A stretch of DNA of 64,000 nucleotides from Blastocladiella emersonii ATCC 22665 (GCA_025594325.1 JANHCV010000003.1:992001-1056000), one strand, 5' to 3'. Shown: positions 1 through 64,000, counted from the stretch's first letter. A program made the numbers and translations. The notes: a model not told the origin generated them from the sequence alone.

Positions 1-17
1 AAGGTCGCTGATCGCCT

Positions 18-707
18 CTAGGACGCCAGGGTTCCAAGCGAGGAGTGGGAGAACCGCGAGATAGTCAAGCAAGGACATTGGTCGGACAGCTTGACAAGCG
101 GGCTCGCCCAGTACCACGAGTGAGCGCCGCCAGAATACCGGGACAGATACAGCGCGTGGGAGACCGAGTGCCAGCATGCACGCTTCACGTCAAGCAACTC
201 GGGCGCTCGTTCGAACGTGTCTTCGAGCAGCTTGCGGGCCGCCGTCGCGTCTCCGCTCGCGATGACGGCAAGAATCAGCTGGAGCTGCGAGAAGCCGGGT
301 GATTTGAAACACGACGTGAGCTGCGGTGCGAGGTGCGGGCGGTGGCCAACCAGCTTGTTCTTGCGCTCGGGAGGATCGATGAGCGCAGTGCAGCGCTTCG
401 GATCCGATTTCGCAGCTTCTCGAGCGGGCTGTAAGAGCTGAAGAAAGGTGTCCGACGTTACATAGAAGAGGCCGCGGCTGCGATAGCCCGGTTTGCCTGG
501 TGCGACGCACTGCAAGTAGCCGATGAGGTCGGTCAGAGGAAGCTTTCCCGACGCGATGTCTACCTTGTCAAGGACGTGGTCCCGCGAGCTGCACCACGGC
601 GGCGAGCAGCTCGAACGGGACGTCACCCAGTCGAAAGTCGCCGTTACCGACTCCGCTGTCGGGAGCCTTGCCCGGATCGGCCGCTGGGACATAGTGCGCA
701 GAGTCAT
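18..707 (-). CDS. Hypothetical intronless ORF (229 aa), no recognisable family
   Basis: ATG at 707 to TAG at 18-20 is open. Codon usage is less GC3-biased than in the conserved genes. No motif recognised. Confidence 0.35.
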   Translation of the reverse strand: MTLRTMSQRPIRARLPTAESVTATFDWVTSRSSCSPPWCSSRDHVLDKVDIASGKLPLTDLIGYLQCVAPGKPGYRSRGLFYVTSDTFLQLLQPAREAAKSDPKRCTALIDPPERKNKLVGHRPHLAPQLTSCFKSPGFSQLQLILAVIASGDATAARKLLEDTFERAPELLDVKRACWHSVSHALYLSRYSGGAHSWYWASPLVKLSDQCPCLTISRFSHSSLGTLAS

Positions 708-859
708 GTTTCATTGAAGTTGACGCATGCTCCATGGTGACGAGGTGGCAGGAAGCGCTTACGGCGACGAAAGCGCACTTAAGGAAACTCCACGCCACCG
801 CGCCAACGCGATGATTTCTTCACGTGTTGACCGTATACATGTATTTCGACCACCCCATC

Positions 860-3800
860 TCAAAACTGGCCTGCCTCGGCCAACGTGCCATCAAGCACCG
901 CGACCTGGTCCATGTCGAGCCGGCGAACCCGGCCACGGACCTCGTCGGCGACCGCGTCCGGGATCGCGGCCACGAGCGCCGCGACCACCGCGTCGGTGGG
1001 CGGCGTGACGTGCGCCTCGACCACTAACGCCTTTCGCAGGACAGCAAGCGCCATCCACGCCGCGTCGCCGGTGCGCGGTGCCGCGACGAGCGCCTGGATC
1101 GCGTCACGGGCCGCTGGCCGTAGATCCTCGCCGTCCGCCTGCCCCGGCGCAAGGAACACGGGCGCGAGCGCCATGACGGCCTGGTGCGCGAGCCGCGGCT
1201 GGATCGGGGTCCCGGCCGTCGACACGCGGGACTCGTCGGGCCGCGTCGCTGCCGCGATGATGGAGCACAGGGCGCGGGCAGCGCGGAGCGACGACTTGCC
1301 GGTCCCCGCCGCGATAGCGACGACCTCGCTGCCGTGGTGCTGGACCACGGTATCCGCGCCGTAGTCGGGCGACTGGCGCGCGGCGGCCGCGAGAAAGTCG
1401 AGCGTCGCGTCGACTATGTACGCGTGCGCTGCAGCGCCAGCGGAAGTCGACGGCGCGAGCGAGACGACTTGCAGGATGCGGTAGATTTCGGGGTTGGTGT
1501 ACCGGTCGTACCCGGGCAGCTTGTCGAGCGTCGCGGTGGCGAGACGGAGCAGCTCGACGCGGACGCGCGGCGGCGCCGCCGGGACCAGGTTGCGCGCGTG
1601 GTGCAGGATGTGCAGCAGGACCTGCGCGGCGTGCGGGAGCGAGGACTTGCCGTCGGCGTCGAGGTCCGCGCCCTCGTTCGGGTCCGTCTCCATGGCCTGC
1701 GCGTCGGTCCCGTCGGAGAACGCGTCCGACGGCGACGTCGCCTTGGCGAGGTTCTCGGCGTCCAGGGCCGAGTTGACGAGCACGTCGCCGTACGTCCGCT
1801 TGAGCCACGGCGACGCCGCAGTGAACCGCGCGGGGAGCACCGGTTTCGACTCCCCGACCGCTGCCCGTGGCGGCTTGGCGAGCGAGGGACCGAGCGGCAC
1901 CATCGCCGTGTGCACGAGCTCGAGGATAACCTCGGTAAACTCCTTCCACAGCTCGGGCTGCGCGAGGTGCCGGCTGAGCGCGGCGAGGATCTCGACGACC
2001 GCGTCCTCGAACCAGGCCGCGGCCGCGGCGCCGGCACCGCGGACGACAGCGCGCATCATACGCGGGAGCTGCGGGTTGAGGTTGATGTACCGGATCTGCG
2101 CGTGGAGCGTGTTGATGAGGTACGGCGCGGCGCGGTCGAGGAGCGCCTCGAGCGACGTGCAGTCGAGCTGGCGCGCAATCGAGTCGAGGCACGCTGTCGC
2201 GCACACGTGCAGGGCGCGGTGCGACGCGGCCGAGTAGGCGAGGATCGTCGCGAGGTGGTCGCGCAGGAGCGGCGTCAGCTGCGGCGGCGGGGACGCTGCG
2301 GCGAGCCCGTCAAGGACCAGGGCGACGGTCAGCGGGTCGTCTGAGGTCTCGAGCAGCCCGAGGTACTCGTCGAACACGGCCGCGTCGTACGCCACGGCCA
2401 GGCACTGGTTGAGGACGAGCAGCAGCGAGTAGTGCCGCCTCCGCGGTGTGGCCAGCGCGATAGGTCCATCCTCGACCATACTGTCATCGACGCCCGGCGC
2501 GTTATGCATCGCCGCAACGACCGCGCGCAGCACAGCCTGCGCGACCGCCGGCCCACCCGCCGCAGCCCACGCGCGAATCGACTTCTCGACCGCGTCCGCG
2601 ACAGCGACCTGGTGGAACGCGAGGCAGTTCCACTGGCGCAGTCCCGCGTCGACCTCGGACCGCAGCGGCGTCTCGGGGTCGAGCAGGAGCAGCGTCGACC
2701 ACGCCTTAAGCGTCTTATCCATGGTCGCGGCGAGGAGACTATGACGCGACCCGGCGTCGTCGGCGGGAGCGGCCTCGAGACAGCCGCGGAGCTCACACAG
2801 CCCGCGCAGCTTGTCGTCGTCGGACGCGAGGACCAGCTGGCCGAGCTGGCCGAGCGCGTCATCGAGCGCGCGCGTGCTCGTCGTGTGTGTCGGGTCCGCG
2901 GCCAGCATGACAGCGAGCGCGCGGCGCGCCGCCGTTTCGACCGCAGGGAAGGTGGACAGCGTGTGGGTGGCGACGAAGCGGAAGAGGTAGGGCGCGAGCC
3001 CGCGAAGCGGGGCCGAGCATGACTGCACGAGGGCGGAGCACAGCTCGATGGCCCGCCCGAGGACGACGGGCGCGGCGTCGGGGCCGATCTCGGACAGGAT
3101 GGCGCGGACGAACTTGTCAATCTGCCCCGCGGTCGCCTGGACCCATTCCGGCGTCCGCTTGAAGGCGGCGAGCGGGTTGGTCCCAGGTGCTGGCACGGGT
3201 CGCGCCGGCGCGGGTTTCGGCGGAGCAACGAGGGCGGACCACCGCGCGTCGGGATCCACGGCCGAGTCCAAGCCGTCGGCGAGCGCAGACACGAGGAGGC
3301 GGGCGAGAAGCTCGAGCGCGAGGGCGATGGCCTGCGAGTTTGGGTGCGGCGACCGACACATGGCGGCGAGCGTCGAGACCGTGTTGGGGAGCGCGAAGCC
3401 GATCACGTCCGGGTTGCCGACATTGACGACGAGCAGGTCGTAGATGGCGACCATGGCGCGCAGGCGCAGCGGGAGGAGCTTCTCCTGCTTGATCAGGTCG
3501 AGCAGCGTCGCGTACAGCTGGGTCAGGACAAAGGTGCCGACCTGCGACTTGAACACGTTGGTCGCGGTTGTGGTCGCCTTTGACCGCTCGACGGCGAGGA
3601 CGCGCGGTGGACCCGCATCCGTGAGCGCAAGCGAGACTTGCCGCGCGCCGGATTGCGCCGGCGGGAGCGCGAAAGCGGGGTCGACGCGGCCGAGCACGAG
3701 CAAGAGCAGGTCAACGGACTGCAGGCGCACGTCTTCGGACAGCGAGGGCGCGGCGAGGCACTGGGCGACGAACACGAGCGACTGCTGGAAGGTGGCGTCG

Positions 3801-4287
3801 TGGACGGGCTGCAGCACCTCGCCGTCGGCCAGTTGCGCGGGCGGGTTCGGGGTGCGCGACCACACGAGCTGGAACAAGCGCAGAACAAGCACGAGGAGCG
3901 ACTCGGGAAGCTTGGTGGGAGGCACGGCGCGGATCCGGTGGAAGACCGGGAACAGGATGTACTCGGCGAGCTGGCGGTCGAGCGGGACGGCAAAGGCAAG
4001 CGGCGGCGGTGGCGATAGTGCTACCTCGTCTTCGTCATCAGTGCGAGTCGGTGGCGGAGCGAGCCACTGATCCGCGGCGGTCACGACGCCGCGCAGTGCC
4101 GAGGCAAAGGCGGGCGACTCGACGCCGGCGGGCGCGGCCATGAGCTCGGCGAGGCGCGGGCGCAGGACGTCGAAGACCTGGGTCTGGTTGGCTTCGTGCA
4201 GCGTGCGAGTGGCCTTCCTGGAACGGCGGCGGTCAGCGCCGGCGGTGGTCGATGCATGGTCATGGTGGTCGGAGGAGAGCAGTACAT
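860..4287 (-). CDS. TTI1: TTI1 (TTT complex / Tel2-interacting protein 1), HEAT-repeat protein, about 1119 aa; model complement(join(860..4217,4286..4287))
   Basis: TTI1-like motifs VFDVLRP, LAEYILFP, FALPNTVSTL and APYLINTLHAQIRYINLNPQLPRMMRAVV. Intron 4218-4285 (GTACTG, branch GCTGAC, TTCCAG) joins AT|G to the long ORF. Confidence 0.8.
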
Positions 4288-4731
4288 TGCAGGCAGGTGG
4301 GGAGAACAACGGGAGGCCGTGACAAGGGCGCCGATCCGCCGATGCCGATGCGATTGCTGTTACTTGCTTCCGCGTTGCGTTGTGGAGAGATGGCGGGAAA
4401 GGGGGAGACGCGCGTCAGCGGGTGGAGACAACGGGCTGCCAGCGCTCACGTGTTTTTTGTCTAGCACGGCGGATCGCGTCTCGCGCCATCGCGACGCGTC
4501 GCCGCGCGCGCCCTTGTCGCCGTGTCCGGAACACGCGCGCGCAGCACCGTGGCAGCGCTTGGCACCCGCGAGTAACAAGAAACGCGCGCGCTTGTTGGGG
4601 CGCGTCGTTGTCCGCCGTGGGTCGACGAAGACGGGCTCGCGGCCGCGCGCGCTCCTCGCTCTCCCCGGCAACATAAACAGGCCACTAGACCCCCCGCTAC
4701 GCACTCGATAGACTCTCAAGACTCATATAGA

Positions 4732-6319
4732 ATGACCACCAAACGCATCCTCCTCATCCTCGCCCTCCTGAGCGTGCTGGCCCACGTCGCGCAGGCCTCG
4801 CCCGTCCACTTGCGCCGCCGCCAGACTTCATCGTCCACCGTACGACTCTCGACCTCGATGTTCGGCGCGACTCTGCTCTGACACCTCGAGCGTGTAGGGC
4901 GCAACGGCGACCGTCACCCAGACCGCGACGGCGACCGACGACCAGCCGCTGTGGACCGTGACGTGGCTCCCCGGCAGCACCAACGTGGACGGCGGCGACG
5001 ACGATGCGCTCCCGCCCATCACTCTCGTGCCGCCGACCCCCACGGGCACGGGCACGGGGACCGACGACGAGGTCGGCGGCGAGATCCAGGGCTTCCCCGT
5101 GGACCCGACCGGGGCCGGCGGCAGCATCGCCGTCGTGCCCATCACCACGGGCGACGCCAGCGGTGACGAGGCGGGCGGCGAGATCCAGGGATTCCCGGTC
5201 GACGGCACCATCGCCGGCGGGATCCTCAACAACGGCACGATCCCCGTCGTCGACGACGGCAAGGCGGGCGGCGGCATCCAGGGGTTCCCCATCGGGACGC
5301 CCACCACGATCCCCGAGGACATCTTTGACCAGATCCTCAGCTCGCTCATCCCGTCGGCCACCGAGACGGGCACCGACCTGCCCGACCCCACGTCGCTCCC
5401 GACGCCGACGGGCACGGCCGCCGATGCCGGTTCGATTGCCGCCGTCATCGACACGCTGCAGGGACTCGGCATCGCGGTCGGGCGCCCGGCGAGCGGCGGC
5501 AACGCGTCGGCAGGCGGCAATGGCGGCGCGGTCGAGAAGCCGCGCGCCATGTCGGTCCTCGTCGACATGATCCAGCCGGGCCTGTGGCGCTTCGCGTCGG
5601 GCTGCACTGCTGGTACGCTCACTCACCCTCGACCACATCCCTCCGCCCTATGCTAACATTCGCGCGTAGTCCCGAACGTGTGCTACTCGGCCGCGACGCC
5701 GCGCACCAACCCGCACCTGGGGAAGACGTCGCACACGTACTACGCGGCCAAGAACACGACCTCGGGCTCGCTCAACACCACGACGGGCGTGACCTCGTAC
5801 ACGTACCGCGCGGCGCTCGGCAACGCGTCGATCCCGTACCCGGCCATCAAGCCGCGGTCGCTGCGCGCGTGGTCGCTCGAGGTGAACGCGACGCTGCCGA
5901 CGGACGCGGGCGTGGTCCCGCTCATCAAGCTGGCCGTGGGCCCCGTCGTGCTCGATCTCGTCGACCCGGCGCTGAGCCGCGCCACGGTCGCGGCCGACCC
6001 GGCCACGCTGCGCGAGGCCATCTTTGCGGCGGCGGGCCAGGCCAAGCGCGCGGCGCTCGGCGACGAGGTGTCGGTGCTCGTTTCCGGGTCGCTCGACACC
6101 AACGCCGTGACGATCGTGCAGCGTGGCGTTGCCCAGTACCTCGCGGCGCTGCCTGATCAGACCAAGTTCAATCTGTACGCCGGCCTGCACCTCGCGCCCA
6201 GCGTTGACAAGCACGCTAACTGGACGGGCCCCGTGCTCGGCAACGGCGACGACGAGCCGTGGACTGTCGCGAGCCACGCGCTCAACGTCACCTCGGTCAA
6301 GTTCCGCGCGTTTTACTGA
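4732..6319 (+). CDS. Secreted protein of unknown function, about 490 aa; join(4732..4839,4898..5612,5670..6319)
   Basis: Signal peptide MTTKRILLILALLSVLAHVAQA followed by LRRR. Two GTACG..TAG introns keep the frame. Thr/Gly/Asp-rich middle with three G(E/G)IQGFP motifs, then a globular C-terminal part. Confidence 0.75.
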
Positions 6320-6449
6320 TGCTGTTCCATACCTCCCCTCCTCCTCACTCGACTTGCACGCATGACCTCCTCAGAAATACACTCCCACCCCTGCTCCCAC
6401 CCATCCTTCTGTTGTTACCTAAGACTATCTCTGTTACCCTGCTTTCACC

Positions 6450-9400
6450 TCAATCATCCTCGAGCAACGACGTGCTGCTGTGGTGCGCCTGGAACTGCGG
6501 GCGGAGCCGGCTGTACCGGACGCGGTGGCGAATGCGGTCGAACCAGTCGACGACGTCGCCGGGCGTTGGGAACCGGTCGGGCAGGGTGATATGCCCTCCG
6601 CCACGGGCCTTGTGCCGCATGAACGCGAACGCAGCTCCACCGATCCCGATGGGCACGAGGAACAGCGCGGCCCAGCCGCCCGCGGACATGCCGCCGGCGC
6701 GGCAGTACACCTCGCGGGGCTTGTGCAGCTCGTTGCCGCCCGCGCACACGGACAGCGGGTGCTTGCGGTACCCCGAGGGGACGAGCCGGGTGACGCCATC
6801 GCACGGCGGGTCGGGCGTCGCGACGAGCGGGACGCAGTTGCCCGTGCCGGCTGGGTCCAGGTGGTACCCGAAGTCGCACTCGTAGTCGTCGCGCGTGCAC
6901 GCACAGTTCTGCGTCACCTGCTCGGTCCGCGGCAGGTCGGTGAGTACCGCGCAGTCGCGGCCTTCCTTGCGGCGGTAGTAGACGATCTAGACGCGTGGGA
7001 GCACATGGGTATGTTAGTCAAGTCTCGCGGAACTGAGCACGAAGTGCACGCGTACCCGCTGCCCGTAGAAACACTTGTTCGACTCGAGCGTCCACGGCTC
7101 AAAGTCGGACTTCTCCGAGTCGGCCTTGTCGAACACACACGCGCGCTGGCGCAGCGTCGCAAAGTCGACAAAGTGCATGATGGGTTTCCCGTCGCCCTCG
7201 CGGGTGCCGAACAGGAGGAACCGCTGGGACGTGGCGTCGGGCCGCGTGGTAATCAGCGAGAACCGGACCGCGGCCTCCTCGGTCGCGCCGGACCCGATCG
7301 GCGCGACAATGCGCTGGATGCGGAAGCTGGCGCCCTCGTCGATCGAGTACTTGATCTCGCGGGTCGGCTGCTCGTCATTCACCAGAACCAGGATCGCGCC
7401 GTGGTCGCCAAACTCGTACATGAACGCGCCCTTCTGCACCTCGCGCCACGACTTGCCGCCGTCGCGCGTCAGGAACACGTTGCCGTCCGTGTACCTGTCG
7501 AGTTTCGCACCCACATTACCGACGCCAAGCATGAGCCCGGGAGCGGACACGGCGTCGAACACGTTCTGCGGGTCGCGCCGCTCCGTGTACGAGTGCAGGT
7601 GCAGGGAGCACGCCATGGGGTCGTTCGGGTCGGCGCACGCGACGCGCTGCCCGCGCGAGTCGGTGGCGGGCGCGCGCAGGAACGACCAGGTGGACCCGTC
7701 GTCGTACGTCATCATGGTCTTGAGCCGCTTCTCGGCCTTCCCCGCGACGACGTCGGTCGGGTTGTCGACGACGTTGAGCACCGCGAGCCCCGGGATCGAC
7801 AGCACCTCGTAGTCGACGAACCCGCGGTCGTTCTGCGCCACGTTGTCGCGGACGACCGAGAACAGCGTGCCGTTGCTGTTGGACTTGAACAGCCGGCCGA
7901 ACTCGCGCCCTTGCTCGCGGTGCAGCGCCACGTTGAGCAGCAGCGACCCCGGGTGGCTCGGCAGCGTCGTGTACCCCTCCTGCAGCGCGTCGGCGTTGGC
8001 GGGGAACTGCGCGCGGCCGAAGTCGAACACGTTGCGCGAGATGGCGAGCGCCGCCTTGCCCGTGCCGGCGACCTGGTCGACGACCGCGACGACAAACTCG
8101 CCCTCGGTCGTCAGGTCGACCACGTTCGTCAGCACCGTGTCGACGGTCGCCGAGTAAAAGTCCTCCGAGTACTTGACCACGTCTCCAATGCGGCACACGA
8201 TGCCGGTGCGCGACGCCATGGTGAAGCTCGGGGTCCGCGCCCAGTCGCACGCCGCGACGTTGGTGAGCATCGGGTGCCAGTTGCGCCCGCCGTCCTTGGT
8301 GAAGAAGGCGGCGACGTGGCACCCGGTGCCCGCGGCGCACACGCGCCCGTTGAAGAGCAGCCAGTCGGGCTCCTCGGGGTGCACGGCGAGCGGCGGGATC
8401 CCGTCGACGAACTCGGCGGGGAACTTGGTCGATTGGAACGACTTGCCGGCGTCGCGGCTCGACAGCAGCGTCGTGTCCTTGACGAGGAACACGACGTCGT
8501 GGGTCTGGTGCACGAAGATGCCGCGGACACTCGACTCGCCGCGGGTCCACGACTTGCCCTCGTCGGGGGAGATGAGCACCTGGCCGCTGGTGTCGAGGAC
8601 GACGACCGTCGACTTGGCCGTGTACAGGTGGGTGGCGATGGGCGCGTCGAGGACAAACTGCTTGTGGAAGATCATGGACGGCGCGGGCTCGTTCTCCTTG
8701 CCGCAGATCTTGGTGACCGGCCGCGCGAGGTCGAGCCCGCCCTTGCACGCGCTGGCCGAGATACGCCGGTACCCGGACCGGCCCGTGTACTCCTGCCCGT
8801 CGGGGCAGTTGGCGGGCTTGTCGGGGTCGGCGCCCTGCAGGACGCACCGCCCGGCGTCGTCGCGCCAGTGGTTGACGTCGCACTCGAAGTCGTCGACGTC
8901 GCAGTCGCACACCTCGCGCGTCGCCTGCACGTCGAGCTTGCCGACGAGACACTTGACGCCGGGCTTGCGCCGCGGCCGGTGCACCTTCTCGCCGAGCGCG
9001 CACTGGTCGCCCGTCGACCCGGTCAGCGTCCACCGGTCCATGTCGTCGGTGGTGCACGCGCGCGCGTACTGCGAGAAGTCGATGGCGACGACCGAGTGCT
9101 CGCCCGCGGCGGTGCGCCCGTGGACGTACGCGGTGGGCGTAGTCCCGTTCGCGTGGAAGAAGACGTCGGCGACGCGGAGCGGCTGCGGAAGCGCCAGGGA
9201 CTCCCAGGTTTCCCCATAGTTCCACGTCCACTTGACCTCGCCCGTGAGCGCCGCGGACGCGGGGACCGCGACGAGGAACCCGCCGCGGTCGAGGATTGCG
9301 GCGCGGTGCGGGCCGCGGGCGACCTTCGTCCACGTGCGCCCGCCCGTCACAGACAGGTACGCGTCGGCGTCGTCGAACCGGCCGAGGTACGCGTCCTGGT

Positions 9401-12400
9401 TGCCCGGGTGGCCGACGCCGAACACGATGCCGCCGGCGGACGCGGCCGAGACGAGCGCGGGGAACGGCGACGACGCGGCGTTGTGGAGCTGGACGAAGCA
9501 GTGGTCGTCGCACTCGGTGGACGGGAGCCGGGTCCACTGGCCGCCGTCGTTGAAGGAGATGAACGACTGGACGAGTTTCTGCGACGCACGGCCAGAGCGG
9601 AGCGCGTCGGCGTTCATGACGCGGTTGGCGAGGACGACGGACCGGGTGCCGTGCGGGCGGTAAAAGTCGGCCACGGACCCGAGCGCGCCGCCGCGGTTCG
9701 TGTCGCGGAGCGCGAGCGAGTACAGGGTGCCGTCGTCGTTGGACGCGAACAGGGCGCCGTGCTCGCGGCCGTCGATGGCCGACTGCACCACGTCGAGGAA
9801 CACGCGCGACGGCGACGACGCGAGCACTGTGAACGCGCGCTTGTCGAGGGCCAGGTCGGGCGGGAACTGGATCGGCGTGAACGCGGTGCCGTCCGTGGAC
9901 ACGAGCAGGGTAAGCTCGTTGCCCTTGATCTCGGCGGTCAGGAGGAACCCGTGGTCAACAAAGTACTCGACAATGTGCGGGACGAGCACGCGGCGCTGGC
10001 CGGCGGACGCGCCCGGGTACGCGACGAGCTGCAGGTCGTTGTTGAGCTCGAAGCGGGCGTCGCGCTGCGACCCCTCCTTGCGCGAGTACGCGGCGCAGTA
10101 CACCATGTCCTTGGCGACCTTGCGGAACTCGGTGTCGCGCGAGAACAGGCACTTGCCCGTGTAGTCGTCGACGGCGGCCCACGACTTGCCGTTGTCGCGC
10201 GACACGCTGACCTCGGTGCGGCACTTGGGCCCGCTCGGGCAGTCGCGCGACCCGGCGTACAGGATCCAGTCGGGCTCCCCGGGGTGGAAGTCGAACAGGC
10301 GCACGCCGAGGAGGTTGGGCGGGGACGGCACGTTGACCTTGGCGAAGTTGACGCCGCCGTCGCCCGAGTACCACACGTCGCCGGACGTGAGCACCATGAA
10401 CAGGCGCGCCGGGACGTGTTCGTGCTGCGCGAGGAGCGCGACGCCCTTGAGGCTCTCCTTCCACGTGCGGCCCGCGTCGTCGGACCGGAACGCGTCCCCG
10501 GCGGCGGTGCGCACGAGGATCGCGCCGTCGTCGAGGACGATCGCGTCCTGGACCGCGTCGGGGAACGATTGTGGGAACACGCCGACCTGCGCGGTACCCG
10601 TGCACTCGCGCTCGACGGGCGTGTCCAGCGTGACGCCGCCCTTGCACACGTTGCCGGGGATCTTGCGGTACCCGGACGAGCCCATGTACTTGCCCGAGCA
10701 CAGCTTGGGCAGGAGCGGGTCGGGCGCGCCGTCGACCTGGCGGCACTTGCCGTCGCGCGTCGGCTCGAAGTTGAGGTCGCACTCGTAGTCGTCCTCCTCA
10801 CACGCGCACTCGCGGATCTCGGGCTGGGGGATCGGGGAACCCGCGCGGCCGACGAGACAGCCCGCGCCCGGCTTGACGCGCGAGAACTTCATGGTGCGGC
10901 CCATGACGCAGTCGCCCGCGACCTTGAGCTGCCACGGCTCCATGTCGCCATCGCCGCACTTGCGGGCGAATACGCCGGCGAAGTCGAGGTGCACGACGGC
11001 GTAGGTGCCGCGGTCCGACGACCGGTCGCGCACGGTGCCGAAGGCGATGAGCGAGGCGGACGTCGAGTCGGCGTCAGTCATGAGGGCGCGCACGCGCATC
11101 GCGCGGGCCAGCTTGAGCGTGGCCCATGAGTCGCCGCCGTCCTTGGAGTAGTGGATTTGGTCCGTGGCCTTTTCGTTGTCGGCGAGCACGAGCAGCGAGC
11201 CCGAGTCGAGCTGGCGGTAGTGGTGGGCGCCGTCGCGGACGTGCTTCCACGACACGCCGCCGTCGCGCGACACGAACACGGACGAGTCCTCGTAGTTGGC
11301 GAGCCGCACGCCGACGGACCCGACACCCGTCAGGATGCCCGGGGAGGACTTCTCCGAGTACAGCTTGCCGATGGTGCCCGTGTTGGACGTGACCGAGTGC
11401 AGGTGCAGCTTGCACTCGGGGCTGCCGCCGCACGGCCAAGCTTTCCCCGAAACGTCGGTCGCGGGCGGCGTCAGGTCGTGCCAGTGGGCGCCCTCGTCCC
11501 AGGAGATGCGCGAGACGATATCGCCGCGGTCGGCGCGGAACTGGTTGGCGAGGATGAGGCCGGGCATCCAGTCGACGCGCTCAAAATCGGTGCGGCCGTT
11601 GTTGTCGCGGTGCGTGTCGGTGAGGGCCGTCTTGAAGTAGGTGCCGTTGGAGTTGGACGTGTACAGGGTGCCGGTGAGGCGGCCGGTGAGCACGTCGACG
11701 GAGAGCGAGTAGGGCAGCGACTCGACGAGCGTGTAGGCGTTCTCGCGCAGCGTCGAGGCGAGCGGGAACTTGGCCATGGCCCAGGACGCGCCGTCGAGCG
11801 TCACGTACAGGTCGAGATCCGCGCCGGCGGCGGCGGGGAGGACGGCGGCGGTGATGAACTTCTGCACGACCGAGAGCCCGACGACGCCCGCGGCGGCCGG
11901 GTTGACGGCGCCGTTGAAGTCGACGAGCGTGTGCTCGGACTGGAAGTAGTCGGCGGACCGGACGAGGGTCAGGTCCATGGCGGTGCGCGGCCCGCGCGCG
12001 AGCCCCTCGCGCCACGCGACGCAGAAGACGAGCTTGCTCTCGGCGAGCTGGAACTCGGGCGACGAGTGCGCAAACTTGCACGTCTGCGCGCGCGACAGGA
12101 GCAGGGCGCTCGACTGGAAGCCGTTGACGGTGAAGTAGGCCTGGTCGATGCACGTGTTGCCCGAGCAGTCCTGGGCGTGGAAGATGGCATGGGTTGGCTC
12201 CTGGGCATGGAACTCGAGCGGGGCAGGGCCGCGCGGCTTCATGGGCGTGGTGAAGGCGGTCCACGACTGGCCCGCGTCGGTCGTCTTGAGGTGGTTGGTG
12301 CCCGAGCCGATGATGAAGGCCTGTGCTTGGCGGGTGCGTTAGCGCGATCAGTCGGAACGAGGATGGTCGGTGAGCGGTAGGCGTACCGTGTCCTTGGCAA

Positions 12401-12728
12401 AGGGATGGAGGAAGACGCCGTGGACGCGGGCGCCGAGCGCCGAGGTCTGGTCGATCTTGCGCCAGGAGCTGCCGCGGTCGGGCGAGTGCAGGACGGCGCC
12501 GCCGGCGTTGGCACCCTCGAGGAGCAGAGCGGCGGGCGAGTCGCGGAAGAAGTGCAGGACCTGCGGCACGTCCTTGAGGAGCAGCGTCGAGGACTTGATG
12601 GTGTCGTCGGCGTGCGCGCTCCCAGCAGCGGCCAGCAGGATAGAGCACAGGGCGAGAAGGACAAGACCTGGAAGTTGGGAGGAAGCGGCTCGCGGCCGCC
12701 TCGGCAGCGGTTCCCGCAGTCGCGCCAT
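6450..12728 (-). CDS. VPS10: Vacuolar sorting receptor Vps10/sortilin, about 2047 aa, with three VPS10+10CC modules; complement(join(6450..6986,7056..12320,12387..12728))
   Basis: Signal peptide, many Asp-box SxDxGxxW repeats, three Cys-rich 10CC modules (CxCxxDDYECD-type), TM GWAALFLVPIGIGGAAFAFM, tail with YSRL and LLEDD. Both introns are canonical and in phase. Confidence 0.93.
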
Positions 12729-12995
12729 GGTGTCGTGTAGCGTGGTGATAGGACCGGAGAAGTCGATGCGTGGCAGTGCTCTGCGGCGAGTATTAGAGTA
12801 GCTTCGTTCAAGGGCGGGATGTCGTGAGGGAGCGTGGGAGAGAGGAGCGAGGGCCGACCGAAGCCAAGGACGCGTCGCTCGCGCAGATCGCCGGCGTGAC
12901 CGTCGCCCGTCGCTGCCACCTCTGCCTTCTCCCTCCCCGCCGCGTCCCGTTTCAGGCTGCATGTACCGCGACTCTGAACACGGAGACTCGCTGCA

Positions 12996-13652
12996 ATGGA
13001 TCTACGAATGAATGCACGCCGCATGCTGGCGGCCCTGGTGCTTGTGGTGCTCGCGGTGGCGGTGCTCCCGGCAGCGCGAGTGGCTGCGGGCGGGCCGGGC
13101 CGCGGGCACGCCAAGGTTGTCGGCAGCTCGACAGAGAAGCATTCCAACTACTTTCCCAAGGACGCCAAGAAGTGCGTGCCGCCTCTACATGTTGGTGTGA
13201 TGCGTGCGCTGACGCGAACCGGAACGCGCGCGTAGCCAGTTCCGGGAGAAGCTCAAGAACTCGGTGGGCGAGATCAAGCCCGAGGACACCGAGTTCTACT
13301 ACTTTTCGTCGTTTGACAAGAACGCCGACGAGCACCTCGACGGTACTTGACCTGAGTGAGGCCCGCGGCGTGCGTGATGGCCGACTGACTGACCCGACCC
13401 CCGCCGCCGTAGGCAACGAGCTGCGCGATGCGTTCCTGCAGTACGACTACGACGAGCCGACGACGCTGGCCGAGATCGAGGAGATTGTCGACGGCATCCT
13501 CGAGGAGGACGACCACGACAACGAGTACGCTGCTTGCTCGCTTGCTGGCTGGAACCGATGACTGACGGTGCTCAACGACGTGTAGCGGGCGCATCTCGTG
13601 GGCCGAGTACCTGGCGTCCGAGAGCATCCACGAGCACCTCGGCGAGGACTAG
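12996..13652 (+). CDS. MCFD2: Secreted two-EF-hand protein, MCFD2-like; exons 12996..13171, 13236..13342, 13413..13524, 13586..13652 (start could be a downstream ATG)
   Basis: Spliced product: signal peptide ... EFYYFSSFDKNADEHLDGNELRDAF ... IVDGILEEDDHDNDGRISWAEY. This matches the MCFD2 pattern (F.YF..HD...LDG.EL ... D.N.DG.I.Y.EF). Confidence 0.75.
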
Positions 13653-14889
13653 ACCCGCCCCCGCACTACCTTCAATACACGGATTTTGCCTGCCCCCGCC
13701 CTGTGCACGCGTCCCACGACGCGACGCCGATCGCCACGTGGCCACGTGGGCGGCGCCTGCCACGCCCGTCGCGCAGCCGCGTCACGTGCGGGTTTACGGC
13801 CGGGTTTCGCGCGTTTTCGCCTGCTCCCACGCAGCACGGAGGCCCGGTGCGCGTTGGCTGCGCTGCCCACCCCGCCGCGGCCGCCGCCGTCCCGCCCGCC
13901 CTTCGCTCCCCCCGCCTCCGCCGACCTCGCCCCGCCCCGCCCGTGCAACCCCCCACACGCTGCAACGTATCACACACCGCCCACGCATCTGAACCGCGGC
14001 CCGATCCCCGGTCCCCCTGTCTGTCTGCGTCGCCGGTGAAACCTCCGCAAGCACCTCCCCGCACCGACCTCGCCCCCGTCGTCGTCCCCGAGCCCTCCTA
14101 CACGCGCCCGCACACGGACCCGTCGTCTGCCCGCTGCCCGAGCCGCGCTCCAGCATCCCCGCAAGTCCCTAAGCGCACTGACGTGTGCAAGGTGCGCGTC
14201 CGCTCAAACGCAACTTTGCTCGACTCCCCCGCCGCGGGCACGCGGGCGGCCCCGCCGACTTTTTGAAGCCGCCAGCTGCTGCCCACGGACCGGCTGCACG
14301 TCCGCCGCGCCGCCGATTGGTTGCGCCCGCGCGGTGGCCGCCGTTTCCCACTGCGTGCATGCGCCGTGGGAACGCGCTCCGCGTGCGGCAACCGGCCCAC
14401 CCGCCAACGCGCGCCCTCCACCCCGCCGCCCTCCGACCCTCCGACCCTCCGACCCGCCGCCCGCCCTCACACCGCACCCTCCTCGCCCGCCCCGTCGTCT
14501 AGATCCGGTCGTCGGCCTACACCCTATTTATTCCCCTCGTCGCCCTTGCCCGCGAGTCGACCCTGACGGTACGCACCCTCTCTCGCCTCGCCCGCCAGCT
14601 CGCAGGGACGACACTGACTCGATCGCCACTGCTCTCGTGTACACTGCTCGCCGTGCCCTGCCAACCTTGTCGTCTGCCGCACTGCCCACGTTTTCGATCC
14701 GCCGACCGTCCCCGCCCGCCCGCCGCCCACCTCCTGACCGTCGCGCGACCGCCCGCCTGGTCATGTGGCCCCCAATCTCGTCACCCTTCCCACGCCCGCC
14801 GCCATCGACTTGCACCCCACCCCTTTCACGCGCATGCGCGACCACCGACCCTGCCACCGCACCCACCTCGGCTATCCCGACCGCCAGCC

Positions 14890-16539
14890 ATGACCTCCCC
14901 CACCAAGCCCGCTTCCCCCGCCAAGGCGACCGCCGCCCCAGCCTCGCCCTCCAAGGCGGCCGCTCCCGCGTCGCCCGTGAAGCCCGCGTCGCCCACCGCC
15001 GCCGCTGCTGCTGCTCCGGCCTCGCCCGCCAAGGCCGCCGCGCCGGCGTCCCCAGCAAAGCCCGCCTCGCCCACGAAGCCCGCGTCGCCGGCCAAGGCTG
15101 CTGCCGCTTCCTCGGCCAAGCCCGCGTCGCCCGTGCGCGAGACCCCCACGGCCGCCGCCGAGCCCATGGCCGTGGACGCGCCCGCTGCTGCTGCCGCCAC
15201 CGAGTCGACCGAGCACACCGAGACCGACACGGCCCCCGCCACGGCCGCCGGCAGCTCGACCCCGCCGAGCGAGGGCCGCACCCGCACCCCGCGCGCCGCC
15301 AAGAACGGCGCCAGCTACGAGTTTGCCGCCCCCGGCGCCAAGACCCGCTCCACCCGCAAGTCCACCACCCGCAAGTCGTCGGGCGGCGCCAAGCGCGCCG
15401 ACCTCAAGCACAAGGAGGCGTACCACGTCGGCGACCTCGTCTTCGCCTACGTGCGCGGCCACCCGTACTGGCCCGCCCAGGTCGTGGACGAGAAGGACGT
15501 GCCCGCGTGGTACCTGCGCGACCGCAAGTCGCCCAACGAGCAATGCGTCATGTTCTACGGCACCTTCCAGTACGGCTTCATCATGCCCGACCACCTCGTC
15601 CCCTTTGACGAGAACGTGGCCGTACTCGGCGACACCGCCTCGGTCGCCATCCGCAAGGCCATTGGCCAGGCCACCAACGACCCGGACCTGGTCGCCGAGC
15701 AGATCGCCAAGCACAAGATGGCCGGCACCGAGGACGAGCTGCACGGCGAGGACAACGACGAGACCGAGCACGACGAGGCCGACAAGGAGGAGGGCGCGTC
15801 GTCGTCGTCGCGCCGCCGCAAGACCACCACCAAGAAGGCCGCCGCGTCGGCGTCGTCGTCGACCAAGAAGGCCGCCGCGTCCACGTCGACCCGCAAGTCG
15901 CGCGCGTCCACGTCCGAGACCCCGACGCGCAAGCGCCGCACCGCGGCCGCCGACGGCGACGAGGAGAAGCGCAAGTCGAAGCGCGCCAAGACGTCCGAGT
16001 CGGCCACCCCCGCCACCCGCACCAGCAAGCGCAACAAGGGCGGCGCCGCTGCCGCGGCTGCCGCGGCCGAGGCCGCGACCCCCGCGACGGGCGACGACGC
16101 GCACGCGCGGCTCATGAAGTGGCGCCACGTGCTGCAGAAGACGTTCATCAAGGACAAGTCGATTGGCGACAAGCCGCGCATCTCGCCCGAGACGATCGGC
16201 ACCGTCGACTGGGACGCGGTCACGGCCGTGTTCGACGACTTCGAGAAGTTCATTCTCGGCGACGAGTACGACGCCAAGCTGGTCGGCGAGACCAAGCTCC
16301 ACAAGGTGGTGCGCCTGATCGGCGCGTCGGCCATGATCACCGACGACGAGCCCCTGTTCGCGCAGCACAAGATCCGGGAACGCGTCGAGAGCCTCATGAA
16401 CGCCTTCAAGTCGCGCGCCGAGGCCGCGGCCGCCGCGGCGGGCAACGCCTCCAACGGCGGCGGCAGCGGCGCCGACACCCCCGCGGCGCACGCCGACGAG
16501 GTGTCCGCAACGGGCGAGCCGATGGACACGACCGAGTAA
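14890..16539 (+). CDS. PWWP-domain chromatin reader (Pdp3/Ioc4/LEDGF-like), 549 aa, with a C-terminal IBD/TFIIS-N-like helical domain
   Basis: YHVGDLVFAYVRGHPYWPAQV ... VMFYGTFQYGF is a PWWP domain. C-terminal LMKWRHVLQKTF ... ETKLHKVVRLI. Single exon, ATG at 14890. Confidence 0.85.
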   Translation: MTSPTKPASPAKATAAPASPSKAAAPASPVKPASPTAAAAAAPASPAKAAAPASPAKPASPTKPASPAKAAAASSAKPASPVRETPTAAAEPMAVDAPAAAAATESTEHTETDTAPATAAGSSTPPSEGRTRTPRAAKNGASYEFAAPGAKTRSTRKSTTRKSSGGAKRADLKHKEAYHVGDLVFAYVRGHPYWPAQVVDEKDVPAWYLRDRKSPNEQCVMFYGTFQYGFIMPDHLVPFDENVAVLGDTASVAIRKAIGQATNDPDLVAEQIAKHKMAGTEDELHGEDNDETEHDEADKEEGASSSSRRRKTTTKKAAASASSSTKKAAASTSTRKSRASTSETPTRKRRTAAADGDEEKRKSKRAKTSESATPATRTSKRNKGGAAAAAAAAEAATPATGDDAHARLMKWRHVLQKTFIKDKSIGDKPRISPETIGTVDWDAVTAVFDDFEKFILGDEYDAKLVGETKLHKVVRLIGASAMITDDEPLFAQHKIRERVESLMNAFKSRAEAAAAAAGNASNGGGSGADTPAAHADEVSATGEPMDTTE

Positions 16540-16834
16540 CGGGGTCTCGGTTCTCGTTCTCGTCCGCGTACGCGTCGAGTCGAGTGGTGCGCGCCGATGC
16601 TGGCTCGCACCGAGCGGTTCCGAGTCGTGTGTGTCGAGTCTGCGTGTACCGCTCCCGCAGTCCGCGCCCTCTGTCGTTCCCCTCCCTTTTCTGTCTGTTC
16701 TCTCTCTCTCCTTTCCCTCCATCGCCATGGCTGTTGTTTTATCATTATTCGGATGTCGGTCGAATCGAGCACTCGGGATTTTTTTCCAAACGCTTGGCTC
16801 GGCTCCGTAAGACTCGCGCTCAGTGTGGCGGGCG

Positions 16835-16883
16835 TGAAACGACCGCGGTGGCCATGGTCGCGGCCGCGCGTCGCTCAACTCGC
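16835..16883 (+). repeat. Direct repeat copy 1 (about 50 bp) at the left edge of the 17-19 kb island
   Basis: TGAAACGACCGCGGTGGCCATGGTCGCG..GCGTCGCTCAACTCGC; the 28-nt core differs by 1 nt from the copy at 19081. Confidence 0.8.
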
Positions 16884-17118
16884 TCCCTTCTCTCGAGTCG
16901 ATGGCGGCCCCAATGCGCCGCGACCGCCGCGACCGCCGCGACCGCCGCAACAGACTTGTCCGTCGATTGAGACGGGAGTTGTCGGTGCCCTCGGCGCTCG
17001 TGGCAACAGGTGCGGCTGTCGACACGGCCGTGGTGGCGGGCTCGTCAGGCGCGAGTCTTTGGGACGCGATCATGAGCTCCGACCTCGCTCACCATTGAGA
17101 CTCGGCATCAGCTCGTAA

Positions 17119-17577
17119 GCCAAGCCGGCGGCATCCTTTGCATCGCGTTGCTCGCTCAACAAGCGGTCCTTGGCTGACGGCGGGTCATCAACGACGAAGT
17201 ACGTTTGCTACACCGCCTGCATCATCCCGGCCCTGTTCAGCGTCATCGGCGCGTTCAAGGTCATGCATGCTATTGACGGGCGCTACGTTTGCGCCAACCC
17301 AGGGCCGACCGCCGAGCCGTGATGGCAGCGTGCCCTGGCCATCGACACGGTCGAGGCGTGGTACATCTCGGACTGTCGCAACGCATACGAGCAAAATGGC
17401 CGCACTCAAGTCCAACACCCCCGCCACGCATCGCGAGCTTGCTCGCCATGGGCAAGGCTGGCCCACTTGGCCGAGCAGCAGCCCACGAAACCGCTCCACG
17501 AGCGCTGCGGATCAGTTGAGTCCTCGTCGCGGCACTCGATGATCGGCGGGTACGAATGCAACACGGGCGTGTAGAGA
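17119..17577 (+). pseudogene. Coding-like remnant with an in-frame TGA at 17320
   Basis: Frame starting 17191 reads TTKYVCYTACIIPALFSVIGAFKVMHAIDGRYVCANPGPTAEP*WQRALAIDTVEAWYISD with mostly C/G-ending codons. No start codon or family identified. Confidence 0.3.
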
Positions 17578-18462
17578 ACGACGCGCAACGACGGATAGAC
17601 GCTCAGCGCCCTGGTCGCGGCCGCCCTCCCGTCCGAGCGCACAGCAACGGGCGGACCGCGAGGCGAGGGCGGGATCGAGAAAAACCCGTGGATCCACGGA
17701 AACCACTTCCATGTCACTCGGGAGAGAGGCGGTGGATGCGAGCGGTAGTCGCCCGCCGCGGCGAGGCTGCAAGGATGGGCGGGCGTCGGACGGGGCGGGT
17801 ACGGCGAGCTTGCAACAAAGAAGCGAGCATGGCTGTACTTTCGTGTTGCATGGCAGTTTCAACGTTATTGCCTTGTCTGCAGAATCGCGGGAGAGGGAGG
17901 GCACACAGCGTGCGCGAGGAAGGGCGGGTGGCGCGGCGCGGTGGGTTCGAGCAGAAACAGGAGTCGCGTTCGAGGAACGTGATGCTGATCATGATCTGCG
18001 CCGCGAGGAATCCTCAAGTCTCGCTCCGTTCCCCGTAGAGAGAACGATGTAAACAAATGCAGCACTCTATGCAATGTATCGGGGGACTAGAACTGCGTGT
18101 ACTCGGGCATTTGGAGGTCGACCCTTCGAACTTTGGGCCGAGCAGCGCTTCCATGACGTGCAGGCCTGGTGCCGCAGTGCAACGGGAGCGCTCGTGCGCT
18201 CTATGGCGAGCTGAAGCGTACAGAGTGCAAGGTGCGAGAGAAGAACTTGACCAAACCCGCTGGGTTTCTGTGCCAAGAACTTTGGGAAGCGCCAATGGGT
18301 CAGCCCTTGATGCGCTTGCCCTCAAGCCAGGTGTCGATGCATGCAAGAGCCACTTGAATGCAAGTTGAGGGTTCGCCACATGCACATCAAGAGCCAGCGG
18401 GCCTTTCCTCCCCGCACCGACCTCCGCACCGATGCACATCACCCGCAAGACTGAAGAATAAG

Positions 18463-19002
18463 ATGTCGACGAGAAAGCCCAAAGATCGATGGGATTACTT
18501 CCTTGGTCCCGGAGCGGACGAGCGACTTCTTGGGCGATACGTCCTTTCCATTCAACGGCGCCTCACTAGCGTGCAAACCTCGGCCAAAGACATTCCCAGC
18601 TCGCTTCGCGCCCAGATCGTGACCTTCTCGGCCTGCACCTTGATCTGCAGCATGAATGGAGCTCTCAAGGAAATGATGGAGGTCCTTGACGTGTTTGCCA
18701 AGCATCACCGCAATCTCAATCGTACTCCTCTCACAGGGGCGCGCGCAGCTTGGTCTACGTCCAAGCTGGACCAGTGGGCGACATCGGCATACATTGAGCG
18801 CGTCAGACTCGAATCTATGCGCTCACTGAGCCACGAACTGGACTACAAGCTTGACGAGCGGTACAAACTGGATCCGCACGTCGAGTCGTCAACTTATATG
18901 ACCCAGTGGCCGATGGCCAAGTTTGCTTTGACCGCGGCGGGCGTTTGCAACAAGGTCGACCAGCACCACGCTGTAGCCATAGCCCTTATTCATTGGCGCT
19001 GA
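18463..19002 (+). CDS. Orphan helical-family member A (intact, 179 aa, intronless)
   Basis: Open from ATG 18463 to TGA, with AATAAA at 19012. By-eye similarity to the ORF at 60880 (TSA..IP..AC.....MN..L..x18..LN..W) and to 23624-24029. Confidence 0.6.
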   Translation: MSTRKPKDRWDYFLGPGADERLLGRYVLSIQRRLTSVQTSAKDIPSSLRAQIVTFSACTLICSMNGALKEMMEVLDVFAKHHRNLNRTPLTGARAAWSTSKLDQWATSAYIERVRLESMRSLSHELDYKLDERYKLDPHVESSTYMTQWPMAKFALTAAGVCNKVDQHHAVAIALIHWR

Positions 19003-19080
19003 TGTTCATTCAATAAAGTTTCGAACCTCTTGAACCCGACTGTGGCCCTCTCCGCGTGCGACTCGCGAGGCGAGCAAGGA

Positions 19081-19133
19081 TGAAACGGCCGCGGTGGCCA
19101 TGGTCGCGACCAACCACGCGTCGCTCATCTCGC
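19081..19133 (+). repeat. Direct repeat copy 2 at the right edge of the 17-19 kb island
   Basis: TGAAACGGCCGCGGTGGCCATGGTCGCG....ACGCGTCGCTCATCTCGC, matching 16835-16883. Confidence 0.8.
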
Positions 19134-19287
19134 CCCTCGCTCGCCCTCGGACCACGGCAAGACGGCATGAAGTTGGTGGTGACCAGCAGGTTCTATTACC
19201 GCGACGATGATGGAGATGGTGGGGAACGCAAGATAGACAAAAACACAAAACTCTCTCTCTCTCTTCCGTGAGACGACGACGGCGGGT

Positions 19288-20818
19288 TTAGAGCGCCGCG
19301 ACCGCCGCAACGGCAACCGCCACGACCATAGCGGCCGCGGACGCGACAGCGCTGGAGGACGACGCGTCCGAGGCCTGGAGGTCCGACGACGACAGCGAGA
19401 CGCCGCCGTTATCCGCGGCGTTGCCGCCGGCCTGGCGACCGCCACTGACGGGGGTCGACGTGGGCGCAGCCGCGCCAGCGGGCGAGCCAGAGGACGCGGC
19501 AGACGGGGCCTTGCCGCCCTCGACCTTGTCGCCGGGGAGCGGGGCGGGGAAGATGTCGACGTTGAAGAGGGTCTGGCCGTCGGTCGAGACGGGGTTGCCG
19601 GTGCCCTCGGTGGCGGCTGCGGGGGCAGCCGAGGACGTGGTGGTAGCGGGCTCGTCGGGCTTCGGGTCGTCCTTCTTGGGCTCGTCGTCCTTGGGCGGCT
19701 CAGGCTTCGCGGGCTCCGGCTTCGGCTCGGGCTCCGGCTTCGGCTCGGGCTTCGGCTCGGGCTTCGGCTCGGGCTTAGGCTCGGGCTTCGGCTTAGGCGC
19801 GGGCGGCGGGGGCGCGGGGGCGTTGTTACCCGTGCGGTAGTTCTGGCCGGCGACGTTGCCCGCGGGGTTGTAGTTGCAGGCGAGGAAGACGTTGCCGCAC
19901 CCGGTGGCGGCGCCGCACCCGACGCGCGTGGACTGGGCCCAGACCATCTGGGTCCAGTGGCCGCCCGAGGGGCCCTCGCGCACCCACAGGCCGACGAGGC
20001 GCGAGATGGTGTTGACGTCGAGGCCGCCCGAGCCCATGGACAGGTTCTCGCCGTACGACCCGTGGCCCGTGTGGTCGAGCCCGCACCGCGCCGCGTTGGT
20101 CCGCGCGCGGTTCTCGGCAAAGGCCGCGAGGCCGCCGTCCCACGAGATCTGGTTGTTGACGCCGACCGAGGCGCGGAGGCTAGAGGGAGGGAGGGGAGGG
20201 GAAGTTAGCCGGTGATCAGAGCCGTGATCTCATCCCCAAGCGAGCACGTTGACGGTCCGGTGGGTGTGGATGGAGTGCTTGGGTGGCGCTGCTCCTGCTG
20301 CTCGGCACTCGCCGAGAAGAATAAATTCCCTCGTCCCTCATTCGCGGCGACGAGCACGACACGACACGGCACGGCGGCGCGATCGGCGAGCGAGGGAGGG
20401 CGAGGGGCGAGGCCGCGGGCGCGCATGAGCGAGTCCTGCAAGCCTCAGCCACAGGGCCGAGAGTGCTCGCGACGGCGTCGCAGCCTCCGCCCGCCCGCCG
20501 GCGCCGCCGCGTGCAACGCAAGTCCTGCAAAGGGACCGGGCCACGGACCACGAGGGCACGCTGTGAGCGCCAGCGTTCGCGGCGTCGAGAGGAGCTACGA
20601 GGAGGCAGCGGGCTATCGCAGTCGGCCGCGAAGCAAACGAGAAGCACCACATCCACCGGGCCTCGACATGTCGAGCGGGAGCAGAGCGTGTAGAGCGTGC
20701 CGTACCCGTTGTGCGAGGCGACAATCACGGACGCCGCGCCGCCGGGGAGCGCGGCCGAGACCGAGTTGGCAAGGGCCAGGAGGGCGAGGAGCGACAGAAG
20801 CGCGGACGACGTCGACAT
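19288..20818 (-). CDS. CAP/SCP/PR-1 (Pry-like) secreted protein with KPEP repeats and a probable GPI signal, 334 aa; complement(join(19288..20179,20706..20818))
   Basis: Signal peptide; spliced HNGLRA; GENL; GHWTQMVWAQSTRVGCG; FLACNYNPAGN; hydrophobic C-terminus AMVVAVAVAAVAAL. Confidence 0.9.
19715..19797 (-). repeat. 12-bp coding tandem repeat encoding (KPEP)n in the CAP protein linker
   Basis: Repeated GGCTTCGGCTCG units on the + strand, translating as PKPEPKPEPKPEP. Confidence 0.85.
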
Positions 20819-21394
20819 GATCGATATGTGCGAGTGTGGAGGGAGTAGGAACGGAGCCAGCCGAACGGAACAAGAAGGTGGAGGAGGCGGTGCAAGCGAG
20901 GGGCACCGGCAACGAGGACGAGGTCGGGGAGAGAGCGGCAGTCTAGAGGAAGCACGGCGTCTTCCGGTCTATGGTGTGCGTGTGGCGCGGCTGACGGAAC
21001 GATAGCGGCGTGAGGCGCAGACTGAAGAGAGAGCGGGAGCGGCGTCGGCGCAGGGCGCGGTCGGTGGCCGAGGGCGGTGGCGGCGGCGCCGCGGCTTGTC
21101 GAAATGATGTTCGGCCCCAGCCCAGGGCCGCAGAATTTTTGAGAATTTTCACTCGCGAACCTGATGCGTTTCATGATCCATCCAATCATCGCCCGCGGGC
21201 GTGCCCGCACGTGCGTGTCTCGCAGCGTGTCTCGCGCGGCGCCGAAAACCGCGGCCGGTGGACGACAGGGACCGCGTGGGCCTGCCGACCCGCCCTTCAC
21301 GTCGACCCACACCCTGACATCACGTCCGGGTCCAGATCCAAACCCATGCGCGTATGTATTTACTCGCGTCGTATCCCACCCTCCGCCTCCTCAA

Positions 21395-23553
21395 TCAGTC
21401 GTACCGCGACCGCTTGGCCTCGCGCCGGTCGTCCTCGTCGTCATCGCGGCGCCGCGGCTTGCGCGCCTGCGACATGAAGTCGTTGACGCCGAACACGTCG
21501 CCGGCGAACGCGGCTGCCGCGGCGGACGGGCCAGCTGCCGCCGGTGGTGGGGCCAAGGTGGACGACGACGACGCGACCTTCTCGAACTCGACGGGCCCGT
21601 CGCCGCGCGCGCTGCTGCCGTCGGCGCCCTGGAACCCGCGCCCGGCCGCGGGCTGGAACCGGTCCGTCTTGCTGAGCTGCTCGTACGCCGCGTTTGCGTC
21701 CGTTGCGCCGCCGTACATGTCCGAGTCGCCGCGCGCCGCGGGACGGTACACGGACGCGATCCCGGCGTGCGTGCCCGAGAACAGCGCGCTGTCGTACACG
21801 TCGTACGCTACATACCCGTGCAGTATCGGGTTAGTGATGGTGAGCCGCGGATGAGAGCGAGAAAGCGTACCCTCGTCGTCGCCGAACCCGGACCCGAGCC
21901 CCTCGCTCTGGTTGAACAGCCGCGAGTCGAACATGGCGTCCTTGGACACGGTCGGTTTGATGGCGCCGAGCGCAATCTTCTCCGACACGTCGCGGTCCGC
22001 CATGGTCTTGGCGTGCCGCGACTTGGCCTCGGCGCCCATGTGCGACATGCGGTACTCGCGCTGCAGCTCGCGGCGCTTCTCGCGGCGGAGCGCCTCGCGT
22101 TCGCGCGCGCCCTCGTCGTCCTCGTCGTCCTCGTCCTCGCCACCGGATCCCGCACCGCGCTGGTCGCCGCGGGTGTGCCGGCGGCCGCGACCCTCGGGCT
22201 CGGAACCCGAGTCGTACGACCGGTCGCGGCGGCCGCGCCCACGCTCGCTCGCGTCCTCCTCGTCGACGTCGTTATCGAAATGGTCGTCGCGGCCGCCGCC
22301 GGCGCCACCGAGCCCCGCGGGCCCGCCGCCGAACCCGGACCGCTCCTCGCGCGCCTGCTGCGCGAGGTTGCGCAGGCCCTCCTCGCGGAGCATGCGCTCC
22401 TTCTCAGCGATCTTCTGCTGCATGATGGCGCGCTGGCGGACCTCCTCGCGGGCGTGGCGCTCGGCGATCTGCATGGCCTCGGAGAACTGGGCGAACCGGT
22501 CGTTGATGACCACCTCCTGCAGGCCGCGGCCGTCGGCGGCGAGGCGCTTGTCGAGCGGGATCGTGTAACCCTTGGCGTTCTTCCAGTTGCTGATGCACGG
22601 CGGGATCTGCCACTCGTCGCGCTCCTTCTTGGTCAGCTTGCGCGGCGGCGAGTGCAACACGGGCGGCGGCGGCGACGGCGGGCCGGGCGGCAGCCGCTTG
22701 AACCCGAACTTGGGCGGCTCGAGCGGGTCCACGGGCATCTCGACCATGGAGATGACGCGCGTCTTGCCCTTGCGCCCGCCGTGCGACGTTGGCGTGTACT
22801 TGACTACGGTCGGCGCGCTCGCCTTGGCCCCACTCGTCACCACCGTCGACTTGAGCGACGACACCTTGCCCGACACGATCTGCTCGAGCGCGAGCCGCGT
22901 CTTCTCGGTCGTCGCCGCCACCTCTTCGGCCGACGGCTTCTTCCACGCCGCCGCCGTCTCGGCCGTGATGTCCATGGGCACCAGGTCCTTGTACTCGGCG
23001 AGCACCACCGCGTCGCTCGCGTGCCCGTACCGCGCCAGCGCGTCGTACCGCAGCTTGCCCTGCTCGTCGACCTGCAGCGCCACGGTCGTCGACGTCGCCT
23101 TCTACACGTGCGCGAACGAGGGCGCACGCCGTAAGCGAACAAACGGGGGTCACGATGCAGGCAAGCAGTGAGAACGAACGCACCGTCTTGTCGCGGCCCA
23201 TGTCGAGCGGGTACTGCAGCATGTGGATCTCGGGGAACGCGCCGCCGTCGCCGAAATCCTCGGCGCGCCGCGGCAGGTACCCCTTGCGCGCGCCGTACGG
23301 CGGCGGGCCCGCCGCCGCCTTGCGCTGCAGCGCCATGGACGGGGCGGCGCCCGCAGTTGCGGGGTTGGGAGCCGGATCAACGGGCGCCCGGAGCGGTGCG
23401 GCTGGCTCGTGTTTTGGTGCAGGAAGGAAGCTAGACGAGATGCGAACGGGCGGGACGCGAGCCGTCAGTCGCGGATGCGGAACGGGCAGAGTGCGTGCTG
23501 CATGGTGGCGGATTGGTTGCATGGAGTAATGTTCCTCACCTCAGCGTGGACAT
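21395..23553 (-). CDS. PRP45: Spliceosomal SNW1/SKIP/Prp45; exons 23540..23553, 23184..23430, 21871..23101, 21395..21807
   Basis: MSTLSFLPAPKH, PPPYGARKGYLPRRAEDFGDGGAFPEIH, IPPCISNWKNAKGYTIPLDKRLAADGRG, FDSRLFNQSEG. Confidence 0.96.
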
Positions 23554-23623
23554 GGTGATGCGGGGCAGAAGGGAAGGCGCGAAGCGAGGCGCCCGCTTCA
23601 AAGGTGAGCGGTTTACCTGCCAA

Positions 23624-24029
23624 TCACGTCACGCGAGTGGCGGAACCCGCTCCGTTGAGAGTGGCGATCCTTCGCGCCGAGCAACTGGCACTCGCTCGTA
23701 GCGGCTCACATGAACGAATGAAGCGAATGGACTCTATGCAACGCGTCATGCACTCTGGGAAGTAGGACTTGGTCCAGCTTGGGGCCTGAGAAACCTGGGT
23801 TTTGTCGCACATCTTGATCCGCCGGTTCAGCATCTTTAAAACGTCGCCGATGGACTCGAACATGGTTTCCAGCTCGGCCCGGCAGAGCGTCGCAAGTAAC
23901 TTGGCATCGTGGTGGATTGGAAGCGATTGCTGAGCTCCGGCAACCTTTTGGGCTCCTTTTGCCTCCTTGGCATGTGACGTTGCCCATGATCTTCCCCAAT
24001 AATTGCTTCGTGGTTGTCGATGGCGACAA
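23624..24029 (-). pseudogene. Orphan helical-family member B (frameshifted, no clear ATG)
   Basis: KQLLGK (one frame) then AQKVAGAQQSLPIHHDAKLLATLCRAELETMFESIGDVLKMLNRRI..APSW..CIESIRFIRS (next frame). Aligns by eye with member A (ERLLGR, AKDIP..ACTLICSMNGALKEMMEVLDVF, AAW..YIERVR..MRS). Confidence 0.45.
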
Positions 24030-24542
24030 GGAGCTTGAACCGGTACGGAGAACCAGAGCCCGCTTGAGGCGTCAAAGGCTTGGCGCGAGTAATGCATGTC
24101 GCCACTTCGTGAGCAATCCTTCGGGCAGCCTTCCCATCAAGCTCATTTCCGGTTCCGCTTGCGCGAGGGCGCATGTTTGACTGACGGCTCGGTCAACCGT
24201 ATAAATGGAGCAATTCGACCTTTTCTCGAGCCGTGGCTGATTACTCTTGATGCATTCATCCTCACAAGGCTCTCGCATTGCCATGTGTTCGTGGCTGGAC
24301 CGTCCCAGTGAGTCCTGCGGGCCGTGCAACTTCCACTCATGTCAGTCCTCATCTTATTTATTCACTCAGCGCTGTTAGAAGCGGACTCGGATCTGAAATG
24401 CATCCAGATCATCGTATAACCAGCAACTTTCGCCGTTGAACCAACAATTCTCCAGCGAGTTACTGACTCAACTTGAAATTATTACACGCTTAGCCGCATG
24501 TCATTGAAGTAGCTGAAGGCTCAATGCGTCATTCGTCCCGCC

Positions 24543-25248
24543 TCACGCTCGCCGAGGCGAGCGTGATCGACAGATTGATCGAGTGGCGCAACGCGAGGTG
24601 CCGCTCGCGTGACGCGATGCGCCAACCGGTCGAGGTCCCTCCACGCTCCGTGGCTCCGTATCCACGCCTAGATAACCAAGGTTCCTCAACGAAACCAAAC
24701 TTTCGGCATGGAGCGTAAAGTGCGCCCCCTCGTTCTGCATCGGGGGCTTACGGTCATCAAAGCTCAACCTTGCATGCCGACTCACGCTCACCAGTCCGAG
24801 CTTCGTCCCTGCACCGACACAAGTGAGGAGAACCGGATAATCGAGCATTGAGCGTCGCGGACGCAATGATATTGGTTTGAACTTCAAGATGAACAGATTT
24901 GTTGCAAACCTGTACTTGATTTTGAACTTGCACACGCGCAAATCGCATACTCGATGGCGGCGCTGAGCCGGACGACCAAACTTCGCCGAGTGCTTGAGAG
25001 CGGCTAGAATTTGCAGCGGTTAGTCGTCCATCGTCCAATTTATGCTTAAATTCCCACACTAACCAGGTCCTATGATCGTCTGCTCGTCCGAGCCGTGTCA
25101 CTGTTGCGGCGGACGCGTAAAGCGCTGCAAAACTCGCACCTGCCGGGACCGTGAAGCTTGATCGAGTCGGCGTCAGGCCGAGTTGTGCGCGTGTGGAGCA
25201 ATCAATGACGAGTTGGAGTACGCGTCCGGGCAGCCACGTAAGCGGCAT
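24543..25248 (-). pseudogene. Possible degenerate F-box/LRR-like gene
   Basis: N-terminal MPLTWLPGRVLQLVI resembles an F-box start (LP..V...I). A second frame gives an LRR-like LVSLRNLGYLGVD. A frameshift is needed to join them. Confidence 0.25.
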
Positions 25249-26343
25249 GGCGTCGATGGAAAGCTCGAGCAGAAGTGGACTGAGAAGCTGAGTGTCGCGA
25301 TCGTGACGAGTTGATGTCCGAAGCCACGACCAGCAGTTACTGAAGCTTAGTAGAGTGCAGCTCAAGTGCGATCCATGCCAGCTGCCGTGAGTGTGACACG
25401 CTGTATGAAGTTGCGGGGCGTGGAATCAAGGAGAGATCCCATTGCTGAAGACCAGCATGAGCTTTCGGCGATTCCGATAGATCCGCGACCCGCTGATCTG
25501 CCCGCTGATGGCCAAGTCGAGCAAGTATCGAGTGGCGAACCAGGCGTTCAACGGCAAGAGCTCCGGGAGCTGCTAAGGAAACCTTGTTCCAGCGTCGACG
25601 GCATGTTCAGCGAGCTTTCAGATCAGCGGCAGCGATGAGCTCGAATCGCATCTCGCGTTGAAGTGCACTTGGACGCGCGAATCAAAGAGGACGCGAGGCC
25701 GACACTGACACATTTTTAGCGAGTTACCGGTCACGGACGAACCGTTGCACCGGCCGCGAGCTGGACGCGCTCCCCAGATCATGGTCGAGCCCAAAGATCG
25801 GCTCTCGTGACAGCGATGAAGAGGCTGCAGCTTCGAAAACGAGCGGGGCAGCGGCAACCGAGTCGGGCGAAGCAAGATGTTGAGCAGCAAGTCTGCTCTG
25901 CGTAACGCAAGAAGGTGATTCAGGGCGGGCGGGGCCGATGACTGCGGAGGCGACCGTCGTGGCTCTCATCGAGTTGCGCATGTTTCCATCAGTGTGTTGC
26001 ATGAAGTTCATTGTGGTTTTATGAGGTGCAGTGGTGGTTGACGAGCAACGAGAGGAGCGGACCACCCGAGGAACGCGAGCGAGCTGCAACGTGATGTTCG
26101 AGGGGCCAAAGTAGCAACATACGCCGATCAAGGCCAAACTAGCAACTCAGAAACACCATGGTGGTTGCGCAGGAACACGAACTGTATTGAGTGGGGCAGG
26201 AACAGGGGGGAACACGCGCTCCAGGTATACACAGCACAGCTCGTCCTCTGACGACAGCGCGAACCACGCCGCCGCGGCGCGCACGAGATCGGGAGAAAAA
26301 CTTGAGCGAGCATGAGCGGCGATAGTCGGGGTCGAGAAGGCGC

Positions 26344-26673
26344 TTAGTCGAAGAGACCGAAGCCCATGTCGTCGTCCTCCTCCGACTCGGGCTCGGGCTC
26401 GGCCTCGGCGGCGGCGGGGGCGGCGGCACCACCGGCAGCGGGGGCACCGGCAGCGGCGACGGCGGCGCCACCAGCGGGGACCGAGGCGAGCTTGGTCTGG
26501 CCCTCGGCGATCACGTCCTCGACCGACTTGCCGGCGAGCTCGGACACGACCTTCTCGAGCTGCTCGACGTCGGCGTCGATGCCGACCGACGACAGGATGG
26601 CGGTGATGTCGGCGACCGAGGGGGCGGCGTTGCCACCGAGGACGGCGAGGAGGTAGGCAGCGATGTGCTTCAT
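26344..26673 (-). CDS. RPP2: 60S acidic ribosomal protein P2 (109 aa)
   Basis: [19 protein letters not shown] ... [13 protein letters not shown]-terminus. Confidence 0.97.
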
Positions 26674-27037
26674 GGTAACTACGAGGCGGGACGAGGGTGG
26701 CGGGTCAGCACGACGGGCCCGAGGACGCGCGCGCGAAATCGAGTGCGGGGAGCCGTACAGAAAGGAACAGGGGGAAGGGGGGGTGAAAGATTCCGCAACA
26801 ATTTAAGCCTTGAAAGACGCGCCGGGGAATAGGGAGCAGAAGAGAGTGCGCCGCGGCGGCCAAGTTGGTCGGGGGGCGAGCGCGGGTCGGCGTTTCGCTG
26901 CCGCCAAGCTGTTTGCGTCACGTGCGCCGTTGCCACCCCGCGTCTTCGCCATCTCCCGTTACACGATCCCTAATGTATGAATGAATCTAGAGCAGGGGGG
27001 TATTGATTGACACCGCGACAGCGCGCCGAGCCCACCA

Positions 27038-28728
27038 TCACCGGGCCATCTCCTGGGACTCGTAGGTGAGCCATGGCGCGACGTGGCGGTTGGACTTGAC
27101 CTTGATGACCATGCGGTCGCGCCCGTCGCGCGACGACCCGACGACAAGCCAGCGGCGGCGCTTGGCGCGGGCGAGAGGCCAGAAGGCGGGCCGCTCGACG
27201 TAGATGGCCTCGACGATCGGGTAGACGGAGGTGCGGCACTGGAAGTGGCGGATGACCTGCGACTCGCGCACGATGCCGCGGATCTGGATGTTGAGGAACT
27301 TGAAGAAGGCCGCGAGGTCCGTCGGCAGCGGGTGCGGCAGCGCCGCGAGCGCCGGGTCGTGGATGTCGTCCACCGACAGCAGCGGCCGGCACATGCGCAG
27401 CATAGTCTCGGTCAGCGGGTACCCGTTCGTGTCAATGACCTTGACGCTGGTGATGTTCCAGATGCACCGCAGCAGCAGGAACACGCGCAGGTACCCGAGC
27501 CCGCAGCACACGTCGCACGCGACCTGCTGCGCGTTCTGGCACGTCACGCACACGACGCGGCTGGTCCGCCGGTGGCACGCCGCGCACCGGACCCCCGCCG
27601 CGTCGACGCCGCGCCCGTTGCAGCCGCCGCACACGGCGGGCAGGCCGTGGCACGTCGGACACGCCATGAGCCGCGTCCCGCGGCAGTCGAGGCAGGTGCG
27701 GTACACGGCCGACTGAGGCTACACGGGCGTGCGTGCGCGCGCGCATGTCAGTCTCGCTCTTAGACCGCGATCATACGAGGCGAGAGCGTACCACTTCGAC
27801 CGAGATCTCGTACGGGTACGTCATGTCGTCGGGCAGGAGGTGGTCGACGTGGATATCCCACGGCTCGGGCGGCGGGCTCACGTTGACGTTGACGGGGGCG
27901 TCGACGTAGCGTGCAATCTCGGGGGTGACGACGAGCGGCTGCGTGCACCACGAGAGCCGGCGGTCCTCGACAATGAACTTGGCGGTGCCGACAAAGGCGT
28001 GGCTGATCAGGCACTTGGAGTACTGGCGCTTGTTGACGCCGTGGTCCTCGGCGAGCAGCTGCACCACCGACAGGATGCTGTTGCCCGTCAGGTCGTCAGC
28101 GGTGCTGTGCTGCGTGCCGGGCACCTTGGCCGCGAGCGCCGCGGCGGCCGCCTGCGCCTGCAGCGACGCGGTACTGGCAAAGTAGTCGTCGCCATCGCCG
28201 TCGCCGTCCACGAGGTAATCGTCATCGGCCGTGTTGGCCCGGCTGCGGCCCACGACGGGCGTGCCGGCAATCTCGCTGGCGCCGAGCGCGCTGTCGAGCG
28301 GGCCGAGCAGCGACGGCGACGGCGGGCCGATGATGCGCGAGGAGCGGTTGAGGTTGTGGGCGGGCAGCGGGATGGCGCCGGCGGACCGCGGCGCGTGGCC
28401 GAGGATCAGCGACTTGTTCCGGCGCAGGACGTGCGCGTCGTCGCCGTCCACGTCGTCCTCGACGGGCCGCAGCGGCTCGCCCGCGCGCCGCACCGACAGC
28501 GAGCGCAGGACGCGGTGCGTGATGTCGACGCGTGGCGGGACCGTGATTTCTACGAGGCCATCACAGGGGCGATCAGCGAGGGAACGGCGGGTCGGCCGGT
28601 CGTGCGCGCGAAGACAGCGTACCGCGGTTGAGCTTGGCGCCCTCGTAGCCGCGAAAGTGCGGGAGCGAGAGCCGCTGCAGCGTCACGGCGTGTGGCGGGA
28701 GGAGGATGGGCTGTACGACGGTCGCCAT
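27038..28728 (-). CDS. SSUH2-like protein with DnaJ-type CxxCxGxG zinc-finger repeats, 514 aa; complement(join(27038..27718,27792..28549,28623..28728))
   Basis: RRLSWCTQP..VDAP..PEPWDIHV, then EVPQSAVYRTCLDCRG, five CxxC pairs, LRVFLLLRCIWN and VYPIVEAIY. This parallels SSUH2 (SEWTFQP..VDGP..LWDIKV, VPHSSLVKECHKC, LHFIQLVIMWKN, IPLTEVHY) as recalled. Confidence 0.7.
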
Positions 28729-29282
28729 GGCGCGAGGTTGACGATGGGGTCGGGCGGAGCGACGGCGGGGGCCGCGGGGGCGGGCAGATGCACCAAGTCG
28801 GCGAGGACAGATCGGCGGTCCCGACGTGTTCTCGGCGAGCTCGAGACGGGCAAGCGCGGTCCGGGAGCGGGGCACGGGGCGGGCAGGCGGCACGCGACGA
28901 GCGGAGAAGGTTGACGCGGCGCACAGCTGTGGTGGCGCAGGCGGCGGGGTCGGGTGGCGGGTCGGCGCACAGGTTGACGCCGGGAGAGGGAGGAGAGACG
29001 ACGGCCCCCTCCCCCGCGCCTGACGGCGGCCGCGACGACGGGCGTCGTGCCGAGTGGGCCAGCCGGGCCGGCGGCTACCGGATGAAGTTTGCACGCAGTT
29101 GTTTCATACTTGGCCGCGCTGTGACGAGCCGCAGCCACTTCTTCCGCAGCGTCACTGTGGCACGGCGACCGGCGCGACCACGCGACGCGTCGGCTGCCGT
29201 GTGGTCGCTCGCTCGCCGTTTGCGCGTCCCTCCCGCTCTCTCCTCGCCTCCACAACAATACTTAGATGGACGTCCATGTAAC

Positions 29283-31609
29283 ATGCTGATCCAGGTCGAC
29301 CTCTTCTTCGCGTGCAAGGACCTGGTCGGGAACGGGCTCGGGTACAAGGTGGGGGCGACTGTGACCGTGACGGGTTCCCGCCGCAACGCTGACGCTGGCG
29401 CCGGCCCACAGTGTAACCCGGTGATCCTGCTGTACCTCGTCCCGCAGGAGGGCGTGCCGGTCCTGCTGGGCCGCACCGAGCGGATCGAGTGCGTACGCGC
29501 GCCGTGAGTGTCCGCGGCGGCGGCCGGCAAGCTCACCGATCGCGGCCCCCTGCCGTTTCTAGGGCGTCGACGCACCCCATGTTCACCACGCCCATCATGG
29601 TCGACTACTCGTTCGAGTCGACCCAGCTGCTGCGCGTCGTCGTGTACGTCTTCCCCCCAGTCACGCGCGCGTGTGTACTGCACCTGAACACCGCGCCCGA
29701 AGTCTAGACGCGCCGAGCGAGGCCACCGTTGACGGATACACGCTCCAGCACGTCCTAGGCGAGAAGGTTCGTCCCTCGCTCTCCCTCTCGGACGCGTCCC
29801 TCACCCACCGATCCCTCCCGTCACCAGGACTTTGCGTTCGGCGAGATGTTGCGCGCCGACTCGGGCATCTTCACCGTCAAGCCGGCCAAGCAGGGTCGCG
29901 CCGTTGGCCAGGTCGCCATCACCCCGGTCCCGCGCATCAACAGCGAGTCGCTGCAGTACGTCTCGAGTACCCGCCGTCGTGACCATGGACTCACGCGCCT
30001 GACTCGGTGTGTAGCCTCACGCTTGCCGGCGAGAAGCTCGACAAGAAGGGTGCGCGCTTCGTCTCCGCTCATGCGATAGCGATGCTGATGCTGATCCCGC
30101 CCGTCGAGCAGACTTCTTTGGCTCCTCGGACCCGTACTTTGTCGTGTACCGCCTGCTCGACAACGGGGAGAAGCACGAGGTGTACCGCAGCGAGACCATC
30201 ATGAACAACATCAACCCGACGTGGGACCCCGTCAAGCTCCCGCTCTCGCACCTCGTCAACGTGTCCGACCCGAGTACGCGCGTGCCCGCCATCCGTCCGT
30301 TGCCGTCTCACTCATCCGCCGCATCTATGCAGAGCACCTCGAGCGGTCCATCTGCATCACCGTCTTCGACTGGGACCGCGACACCGAGGACGACATCATT
30401 GGGTCGACCACGGTGCGCCTCGCCGCGCTCGTGTCGGGCGCCGCCTTCAGCCTCATCAACCACAAGAAGCTGCACAAGTCGCGCTACGAGAACTCGGGCA
30501 AGCTGTACGTCCGCCGCGCCGACACCGTCCGCGACTACAGCTTCACCGACTACCTGCGCGGCGGCGCCGAGATCTCGGTCGACGTCGCCATTGACTTTTC
30601 GTGTACGCTTCCTACGCGCTCGCGGACCATGGCCGGAGGCTGACTTTAAACGCGTCTAGCGCACAACGGCGGCGGTGGCGGCGCGGCGTCGCCCCACGAA
30701 CTCGACCCATCCGGCGCCTTCAACGACTACGAGCGCGCGCTCGACGCCGTCCTCACGGTCCTGCAGCCGTACGACGCTGACCAGCACATCCCCGTCTACG
30801 GGTTCGGCGCTACCATGCCCGGGTTCGCGCTCGACCGCAGCGACGACTTTCACGCGTCGGGCGACGCGAGCTCGGTACTCTTCGCGATCTCTGTCGATCC
30901 GCAAACTCGCTCACCACTTACACGACCTGCGCGACCTAGCCGTACGTGACGGGCAAACCCGAAGTCCTCGCCGCGTACCGACACGCCGCCAAGCTCGCGT
31001 CGCCGCTGCCCACGGCGCACCTCGCGTACGCCTTCTCCCACCACCACCATCCCCCTCCTCGCCCGCTCACCCCATCATCCTCTTCACAGCCCGATCATCA
31101 GCAAGTTCAGCTACACGCTCGAGACAACGCGCGCGTCGTCCCCGCTCGCGTACCACATCCTGCTGATCCTGACACAGGGCGCCGTGGCCGACGTGGACGC
31201 GATCGCGGCCGCGGTCCGCCACACCGCCGCCGCGAACCTCCCGCTCAGCGTCGTCGTCGTTGGCGTCGGGAACGGCGAGTTCGCGGACCTGCAGCGTCTC
31301 GACGCGACGCTGGTCCCGCGCGAGGTTGAGCCGGTGGCCGCGGACAAGAAGAAGTCGAAGAATAAGGAGGACAAGGCCGACGGCGACAACGCGGCCGCGG
31401 TCGCGCGCGACATCTTCCACTTTGTCCGGTTCAACGAGTTCGCGGGCCGCGACCGGAGCGAGCTCCTGACGCGCGGTACGTTTGCTTTTGCACTTAAACG
31501 ACAAGGAACCTGACATACGCGCGCGTGTGTAGAGCTCCTTCGCCAGATCCCGTCGCAGGTCGTCGACTACTTCCAGCGCGCGGGCGTGGTGCCGAACATC
31601 ATCGAGTGA
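29283..31609 (+). CDS. Copine (C2A-C2B-vWA), many short introns; inner exon boundaries only partly resolved
   Basis: LLGRTERI, VDYSFESTQLL, YRSETIMNNINPTWDPV, FDWDRDTEDDIIGSTT, YSFTDYLRGG..VAIDF, LQPYDADQHIPVYGFGA, YHILLILTQG, LPLSVVVVGVGNGEFADLQRLD, RDIFHFVRF, LLRQIPSQVVDYF. Confidence 0.93.
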
Positions 31610-31653
31610 GCGTTGCAAATATATGTCCATCGTAGCGATCCCCGCGCGACACA

Positions 31654-33225
31654 TCAGTAGTACCCTGCCGCGCCGCCCGCTCCCGCCCCCGCGCCCGCTC
31701 CGGCACCGGCACCGGCGCCGCCCTGCTGCTGCTGCTGCTGCTGCTGTTGCTGCTGCTGGTACGCCTGGAGGTAGTACTGGTAGTAGGCCGCGTACTCGGC
31801 GGATCCGGGCGCTGGTGCCGCGCGCGCTGCCGCTGCCGGGTCGGCAGGCTGCTGCATGGCCGCGGCAGCGTACGCCGCGTACGGGTCCGACGACACGGCG
31901 GCGGCGACGGGGGCAACCGATTCCGCGGCGGCCCATGGCGCCGCTCCTCCCGCTGCCACCGCACCCGGACCGTTGTCGTAGCCGTCGTGGTAGCTGTTGC
32001 CGCGCGACGGGTAGTCGCGGTCGCGGTCACCGCGGTCACCGCGGTCACCGCGGTCGCGGTCGCCGCCGCGGCGGTCGTCGTACCGGTCACGGCTGTCGAA
32101 GCGGTCGCGCCCACGGTCGCGGTCACGGTCGTCAAAACCGCCGCCGCCGCCGCCGCGCGACGCGGTGCCCGCGGCCCATGGTGGGATCGCGTCGCCGCCG
32201 CCCGGCGCACCGCCGCCCGCGGACATGGGCGCGAACGCCATGCGCGGGCCGGGACCCGCCCCACCGGCACCACCGCGGGCCCAGGGCGCCGCGCCGCCGG
32301 CCCCGGCGAACCCGGCCGAGGGACCGCCCGCCGCACTGCCGCTGGGCTGGATCGACGCGGGGTCAGCGCCGAGCTCGGCCATGAGACTCGCGTACTCGGC
32401 GTCGAGCTTGTTCTCGCGCTCGCGGACCTCGGCCATGGCCTCGGGGTTGTTGCGGGCCATGCAGTCGCGGGCCATGTGACCGGCGTTGCCGCAGATGCGG
32501 CAGATGATGTTGTTGGTGTAGTTGGCGCGCTCGGGGCAGTTGTAGCGCTTGTGGCCGATGCCGCCGCAGTTCTGGCACACCTGGTTCTCGTCGTCGCGCA
32601 GGGTGCCGTTGAGGGCGGCGAGGTCGCGCAGCTGCTTGCGCTTGAGCTCGTTCTCGGCCTCGGGGACCGTGGAGGCCGTCTCGATGATCTTGTTGACGAG
32701 CGCCACGCCGGCCTTGACCTTGGCCTCGGTGTCGGCGGTGATGAGGCAGTGCAGGTCCTCCTCCTGGTTCTGGTACGAGGTGGGCGCGCCCTTGCCCTCC
32801 TTGACGGACCCCTTGCCGCGGATCGCGATCTTGGCCAGCGAGTCGGCCTCCATCTGCTTGAGCGTCGACCCGCGCGGGCCGAGCAGCAGGCCAATGAAGT
32901 TGATGTCCGGGAACTCGCGCACGGGGATGTAGATCTTCTCCGTGAGGCGCGACGGGCGCTTGTACTCGGCGGGCGGCCGGTACGTCGGCTCCAGCGTCGT
33001 CATCATCGACACGAGCTTGTGGCGCTCGTCCTCGAGCTTCTTGCGGTACCGGTACTCGCGCGTGTTGACGCGCTTGCCGTCGGCCCCGTAGAAGGGCTCG
33101 GGCGACGGCGACCGCTCGGGCGTCGGCGGAATGTAGTCGCTGGTGCGCAGCAGCCGGCCGATCTCGTCGATGCGGATGTGGACTAGACGGCGGTGGGAGG
33201 TTAAGCGGCGGCGTCGGTGCAGGAA

Positions 33226-33260
<35 letters not shown>

Positions 33261-33508
33261 ACGTACACGCGGCGAGCGCAATCTGGTGGTTGGAGAGCGG
33301 CTCGACGTTGATGGTGCCCGGGAGCCCGAGCTGGGCCTGGCGGCCCCACCACGTCGGGCGCCGGCGCACGGGCTGGCGGCCGCGGTCTAGATGCGTGCGG
33401 GGGAACGGTGGGCGGGCGGTTAGAGAGGGAGGCAGGGCGGCGGTGAAGCAGGTCGTGATCCTCACCTTCGCCGGTTCCGCCGAATGCCGGCATGGTCGAA
33501 GCGCTCAT
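31654..33508 (-). CDS. MSL5: Branchpoint-binding protein SF1/BBP/Msl5; exons about 33466..33508, 33267..33386, 31654..33182
   Basis: ERSPSPEPFYGADGKRVNTREYRYR, KH domain INFIGLLLGPRGSTLK, QUA2 LKRKQLRDLAALNGTLRD, two zinc knuckles, Gly/Gln-rich tail. Confidence 0.96.
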
Positions 33509-33720
33509 TGCAGCGAGTGTGGTTCGTTGAGAGAGCAGGGATGGCTGCCCGAGGTGCTGAAGGGGGGAGCGCAGCAGCGGCCGCCGCGGCGCGCGAACGA
33601 CCCGGCGCGGCGCGACTCGCTCATCCGCGGCGTCAGGTGACGCATCCGCATGGGTTCCAGCATGGCGCGAATGGCGCGCGGATGGTACAGGAAAGGTATA
33701 GTATATCATCCCATCGTGTC

Positions 33721-35575
33721 TCAGCTCGCCGAGGCCGACGCAGGAGCGGCAGGCGCGGGCGGCGAGAGCAGAGCGTCGAAGCCGATCCACTCCCAGCACT
33801 CCATGACCTCGCCGCGGTGGCGCGTCGCGATCTGGCGCACGTTGGCGTCCGTGGCGATGGCGTCGTGCACGCGGCCCCACAGGGCTTCCCACTCGCCCGC
33901 CGAGACAAGGTGTCGGTCGAGGTACTGCCGCCGCGCCTCCTGCTGCACAGACGCGACCGCGAGGTAGCTGGCCCCGCCGCCCTCGCCCTCCTCCCCGGCG
34001 GCGGTCCCGCGGTCGCGCGCCTGCAGCCGCGCCACGACCGAGTCGTACACGCTCTCGGCCTGCGCGCGGAGCCACTCGCGGCGGCGGTACCGCGCGCGGA
34101 GCCGCGCCGCGGCCGCGACGGCGAGCACCCCGAGCGCGGCCTGCCGCCAGTACTGCTCGGCGGCGGCGCGCGTCGCGAGGCGGACCCGGCACACGAGCGG
34201 GTACTGCGGCGCCGCGGCGGACACGTACACGGTGGACTCGGCGTCGGCGGCCCACGCGGGACCCGCCGGAACGCGTCGGCGGCGCAGGTGCGTCGAGTAG
34301 GTGCTGGTGTCGAGCAGCTCGGGCAGCGCTTTCGCCACGTACACGTCGGCGCGGTCCGCGGGCCACTTTTGCGCGCGCGCGAGCGACTCGAGGCGCGACT
34401 TGAGCTCGGCGCCGCTGATCCACGGGACCGCGGTTTTGGATGAAGGCGAACCTGGAGTGGTGCGGTTCAGGCACTGCGCGGCGCCGGCCTCGGCGCGGAT
34501 CGACTGGATGGCGGCGTTGCACAGCAGGTCGACGCTGCGCCACAGCTCGGCGTCGGGCAGGCACGCGCGGCCAGAGCCGAACCACCCGGTGCGCCGCAGG
34601 ACGTGGTGCGTGTCCTGGCACCCGACGACCTGGCCGTGCTCGCACCGCGCGTGCGACGGGCACGGCTTGCACGTCGGCCACCAGTGCCCGACGAGGTCCG
34701 ACAGCCGGTACCCCGACGTCGTGGTACCGCTCGCCGCGGTTGCGCCCTCGTCCTCGACGACCGAGACGGCGAGGTGCGAGCAGTACCCGGCGCGCCGCGC
34801 GGCGAGAATGTACGACGCAGCGAGGATCGACAGCGCGAGGAAGCCGAGGATCCGCAGCGCGTCAATCACAAAGTCGACGCCGTCGCGCGGCCGCGCCCGC
34901 CGCGATTTCCGCCGCACCGACTCGGTCGCGTCGAAGAAGGCGCGCCGGTGGCCATCGTCGGGCGAGTCGGGCTTGCTCTTGGCCTCGTGGCGCGTCGCGG
35001 TAGGACCTGGCGCTGTGCTGGCAGCGGGCCGTCGCACGGAAGCCGGCGGCCGGCGGACCGTGGCCGAGCTCGAGCCCGCCGACACGGACTCGGGCGTCCA
35101 CTTGACGCCGACGGGCGTCTGCGTGACGGGCAGCCGGGGCTGCAGCATGGGCGCGGGTGGCGGAACGACGGCAGGCGGAGGTGGTTGCGCGCGGTTGAAG
35201 CGGATCGTCGCGACGGGGCTCGGCGCGTTCTCTGGCGGGACAGCCGGATGGCGCGGCCGTGGCGTCTGCATGGGCGACGCGGCGGAAGCCGACGCGTGCG
35301 TCAGAGGAACATGCCAGTGATGGTGATGATGCGAGGTGCGGGCGTAGACCATGTCGTTGAAGAGCCGCTCGAGGTCGGGGCGGCGCAGGCCCGGCGGCGG
35401 CGGCGCGCCAGAGTACCGCGTGATCCATCGCTCCAGGTCCCACTTGGTCGCCTGCGACACGTTGAAGTTGTCTGCGCGTGAAGTAGAGGACGGGCGTCAG
35501 TCTGGCGCGGCGGGACGGCGATCCATCGACGGGTCGGCACGCACCCCTGAGCCAGGGCTCTGCGTCGCCGTCCAT
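33721..35575 (-). CDS. SRC1: Inner nuclear membrane Src1/Heh/Man1-family protein; complement(join(33721..35471,35545..35575))
   Basis: N-terminal HeH/LEM-like PWLRDNFNVSQATKWDL; TM1 and luminal CKPCPSHARC..C; TM2; C-terminal MSC winged helix LWGRVHDAIATDANVR..MECWEWIG. Confidence 0.85.
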
Positions 35576-35829
35576 GGCGGCGGCGGGTACGCGTCGTTGA
35601 TCAGCAGCTTGTCAGCGCCGGATGCGAAGAGTTACATGGGGGCCGCGATGGCCGTCGTGGTGAGGAGTTGAGGAGGGGGAGAGCGAGCGAAGACGCACGG
35701 CGGGCTGAGCCGCGACCCGACCACGACCGACCGCGGCCACGTCGGCCCTCGTCTTCCCTCGACTCGACCCATCTGTCCACCACCCACGGATCGCGCCTGA
35801 ATGAATCCCGACCCCATGCATCGTCACCC

Positions 35830-38800
35830 ATGAACTCTGAAGAAGCAATCGACGTGGACATGGGTCCCGCCCCGCCAGCGGCCCCGCCAGAGCAGCCTGC
35901 TCCCGTCACGACCCTTCCGCAGCCGCTGCCCATCCTGCCGCAACCCCCTACGACGGCCGTCCCTCCATTGCCGCCGCCGCAGATCCCGTTCCAGACGCTG
36001 CCCTACGCCCCTCCAGGCTACGGCTATGGCCCTGGCTACGGCTACGGCGGTTACGGCTTCGGCTACGGGTTTCCTGCCCCCGCCCCCGGCCCTGGTCCGC
36101 CGTATCCTGTCCCCGCTCCTGCTCCCGGCCCGCAGTACCCTGTCGCCGCTTCTGGTCCGCCATACTCGGTCGCCGCACCGGGTCCGCCACACCCGGTCGC
36201 GGCTTCTGGTCCGCCGTACCCCGCCGCAGCACCAGCACCCGGCTATCAGTACCCGCCGATCGCTCCGGGCTACCAGTACCCTCCCATCCCTCCCGGCCAG
36301 CAGCACCCGCCCTTCTTTCCCGACCAGCAGCACCCGCCCTTCTTTCCCGACCAGCAGCACTTGGCCTACGCTACCGGGCCGCCGTACCCGGCCTACGCGC
36401 CCGGCCAGCCATATCCCGCCTACGCGCCCGGCTTCCCCATGATTCCCGCCATGGACTACGGGCCGCCGCAGCCGTCGCCGTTCATGAGCTACCCGTTCCC
36501 AATTCCGATTTCCGCGGTGGGAGAAGCCGTGCCGCAGCCGCCGCAGCCGCCGCCCCTGCCCCGGATCGCTCCGCGACCTTCGTCGGCGCCGCCGACGGCA
36601 CCAGGGTCGAATGCTCCTGCGCGCCCGAAACCCGTCGTCGTGCCCCCACGCCCGCCGCCGAAACCCAAAAAGAAGAGCGCCGAGCTCACGGGTAAGGGCA
36701 ACCCGCGCAAGATCAAGCTCCCGCTGCCGTGGACCGACGAGGAGATTGCGCTGCTTGAGCAAGGGATCGTGCGTATCGATCTGCTTCCACGGCTGCAAAT
36801 CTGCCTTGGCTCATTCCGCATGCGTGTAGAATACCTTTGGCTACGGCAAGTGGAGGGACATTGCCGCCACGATTCCGTCGCGCACCCAGCAGCAGGTCAA
36901 GAACCGCGGCCAGCACTTCTGCGCTCCCGCGAAACGCACGCGGAGCTGGAAGACCGCCGCCAAGGGCCCACCAGACGGCGACGCGAACGGCGATTCCCGC
37001 GATGCGGGCGAGATGCCGGCCGAGGACTCGAACCCGCCTTCGATATTGGCTCCCCCTTCGCCGCAACTACCTCTCGATGTACAGCCAGCTGCGGCCGCGT
37101 CGCTTTCGGAGACGCTACCTCTTGCAGAACTGCCTGCGGCCGTGTCGCTCCCGCCGCCGCCGCTGCTACTCGAATCGCTTGCGACTGCAACGCTTCCGCC
37201 GCCGCCGCCGCCACTCGATGTACCACCTGTTGCTGCATCGCTCCCGCCGCCGCCCATATCCCCACTCGCCGTGTTTGATTCACCGCCGAGCGCCCTGTCG
37301 ACCGTCATCGACCCCTTCTCGCTCGACGCGACTCCCGTGGCCACCGGGTCGCACGCTCCCGCGACGCCCGAGGACACGCTGCTCGGGATCCCGTTCCTTT
37401 CGGCACCGTCGCTCCCGTTGCTGCCACTGCCGGTTTCCTTGCCGCTCGCACATCCCTCGATCCGCGTGCCAACACCCTCGCCGCCACGGCCTCCTGTTCC
37501 TCTCCCTCCTCCTCGGCCAGCATCTCCGCCGCCCGCTGTGCTCGCATCGCTCCCTCCGCCACCCATTTCTCCACTCGCCGTACCCGATTCACCGCCGAGC
37601 GCGCTTTCGTCCATCATCGATCCCCTTTCGCTCGACGCGACCACCGCGACCACCGGCTCGCACGCCGCCGCGACGCCCGAGGAGGACGTGCTACCCCCGA
37701 TCCCGTTCCTCGCGGCACCTGCACTTCCGCCGCTGCCTCTACCAACTTCCTTGCCACCGGTCCATGCTGATCCTCGCCCGCTAACTTCGCCACCACGATC
37801 TCGCGCACCAGCTCTGCCGCCGCTCCCGCTTCTCACTGCCTTGCAGCCACTCCCGCTCCCCACTGCCCTGCCGCCACCAGTGCATTCCGTTCCTCGCGCG
37901 CCAATCGCTTCTCCACCACGACCTGCTCCTCGGCCACCATCCCCGCCGCCGCCCGCTGCGCCCGTCGAGCCAGCTCCGCCCGTGAAGCGGAAACCCGGGC
38001 GCCCGAAAGGCTCTAAGACGCGACGGCCTCCACCGCCACCGCTTCCTCAACTACCATCTTTGCCGACGCTCGCCGCGCCTGCCGAACCGGCTGCACCAGT
38101 GGAATCTGCTGCTCCAGTGGAACCAACTGCGCCCGTGAAGCGGAAACCCGGGCGGCCTAAGGGCTCCAAGACGCGACGACCCTGGCTCACCGCGTCCAGC
38201 GAGCCGGTGGTGCCGCGCAAACGCGTCCGGTCGCAGAAGCGCTCGCCGGCCGCGGCCGCGCCACCACCGCCGCCGCTCCCGCGGCCCGACCCGGCCGTTT
38301 TCGCTTCGCCGCGACCACCTCTCCCGCTCCCGCTTCCGCGGCCCAGTCCGTCCGCGTTTGGCGTGCCGAGCGTTGCCTCGCCGCGGCAACCGCCGCTCCC
38401 GCTACCCGCTGCTACCTCGCAACGACCGCCGCCGCCGCTCCCGCTCCCACCCGCTCAGCGAGCGAGCCCGGCCGCCACCGTGGAAGCCGACGACGACGAC
38501 CAGCTGTCGGACCTGTCGTCGCTGTCCGAGCCGACGCGAAAACGGCCGCTCTCGGACGACGGCTGGGCCGACGACAAGGACGGCAAGGCGGGCGACGCCG
38601 ACCACGGCGTGGAGCCGGGGAGCGCGGTGCTCCCGATCGACCCGTCGTCCATCAACGCGACGGAGCGCGCCCTCGTCGAGATCGCCGATGACGCGCGGTA
38701 CATGGCTATCCGCAACGCGATCATGGCGCACGGGGCCGTCAGCGGCGCGACGTTGCCGCATATCGCCGCGCAGCTGTCGCAGGTACGGCTTTGACGCGTG

Positions 38801-40447
38801 GTTTCTCATCAACTCTCACTCACGGACGTTCGATCCGTAGTTCCCGTATCAGGAGGTCGCTGTCACGTACCATTTCCTTGACGCGCACGGCCACATCAAG
38901 AAGGCCGACCGCGGCGCCAAGGAGCTGCGCAGCAACCTGCTCGACCCGTTCGCGCTCGTGCAGCCGCTCGCGGCCGACGAGCCGCCGTACCGCGTCTCCG
39001 TCGAGCCCGTCACCATGGTACGCCTTGCCGGCGGGGCTCTCGCGTGGCAACACCGACATCCAGCTCACTCGTGCACTTGTGTAGGGCCTCATGGACTTCC
39101 ACGCGCACCTCCTGCAGACCGAGGTGATCGGTCTGCTCGGCGGGACCGTGGACGCGGCGGCGCGCACGATCCACATCGAGGCCGTGTTCCCGTGCGACTC
39201 GCACCACCTGACGTCGTCGATCCAGTGCGAGATGGACCCCGTGGCCGAGACCCAGGCGCGCGAGGTGTTTGCGCGGCAGAATCTCGTGGTCGTCGGGTGG
39301 TACCACTCGCACCCGACGTTTGACGCGATCCCGTCGGTCCGCGATATCGAGAACCAGGCCATGTACCAGCGGCTGTTCCGGCGCGAGGACGTGGACGATT
39401 TCGAGCCGTTCCTCGGCGTCATCATCTCGCCGTACCACGCCGACCGCGAGTCGCTCGTGTCCGAGGTCCTCTTCTACTTTATCGGCGACCACTACCGTAC
39501 GTTTGACGCGCGAGTTGGATTCCCCGTGGGGGCAACGCTGACTCTCTCGCTTGATCACAGGCAACCCGTACTCGCTCCACCCCGGCCTCGACCGGATCGC
39601 CGGCACCGCAGCCCGCGTCCCCCGCGTCGACCTGTCCGTGTTCCGCAACCTCCTCGGCCGCTCCGAGTACGCTTTTCCTGGTTTCCACCCGCACCCGTCC
39701 AAAAACTCACCCAGCAGCCCGCACACTCGTAGACTCGACCACCTCAAGAAGTCGTACCGCGGCCTCGCGCGGCTCGAGAAGATCAAGCTGTCGTTCCAGC
39801 ACCACTCGGGGATCGCGGTCGGCGACCTCGTCGACCAGTTTGTGCGGTCCTTTGAAACCGGCTGGCTCGACGGACCGTCCTCGTCCTCCTCCTCATCCGC
39901 AGCCGCGCTGCCCTCCTCTTCGTCCGGCGCAGTCGTGCCACCGCGCGAACCGAGCCCCATGGAGATCCCGGACTCGCCGCCGCGCGAGCCCAGCCCCATG
40001 GACATCCCGCAGTCTCCGCCACCGTCGTCGCTGCCGCGCGAGCCGAGCCCGATGCAGGTGCCGCAGTCGCCCGCCAGCGACGAGCTCAGCGACCTGGACG
40101 ATGACGACGAGGTGCTCGACTTTGGCTTCGAGTCGGACGCGTCCGCGACGACCACGCCGCTACCACAACCGCCGCTGCCGCTCCCGCGGATCCCGGGCAA
40201 GTCGGCCGTCGGCATGAAGACGTCGAGCAGCGCCGGTGCGCGACCACCAGCCCCGCCGCCGCTACCACGGCCAGCAGCTCGACCACTCCCGCGACCAGCA
40301 CCGCCGCTGCCGCGCGCCGAGGCCGCGACGGTGCGCCGGCGATCGCCGACCGTGCCCGCCATAAGCGTGCCCGCGTCGAACCCGGTCAACTACTGGCACC
40401 TGTCGGACGTGGACCGCGACGAGGACGAGGAGATTGCCGACGTGTGA
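35830..40447 (+). CDS. MYSM1: MYSM1-like deubiquitinase (Myb/SANT, AT-hooks, SWIRM, MPN+/JAMM); exons 35830..36768, 36830..38782, 38841..39017, 39085..39496, 39561..39666, 39733..40447
   Basis: Spliced Myb WTDEEIALLEQGINTFGYGKWRDIAATIPSRTQQQVKN; SWIRM YMAIRNAI..YHFLDAHGHI; MPN MDFHAHLLQTEVIGLLGG; intact JAMM VGWYHSHPTFDAIPSVRD. Confidence 0.82.
37230..37755 (+). repeat. Internal duplication (about 75 aa, two copies) in the Pro-rich linker of the MYSM1-like gene
   Basis: ASLPPPPISPLAV(F/P)DSPPSALS(T/S)(V/I)IDP(F/L)SLDAT..TGSHA.ATPE..L..IPFL.AP.LP.LPLP.SLP occurs at about 37235 and about 37545. Confidence 0.85.
37978..38182 (+). repeat. Duplicated AT-hook motif PVKRKPGRPKGSKTRRP
   Basis: Near-identical CCCGTGAAGCGGAAACCCGGGCG.CC.AA.GGCTC.AAGACGCGACG at about 37979 and about 38132. 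Confidence 0.85.
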
Positions 40448-40584
40448 ATCAAGCTCGCGCCGGGCGGAGTGTGTGGGTGTGACGATGGATCGTGGTAAGA
40501 CAGGAAAATGCTATATCGGACATGGACAAACTGGGAGGGGGGAAATGAAGAGGGCAGTAGTTAGATGAGGCGCGACGCGAAAAC

Positions 40585-41288
40585 CTACTGCTTCGCGGCG
40601 GGTGCCGGCGCCGCCGATGGGCTCGCGGCAGCGGGTGCAGACTGGGCCTTGGCAGGCGCGGCCGCGGCGGCGGGCTTGAAGGTGGAGTTGAAGGCCTCGA
40701 GCTGGGCCTTCTCCTCGACCTCGCGGCGCTTCTCGAGCTCCTTGACGGCCTCGTCGTAGGCGATCTGGCGCTCGGTCAGCACGCCCTTGATGCGGGCCAT
40801 GGACTTCTTGACCTGTTTGCGGCGGGGGATGGGGTTCGGTGAGCGGCTGAGACGCGATACGAGCGTGACAGAAGCGGGCACGCACCTTGACGACGCGGTC
40901 CTGGTGGAGAAAGTCGACCTTGAGGCGCTCGGCCTCGCCCTTCTGCGTGGCCAGCATGTTGCGCTCCTTGAGCAGCACATACCACAGCTTGTGCAGGTCC
41001 TCAAAATCCTTTTTGCGCAGGTCGGCGGCGTCCCACGCACGGCCTAGACGCGCGGCGTGGAGGGAGGGGTGGGGGCGATCAGGATCATGGTCGCGAATGG
41101 GCGGGACAATGTAGCTCCCTGCCCACCGGGCAGGTCGATCGCTCCAGTAGACACTCACCAGCAGTAATCTCGGTTGTTGGGATCGACGTCGGGGTCTCGA
41201 AGAACTCGTCGAGGCCGCGGACCCGCTGCGCGGCGAACCGCGACGCCGTGGGCCGCAGGCGGTGGAAGGTGCGCTGGAAGAGCGACAT
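40585..41288 (-). CDS. MRPL4: Mitochondrial ribosomal protein uL29m (MRPL47/MRPL4); exons 41159..41288, 40886..41043, 40585..40812
   Basis: [56 protein letters not shown]. Confidence 0.95.
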
Positions 41289-41868
41289 GGCGGTCGTCGT
41301 AATGCGTTGCAGTAAGTGGTGGTTGCCCGTAGACCCTGATGCCGAGCAGGGTATGGGTCGAATGGGGAGCACAGCGGCTTCAGAAAGCAGCAGCGTTTGG
41401 TCGGCTGGCAGATCGCGCCGTGCCGCCCGCGATGGGCGTGGCAGGCGCCGCTTTGTCTCCCGACCGCCACGCCGCCCTCACGTGCGAGGAGACACTCGCT
41501 GCCTCGCGCCGCGAGACGCGTCCGCGCGTCGCGCACTGTTTGGAGACGCGAGGATCGCTCGCGCGCGCGCCCACTCACACACAAAGGCTGCTGCACGGTC
41601 CGCCTGCCTGCCTGCCCGCGCGGACGCGTCCGGTCCTCCCTCCCACGCACGCCGCGAGCCTTCTCCGCTCTCTCCTCCTCCCACCTCGACCCGCTACACT
41701 TCATAGAACGATAGATAGATTGGAACGACGTAGAACTGGCCCAGACTACCGGCAAGGCCTCCAACGCATCAACCTACACACACGGATACCTCGCACCGCC
41801 ACCGCCCCGCGCGAGTGCTCCACCACACCACCGATACCACCACGCGAGCCGACGCCGAAGCCGCCATC

Positions 41869-44800
41869 ATGGCTACCTCGCCGCGGCCAACATCGCCGCG
41901 CACGACGCCGCCCGGCTCGACGGTCAACGTCTACAGCAATGGGCCGAGTGTGACGGGTACGCGTGCCAGTGCTGCTGTTCGTGGACGCGGTCATCACTCA
42001 CCCCACTCCTTGTGTGTAGGCACCCCTGGCCGCGTTCGCCTCGGCAAAGACATGCCGGACCTGCCAAACTCGACGGACGCGCCGACGCTGCACGCGGCGC
42101 GGTCGACGGACAGCGCCAACGGGCGCAGCTGGATGGACGAGAAGCGCAAGAACATTGCCGCGTACGAGTACCTGTGCCGGATCGGCGAGGCCAAGCAGTG
42201 GATCGAGGCGTGCATCCAGGAGGAGCTGCCGCCCACGACCCAGCTCGACGAGGGCCTGCGCAACGGCGTGGTCCTGGCCAAGCTCGCGCGCGCCTTCGAC
42301 CCGGACCTCGTGCGCCGCATCTTCGAGGACCCGAAGCTCCAATTCCGCCACTCGGACAACATCAACTACTGCTTCCAGTTCATGGCCAAGGTCGGCCTCC
42401 CGACCTGCTTCACCTTCGAGCTCACGGACCTCTACGACCTCAAGAACTTTCCCAAGGTCGTCTACGCCATCCACGCCCTCAGGTACGCGTCCGCACTCGT
42501 TTTTTTGACCGTGACCATGCACTCACCACATCCCCGACCCGTCTAGTCACCTCCTCGCCAAGAAGGGCATTGCGCCCAAGATCAACAATCTCGTCGGCAA
42601 GCTGGACTTCACCGACGCCGAGGTCGACGCGATGCAGGAGAACCTCGACAACTCGGGCATCGCGCTGCCGTCCTTCGGCAACGTGAACAAGACGCTCGAG
42701 AAGGAGATGGCCCCGACCAAGACCCCCGAGGAGCTGCGCGCCGAGTACCTCGCCGAGCACACGCCCGAGATCGTCAAGTGCCAGTCGGCCGCGCGCCGGC
42801 ACCTCGCAGCGCGCCGCGTCGCGGGTCTCCGAGCCGAGCGCGAACGCGTGCGACGCGAGCAGGAACTCGCGCGGCGCCGCGAGGAGGAGCGCGTGGCGCG
42901 GCTGCGGCGCCAGCAGGAGGTCGAGACGCCCGCGGCCGTGTGCATCCAGAGCGTGCTGCGCGGGCACCTCGCGCGCAAGCAGGTGGGCGCGCTGCGCCGC
43001 GAGCTCGTGCGCATCACGCCGGCCATCGTCAAGTTCCAGGCGCACGCGCGCGGGTTCCTCGCCCGCAAGCACGCGCAGTCGCGGCGCAACTTCTACGCCA
43101 AGAACGAGGAGGCGATTGTCGCGATCCAGTCGTGGATGCGGTCCAAGAAGCAGCACTCGGCGTACTCTGCGCTGCTGGCCAACGACAACCCACCGCTGCC
43201 CGTCGTGACCAAGTTCATCCACCTGCTCGACGTCGGCGCGCACGACCTCGAGGACGAGCTCGCCGTCGAGAACATGAAGCAGCACGCCGTCAAGCAGATC
43301 CGCGAGAACGCGGCGCTCGAGCAGCACCTCAACGACCTCGACATCAAGATCGCGCTGCTGGTCAAGAACCGCACCACGCTCGACGAGGTGGTCAAGGTGT
43401 CGTCCAAGAAGCTCAAGAAGACGCTGTCGGACGAGGAGATCAAGAAGGCGGCGCAGGTCTTCAGCCTCAAGTCGCTCGACAAGCAGTCGCGCACCAAGCT
43501 CGAGGCGTACCAGAACATGTTCTACCTGCTCCAGACCCAGCCGCAGTACCTGACCAAGCTGCTGTGGGTGATGCGCAACTGGAGCAGCGAGGTCGTCAAG
43601 CGGCTCGTCGAGACGTGCGTCCTCACGCTCTTCTCGTTTGCGCAGAACGCGCGCGAGGAGTACCTGCTGCTCAAGCTGCTCGACAGCGCCATCGAGATCG
43701 AGGTCGGCGACGTGGTCGAGATGGGCGATTTCGTCAAGGGCAACCCGTCCTTCATCAAGCTCGTGCTGCAGTACGTGCGCGGGGCCAAGGAGCGCCAGTT
43801 CCTCAAGTCGGTGCTGCAGCCCGCCGTTGAGAAGGTGTGCCGGTGCCCGCTCGACCTCGAAACGGACCCGATCCAGGTGTACAAGCAGCTGATCAAGGAG
43901 GAAGAGTCGTCGACGGGCCACAAGAGCGCCAAGCGGTACGAGGTGACGCGCGAGGAGGCGCTCAAGGACAAGGCCACGGTCGAGCGGATCCAGCGCAACT
44001 ACGAGACGCTCGAGACGTTTGTCCAGGACATGCTCGGGTCCATCACCAACTCGCTCGGCCGCATGCCGTACGGCATCCGGTTCATTGCCAAGCAGCTGTA
44101 CGGCGCGCTCGTCGTCAAGTTCCCCAAGGAGAAGCCCGAGAACACGCTGCGCGTCGTCGGCAACCTCATCTACTACCGGTACATGAACCCGGCCATTGTC
44201 GCGCCCGACGCCTTCGACGTGTCGTCGGACCCCATCTCGCCGCTCAACCGCAAGAACCTGTCCGAGGTCAGTAAGATGCTCAACGTGATCGCTACGGGCA
44301 AGCAGGTCGACGGCCACCTCGCCATGGCCAGCAAGTACATTGAGTCGGCGTCGACGGCCTTCCTCAAGTTCCTCCAGCAGGTCATGGCCGTGCCCGCGCC
44401 CGAGACCCACCTCAACGTCGACGGATACTCGGACGCGACCCGCACCACCAAGCCCGTCATCTACATCTCTGCCAACGAGATCTTCTTCATGCACTCGACG
44501 CTGCACCAGCACGCCGACGAGGTGTGTGGCGGCGCCGAGGACCCGATGCGCACCGTGCTCGAGACGCTCGGCACGCCGCCCGGGTACCAGCAGGACAAGA
44601 CGGGCCCCGAGATCTCCCTGTCGCTGACGCCGACGTACGCCGGGTCCGAGAGCGGCGGGGCCGCCGACTACGAGCTCCGCCGCCTGTTCGTGGCGACCAA
44701 GAAGGAGGTGATCCTCGTGATCCGCGCGCAGCCGTACGGCGCCAACCTGCTCGACGTGCTCGAGAGCCACGTCACGGACCGCGACGAGGCGCGGTTCGAC

Positions 44801-46169
44801 ATGCTGCAGGGCGAGGCCGCGCCGCTGTACGCGTCGATGGCCTCGCTCGCGTCGAGCTCGCCGACCATCGCCTCGGCCGGCCGCAACGGGTCGTCGCCGA
44901 CGGTCGCGTCGGAGCCGCCCGCGTCGCTGCTCCAGCTCAAGCGCCACGTGCTCGAGTCCATGGCCAAGCTCGAGTCGGCGGGGCTCGTGACGCGCAAGGA
45001 CAAGTACCAGTCGATGCTGTCGTCGATTGTGCAGGACGTGCGCAACAAGCACAAGCGGCGGCAGCAGGTGCAGCTCGAGAAGGCGGCGCTCGAGGCGACG
45101 CTGACGACGCTCGACGACAAGAACAAGTTCCTTGTCGACCAGGAGAAGAGCTACGCCGACTACATCAACATGTGCATCCAGCAGCTCACGGCGCACCAGG
45201 GCGCCAAGAAGCGCCGCACGCTGCCCTTCTCGCGCCACGCGCGCCACGTCCGCGACCTCGAGAAGCAGAACAAGGCCGTGCCCAAGTTCGGCTCGTACAA
45301 GTACAACGCGCGCGAGCTCATCGACCGCGGCGTCGTCGTGTCCATTGACGTCGACAACTTCCCCGCCAAGCTGTACGACCGCCTCAACATCACGCTCTCG
45401 TCCAACGAGCAGGGCGTCTTCGACATCGAGACCTCGTTCAACGCCATTGGCCTGCCCGTGGCCACGGAACACGACTCGATCAAGCTCGAGGACCTGCTCG
45501 CGCTCCAGTTCGAGAACAAGACCGAGATCCAGATGTTCGAGGGCGCCGTCACGGTCAACGTCAACCTGCTCATCTACTTTATCAACAAGAAGTGCGTACA
45601 CCCTCCCGCTCCGCCCGCTGCTCACGCCGATGGACGCCGTCGCTGGCCGACTGCCACCTCTCGCGGACGTGTCCCTGAGGTCGGTCGGTTCAGCAACGGC
45701 AGAAGTCGTGTGTGTGCAACCGAACAGAGTGTAATGATCAAATAACTCACCAATCCTCGCTTCGTTCCTTCTCTCTCGCACCTCCTCCTCCTCGCCGCCT
45801 ACGCCTCGCCCTCGCCCGCTGTCGCCGCTGGATCCGCCTCCTGCGCCTGCTGCACCTCGACCTCGTCCGCGCTCGGCTCGGCGACCACGATCGGCTCCGC
45901 GTCACCATCAACCTGCTGCTGCGGCACCGCGTCCTCGACCGGCTCGCTGTTCTCGGTCGACTCGGGCTCCTGCGGCGCGCTCTCGGTCACCTCGTCGCCA
46001 CCGCTCGGCTTGGCCTCGGTGCTGTCGCTGCCCGGCTGCTCGGCATCGGCCTCGATCACCGTCACGGGCACGTTCGTCGACTCGGCCTGCGACTGCTGCT
46101 GCTGCTCGCCGGTACCACCCGCCGCCGTCGCCGCACCGGTCGCGCTCGTCGTGTAGGTTCTACGCTTGA
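41869..46169 (+). CDS. IQG1: IQGAP (CH, IQ, RasGAP, RasGAP_C); exons 41869..41956, 42020..42482, 42547..45591 and predicted terminal exon 46157..46169
   Basis: CH domain YEYLCRIGEAKQWIE..LRNGVVLAKL..FRHSDNIN; IQ motifs; GRD YYRYMNPAIVAPD; C-terminal VNVNLLIYFINKK|FYA*. The last exon is inferred. Confidence 0.93.
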
Positions 46170-47381
46170 CGGCGCTCTCGATGATGCCTACAAGTGAAAG
46201 GACGGGATGTGTGAGATGTTGGTCGTGTTTCCATTGTTGCAGTAATTCGCATGGTTTGCTTGACTCGAAGTCTCGCGAGCGAGGAGGTGGCCATGGCCGG
46301 CAGTGCACGAAAAAACGTACTGTTGAGCAGGGCGCGAGCGGTGCCGACGCGCGCGACGCGGGCCTCGACCTGGTTGGTGAGCCACGGGAGGAACATCTGC
46401 TGGATCTCGCGCTCGCGCGAGTTGTAGAAGAAGCTGTCGTCCTGGAGCGCGGCGAGCGTGGCGGGGACGAGGTTCGACAGGTACACGGAGACAAACGACG
46501 CGACCGTGACCTTCTTGGCGGCCTCCTGCTTGTCGAGCAGCAGGCGCGACGCCTCGGCCTTGCGGCGCTCCTTCTCCTCGGTGCGGCGCTTCTCGGCCTG
46601 CTCGAGCCGCTGCACCTCGGCCACCTCGGCCATGCGGCGCGCCGCGTGGTCGCGCTGCCGGCGCCGCAGCGCCGCGAGCTCGGCCTCCTGCAGCACCTCG
46701 GTGCGCGCGTGGTCCAGCGTCTTGCCGACCAGCACCTCGAGCAGCGGCTCGACCTCCGTGTCGAAGTCGAACAGGTCGCCCTCGAGGATCTGCGTCGCCG
46801 CGTCGACCCCCGACTTGGCCGGAATGTACAGCGGCGACGGCGCACGGTCCAGGAACGCGTCCGTCTGCGTCGACACGGTCGCCTCGGGCACCGTGTCGCC
46901 GAGCTCCTCGAGGTACAGCTCCGTCTGCACCTCCATGTGCATGCGGCCCTCGACCGCGTCGGGCGTGCGCGGGCGGCGCGCGGCCTCAGCGCGGCGGGCC
47001 GCCTTGATCTTGCGCCGCTGCTGCTGCTGCCGCTGCAGCTCGAGCGCGTTGGGTTGGGCGTACTAGACGAGGACGGTGATCAGTCGGTCTCTACGCGGCC
47101 ATCATGTTCGCGAAGGCGAGAGAGCGTACCGCGGGCAGGATGGGCGAGGCGTACGTGTTGCCGCGGTAGATGCGGCGGTCGTACATGATGTTGACCGGGC
47201 GGCCGTTCGACGGGCTACGCATGGCCATGGCCACGGACCGAGGTCAGTTCCCGCTCACCCCAAGTCCACAAGGCGGCGCGTACCCAGCGCTCTCGTCGGA
47301 GCGATACATCTTCTTCTGGCGCTGCGCGCTCTCGAGCGCCGGCTTGGGCTCGGACGAGTAGGCGTATTGCGTTTTCATCAT
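45799..47381 (-). CDS. RSP3: Flagellar radial spoke protein 3; last exon 45799..46187, preceded by exon 46321..47064
   Basis: NIMYDRRIYRGNTYA, HMEVQTELYLEEL, QTDAFLDRAPSPLYIPAKSGVDAATQILEGDLFDFDTEVEPLLEVLVGKTL, FLPWL..ALLN|SIIESAVKRR. Confidence 0.95.
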
Positions 47382-47734
47382 CTTGGCGGCGGGTTCCGTG
47401 GTCCGTCGTGTGGGTGAGGGAGGGAAGATGGCCGCCGTCGTCGATGGCGTGGTGTGAGGTCGGGAGTGTTAGTGCGTTACGTTGCAGGATGCGCGGGCTG
47501 CTTCAAGACCTCAGTGTGTCATTCATCCATCGGCTCGCTTACGAGGTGCGTCAGGCATGCGATGAGCGCGATGATATCGACGCGTTTTCGCGGCACACGT
47601 GGCGGGAAACGGAGGCAAAAGTGGGAGACGACGCGTCGGACATGCAAAATTTGCGCGAGTGGCCCCCGTTGCTGAGCCACCGCCACCATCCGTTTATGTA
47701 CAACGCGAACACCACCAACACCTCTGCTAGCCAG

Positions 47735-50700
47735 CTAGCGCTTCTTGGACCCGGTCTTGTACCGGCCCATAGCGATCCACGTCTCGTACGCGGCGATCCG
47801 CTGGCGCAGCGCGTCCGACTCGTCGGCCTCGCCGCTCGCAATCTTGCCGGGCAGGTGCACGTACGCCTCGTACAGCGACTCGTCGTCGGGGTCGACGGCG
47901 GGCGCCACGTCGCCGGCCGCGAGCCGCACGTGCTGCAGGAACAGCGGGTAGTCGGGGTGCGTCGCGTGCGCGCCCGACGAGTCGAGCAGCGGCAGGCTGC
48001 GCTCGAGCTGCAGGCCCTGCGTGCTGAACTGGTACACGTACCGCTTGTACTCGCGCAGCTCGGCCGCCGCGATCTCGGGGCTGAGCAGCTTCTCGACCAG
48101 CAGCTCGATGGCCTTCTTCTTGGGCTTCTTGCCGTTGCCGCTGCCGCCGTTGCTGTGGTGAGCACCACCACTGCCGCCGGTCTTGCGGCCCGCCGAGGAC
48201 CCGCCCTTGGTCGCGTACTCGGCCGCGAACGCGTCGAGCCCAGCGCCGTTCCCAGCACTCGCGCTTGGCCCACCGCTTCCACCACCGCCGCCGCCGCCCG
48301 AGCGGCTCAGCTTGTCTTCGGACCCGCGGCGGATCGGCATCGGCGACATGTTGTTTTCGGCGCGGAACACGACCGTGTCGACGGCGCCGGTCCCGGCGCC
48401 CGAACCCGAGTTGTTGCCGTGGAACCCGCTCTCGCTGATGCGCGACAGGGGTGCGGCGCCGAGCGGGACGGTCCCGTGGCCGTACAGCCCGGCCGAGCTC
48501 GGGTCGCGGCAGCTTGGCGTGGCGCTGGGCGGGACCTCGGTCTCGGGCGTGTACCCGATGAAGAAGCTCGACACGGACGAGGCACGGTCGCGCGAGAACA
48601 GGCTGTCGGGGTTGCGCGCCGAGAGCCACTTCTTCAGGCCGCTGAGGTCGAACCTAGACGCGGCCGGGCGCGGAGCAAGTAGGATGAGCGCCGGACAATC
48701 CTGCGGCGGCGATGGATCACGAAGCGTACATGGTGTTATCGGGCGGAGGGTGCGTCTTGAACGGCGACGTGCTCTGCGACACGATGCGATCGCTACTGAC
48801 GCGCGATCGAGGACCTGTGTCAGTCGAGGCGGTTCAGGAACACGCGGGAGCAGCGGGACACGTACGCGCCGTAAATGTCGCCCAGCGAGACCAGCCCGAC
48901 GGGCTCGCCCGGCTCCTCGTCACCCGCCTGGCTCTGGCGCTCGAGGAACGGCTCGGCAACGTTGTCCTGGCGCCACTCGGTGTAGTGGCACGGGTTGAAC
49001 TTGAACCGCTCCTCGGGCGCGGGCAGCGGCAGCCGGTAGTCGTCCCAGCGCTGGAACACGCCGAGGAAGATGTCGATGGCGTCCTGCTTCTCGGCGTCGC
49101 TGAAGCTGTTGTTCCAGTACCGCTTGGCGCTCTCGAGCATGTCGCGCGACTGCGAGATGAAGGTGCGGTCGCGGTACGTCTTCATGGTGTTGACGAGCGC
49201 CGAGCCGCCGTACTGCAGCGCGATCGCGTCGCCGTGCTCCTGGTACAGCTCGGTGAGGAGGTCAATCGCCTCGGTGTCGAACGGGATCGCCGCCGTCTTG
49301 AGCACGCCGAGCTGCACGAGCTGCCGCCCCAGCGCGCTCTTGCCGATGACGAACGCGGCGGCGTTGGTCCGGTCGAGGCAGTCGATGCAGTTGGTCCGGA
49401 TGACGCCGTTCTGGACGCGCGCGAGGACAAACTCGCTACACGCGGATATGGTCAGAGTCAATTTCGAGGGATCGAGGTTATGAAGCAAGTGAGCGGTACC
49501 CGTCGGCGCGCATCCGAGCCTGCAACACGGGCTCGGGCCCGCTCGAAAAGAAGCCGATCTGGTCGACCATGTCCTCGACGCGCTGCTCCAGAATGTCGAT
49601 GACGCGGCCGGCCTTGGCCTCGCGCGACATGTCGACGTGGTGGTACTGCACCTCCTCGCCCTCGCCGAGAAACTGGTTGAGGTACGCGACGCACTCCTCG
49701 AACTCGTCGCCGAGGATGGCCTCGCGCTTGACCTTCTCGCGCGTCTTGATCAGGTTGAACACGATGATCTTGGACCCGTAGTGCCGGACCATGCGGTTGA
49801 AGTGCTTGCCCGCGGGCACGAAGAAGGGGTCGCGGATGTTGACTACACGTTTCAAAGGGCGGCGAAACGGTGATGAGGGGCGTTGCCGACGCACACGAGC
49901 AAGAGACGGGCGTACGCGTGATGGGCGGCTTGGGCGTCATGGCGCTGTTGTCCTGGCTCCAGAGCAGCGGGATGCTGCCGCGGTGCTGGACAAACGACGT
50001 GTACACGGGGATGCGCGGCAGCGGACCGGGCGGGTACGGCGTGCGCACGGTGCCGTCGTCGAGGATGCCCTGGCCGTGGCAGAAGACGCACGAAGACGAG
50101 ACGCTGGGACTCGCGGCGGCCGAATCAGCTGCGCGCGGCGAAGAAGCTGCACCGTCGACGGGCATCGCCATGGCGGCGTGCGAGGGAGGTATCGTCGACA
50201 TGGGAGACCGGCCGAGCGTGCCCGCGCGGCTCGGCTTCCGCGACAGCTGCGACGCGGCGCGCGCGAGGTCCGGGAACTGGGCTTGGGCCCCGTCGTGCAC
50301 GATCTGCTCGCTCTCGACCTCGTTGGCGACCCTGCGCGAATCGATCACGGGGGATTAGCGTGCAATCGGAATGTCTCGGGCGAGGACTCAGTACCATCCG
50401 CCGTTCGCGTCCACGCCGCGACGAAGGAAGCGGGCGCCGGCAAAGTTGCGGGACCGCCGCGCGATGAGCGTGACAAAGATGGGCCGACCGAGCACCGTCA
50501 GCTTGACCTGGCCGACAAAGCCCTGGATCGCCGGTACGAACCACGGGCTCGGCAGCGCAGTCACGTCGTTGAGCCCGTGGCCCGTGACTGGATCGACGCC
50601 GAGACCGAGCGCGGCGAGCGAGAGATGGTGCGCGTTCCAGGTGAACATGCCGTCGTTGCGCAGGTGCGACGCGCCGGCAGATCCCATGGCGCGCACAGCG

Positions 50701-51506
50701 ACGGCGCGACACGCGTCGCAAGCGCCGGACTTGGCGCCGCCGCTCGAGCCCTTTAGCGCCTGCACGAGGATGTTGTGCTGCAGCGGCCGCGTCAGGTCGT
50801 ACGTGTACGAGAAGAAGAGGTCTCCCTGCAGAGCAATGGCCTGGAACGAGGCCATGAAGTAGGCTTCGTCGCTGCGCCGCGCCCACTTGACGAGCACCGG
50901 GTTCGCGATGGGAACGAGCCGGGTCTCGTCGACCCGCCGGAGCGAGTGCGGGCCGATGGTGGCGACCTCGACGCTCTGGACGACGGCGACAATGTAGTAC
51001 CCCTCGACGAACCGGACCACGCCTGCAGAACCAGTACAGGAAGGCACGCGTGTCAGTTAGAGGGGAACTCGCGCGAGTCAGCAGCGAAGGTGAAGCTTAC
51101 CCAGCAGCGCGTCACACGAGCAGATCTTGCGGACCGAGTCGTTGCCGTCGCCGAGCATCTTGAGGACCGAGGACACCTGGCGCCGCGTGTACAGGATGCT
51201 GTCGTCGTGGATGTGGAGGCCGCAATCGTCAGGCGTCATCAGCCGCACCGTCTCGGTCGAGCATGGCACGGGTGGCGGCGCCAGAGTGCGATCAAACTTG
51301 AGGATGCGGTACTGGCCATGCGGGCCTAGCCGCCCAACGGCGTAGATACGCTACGTTGATGAGGCGTGCGAGAAGTGAGCATCAGGCTCAGGGGCATACG
51401 CGAGTTGAGCTCCGCTCTCAACGGGAGCGACAAGCGATGCATGGACGAGGAGTTTGAAGGCTACCGTCGCCGTTTCATAGAGTTCGATCGCTGACAGATA
51501 TCGCAT
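47735..51506 (-). CDS. FIG4: PI(3,5)P2 5-phosphatase Fig4/Sac3 (multi-exon)
   Basis: IELYET, YRILKFDRT, LFFSYTYDLTRPLQ, IARRSRNFAGARFLRRG, VANEVESEQIV, SFVQHRGSIPLLWSQ, catalytic NCIDCLDRTN, HGDAIALQYGGS. Confidence 0.95.
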
Positions 51507-51816
51507 GGTCTCGAAGCGCGAGGGTGGTGGAGGCGTGCGGCGCAGCGGCGGCGCGACGCGCGAAGCCGGCAGAGTTCACGCCACCCCCGGTCACATGATA
51601 TCAAAACGCGTCTCGCACCGCGGTCGGTCCGCCTCTCGCGCGTGTGATGTGATGGCCGCGCTGATGGTTGAAGTGTAAGTAAGCCGAAGGAAATCACTGT
51701 GTTCGTTGATATCGATCCATTGCTTCCCTGACAACGGATCACGCGCGATGCATGCATGCATTCACGTTGATCGAACCGTGTCTTGAGGTCCGGGTACCCT
51801 CCCCAACTGCTCCTCC

Positions 51817-51865
51817 CTCAGAAGTCATGGCCCACTCTAAGCTCAGAAGTCATGGCCCATTCTAA
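51817..51865 (+). repeat. 25-bp tandem duplication spanning the start codon of family member C
   Basis: CTCAGAAGTCATGGCCCACTCTAAG followed by CTCAGAAGTCATGGCCCATTCTAA. Confidence 0.9.
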
Positions 51866-52336
51866 TCGAAAAAAGGCGGGGCGGGGCGCCACCCTCAGCA
51901 ACAGTGACAAGGCAGTCGCACCTTGCCGATGCACTCCTGGGTTCTTTCGCAACCCGCCCGAGACGGCGGAAGAACTGACGGGCTGGATCGCGTCCCTCAT
52001 CAACATCACGTTCGAGAAGTGCTCGGGCCAGCTCTGGGTGCTCGAATGCGCCCAAGGTTTCCTTGAGGAAGCGCCCTACGGTACTGGAACCAGCCCTGCT
52101 CGATCAGCGCGAAACGTAATCTGTTCGAGACCAGGCTTTGTCTCGCGCGTGCCCGCGTCGAGGCCTTGTATTCCCGTTTAAACATCCTCTCCAACGATTT
52201 CTACGCGGTTAAATGCGCTCTCGATGCGGCAGAGCCTCCCGTGACGGCTGAAGTCGCAGCGACCCAGCACTTTGAGATTGTTGAAGTCCCGCTTGTTGAC
52301 CGAGTAAACCGTTTGAATGCCGGTTGGATTGACTAA
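51852..52336 (+). pseudogene. Orphan helical-family member C (one frameshift near 52070)
   Basis: Second frame reads SALRYWNQPCSISAKRNLFETRLCLARARVEALYSRLNILSNDF, aligning with member G TAIWWRHLPVLSDVEKDTFAAEVQLMKVRVMDIYARIDILSLEF. First frame has IASLINITF, versus VATFMNYSL in G. Confidence 0.65.
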
Positions 52337-53020
52337 AAATGCGGCCGGAATACATGACATTGGTTACCGCAGCTGCTGTGAAGCAAGTCTCGTGGCCCTT
52401 GGCGTGAGGTGCGCGCTCGTTCGCCCCCTGAATCACCGCCTGCGAGCAGCCCGTCAACCGCTCCCACGGCCCACCAGCGGGTCCATACTTCGTGCTTCTC
52501 CCCATATCGTTTGACGGCCAGCATAACGCCATCCCGTTGCCCGAGACATGGCGGCGTGAGACTCGCTGCGAGACGCGTCTCGAAAACACGTGACGCGTTT
52601 GGTCGCGCTGGAAACGCGTCGCACGACGCGCGCCGCGCACGGCGGGCGGGCAAAGATCGAGCGATGCTGTGACTTGCGGCAAACCGCGTTTCAGGCGAGC
52701 GAAATGCTTCACGCACGTGGTAGCTGTCTTCGGTGGCCTCGCTGATGGTAGGGCCGTCCCAGCGGCCCGCGGTCCAGCTAGATCGCGCCATGGAAGCTGT
52801 GCGCGATCGTGAGACGTAGCGAGGCACTCAGAGCTTGCGCTCGCAAGTTTATGTGAATGGGTAGCGTGGAATCGCTCATCACTGGCGGCAGGGAGGACGC
52901 GAGCGTCGCGTTGGACTTGAAGCGATCTGGGAGAGTAACTCTTCTTCAGCACTCCGTTCCGTGCGTTCAAGGGGAAGCCGATACTTGGCACAGAATCGCG
53001 GTCTATATTGATTCTCCGCC

Positions 53021-56000
53021 TCAACTGCACGCGTCCTCCTCATCGTCCGTGTCGGGGCCCTCAACGAACCCCACCGCAGCCACGAGCTCGTCGTCCGGGA
53101 CGAGGACCTCGGCCACGGACTCGAGCAGGTCGACGACGAGCGCGCGGTTGAGCGCCTCGACCTGGAGCATGGCGAAGGTCGCGCGGAGCCCCGCGGCGGC
53201 GTTGGACTTGCCGAGGATCCGCGCCACGACGTCGGGCAGGGCGGCCTCGAGCAGCTCGCGCGCGCGAGCCGCCGTCGCGGCCATCTCCTCCTCGTCCGAG
53301 CCTGCGCTCGCGTTCCCGTTCCCGTTCTTCTTGTCGCCATCGTGCTGAAGCTGCCCGTTCGGCCACACGTTGTCGATGACGCCGTGCTCGAGCGCGCGCG
53401 CGAAAAAGGCCGGGTCCGACACCGTGTCGACGAGCGCGCCGAACCGTGTCTGGATGTGCGTCGCGAGCGTCGGGCGCAGGACCTGCGTGACCACGCCGAA
53501 GATGCGCGCGCGGATCGTCCCGTCGAGCGCGAACACGTGCTTGAGGACGGCGAACGACGCCTCGATCAGCGCGTCCGCGTTGTCCGACGACAGCGCCGCG
53601 GCGGCAGGTTCGGCGGCGGTCGTGGAGGCGATACTTGCGGACGATGCGGGTGGTGTCGCGACCGTGATGGCGGTCGTCGACGCAAGAGTCGCCGGTTGCT
53701 GCTGCTGAGACGAGGACCCGAGCGACGACTGGATCGACGACGCGGACGCTGAAATGGACGAGGAAGCCGTGGACGCAAGCGACGAGGTGAGGGCGACCGA
53801 GTGCTGGATCGTCGACTGCGCGACCGCGAGGGACCCGTGCGCGAGCGAGCCGACGCCCGACGCGATGGCCGCGGGCGCCGTCTGCACTTTGGCGAACAGC
53901 TGCTGGCTCGACGCCGTGAGCGCCGTGGACGACGACGCGAGGAACTTGGACGTGTTCGGGATCACGTTGCTGAGCGTCTCGGCCGAGCCCTTGCGCGAGA
54001 GCAACTGCTGCTGCTGGAACGTCGGCGACATGAGCCCGCCCTTCTCGCCGGCAGCCGTGATGGCCGCGACACCCGAGCCGCTGCCCATCCCCGCGCCCGA
54101 TGCGGCGGCCGCCGCCGACAGGTTCATGGACGAGACCTTCTTCTTGAACTTGGACGTGACCATCTTCGACCCGGACGTCCACCCGCCGCGCGACTCCTTG
54201 TTGGTGAGGCCCTTGAACACGTTGCGCACGCCCTGCACCGACTTGGCCGCGCCCATGCCGACGTTGGCCTTGAGTGACTGCGCCGAGCTGGCGATCCCGC
54301 CCAGCCGCTTGTTGCCGCCGTTGCTCGGGCTGCGCGTCACCGTCGCCGAGGTCGAGGGCACTGCGAGCGACGACGACGATGACGAGGACGAGGACCGGTT
54401 CTGGTTCATCGTCGCCGTCACGGCCTCGCCCGACAGCAGCGGCTCGAGCGCCATGAGTTTGCACTGGATCTGCGACGCGAGCGCGGCGAGGTGCGGGACG
54501 CGGTCGGCAGCGGCGTTCTCCTCCATGGCGTCATTGAGCAGCCGGTCGAGCACGACCATCTGCATCTGCATCGTGTTCATGGAGCTCGCGACGAAGGCGA
54601 GATCCATGGCGCACACGCCCTCGACGAGCATCGCGTGCTTGGCGGCGAGCGCCTCGACGGGGTCCGCGTCGGGCCCGCCGCGCCGCACGCGGTCGTACGC
54701 CGAGACGGACGCGGCGCGCGGCCGGTCGCCGCGCACCCGCGGGTCGCGCGGCATGGCGTGCAGGAGCCGCGGCACGCTCATCCGGGCGCGCTCGGCGGCG
54801 GCCACGCGGGCCGCGAACGCCGCGACGTGCGGCGCGAGCCGGTCCGCGACGAGCTTGACGGCGGGGTCGAACAGCGCGGGTGTCGGGTCGAGCACGATGC
54901 GCTCCTCGAGCGACGCGCAAATGTCGTGCGGCAGGACCGGGTGCGGGCAGGCAAAGTACAGGTCGAAGCAGTCGTACGCCTCCTGCTGCACGGCGGCACG
55001 CGACGACGGGTCCGCCGGGTCCAGCAGCGTCGTCAGCAGACGGTAGTTGCTGGCCGCGTCGAGGAAGGCGAGCAGGTGGTCGAGCCGCTGCTGCGGCTGC
55101 TGCGGGAGCGAGCGGAGGTACTCGGCGAAGGCGCGCGACCGCGTGTCCGAGGCACGCACCGTGTCGAGCGTCCACGACTCGTACGGCGGCTCGGACGGGT
55201 CAAAGTCGAGCCCGCTGTCGTCCACGTCGTAGTCGTCCATGGCGCGGCCGCGCACCGGTGCACCGCGCTCGACGAGGGTCACGTCGCGCGGGATAAAGTC
55301 GACGAGTACCTCCTCCTCTTCGCTACCGGTCGCGAGACGGCTGACGACAGCCTCCTCGACGGCGAGCGCCATGGCCTCCATGGATGCGGCTGGCGACGGG
55401 TGCTCGGGCGTCGTGGGCGGCGACGGGAGTGCTGACTGGTTCGTGACCGTCGGCGACGCGGGAGCGGGCATAACGGTCGACGGCTCGGAGAACTCGCCGG
55501 CCGCCGGCGCGAGTTCACGCGTCTCAGGGATCGACGCGAGACTGATCTCGGAGCCGAGCATCTCGTGCGACGCGGCGAGCGGTGCAGGAGCAGCGCTAGT
55601 CTCGGGCGCGACGACCGTCGGCTCGGGTTCCGGGTCGGCGACCTCGAGCTCGAGCCACAGCTCCGTGACGGGCTTGAGGTCGTCGCCGTCCGTGTGACCG
55701 AGGTCGTAGAGCGGGACCCAGCCGACGTGCGGCAGCTCGGCGAGCGGGACAATGGCCTCGGCAACGAGCGCAAACTGGTTCCCCGACGCAGACGACCGGC
55801 ACAGCTGCAGGATCACGGTCTCGGTGTCGACGACGGGCGACTTGATTGGGCTACACGGAAGCGAGAGACCGGTGAGCTGCCGTTCTGTCCGCACGAAGCG
55901 GTCTCCGAGAAACACGTACAAGGCGCAGTTGTGGTCAAACACGAGCGACGCAGGCGTCGACCCCTCGGGGCCGACAGCGTGCGCGTCGGCGCGGCGTTCC

Positions 56001-57565
56001 TTGTCGCGTAAAAGCACCGTGAAGAAGAACACGAACCCGCCGTCCTCGACAGCCGCCACGAGCCGGTCGTCGTGCGACCGCGTCTGGATGACGCGCACGT
56101 TGAGGTCTTTGCGGTACACGGCGACGCCGCCGCGCGCCGACGCCGCGATGGGCACCGGCTCCTCGAGCGCCGTGACGAGCAGCCCATTCACGAAATGCGG
56201 CGCGCTGAGCATGGTGACGACTGGCCAGATGACGGCGGTGCACATGATCTCGACGAGGATCGAGTAGACGAGCGGGTTGCGCGCGTCCTGTGCGGGGAGG
56301 AACCCAGCGAGCAGGCGGCGCGCGACACGCCGGATCGCCGCCGCGTGGTGCCGCGGGTCAATGGCGCGCGCGAGGTCGCTGCGCGGCGACTGCGACACGT
56401 ACTTGGCGACGGCCGCAGCCGCGTCGTCTGGGTCGTCGATGGCCGCGTGGCCCATGCGCAGGTGCGCGACGATATCCGACGCGGCACGCGTCGCGCCGTC
56501 GACGAGCAGGTCGCTCGCACCGCGCGCGTGCAGGCGGAGCGCGGCCTTCATGATGACCGTGTCGAAGGCGGTCGCGACGGACCGCGGGAACACGTCGCGG
56601 CCGGGACCCGGTGCGGCGACCGAGGGCACGAACCACGAGCGGACAAAGTCGCGCAGCACGTAGTCGCGCAGCTTGGCGACGGCTGTGTCGAGGGCGCCGC
56701 CGTTGTCAATCGACAGCGCGAGCTGCTCGTAGGCGGGAGCGCTCGCGGTGGCGGCCGCGGCGGCGAGGTTGGGCGGGATCGGGAGGCCCTGCGACGCGGC
56801 GTAGGCGGCGGCCGCGGCAGCCATCTCGGCGGCGGCGTAGTCGGCCGACTTACGGCCCGCGTACGAGGGCACGGTCGGGGTGGGCGGGACCGACGACGCG
56901 GCCTGTGACTGCGACTGCAGCTGCTGCTGGTCGGAGACGAACGAGTGGCGGCGGACCAGCGACTTGCGGCGCGACGAGCTGCGCGAGAGCCGGCGCTTGG
57001 GCGCCGAGAGTTCGACGGGCGACAGCAGGTCGCCGTCGCGGGCGTCGGCGTGGTCAAAATAGAGGAAGATGAGGCCGGCCGAGAGGGCGGCGCCCGACGC
57101 GAACAGCGCCGTGGGCAGCAGCAGGCGCGGGAACGACAGCATGAACACGATGACCATGGCGACGCCGAGAATGCGGCCGCGTGTGCCCTTGGGCAGCGCC
57201 GGCATAAGCTGCGGCGCTGAAAGCGCGAGGTCGCGGTCCGTGCCGGTCGTTGCGGTGGCGGCGGTGCCATCGGCCGAGTCCCAGATCCCGGGAAAGTCGT
57301 GCAGGACGAGCAGCTCGCGCTCGGCCTCGTCGTTCGACGGCGGCGCGCTGACGACAATGTCGGGCGATGCCGTGCGCGAGACTGCGGCTTCATTGTCGAC
57401 GGCGGCCGTGGCGACGACAGGTTCGGGCTCGACTCGTGGCGGTAGCGGCGGCGGCGCCACCTCGACGGGCGTTGGCGCGAGGAGCACGTCGATGGCGGGT
57501 TCGCCGCCGACCTCCATATGGCCGGACGGCAGTGTAGGCGGTACGTCAACGGCAGCAGTCGCCAT
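53021..57565 (-). CDS. Mdm1/SNX13-14-25-like membrane protein: TM-PXA-(C2-like)-RGS-PXC, no PX domain seen (1514 aa)
   Basis: Two N-terminal TM helices; PXA LRDYVLRDFVRSWF..LVYSILVEIMCTAVIWPVV; RGS-like LDTVRA..AFAEYL..LLAFLDAASNYR; PXC LIEASFAVLKHVF..VWPNG..NRALVVDLLE. Confidence 0.8.
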   Translation of the reverse strand: MATAAVDVPPTLPSGHMEVGGEPAIDVLLAPTPVEVAPPPLPPRVEPEPVVATAAVDNEAAVSRTASPDIVVSAPPSNDEAERELLVLHDFPGIWDSADGTAATATTGTDRDLALSAPQLMPALPKGTRGRILGVAMVIVFMLSFPRLLLPTALFASGAALSAGLIFLYFDHADARDGDLLSPVELSAPKRRLSRSSSRRKSLVRRHSFVSDQQQLQSQSQAASSVPPTPTVPSYAGRKSADYAAAEMAAAAAAYAASQGLPIPPNLAAAAATASAPAYEQLALSIDNGGALDTAVAKLRDYVLRDFVRSWFVPSVAAPGPGRDVFPRSVATAFDTVIMKAALRLHARGASDLLVDGATRAASDIVAHLRMGHAAIDDPDDAAAAVAKYVSQSPRSDLARAIDPRHHAAAIRRVARRLLAGFLPAQDARNPLVYSILVEIMCTAVIWPVVTMLSAPHFVNGLLVTALEEPVPIAASARGGVAVYRKDLNVRVIQTRSHDDRLVAAVEDGGFVFFFTVLLRDKERRADAHAVGPEGSTPASLVFDHNCALYVFLGDRFVRTERQLTGLSLPCSPIKSPVVDTETVILQLCRSSASGNQFALVAEAIVPLAELPHVGWVPLYDLGHTDGDDLKPVTELWLELEVADPEPEPTVVAPETSAAPAPLAASHEMLGSEISLASIPETRELAPAAGEFSEPSTVMPAPASPTVTNQSALPSPPTTPEHPSPAASMEAMALAVEEAVVSRLATGSEEEEVLVDFIPRDVTLVERGAPVRGRAMDDYDVDDSGLDFDPSEPPYESWTLDTVRASDTRSRAFAEYLRSLPQQPQQRLDHLLAFLDAASNYRLLTTLLDPADPSSRAAVQQEAYDCFDLYFACPHPVLPHDICASLEERIVLDPTPALFDPAVKLVADRLAPHVAAFAARVAAAERARMSVPRLLHAMPRDPRVRGDRPRAASVSAYDRVRRGGPDADPVEALAAKHAMLVEGVCAMDLAFVASSMNTMQMQMVVLDRLLNDAMEENAAADRVPHLAALASQIQCKLMALEPLLSGEAVTATMNQNRSSSSSSSSSLAVPSTSATVTRSPSNGGNKRLGGIASSAQSLKANVGMGAAKSVQGVRNVFKGLTNKESRGGWTSGSKMVTSKFKKKVSSMNLSAAAAASGAGMGSGSGVAAITAAGEKGGLMSPTFQQQQLLSRKGSAETLSNVIPNTSKFLASSSTALTASSQQLFAKVQTAPAAIASGVGSLAHGSLAVAQSTIQHSVALTSSLASTASSSISASASSIQSSLGSSSQQQQPATLASTTAITVATPPASSASIASTTAAEPAAAALSSDNADALIEASFAVLKHVFALDGTIRARIFGVVTQVLRPTLATHIQTRFGALVDTVSDPAFFARALEHGVIDNVWPNGQLQHDGDKKNGNGNASAGSDEEEMAATAARARELLEAALPDVVARILGKSNAAAGLRATFAMLQVEALNRALVVDLLESVAEVLVPDDELVAAVGFVEGPDTDDEEDACS

Positions 57566-58039
57566 GACGAGTTCAGTCGAGGGCCAAGGCCAAAAATATG
57601 CGAGATGCGGGGGAGGAGGGGGAGAGGGGGCGTCGCCACTCTAACCTAGCGGCAGCTATCGGTGTGGGCCGGCCGCTCGCGTTGATGCAGCGGGTGTTGG
57701 CGAGGCGAGGCTGCAGGACGGCGACTTGCCAGGCAGGGTGCGATGGCGCAGCGAGGAGAGAACGGAACGGAGGCGTATGATGGCCTCGACGTTGCGCTCC
57801 TCGTCGATGCTTCTCGGCCGTCGTCGCGGTGGTTGATACGTGATACGTTGAGGTTCGCCAGTCCGTCACCAGGCGGAGAGAGAGCGAACGCCGCCCGCAG
57901 CGGGCCTGGCTGGCCTGGGCGAACGAGGAGGGCGAGCGAGAGAGGCGTTTGTGGCGCCGACGGCGGCGCGCTGTGTGGCGTCGGCGCGAGGCACCATCCA
58001 CGCACCATCCACGAACGCCTCGCCGCTCCACTCCTCTCC

Positions 58040-58376
58040 TCCCTGCCTGCTTCTTCCTCAATGAAATGGTCGATGCGACGATGTATACTCCATGCAAACG
58101 AGCGAACCTGATTACTTCATCGCGACTTCGACGATGTCGGTTTCTTTCTTGCTCTCTGTATCGTTCAGCGTCCGAACCCGAGCTGTTCCACGATGGCCGA
58201 GACCGTGGCGCTGAAACTTGAGCTCGTATACACAGCAACGCTCGCAGTCTGATGATGATGTTGAGGAGGTAATCGCAGTTGGAAGCCGCAGCTACAGACC
58301 TTGCAAAGTGTGAGGTGAACGCGTCGACTGCCCTGAGGAGTTGACGTTGCACGGTGTAGTAATGGAACGCGTTCAT
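58040..58376 (-). CDS. Hypothetical short helical ORF, possible distant family member (5' part of track ORF 57573..58376)
   Basis: ATG at 58376; YLLNIII and QVSAPRSRPSW weakly resemble member C LINIT and member B QVSQAPSW. Confidence 0.25.
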
Positions 58377-58734
58377 TGGCGTAATCGAGCCGTTGGCTAT
58401 GATTGATGCAGCCCTGTTCAGAGCTGGTCTAGAGTGTCAAGGGGTACGCGGTCACGTTCGATAAGCGCGCCGCCGCTGAGGTCTACGGGGTGCAAGATAT
58501 GGTCATCAGCGACGTCTTTACGTATGTCTCCACGGCCGTGCACCTTGTCGATTGACACTCGCGGAGGAGCACTGCATCGCGCCAAAGTGTGACAAGGGCT
58601 CGCCTAGCTGTTTCGCGTGAACGCCGTTTCGACTCATCGGTGAGCGCCGCTGCCAAACATGATGGCCGCAACCGTGAACCTAGCGAGCGGTCCGATGCGG
58701 GTGCGGCTTTCGCGGGGACGCGAACATCAGCAGG

Positions 58735-59138
58735 GGTGACATCAGACGCCGCGGGTCATGTGAGTGGCGCAACGCGTCCATTTGACTCTGACTCGACTAC
58801 CCGTCTCCCCTCGCTGGGTTTGTTTGACGAATACGGTATCTGAGAAAACGTATGGTCTCTTTGACACCTTGGCCATCGTCACGGCCGATGTCTCTCAAGG
58901 CCACGACGAGGTCGGCTCGCAATACCGCGCTGACTGTTGTGGTGAGCGCGACAAACTGCATCACACTCTTTGGTGCGCTTCGTGAGTGTTCATTGGGCGA
59001 TGGATCTGCGTGAGCCGGTTTAACCATGGTGCGATCACACCTCCCGCTCGTTAGACTTCGACTTGATGGCTTTGCCTGAATGCTCCATGAACGACCATGG
59101 ATGCATGCATGCGCCTGTACGCGAGGCTTGACGGTCAA
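58735..59138 (-). pseudogene. Orphan helical-family member D (degenerate, closest to member B)
   Basis: VSAVLRADLVVALRDIG..ETIRFLRYRIR versus B LATLCRAELETMFESIG DVLKMLNRRIK. After a stop and frameshift, KWTRCATHMTRGV versus B SWTKSYFPECMTRCI. Confidence 0.4.
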
Positions 59139-59315
59139 AGCTGGGATCGTTTTGTGTTACATTGCCATGCCAATGATATGCTGGAGTAGCTCGCTCCACC
59201 CTTCGGAGACGTGGAACAGCGCGCGCCCTCGCCGATTGTGTATGGCTGAGGCTTGAACCATTTGCGATCCTTGGGTCGCAGCGCATTCACGCTCTCCCGA
59301 CTGCCGCACGTGTCC

Positions 59316-59797
59316 ATGTCAACACCGCAAACTACAGGTTCAAGGCGGTCTTCCAACACACCGCCGCGCCCGGTTGATGATGCATCAACTCGCGACCACG
59401 AGCGTGAGCGCAGTCTTTATCGGCGCCTTCGCCGCTAGGGGCTCCCTCATCAGCATCGCCGAATACAATGATCTGGTTGGCCGGCTCCTTTCGTGTTCTC
59501 AACCGTGACATTCGCCGCATGGCCACGTCCAATCTTTCTCGCGCGCATCTTTGCAGGCACGCCCTGGCAACTCCTGTTTTCTGCATGTGCGGCGAGCGGG
59601 TGAGGAGTTTGCAGGCTCAACTGGACGATGTATTTGACAGACTGAGCGTCATTCGCGATGATGGGGCGCTGGAGTCTCGGTCGGCTCGGCACCAGGTCCG
59701 CCAGGTGCGCCGTGAAGTCAAGGGGATCCAGGAAATGGCTCGGGGTCTGCAGTCGTCGATGCATGATAGGTTCTCCTTGTATTCGTTGTCAATTTGA
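59316..59797 (+). pseudogene. Orphan helical-family member E (two frameshifts, near 59410 and 59485)
   Basis: Starts ATGTCAACACCG like member F. VFIGAFAARGSLISIAEYNDLVGR is colinear with F IFEGARKITVCLERTNLLAGFIGR. C-terminal RHALATPVFCM..RV..LDDVFDRL..IR..L..SAR.Q.RQ..EV.G..EM matches F. Confidence 0.7.
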
Positions 59798-60025
59798 TTG
59801 TGTGAGTCGGATGGCGGAACTTGTTCTCTCGCGGAGCTTGAAGGTTGATGGATGGTATGATGACTCGAGCTTTGATCCAGTGAACGTTGGCGTTTGCTGA
59901 GGAGTGAGCTCGCTGAAGGAAGTGGCACGCCCCCCGCCGTCGCGAGTGGCTGGGACCGGAGCGGGGGCCAGTCGCGACGAAGTGGAGACATGCACTCTCG
60001 CTCTCCCCGGCCGTCACACAAAAGC

Positions 60026-60494
60026 ATGTCAACACCGAACGCAGAGTGCCCAGAGCAGGCTCTCGGCGCGTCATCGCTCCCATCAGAGCGCGTCTCGACT
60101 CGCAGGCTCAAGCTCGAACGCGAGATCTTTGAGGGCGCCAGAAAAAATCACAGTCTGCCTTGAAAGGACGAACCTCCTCGCGGGATTTATCGGCCGCCAC
60201 TTCGTAAAGGGACTCAAGCCCTGGCTTTTCCGCAAGGACGAGCTCACCAAGCACGCCTTGGCCACTACGATCTTTCGCATGTCCAGCATCCGGGTCGAGC
60301 ATTTACACCTGCTTCTTGACGACGTCCTCGAAAGACTGGACACGATCCGCCCCAGCAAGGTACTAGACAACCATTCGGCTCGACGCCAGCTGCGCCAGCT
60401 GCTCCATGAAGTCGTGGGCATGCACGAGATGGTCGCGGACGCAGAGTTTCTATATTCGGCAGACGTATACGACCTCTACTCGTTGTATTCGTAG
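60026..60494 (+). pseudogene. Orphan helical-family member F (one extra A in an A6 run at 60142-60147)
   Basis: Removing one A fuses MSTPNAEC..EREIFEGARK to ITVCLER..KHALATTIFRMSSIRVEHLHLLLDDVLERLD..LDNHSA..EMVADAEFLYSADVYDL, which aligns with member G (RIEGHLER; KDTFAAEVQLMKVRV; LDPAEA; AEFIRGDVSAL). Confidence 0.7.
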
Positions 60495-60879
60495 TGGCTG
60501 CACAGAGACAAGATAGAATGATTCAGCAGCCTTCTTGCAAGCAGCTGAGGCGAGATCGGCAATACGCTCGTGATGGCGGAGCTGATGGGGCCCGCGATAC
60601 CCCGTGAGCGTACACACGTTTTTGCGGCACGTCCCGAACAGTTCAGCGCTCGTGCTAGCACTTTGGCGCGCATAAAAGCGAACAAAAGAAACGTGCGCGG
60701 TATGTGACCTGCTACAACTCATTTGCGGCGGTGAGGTGTCGGCAACGTTGTTCAGATCGCATGCATGGTACGTTGTGATGGACCAGTCCCGCATTGCAAC
60801 AAAGACTTTGCCAACGAGTGGGCTTGGCCGGTTGAATTGGTGACATGCGCTCTCGCTCTCCCCAGCTGTATTGACAATC

Positions 60880-61470
60880 ATGGAACGCCAGCCTGACGAC
60901 TGTTTCTCAGACATAGACATCAACGAGTTATTGTACCTGCTAGATGTCACAAACATGGCCAAGTTTGAGATGGATCTCTTGATTTCGTCCTGGACCCTTG
61001 ACGAGCTCGCAACTTCAGCCTGTCCTCGCGTTCCTCGTTGTTCGTCGCGTGTGCTGATTATGGCGTGCGCCGTCGCTACATTCATGAACTATAGCCTTGA
61101 CTCGCTTGCGAGAATCGAAGGGCATCTCGAACGTTACGACCATCGCCTCAACCCGGCTACGGCCCCTATCATGAACCCGACCACGGCCATTTGGTGGCGA
61201 CACCTCCCGGTCTTGAGCGATGTTGAAAAGGACACGTTCGCCGCCGAGGTTCAGCTCATGAAAGTCCGAGTCATGGACATTTACGCGCGAATCGACATCC
61301 TGTCCTTGGAGTTTGACGCTCTCTGCGCAGTCGAGGCGACCCTGGATCCAGCGGAGGCGGCATCGCGGATGCACGAGCTGGGCCTGAAATCGGCCAAGCT
61401 GTACGCGATGGCTGAGTTTATCCGTGGAGATGTGTCTGCGCTGAGAGCGCATATTTACAATTCTAATTGA
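60880..61470 (+). CDS. Orphan helical-family member G (intact, 196 aa, intronless)
   Basis: Open from ATG 60880 to TGA. Amphipathic helical pattern. Homologous to C, E and F, and more distantly to A. Confidence 0.7.
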   Translation: MERQPDDCFSDIDINELLYLLDVTNMAKFEMDLLISSWTLDELATSACPRVPRCSSRVLIMACAVATFMNYSLDSLARIEGHLERYDHRLNPATAPIMNPTTAIWWRHLPVLSDVEKDTFAAEVQLMKVRVMDIYARIDILSLEFDALCAVEATLDPAEAASRMHELGLKSAKLYAMAEFIRGDVSALRAHIYNSN

Positions 61471-62149
61471 TCCATCACACTAAAATTTCAAGCTCGCCGT
61501 AGTGGACCACGCGTGCTGCAAGTAACAGCTCGCAATCGCCCAGTCATCGCGCGTCGCCGCCACGCGAGGCGGCCGCGCGTTAGAGCCACGACGGCTGCTT
61601 GAAAGCAAACGAACGCCAAGTCGATGAACTTCAGCACCGCTGTACCAGTTCACCGGCGGCTCGAGCGAAAGCAAGGGTGCTGGGAAAGGTGGCCTTGTCA
61701 CAGCTTCGTGATGGTGATCCTGATCGGGCGGCGGCGCCACACGCGTGACCCTCACCCCTCACTGCACCTCACACCACACCGCTCGCTATGATACACCTCT
61801 CGAGCTCACGCGATGTGGCCGGCACGGCAACCAAGCGCACCGTAGACAATGTGCAACCCGCCACACTCTGCTGAGGCAGCTTAACGCTGGGGCGCGCGAC
61901 GCCCTCGCTGTTGGGCACGATCCGGGCGTTGTCCAGATCTCACGCATGGGTGGCACTACGCGATGGAGCCGATGCGCCTTACCACAGTCTGGACCGAATT
62001 TGCGCTCGGCGCTGCCGACCTGCTTCAGATCAGGCGGGATCGCGAGGCCGGCGACGCGACGGTGGACGCGACGTGACGCGTGGCGGCGGTTTCGACTCAC
62101 AGCGCGTCAGCGGCCCACGCTCTCTCTCTCGCAGCGCAGCAAAGCCACC

Positions 62150-62949
62150 ATGACCGTTGAATCAAATGTAACACCACCGCCGCCGCAGGATGCCGAGACC
62201 ACCATGACGATACCTGCGCTCCCGTTCCCCGTCGCCATGTCGCTCGCCGTCCTGGAACACGCCGGAACCGCGCCAGGAACCGACGCCGTCCGCGCGGCCG
62301 TTCGCGAGCGCACGGCGCCCATGAGCGATGCGGATAGGGAGCCGGTCGCCGTGGACGTGTTGTTCGACGATCCGCGCGTCGGTTTCGCGCAGACGCTCGC
62401 CGACTTTGCCGCTGACGGGCTCGTGCGTGTCTCGGACGGCAACGAGGGCAAGTCGTGGGAGCTGACCGACGCAGGGACGGAGTACCTGACGTACGCCACG
62501 GTAGTGCTCCTCCATCGACTGCGACAGCGGCTAACGGTTTGCCGTGTAGCGAGCTGCGGCGCAACGCGGCCGACGCGGCGTGGCTCGACCTCGTGGTACG
62601 TCTCAGCCGCGACTTTCTCGCGAAGCTGCTGGACTCACCCTGCCTGTTCGATTAGACGGCCGAATTTGGCCAGTTCCTCGCGGCGCTGTCTCACCGGCAC
62701 CGTGCGCAGGCCGGGCTCGACACCGCGGTTGCCGCGCTCGGCGAGCGTGGGACGAGCGAGGCGGACGCGATCGCGGCGCTGGAGGCGCACGTCAGCAACC
62801 TGCACAAGTACAACGAGTACCAGGACCTGGCGCAGACGGCCATGGGCCAGATCGCGGTCCTCGACGGCGTGACGGTCAAGCGCGTGTACCAGGACCTGGG
62901 CATCGAGCTGCCCGCGGAAGCGCCGGCGCGGGCGCGGAGGAGCGTGTGA
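62150..62949 (+). CDS. SWI5: Swi5/Sae3-family recombination mediator with an N-terminal winged-helix-like domain; join(62150..62490,62550..62595,62656..62949)
   Basis: C-terminal LEAHVSNLHKYNEYQDLAQTAMGQIAVLDGVTVKRVYQDLGIE fits the Swi5 pattern H...LH.YNE..D......G.IA...G.T....Y. Two canonical introns are in phase. Confidence 0.75.
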
Positions 62950-62994
62950 AGCGAGCTGTGCGGGTGATGCGATGTGGAGTATGTATAAAAGATG

Positions 62995-64000
62995 CTACTG
63001 GAACTGGGCCTTGGCGACGTTGCTGTACTCTGGTGGCGCGTTGTCGTACTGGTCGACCAGCAGGTCCTTGCGGTGCTTCTCGAACCATGCCACGAGGTCG
63101 CGGACCTGCGCGACCACGGCGTCGAGCGCCTCGGCGTCCAGCCCGGCGGTCGCGACGACGCGCGGGAACTCGACTAGATTAAGGGGTGAGCGCGCGCGGG
63201 ACGGAGAATCAGACGAAAAGGACGTACCGAACAAGCGAAGCAGATGCTCCCCGCCGTACAGCGTCGACGCGGCGCGGTCAGGGAAGGCGCGCAGAATCTC
63301 GAGGTACTGGAGGCGCTCGAACCGGTACAGGAGCAGGCTGCCGAGGGCGCGGTCAAAGTAGGCGCGCAGGCCCGCCACCGTCTCGTTGAGCACGTCGACC
63401 GCGTGCGTGTCCTTGGCCTTGTCCTTGTCCTTGTCCTTGCTGTCGATGTCGCCCGAGCCAGCGAGCAGGTCCTTGGCGCGCTCGTCGCGGTACCGCTCGA
63501 GGATATCGGCGACGGAGGGCGTGCGCGGGAGCGGGACGAGCTGGGCGTTGGAGATGCGGGCCCAGTCGTCGACCAGGTCGGCCTTGAGCTCCATGGGGAT
63601 CGGGATCAGCTGGTGCTTGTCCTCGTCGGCGGCCTGGCGCACCGCGGCGCGCGCGGCTTTCGACAGGGCAATGGGCCGGTCGCGGTCGCGGCGCGACGCG
63701 GCGGACGTGGAACCGAGTCCCGAACCCGTGTCCGAGTCGCGGTGCTGTTGCTGCTGCTGCTGCTGCTGCAGCTGGTGGTAGCTCGCGGACCGGTCCTTGG
63801 CGGACGGCGTCGTCGCGCCCGTTGGAGCGGTGCCGAGCGACGACGTGGTTGGGGTGCCGCTCGGCTCGCCGGCGGTCGCAGCAGCAGCGGCAGCCGAGGA
63901 CGCGGAAGCGGACGAAGACGTTCCCTTGCGCTGTTTGCTCTCAGCGACGAGCTGGCGCATCAGGGTGAGGTTGGCGGGCTGCCACTTGAGCATGCGGCCG
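62995..64000 (-). CDS. EAF3: Eaf3/MRG15 (MRG domain), 5'-truncated by the window; intron 63174..63227
   Basis: IPIPMELKADLVDDWARI..LVPLPRTPSVADIL, LRAYFDRALGSLLLYRFERLQY, YGGEHLLRLF|VEFP, YDNAPPEY. Confidence 0.95.
   Translation of the reverse strand, partial: GRMLKWQPANLTLMRQLVAESKQRKGTSSSASASSAAAAAATAGEPSGTPTTSSLGTAPTGATTPSAKDRSASYHQLQQQQQQQQHRDSDTGSGLGSTSAASRRDRDRPIALSKAARAAVRQAADEDKHQLIPIPMELKADLVDDWARISNAQLVPLPRTPSVADILERYRDERAKDLLAGSGDIDSKDKDKDKAKDTHAVDVLNETVAGLRAYFDRALGSLLLYRFERLQYLEILRAFPDRAASTLYGGEHLLRLFGTSFSSDSPSRARSPLNLVEFPRVVATAGLDAEALDAVVAQVRDLVAWFEKHRKDLLVDQYDNAPPEYSNVAKAQFQ

Follow-up and report, generated by a model that had tools for sequence, protein, structure and literature searches.

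Background

Fungal HeLo/HELL/MLKL-type cell-death domains are four-helix bundles; together with HET allorecognition genes they are helical-bundle types of about 200 aa that occur in fungi and vary between lineages. wtf genes encode multi-pass membrane proteins, and Spok genes encode large proteins in which nuclease and kinase domains occur. Taxonomically restricted orphan families have no homolog outside one genome and form small sets of tandem or dispersed paralogs, in which intact and pseudogenised copies stand together and short, simple proteins are encoded with atypical codon usage.

The window, by which we mean the whole stretch of 64,000 nucleotides analyzed here, holds helical ORFs that share all of these orphan-family traits and differ in nothing essential; their pattern is ordinary for lineage-specific genes. 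The distinctive details are a 25-point GC3 gap to the conserved genes of the host and a 36-nt leader that is still 86% identical where the coding sequences have lost almost all detectable similarity. HeLo/HELL/MLKL and HET genes are alike in size and bundle, but the family has no Pfam match to them, no such structure among its top fold matches, and no N-terminal membrane-inserting helix, partner NLR or amyloid motif; the neighboring gene is not similar to it either. With the wtf and Spok drivers the family shares fast divergence, copy-number variation, lineage restriction and pseudogenes, although the features that define those proteins were not found in it by Pfam or in its longest hydrophobic run of about 12 residues.

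The window probably contains one real family of short, all-helical proteins shaped by local duplication and decay, which is smaller and looser than the first-pass annotation had claimed.

Results and discussion

Members of the family

A genome-wide census was carried out using single-protein queries and profile searches. The reading frames discussed below, with one associated repeat, are:

18463-19002, + strand: A, open ATG ORF of 179 aa, intact
23624-24097, - strand: B, chance ORF, intergenic
51817-51866, + strand: 25-bp tandem duplication carrying the start codon of C
51852-52336, + strand: C, degraded G-type copy
58735-59138, - strand: D, chance ORF, intergenic
59316-59797, + strand: E, tandem paralog of F
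60026-60494, + strand: F, tandem paralog of E
60880-61470, + strand: G, open ATG ORF of 196 aa, intact, the reference copy of the family

A and G are both open from an ATG and were correctly called intact. The accompanying claim of six to seven mutually similar copies was too broad. Within the window, tblastn and all-versus-all blastp of the island reading frames gave no more than two significant links, namely G with C (E 2e-5, 31% identity over 67 aa) and E with F (E 7e-12, 47% identity over 83 aa). Marginal statistics and context are all that tie A, E and F to G, and B and D, which fail all tests, are unrelated.

The secure members are G, the frameshifted C, an intact paralog on contig 17 (33-40% identity to G over 160 aa, E 1e-21/1e-22), a copy split by a transposon on contig 15, 32 kb upstream of the window, and a remnant on contig 4 that consists of the C-terminal part only. 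Remnants score 70-117 bits against the family profile (74.5 bits for C). The inserted transposon (contig 15:958026-959929, 1,904 bp) has a 19-nt perfect TIR and a 98% identical counterpart on contig 2; genome-wide, 35 candidate places were found and every one was scored. A further broken copy, J, is a probable member with an N-terminus like those of E, F and A (MST...ER..LAG) and a G-like C-half. The genome search that had been suggested, run with single proteins and with profiles, recovered the contig-17 paralog, the split copy, the contig-4 remnant and J; queries with A and F found only themselves. Eight of the ten family pieces lie within about 100 kb on contig 15.

The birth-and-death pattern that had been proposed is well founded, with intact G and its contig-17 paralog beside frameshifted, transposon-split and truncated copies: the family turns over by gain (duplication) and by loss (frameshift, insertion, truncation). 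Gains came from local and regional duplication, and losses from an apparent frameshift in C, transposon insertion in the split copy and truncation on contig 4. The family had also been called rapidly evolving, of which no sign was seen: the paralogs are old, with saturated synonymous sites, and in every pair of them pS is higher than pN (0.65 against 0.43 for G and the contig-17 paralog), a comparison that is qualitative only because dS is saturated.

Three observations bear on coding status: pS above pN, under saturated dS; a coding-like order of codon-position GC (GC2<GC1<GC3) in G (GC1/2/3 = 0.57/0.40/0.66), A (0.56/0.45/0.66), E, F and the contig-17 paralog, which B and D do not have; and the confident model of G. 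ORF length is weak as coding evidence, as 32% of shuffled islands yield an ORF of at least 179 aa. No RNA run was found to contain the region.

The ATG frame of C covers its N-terminal half, and the C-terminal half (52067-52333) is read in the -1 frame; in the assembly sequence the change of frame falls somewhere from about 52060 to 52109. No GT-AG intron at this locus joins the two frames without loss of a conserved block. The motif block noted between C and G is real (LYSRLNILSNDF and IYARIDILSLEF, respectively). The 25-bp duplication, read directly in the sequence, is 23/25 identical; the first ATG, at 51827, opens an out-of-frame uORF of 12 codons ahead of the start codon of C at 51852.

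The E-F-G array and its leader

Upstream of the three reading frames of the array lie copies of a short leader:

59296-59327, + strand: degenerate leader with shared start (ATGTCAACACCG), E copy, 72% identical to 60006-60037
59979-60014, + strand: 36-nt leader, F copy, 11 nt upstream of the F ATG, with a pyrimidine tract
60834-60869, + strand: 36-nt leader, G copy, 10 nt upstream of the G ATG, with a pyrimidine tract that ends in CAG

E, F and G are arranged head-to-tail at spacings of 710 and 855 bp. The F and G leaders are identical at 31 of 36 positions (local DNA alignment z = 11 versus shuffles), nhmmer, run over 174 kb, located the leader nowhere but ahead of E, F and G, and its 22-nt core is found unaltered at two places in the genome, both of them in the array. 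Since F and G share this leader, the three genes most likely arose by local tandem duplication. The ATG within the F copy (59990) is in frame with the F start, and that within the G copy (60845) opens a 9-codon uORF ending at 60874. With its upstream ATG and pyrimidine tract, the conserved leader may place the array under shared control.

E and F are less certain members of the family. Protein-level divergence within the array is now close to the limit of detection. The N-terminal ATG-frame segments of E and F are alike (SW 44 versus 21+/-4, 0/1000 shuffles), and genome-wide they match only each other. Likeness to G-type proteins is marginal (P about 1e-3 to 1e-2): against the extended profile, E and F gave 6/2000 and 24/2000 shuffles, with alignments that are co-linear and in the same place in both. 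Profile-profile comparison of E/F with the family by hhalign gave P 0.18, and both rank 51-60 among 3,928 natural reading-frame pieces. A sequence block described for F and G was present but one residue off.

The ATG frame of E stops at 59436-59438, with the conserved C-part read in a different one (59408-59794); that of F stops at 60161-60163 and the frame of its C-part is open from 59901 to 60491. The description of these genes as intronless and frameshifted is not supported for E, which is either frameshifted or intron-bearing: a canonical GT-AG candidate of 50 nt and textbook form (59404-59453, GTGAGC...CTCCCTCATCAG) would restore one 143-aa ORF with both conserved parts. E, and perhaps J and F too, could instead be intact and carry a single short intron, the frameshifts being an artefact of intronless reading; this suggestion has some weight, but we consider it somewhat improbable. 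E and F both switch frame at the same relative place, between the conserved N- and C-parts, J has a 59-nt candidate (GTGCGG...AG), and the genome does use short GT-AG introns, such as one of 88 nt (GTGCGT...TAG) in an SNW1-like gene at about 23095-23182. However, chance GT-AG pairs are common (8-20 frame-restoring pairs per locus), and no intron interrupts G, A or the contig-17 paralog at this place. F carries GCGAGA at the site homologous to the donor of E, with poor alternatives, and for that reason is more likely broken.

The earlier statement that the breaks are not assembly noise was upheld for the E-F-G region. Over 57900-61800, which also includes D, Logan contigs from reads of X1, X2 and X3, the assembly's own sample, show no differences. 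The 454 run X4, of low depth, has two substitutions (58985 and 61421) and one extra A at 60538.

Reading frames A, B and D

A may be a very distant member of the family, a reading of its sequence that we place slightly above an even chance. It scores 7.8 bits against the profile of secure members (P 1.1e-4, 1/2000 shuffles) and is co-linear with it over 95 columns (hmm 46-140), and the block AC-5-MN-2-L-16-LN reported for A and G is real and equally spaced in both. Among the 3,928 natural pieces it is the third-ranked non-member (E 0.67), and in the genome search it is a singleton. We also considered and rejected A as a stretch of FAT-domain helical repeats: the Atlas feature score was 0.93 but recognition was low (1422), PF02259 was unmatched in Pfam at E up to 1, and no large PIKK gene surrounds A.

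B and D were rejected as members. Similarity to the family was absent in every test (pairwise, profile and background; P 0.27-0.5), codon periodicity is absent (GC1/2/3 flat at 0.54/0.54/0.61 in B and 0.59/0.53/0.52 in D), and the block that had linked them spaces IG and RI[RK] by 8 residues in one case and 16 in the other, with no statistical support.

It could be argued that the remaining ORFs are several unrelated orphans, with G-type and E/F-type genes as separate families and A as a singleton, and that their likeness is that of any two amphipathic helical proteins. We regard this as the less probable account, though one to be taken seriously. It is favored by the hhalign result for E/F, where further comparison also gave no relation, by the background ranks of E, F and A, by the self-only searches with A and F, and by the Atlas, which places A near FAT-like helical repeats and not near G. 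It does not account for the leader that F and G share at the same ATG distance, for the head-to-tail array, or for the co-linear alignment of E, F and A to the same profile positions. Moreover, 7 of 18 pairs drawn from A, the contig-17 paralog, E, F, G and J reach P<0.03 (network links among A, E, F, G and J at P 0.01-0.03) versus none of the seven pairs with B or D, and J joins an E/F/A-like N-terminus to a G-like C-half. A single, loose family remains our preferred reading.

Protein searches and modeled structure

No homolog of the family proteins was found in Pfam, among 5.8 billion clustered proteins (queries G, A and F), among PDB sequences or when a profile was run against 1.84 billion representatives. 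IMG/VR viral contigs and metagenome contigs yielded no relative, and BFVD viral structure models gave no fold match with an E as low as 0.001. The claims that the family is lineage-specific and has no recognized domain both stand on these collections. The family was found only in a genome that is probably Blastocladiella, which could mean only that it belongs to an under-sampled clade; since the genome's own proteins, even a conserved one of 1,514 aa, are absent from public sets, close relatives may be unsampled.

The AF2 model of G is an elongated antiparallel helical bundle (pLDDT 77.7, pTM 0.72) with three long antiparallel helices (59-93, 117-157 and 160-197) and an N-terminal helix. The modeling that had been proposed gave this confident bundle for G but an unusable single-sequence model for A (pLDDT 43), and fold matches to G were generic: the best Foldseek E was 0.07, and VIA-align Z was 7-9.5, against a stated noise level of about Z 13 for helical proteins. 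The G model is like generic long antiparallel bundles (designed 3-helix bundles, PA28/REG-alpha, F-BAR and the Borrelia PFam12/BBA65-66 surface proteins), at 4-15% sequence identity and with scores below noise. No family stands out among these matches, and functional inference from them is thus unjustified.

Inspection of G, A and the contig-17 paralog by eye showed neither a signal peptide nor a membrane segment; their N-termini are polar or acidic (MERQPDDCF, MDDFDPEQG, MSTRKPKDR) and have no hydrophobic h-region. HET, HeLo, NACHT, kinase, nuclease, transposase and viral domains were all absent by Pfam. That the family consists of effectors, allorecognition genes or selfish toxin-antidote genes, as first suggested, and is under diversifying selection is very unlikely. 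Such systems often show the lineage restriction, tandem array, copy-number turnover and neighbor divergence seen here, but the family shows none of the secretion, membrane or domain features named above and no matching fold. Furthermore, pN below pS gives no signal of positive selection, and the paralogs are old rather than recently diversified. The proteins are predicted to be short (about 110-200 aa), soluble and all-helical, and would most likely serve as an intracellular, non-enzymatic binding or scaffold module.

Islands and base composition

The family lies in low-GC islands, which are the four long intergenic spacers of the window:

17701-19300: low-GC island
23401-26400: low-GC island
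51101-53100: low-GC island
57901-61800: island I4, GC 0.575, which contains D as well as the E-F-G array

Windowed GC confirmed this confinement, which is partly circular because family genes and spacers themselves make up the islands. Island GC is 10 points below that of the genome and no different from the value of about 0.60 in ordinary short spacers between genes. GC3 is 0.62-0.73 in the family versus 0.91-0.95 in conserved genes. That family genes share the base composition of non-coding DNA points to an escape from whatever raises GC3 in conserved genes, and we infer that their expression is low or condition-restricted.

The low GC, the atypical codon usage and the presence of a real transposon inside one copy could suggest that foreign or mobile DNA, an integrated virus or a transposon, left the islands behind, with the ORFs as its decaying genes. 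This is highly improbable. Island DNA is single-copy in the genome and has the GC of short spacers, the transposon was inserted into a family copy and did not carry it, and no known transposon or viral ORF was matched in Pfam, IMG/VR or BFVD. No significant terminal repeats flank the copies; the one 21-nt inverted pair around G is no more than chance would give, which by our estimate is about one such pair in 4.1 kb.

Birth de novo from intergenic DNA within the lineage, followed by duplication, is unlikely, although less so than a mobile origin. It would fit the lack of homologs in any protein collection searched, a composition identical to non-coding DNA, and short, simple, all-helical proteins in DNA where long ORFs arise easily. 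However, the paralogs are saturated at synonymous sites and therefore not young, the bundle was modeled with good confidence from only 4 sequences, and homologs may be missing because the clade is poorly sampled.

The islands do not bear a RIP signature, defined as TpA/ApT above 0.89 and (CpA+TpG)/(ApC+GpT) below 1.03; the observed values are 0.44-0.48 and 1.14-1.28, respectively. Island CpG o/e is 1.09-1.25.

Family membership within the window

All seven low-GC ORFs were present as the first-pass annotation had described them:

18463, plus strand: ORF A
23624, minus strand: ORF B
51852, plus strand: ORF C
58735, minus strand: ORF D
59316, plus strand: ORF E
60026, plus strand: ORF F
60880, plus strand: ORF G, the intact 196-aa reference copy

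The accompanying claim of six to seven mutually similar copies was borne out for two pairs. Each copy was searched against the window using tblastn, and 266 reading-frame pieces from the islands (the four long low-GC intergenic spacers) were compared all-versus-all using blastp. E matched F (E-value 7e-12, 47% identity across 83 aa) and G matched C (E-value 2e-5, 31% identity across 67 aa), but no other pair in the window was significant. A and G matched reciprocally, but with E-values of 1.2-1.7, and B and D had zero matches in either search. Of 18 pairs among A, E, F, G, an intact contig-17 paralog and J (a probable further broken copy on contig 15), 7 were weakly linked (P 0.01-0.03) by Smith-Waterman alignment with shuffles, compared with 0 of 7 pairs that included B or D. 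The codon structure GC2<GC1<GC3, found in G, the contig-17 paralog, A, E and F, is absent from B (GC1/2/3 of 0.54/0.54/0.61) and D (0.59/0.53/0.52). Judged on these sequence comparisons, membership is secure for G and C, and so is the pairing of E with F; for E/F and A a distant relationship is probable to possible, and B and D lie outside the family.

Genome-wide census and anatomy of copies

The census covered a genome of 32.65 Mb in 21 contigs, in which the window occupies contig 15:992001-1056000; the published B. emersonii ATCC 22665 assembly was built from HiFi reads and polished with Illumina data (PMC9730499).

Loci found with G as the query
contig 17:2005843-2006340, intact G paralog of 166 aa, E-value 1e-21
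contig 15:957770-958030 and 959945-960151, two pieces of the G family
contig 4:368446-368694, C-terminal remnant of the G family

Genome searches with F found E alone, those with A found only A itself, and a seven-row profile run against the whole genome found no further copy. Contig 15 carries eight of the ten family pieces, at 957-1,053 kb.

In C, the N-terminal half (KCSGQLWVLECAQGF, compared with RCSSRVLIMACAVATF in G) is in the reading frame of the ATG at 51852, and the C-terminal half (KRNLF...RARVEALYSRLNILSNDF...) follows in the -1 frame from 52067. The assembly sequence alone places the shift between about 52060 and 52109, and no GT-AG intron joins the two frames unless a conserved block is deleted. 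A 25-bp tandem duplication (51817-51866) also sets an out-of-frame ATG and a 12-codon uORF before the true start.

The two contig-15 pieces belong to a single gene interrupted by a 1,904-bp element (958026-959929) with perfect 19-nt terminal inverted repeats (CATCGCAAAACCTGCAGCA). The element shares 98% identity with a contig 2 copy (1257812-1259680), and its target duplication is 2 bp, CA on contig 15 and TT on contig 2. Another copy lies on contig 21:1709100-1710901, and relatives occur in at least 35 candidate places genome-wide, some in forms of about 6 kb, for example:

contig 6:706325-712179, longer form of the element

The element is a non-autonomous DNA transposon, derived by deletion from the form of about 6 kb; the transposon ORFs within reach had no Pfam match. 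The joined flanks of the split gene retain stop codons. This 98%-identical transposon copy within one family member has the appearance of a dated death event.

Profile tests of distant members

A profile was built from the secure members alone, and natural background was represented by 3,928 reading-frame pieces from 174 kb of the B. emersonii genome. A scored 7.8 bits (P 1.1e-4), which was matched by 1 of 2000 shuffles, and aligned co-linearly across 95 columns that include the AC...MN...LN block and the VR and LDP positions, but it ranked third among non-members against the natural background (E-value 0.67). With the profile extended by A and J, the scores of E and F were equalled by 6 and 24 of 2000 shuffles, respectively, and both aligned at one co-linear place (hmm 81-150), but hhalign of E/F against the family gave P 0.18. 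Two background matches of 7-9 bits that rank above or beside A (window 26142-26510, minus strand, and contig 15:1057493-1057903, minus strand) are short, Cys/Pro-rich and fit only the C.RVPRCS block, and so were set aside as false positives.

One further locus combines features of E/F, A and G:

contig 15:964407-964888, J

Its start, MSTEPRAT...ERKVLAG, resembles those of E/F (MSTP...LLAG) and A (MSTRKPK...ERLLG), and a G-like C-terminal half (E-value 0.039 among the 3,928 pieces) comes next in another frame. A candidate at contig 15:987500-988123, with a weak protein piece and a weak match (E-value 0.026) to the leader element found upstream of F and G, was rejected; the region is not low in GC and its translation is junk. 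We found no kinship between the orphan family and the neighboring "MLKL-like" gene, at which two reading-frame pieces had no Pfam match.

A direct repeat of about 55 nt, in two blocks (94% and 87%), flanks 2.25 kb of DNA in which A lies together with its island:

16835-16886 and 19081-19136, repeat copies around A
16899-16936 and 19277-19314, also repeat copies around A

On the minus strand both repeat copies read ATGGCCACCGCGG... (MATA(V/A)VS), as does the gene at 15558-16874 where it starts; a duplicate of the 5' end of this gene thus seems to lie beyond the island.

Frame changes in E and F

E and F have a common start, ATGTCAACACCG, and N-terminal segments that are alike when read in the frame of the ATG (0 of 1000 shuffles), with the conserved C-terminal part of each in another frame. 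Four runs (X1-X4) contain the 57900-61800 region, all from one sample that may be the source of the assembly; adapter and linker tags identify X3 and X4 as 454 DNA libraries. Logan contigs from X1 (depth 33) and X2 (depth 132) showed zero differences from the assembly across 57900-61800, and X3 agreed. The low-depth X4 showed three differences, two of them substitutions (58985 and 61421) and the third an additional A at 60538. Since the read-derived contigs match the assembly across the E-F-G array, the frame changes of E and F are present in the DNA.

The first-pass view that the breaks are probably real therefore holds for E and F at the level of the DNA, but their frame changes need not be lesions. 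E contains a canonical 50-nt candidate intron (59404-59453, GTGAGC...CTCCCTCATCAG), the removal of which gives one 143-aa ORF with both conserved parts, and J contains a candidate intron of 59 nt. F has GCGAGA at the position homologous to the E donor, and its alternatives are poor. Short GT-AG introns are used in the B. emersonii genome, for example in an SNW1-like gene, and chance GT-AG pairs are common (8-20 per locus). The SNW1/SKIP-like gene itself has an 88-nt GT-AG intron at 23095-23182 on the minus strand (GTGCGT...TGTAG).

A conserved leader in the E-F-G array

E, F and G are arrayed head-to-tail, with start-to-start distances of 710 and 855 bp. A 36-nt leader, identical at 31 of 36 positions, precedes F (59979-60014) and G (60834-60869) and ends 11 and 10 nt before the respective ATG; at the DNA level the F unit and the G unit resemble each other nowhere else (z=11 for the leader), and a degenerate version occurs at E. 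Within the leader a pyrimidine tract comes after an ATG, which in F shares the frame of the main start and in G opens a 9-codon uORF (60845-60874). The one unusual point is that this non-coding leader is better conserved than the proteins downstream of it.

Regulation through the leader is hypothesized. The upstream ATG or uORF and the pyrimidine tract could act as a common control, leaving the coding sequences free to diverge almost beyond recognition, and such control could serve stage-specific translation, e.g. of stored zoospore mRNA. The pyrimidine tract of the G leader ends in CAG, so it is equally possible as a splice acceptor. We consider it improbable that E-F-G is a fast-diverging or de novo-born, Blastocladiella-specific cluster under shared post-transcriptional control by the conserved leader.

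The exact 22-nt core of the leader occurs at two places genome-wide, before F and before G. It was rejected as a genome-wide family marker; among 8 matches with at most 3 mismatches, the F and G copies alone are followed by a family ORF. Two identical 22-nt near-matches on contig 5 (357201-357222, minus strand, and 496312-496333, plus strand) have identical downstream sequence, are inverted and lie 139 kb apart; they belong to some other repeated sequence (region GC 0.57-0.63). A 21-nt inverted pair around G (60834-60854 and 61443-61463) was discounted; one arm lies within coding sequence, and we estimate a chance expectation of about one such pair in 4.1 kb.

Protein, homologs and age of the family

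The description of the family as lineage-specific was upheld in every collection searched. The orphan ORFs matched no Pfam family at the cut-off, G, A and F had no homolog among 5.8 billion clusters, and the family profile had none among 1.84 billion representatives. Searches of PDB sequences found no relative, an alignment query against IMG/VR viral contigs and a G query against JGI metagenome contigs returned nothing, and an exact look-up of the ORF products in a protein collection found none present.

G was modeled by AlphaFold2 from a four-row alignment as a helical bundle (pLDDT 77.7, pTM 0.72) with an N-terminal helix at 17-40 and long helices at 59-93, 117-157 and 160-197. Foldseek searches of the PDB, BFVD and the ESM Atlas, like an exhaustive search with VIA-align, returned nothing but generic bundles (E-values of 0.06 or more, TM of 0.46 or less, Z of 9.5 or less), which fall short of the noise level that the tool gives for helical proteins. 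Atlas embeddings gave nothing for G (0.80) and a weak FAT-repeat lead for A (0.93, with low recognition), for which Pfam offers no support; the single-sequence model of A (pLDDT 43) was too poor for fold comparison. No signal peptide or membrane-length hydrophobic run was visible. From the generic predicted fold we infer a possible scaffold or binding role.

Between paralog pairs, pS was 0.54-0.65 and pN 0.26-0.44; thus synonymous sites have reached saturation, with less change at non-synonymous sites. The duplicates are old, and during part of their history they were under protein-level constraint. An orphan family of small intracellular helical-bundle proteins is the best-supported reading; the family gains members by local duplication and loses them by frameshift, transposon insertion and truncation. 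No positive evidence emerged for the earlier suggestion of effectors, allorecognition genes or toxin-antidote genes, nor do the results give any for drive. The family adds a documented case in which orphan genes turn over, here in a flagellated fungus of an early-diverging lineage.

Base composition and origin of the islands

Windowed GC averaged 0.672 and fell below 0.62 at four stretches:

17701-19300, low-GC stretch
23401-26400, low-GC stretch
51101-53100, low-GC stretch
57901-61800, low-GC stretch holding the E-F-G array

These are the four long gaps separating the high-GC3 genes, and short ordinary spacers likewise have a GC of about 0.60. Repeat-induced point mutation (RIP) as the source of both the low GC and the fast divergence was ruled out by the dinucleotide indices of the islands (TpA/ApT 0.44-0.48; (CpA+TpG)/(ApC+GpT) 1.14-1.28), which show no RIP signature and no CpG depletion. 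An origin as repeats or transposons was rejected because island DNA is single-copy, and a foreign origin was contradicted. ORF length alone says little, since an ATG ORF of at least 179 aa turns up in 32% of shuffled islands.

GC3 is 0.91-0.95 in the conserved genes compared with 0.62-0.73 in the orphan family. Most simply, the orphan genes are exempt from whatever pushes GC3 up in conserved genes, and we therefore infer low or restricted expression. Ten further ORFs of low GC, from contigs 4 and 15, were compared; 0 of 10 reached the Pfam cut-off and 0 of 10 were related to the orphan family, and the low-GC orphan-ORF pattern looks genome-wide and not peculiar to the window. Low-GC patches of the B. 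emersonii genome are thus long spacers with lineage-specific genes, neither foreign nor RIP-mutated DNA, and gene finders trained on GC3 will overlook or mis-model such genes.

At the right edge of the second island begins a sequence (26336-26670) that recurs at 76-95% identity on contigs 2, 18 and 16 and far away on contig 15; on contig 2 the match falls into two blocks about 320 nt apart. It has no tRNA or Rfam match and looks like a conserved 5' portion of some multi-copy gene. Adjoining the contig-4 remnant is a larger low-GC island (contig 4:360691-365060) with ORFs of 625, 473, 289 and 232 aa, none at the Pfam cut-off, whose codon-position GC is coding-like. Contig 15 also carries an inverted segmental duplication, with about 24 kb between its arms and two pairs of low-GC ORFs:

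contig 15:727213-728085, plus strand, and 751825-752811, minus strand, duplicated low-GC ORFs
contig 15:728365-728892, minus strand, and 751109-751633, plus strand, neighboring ORFs in the same duplication

These ORFs have no Pfam match and no relation to the G family; in one pair the first 50 residues are identical (MGVGLARRLQLP...).
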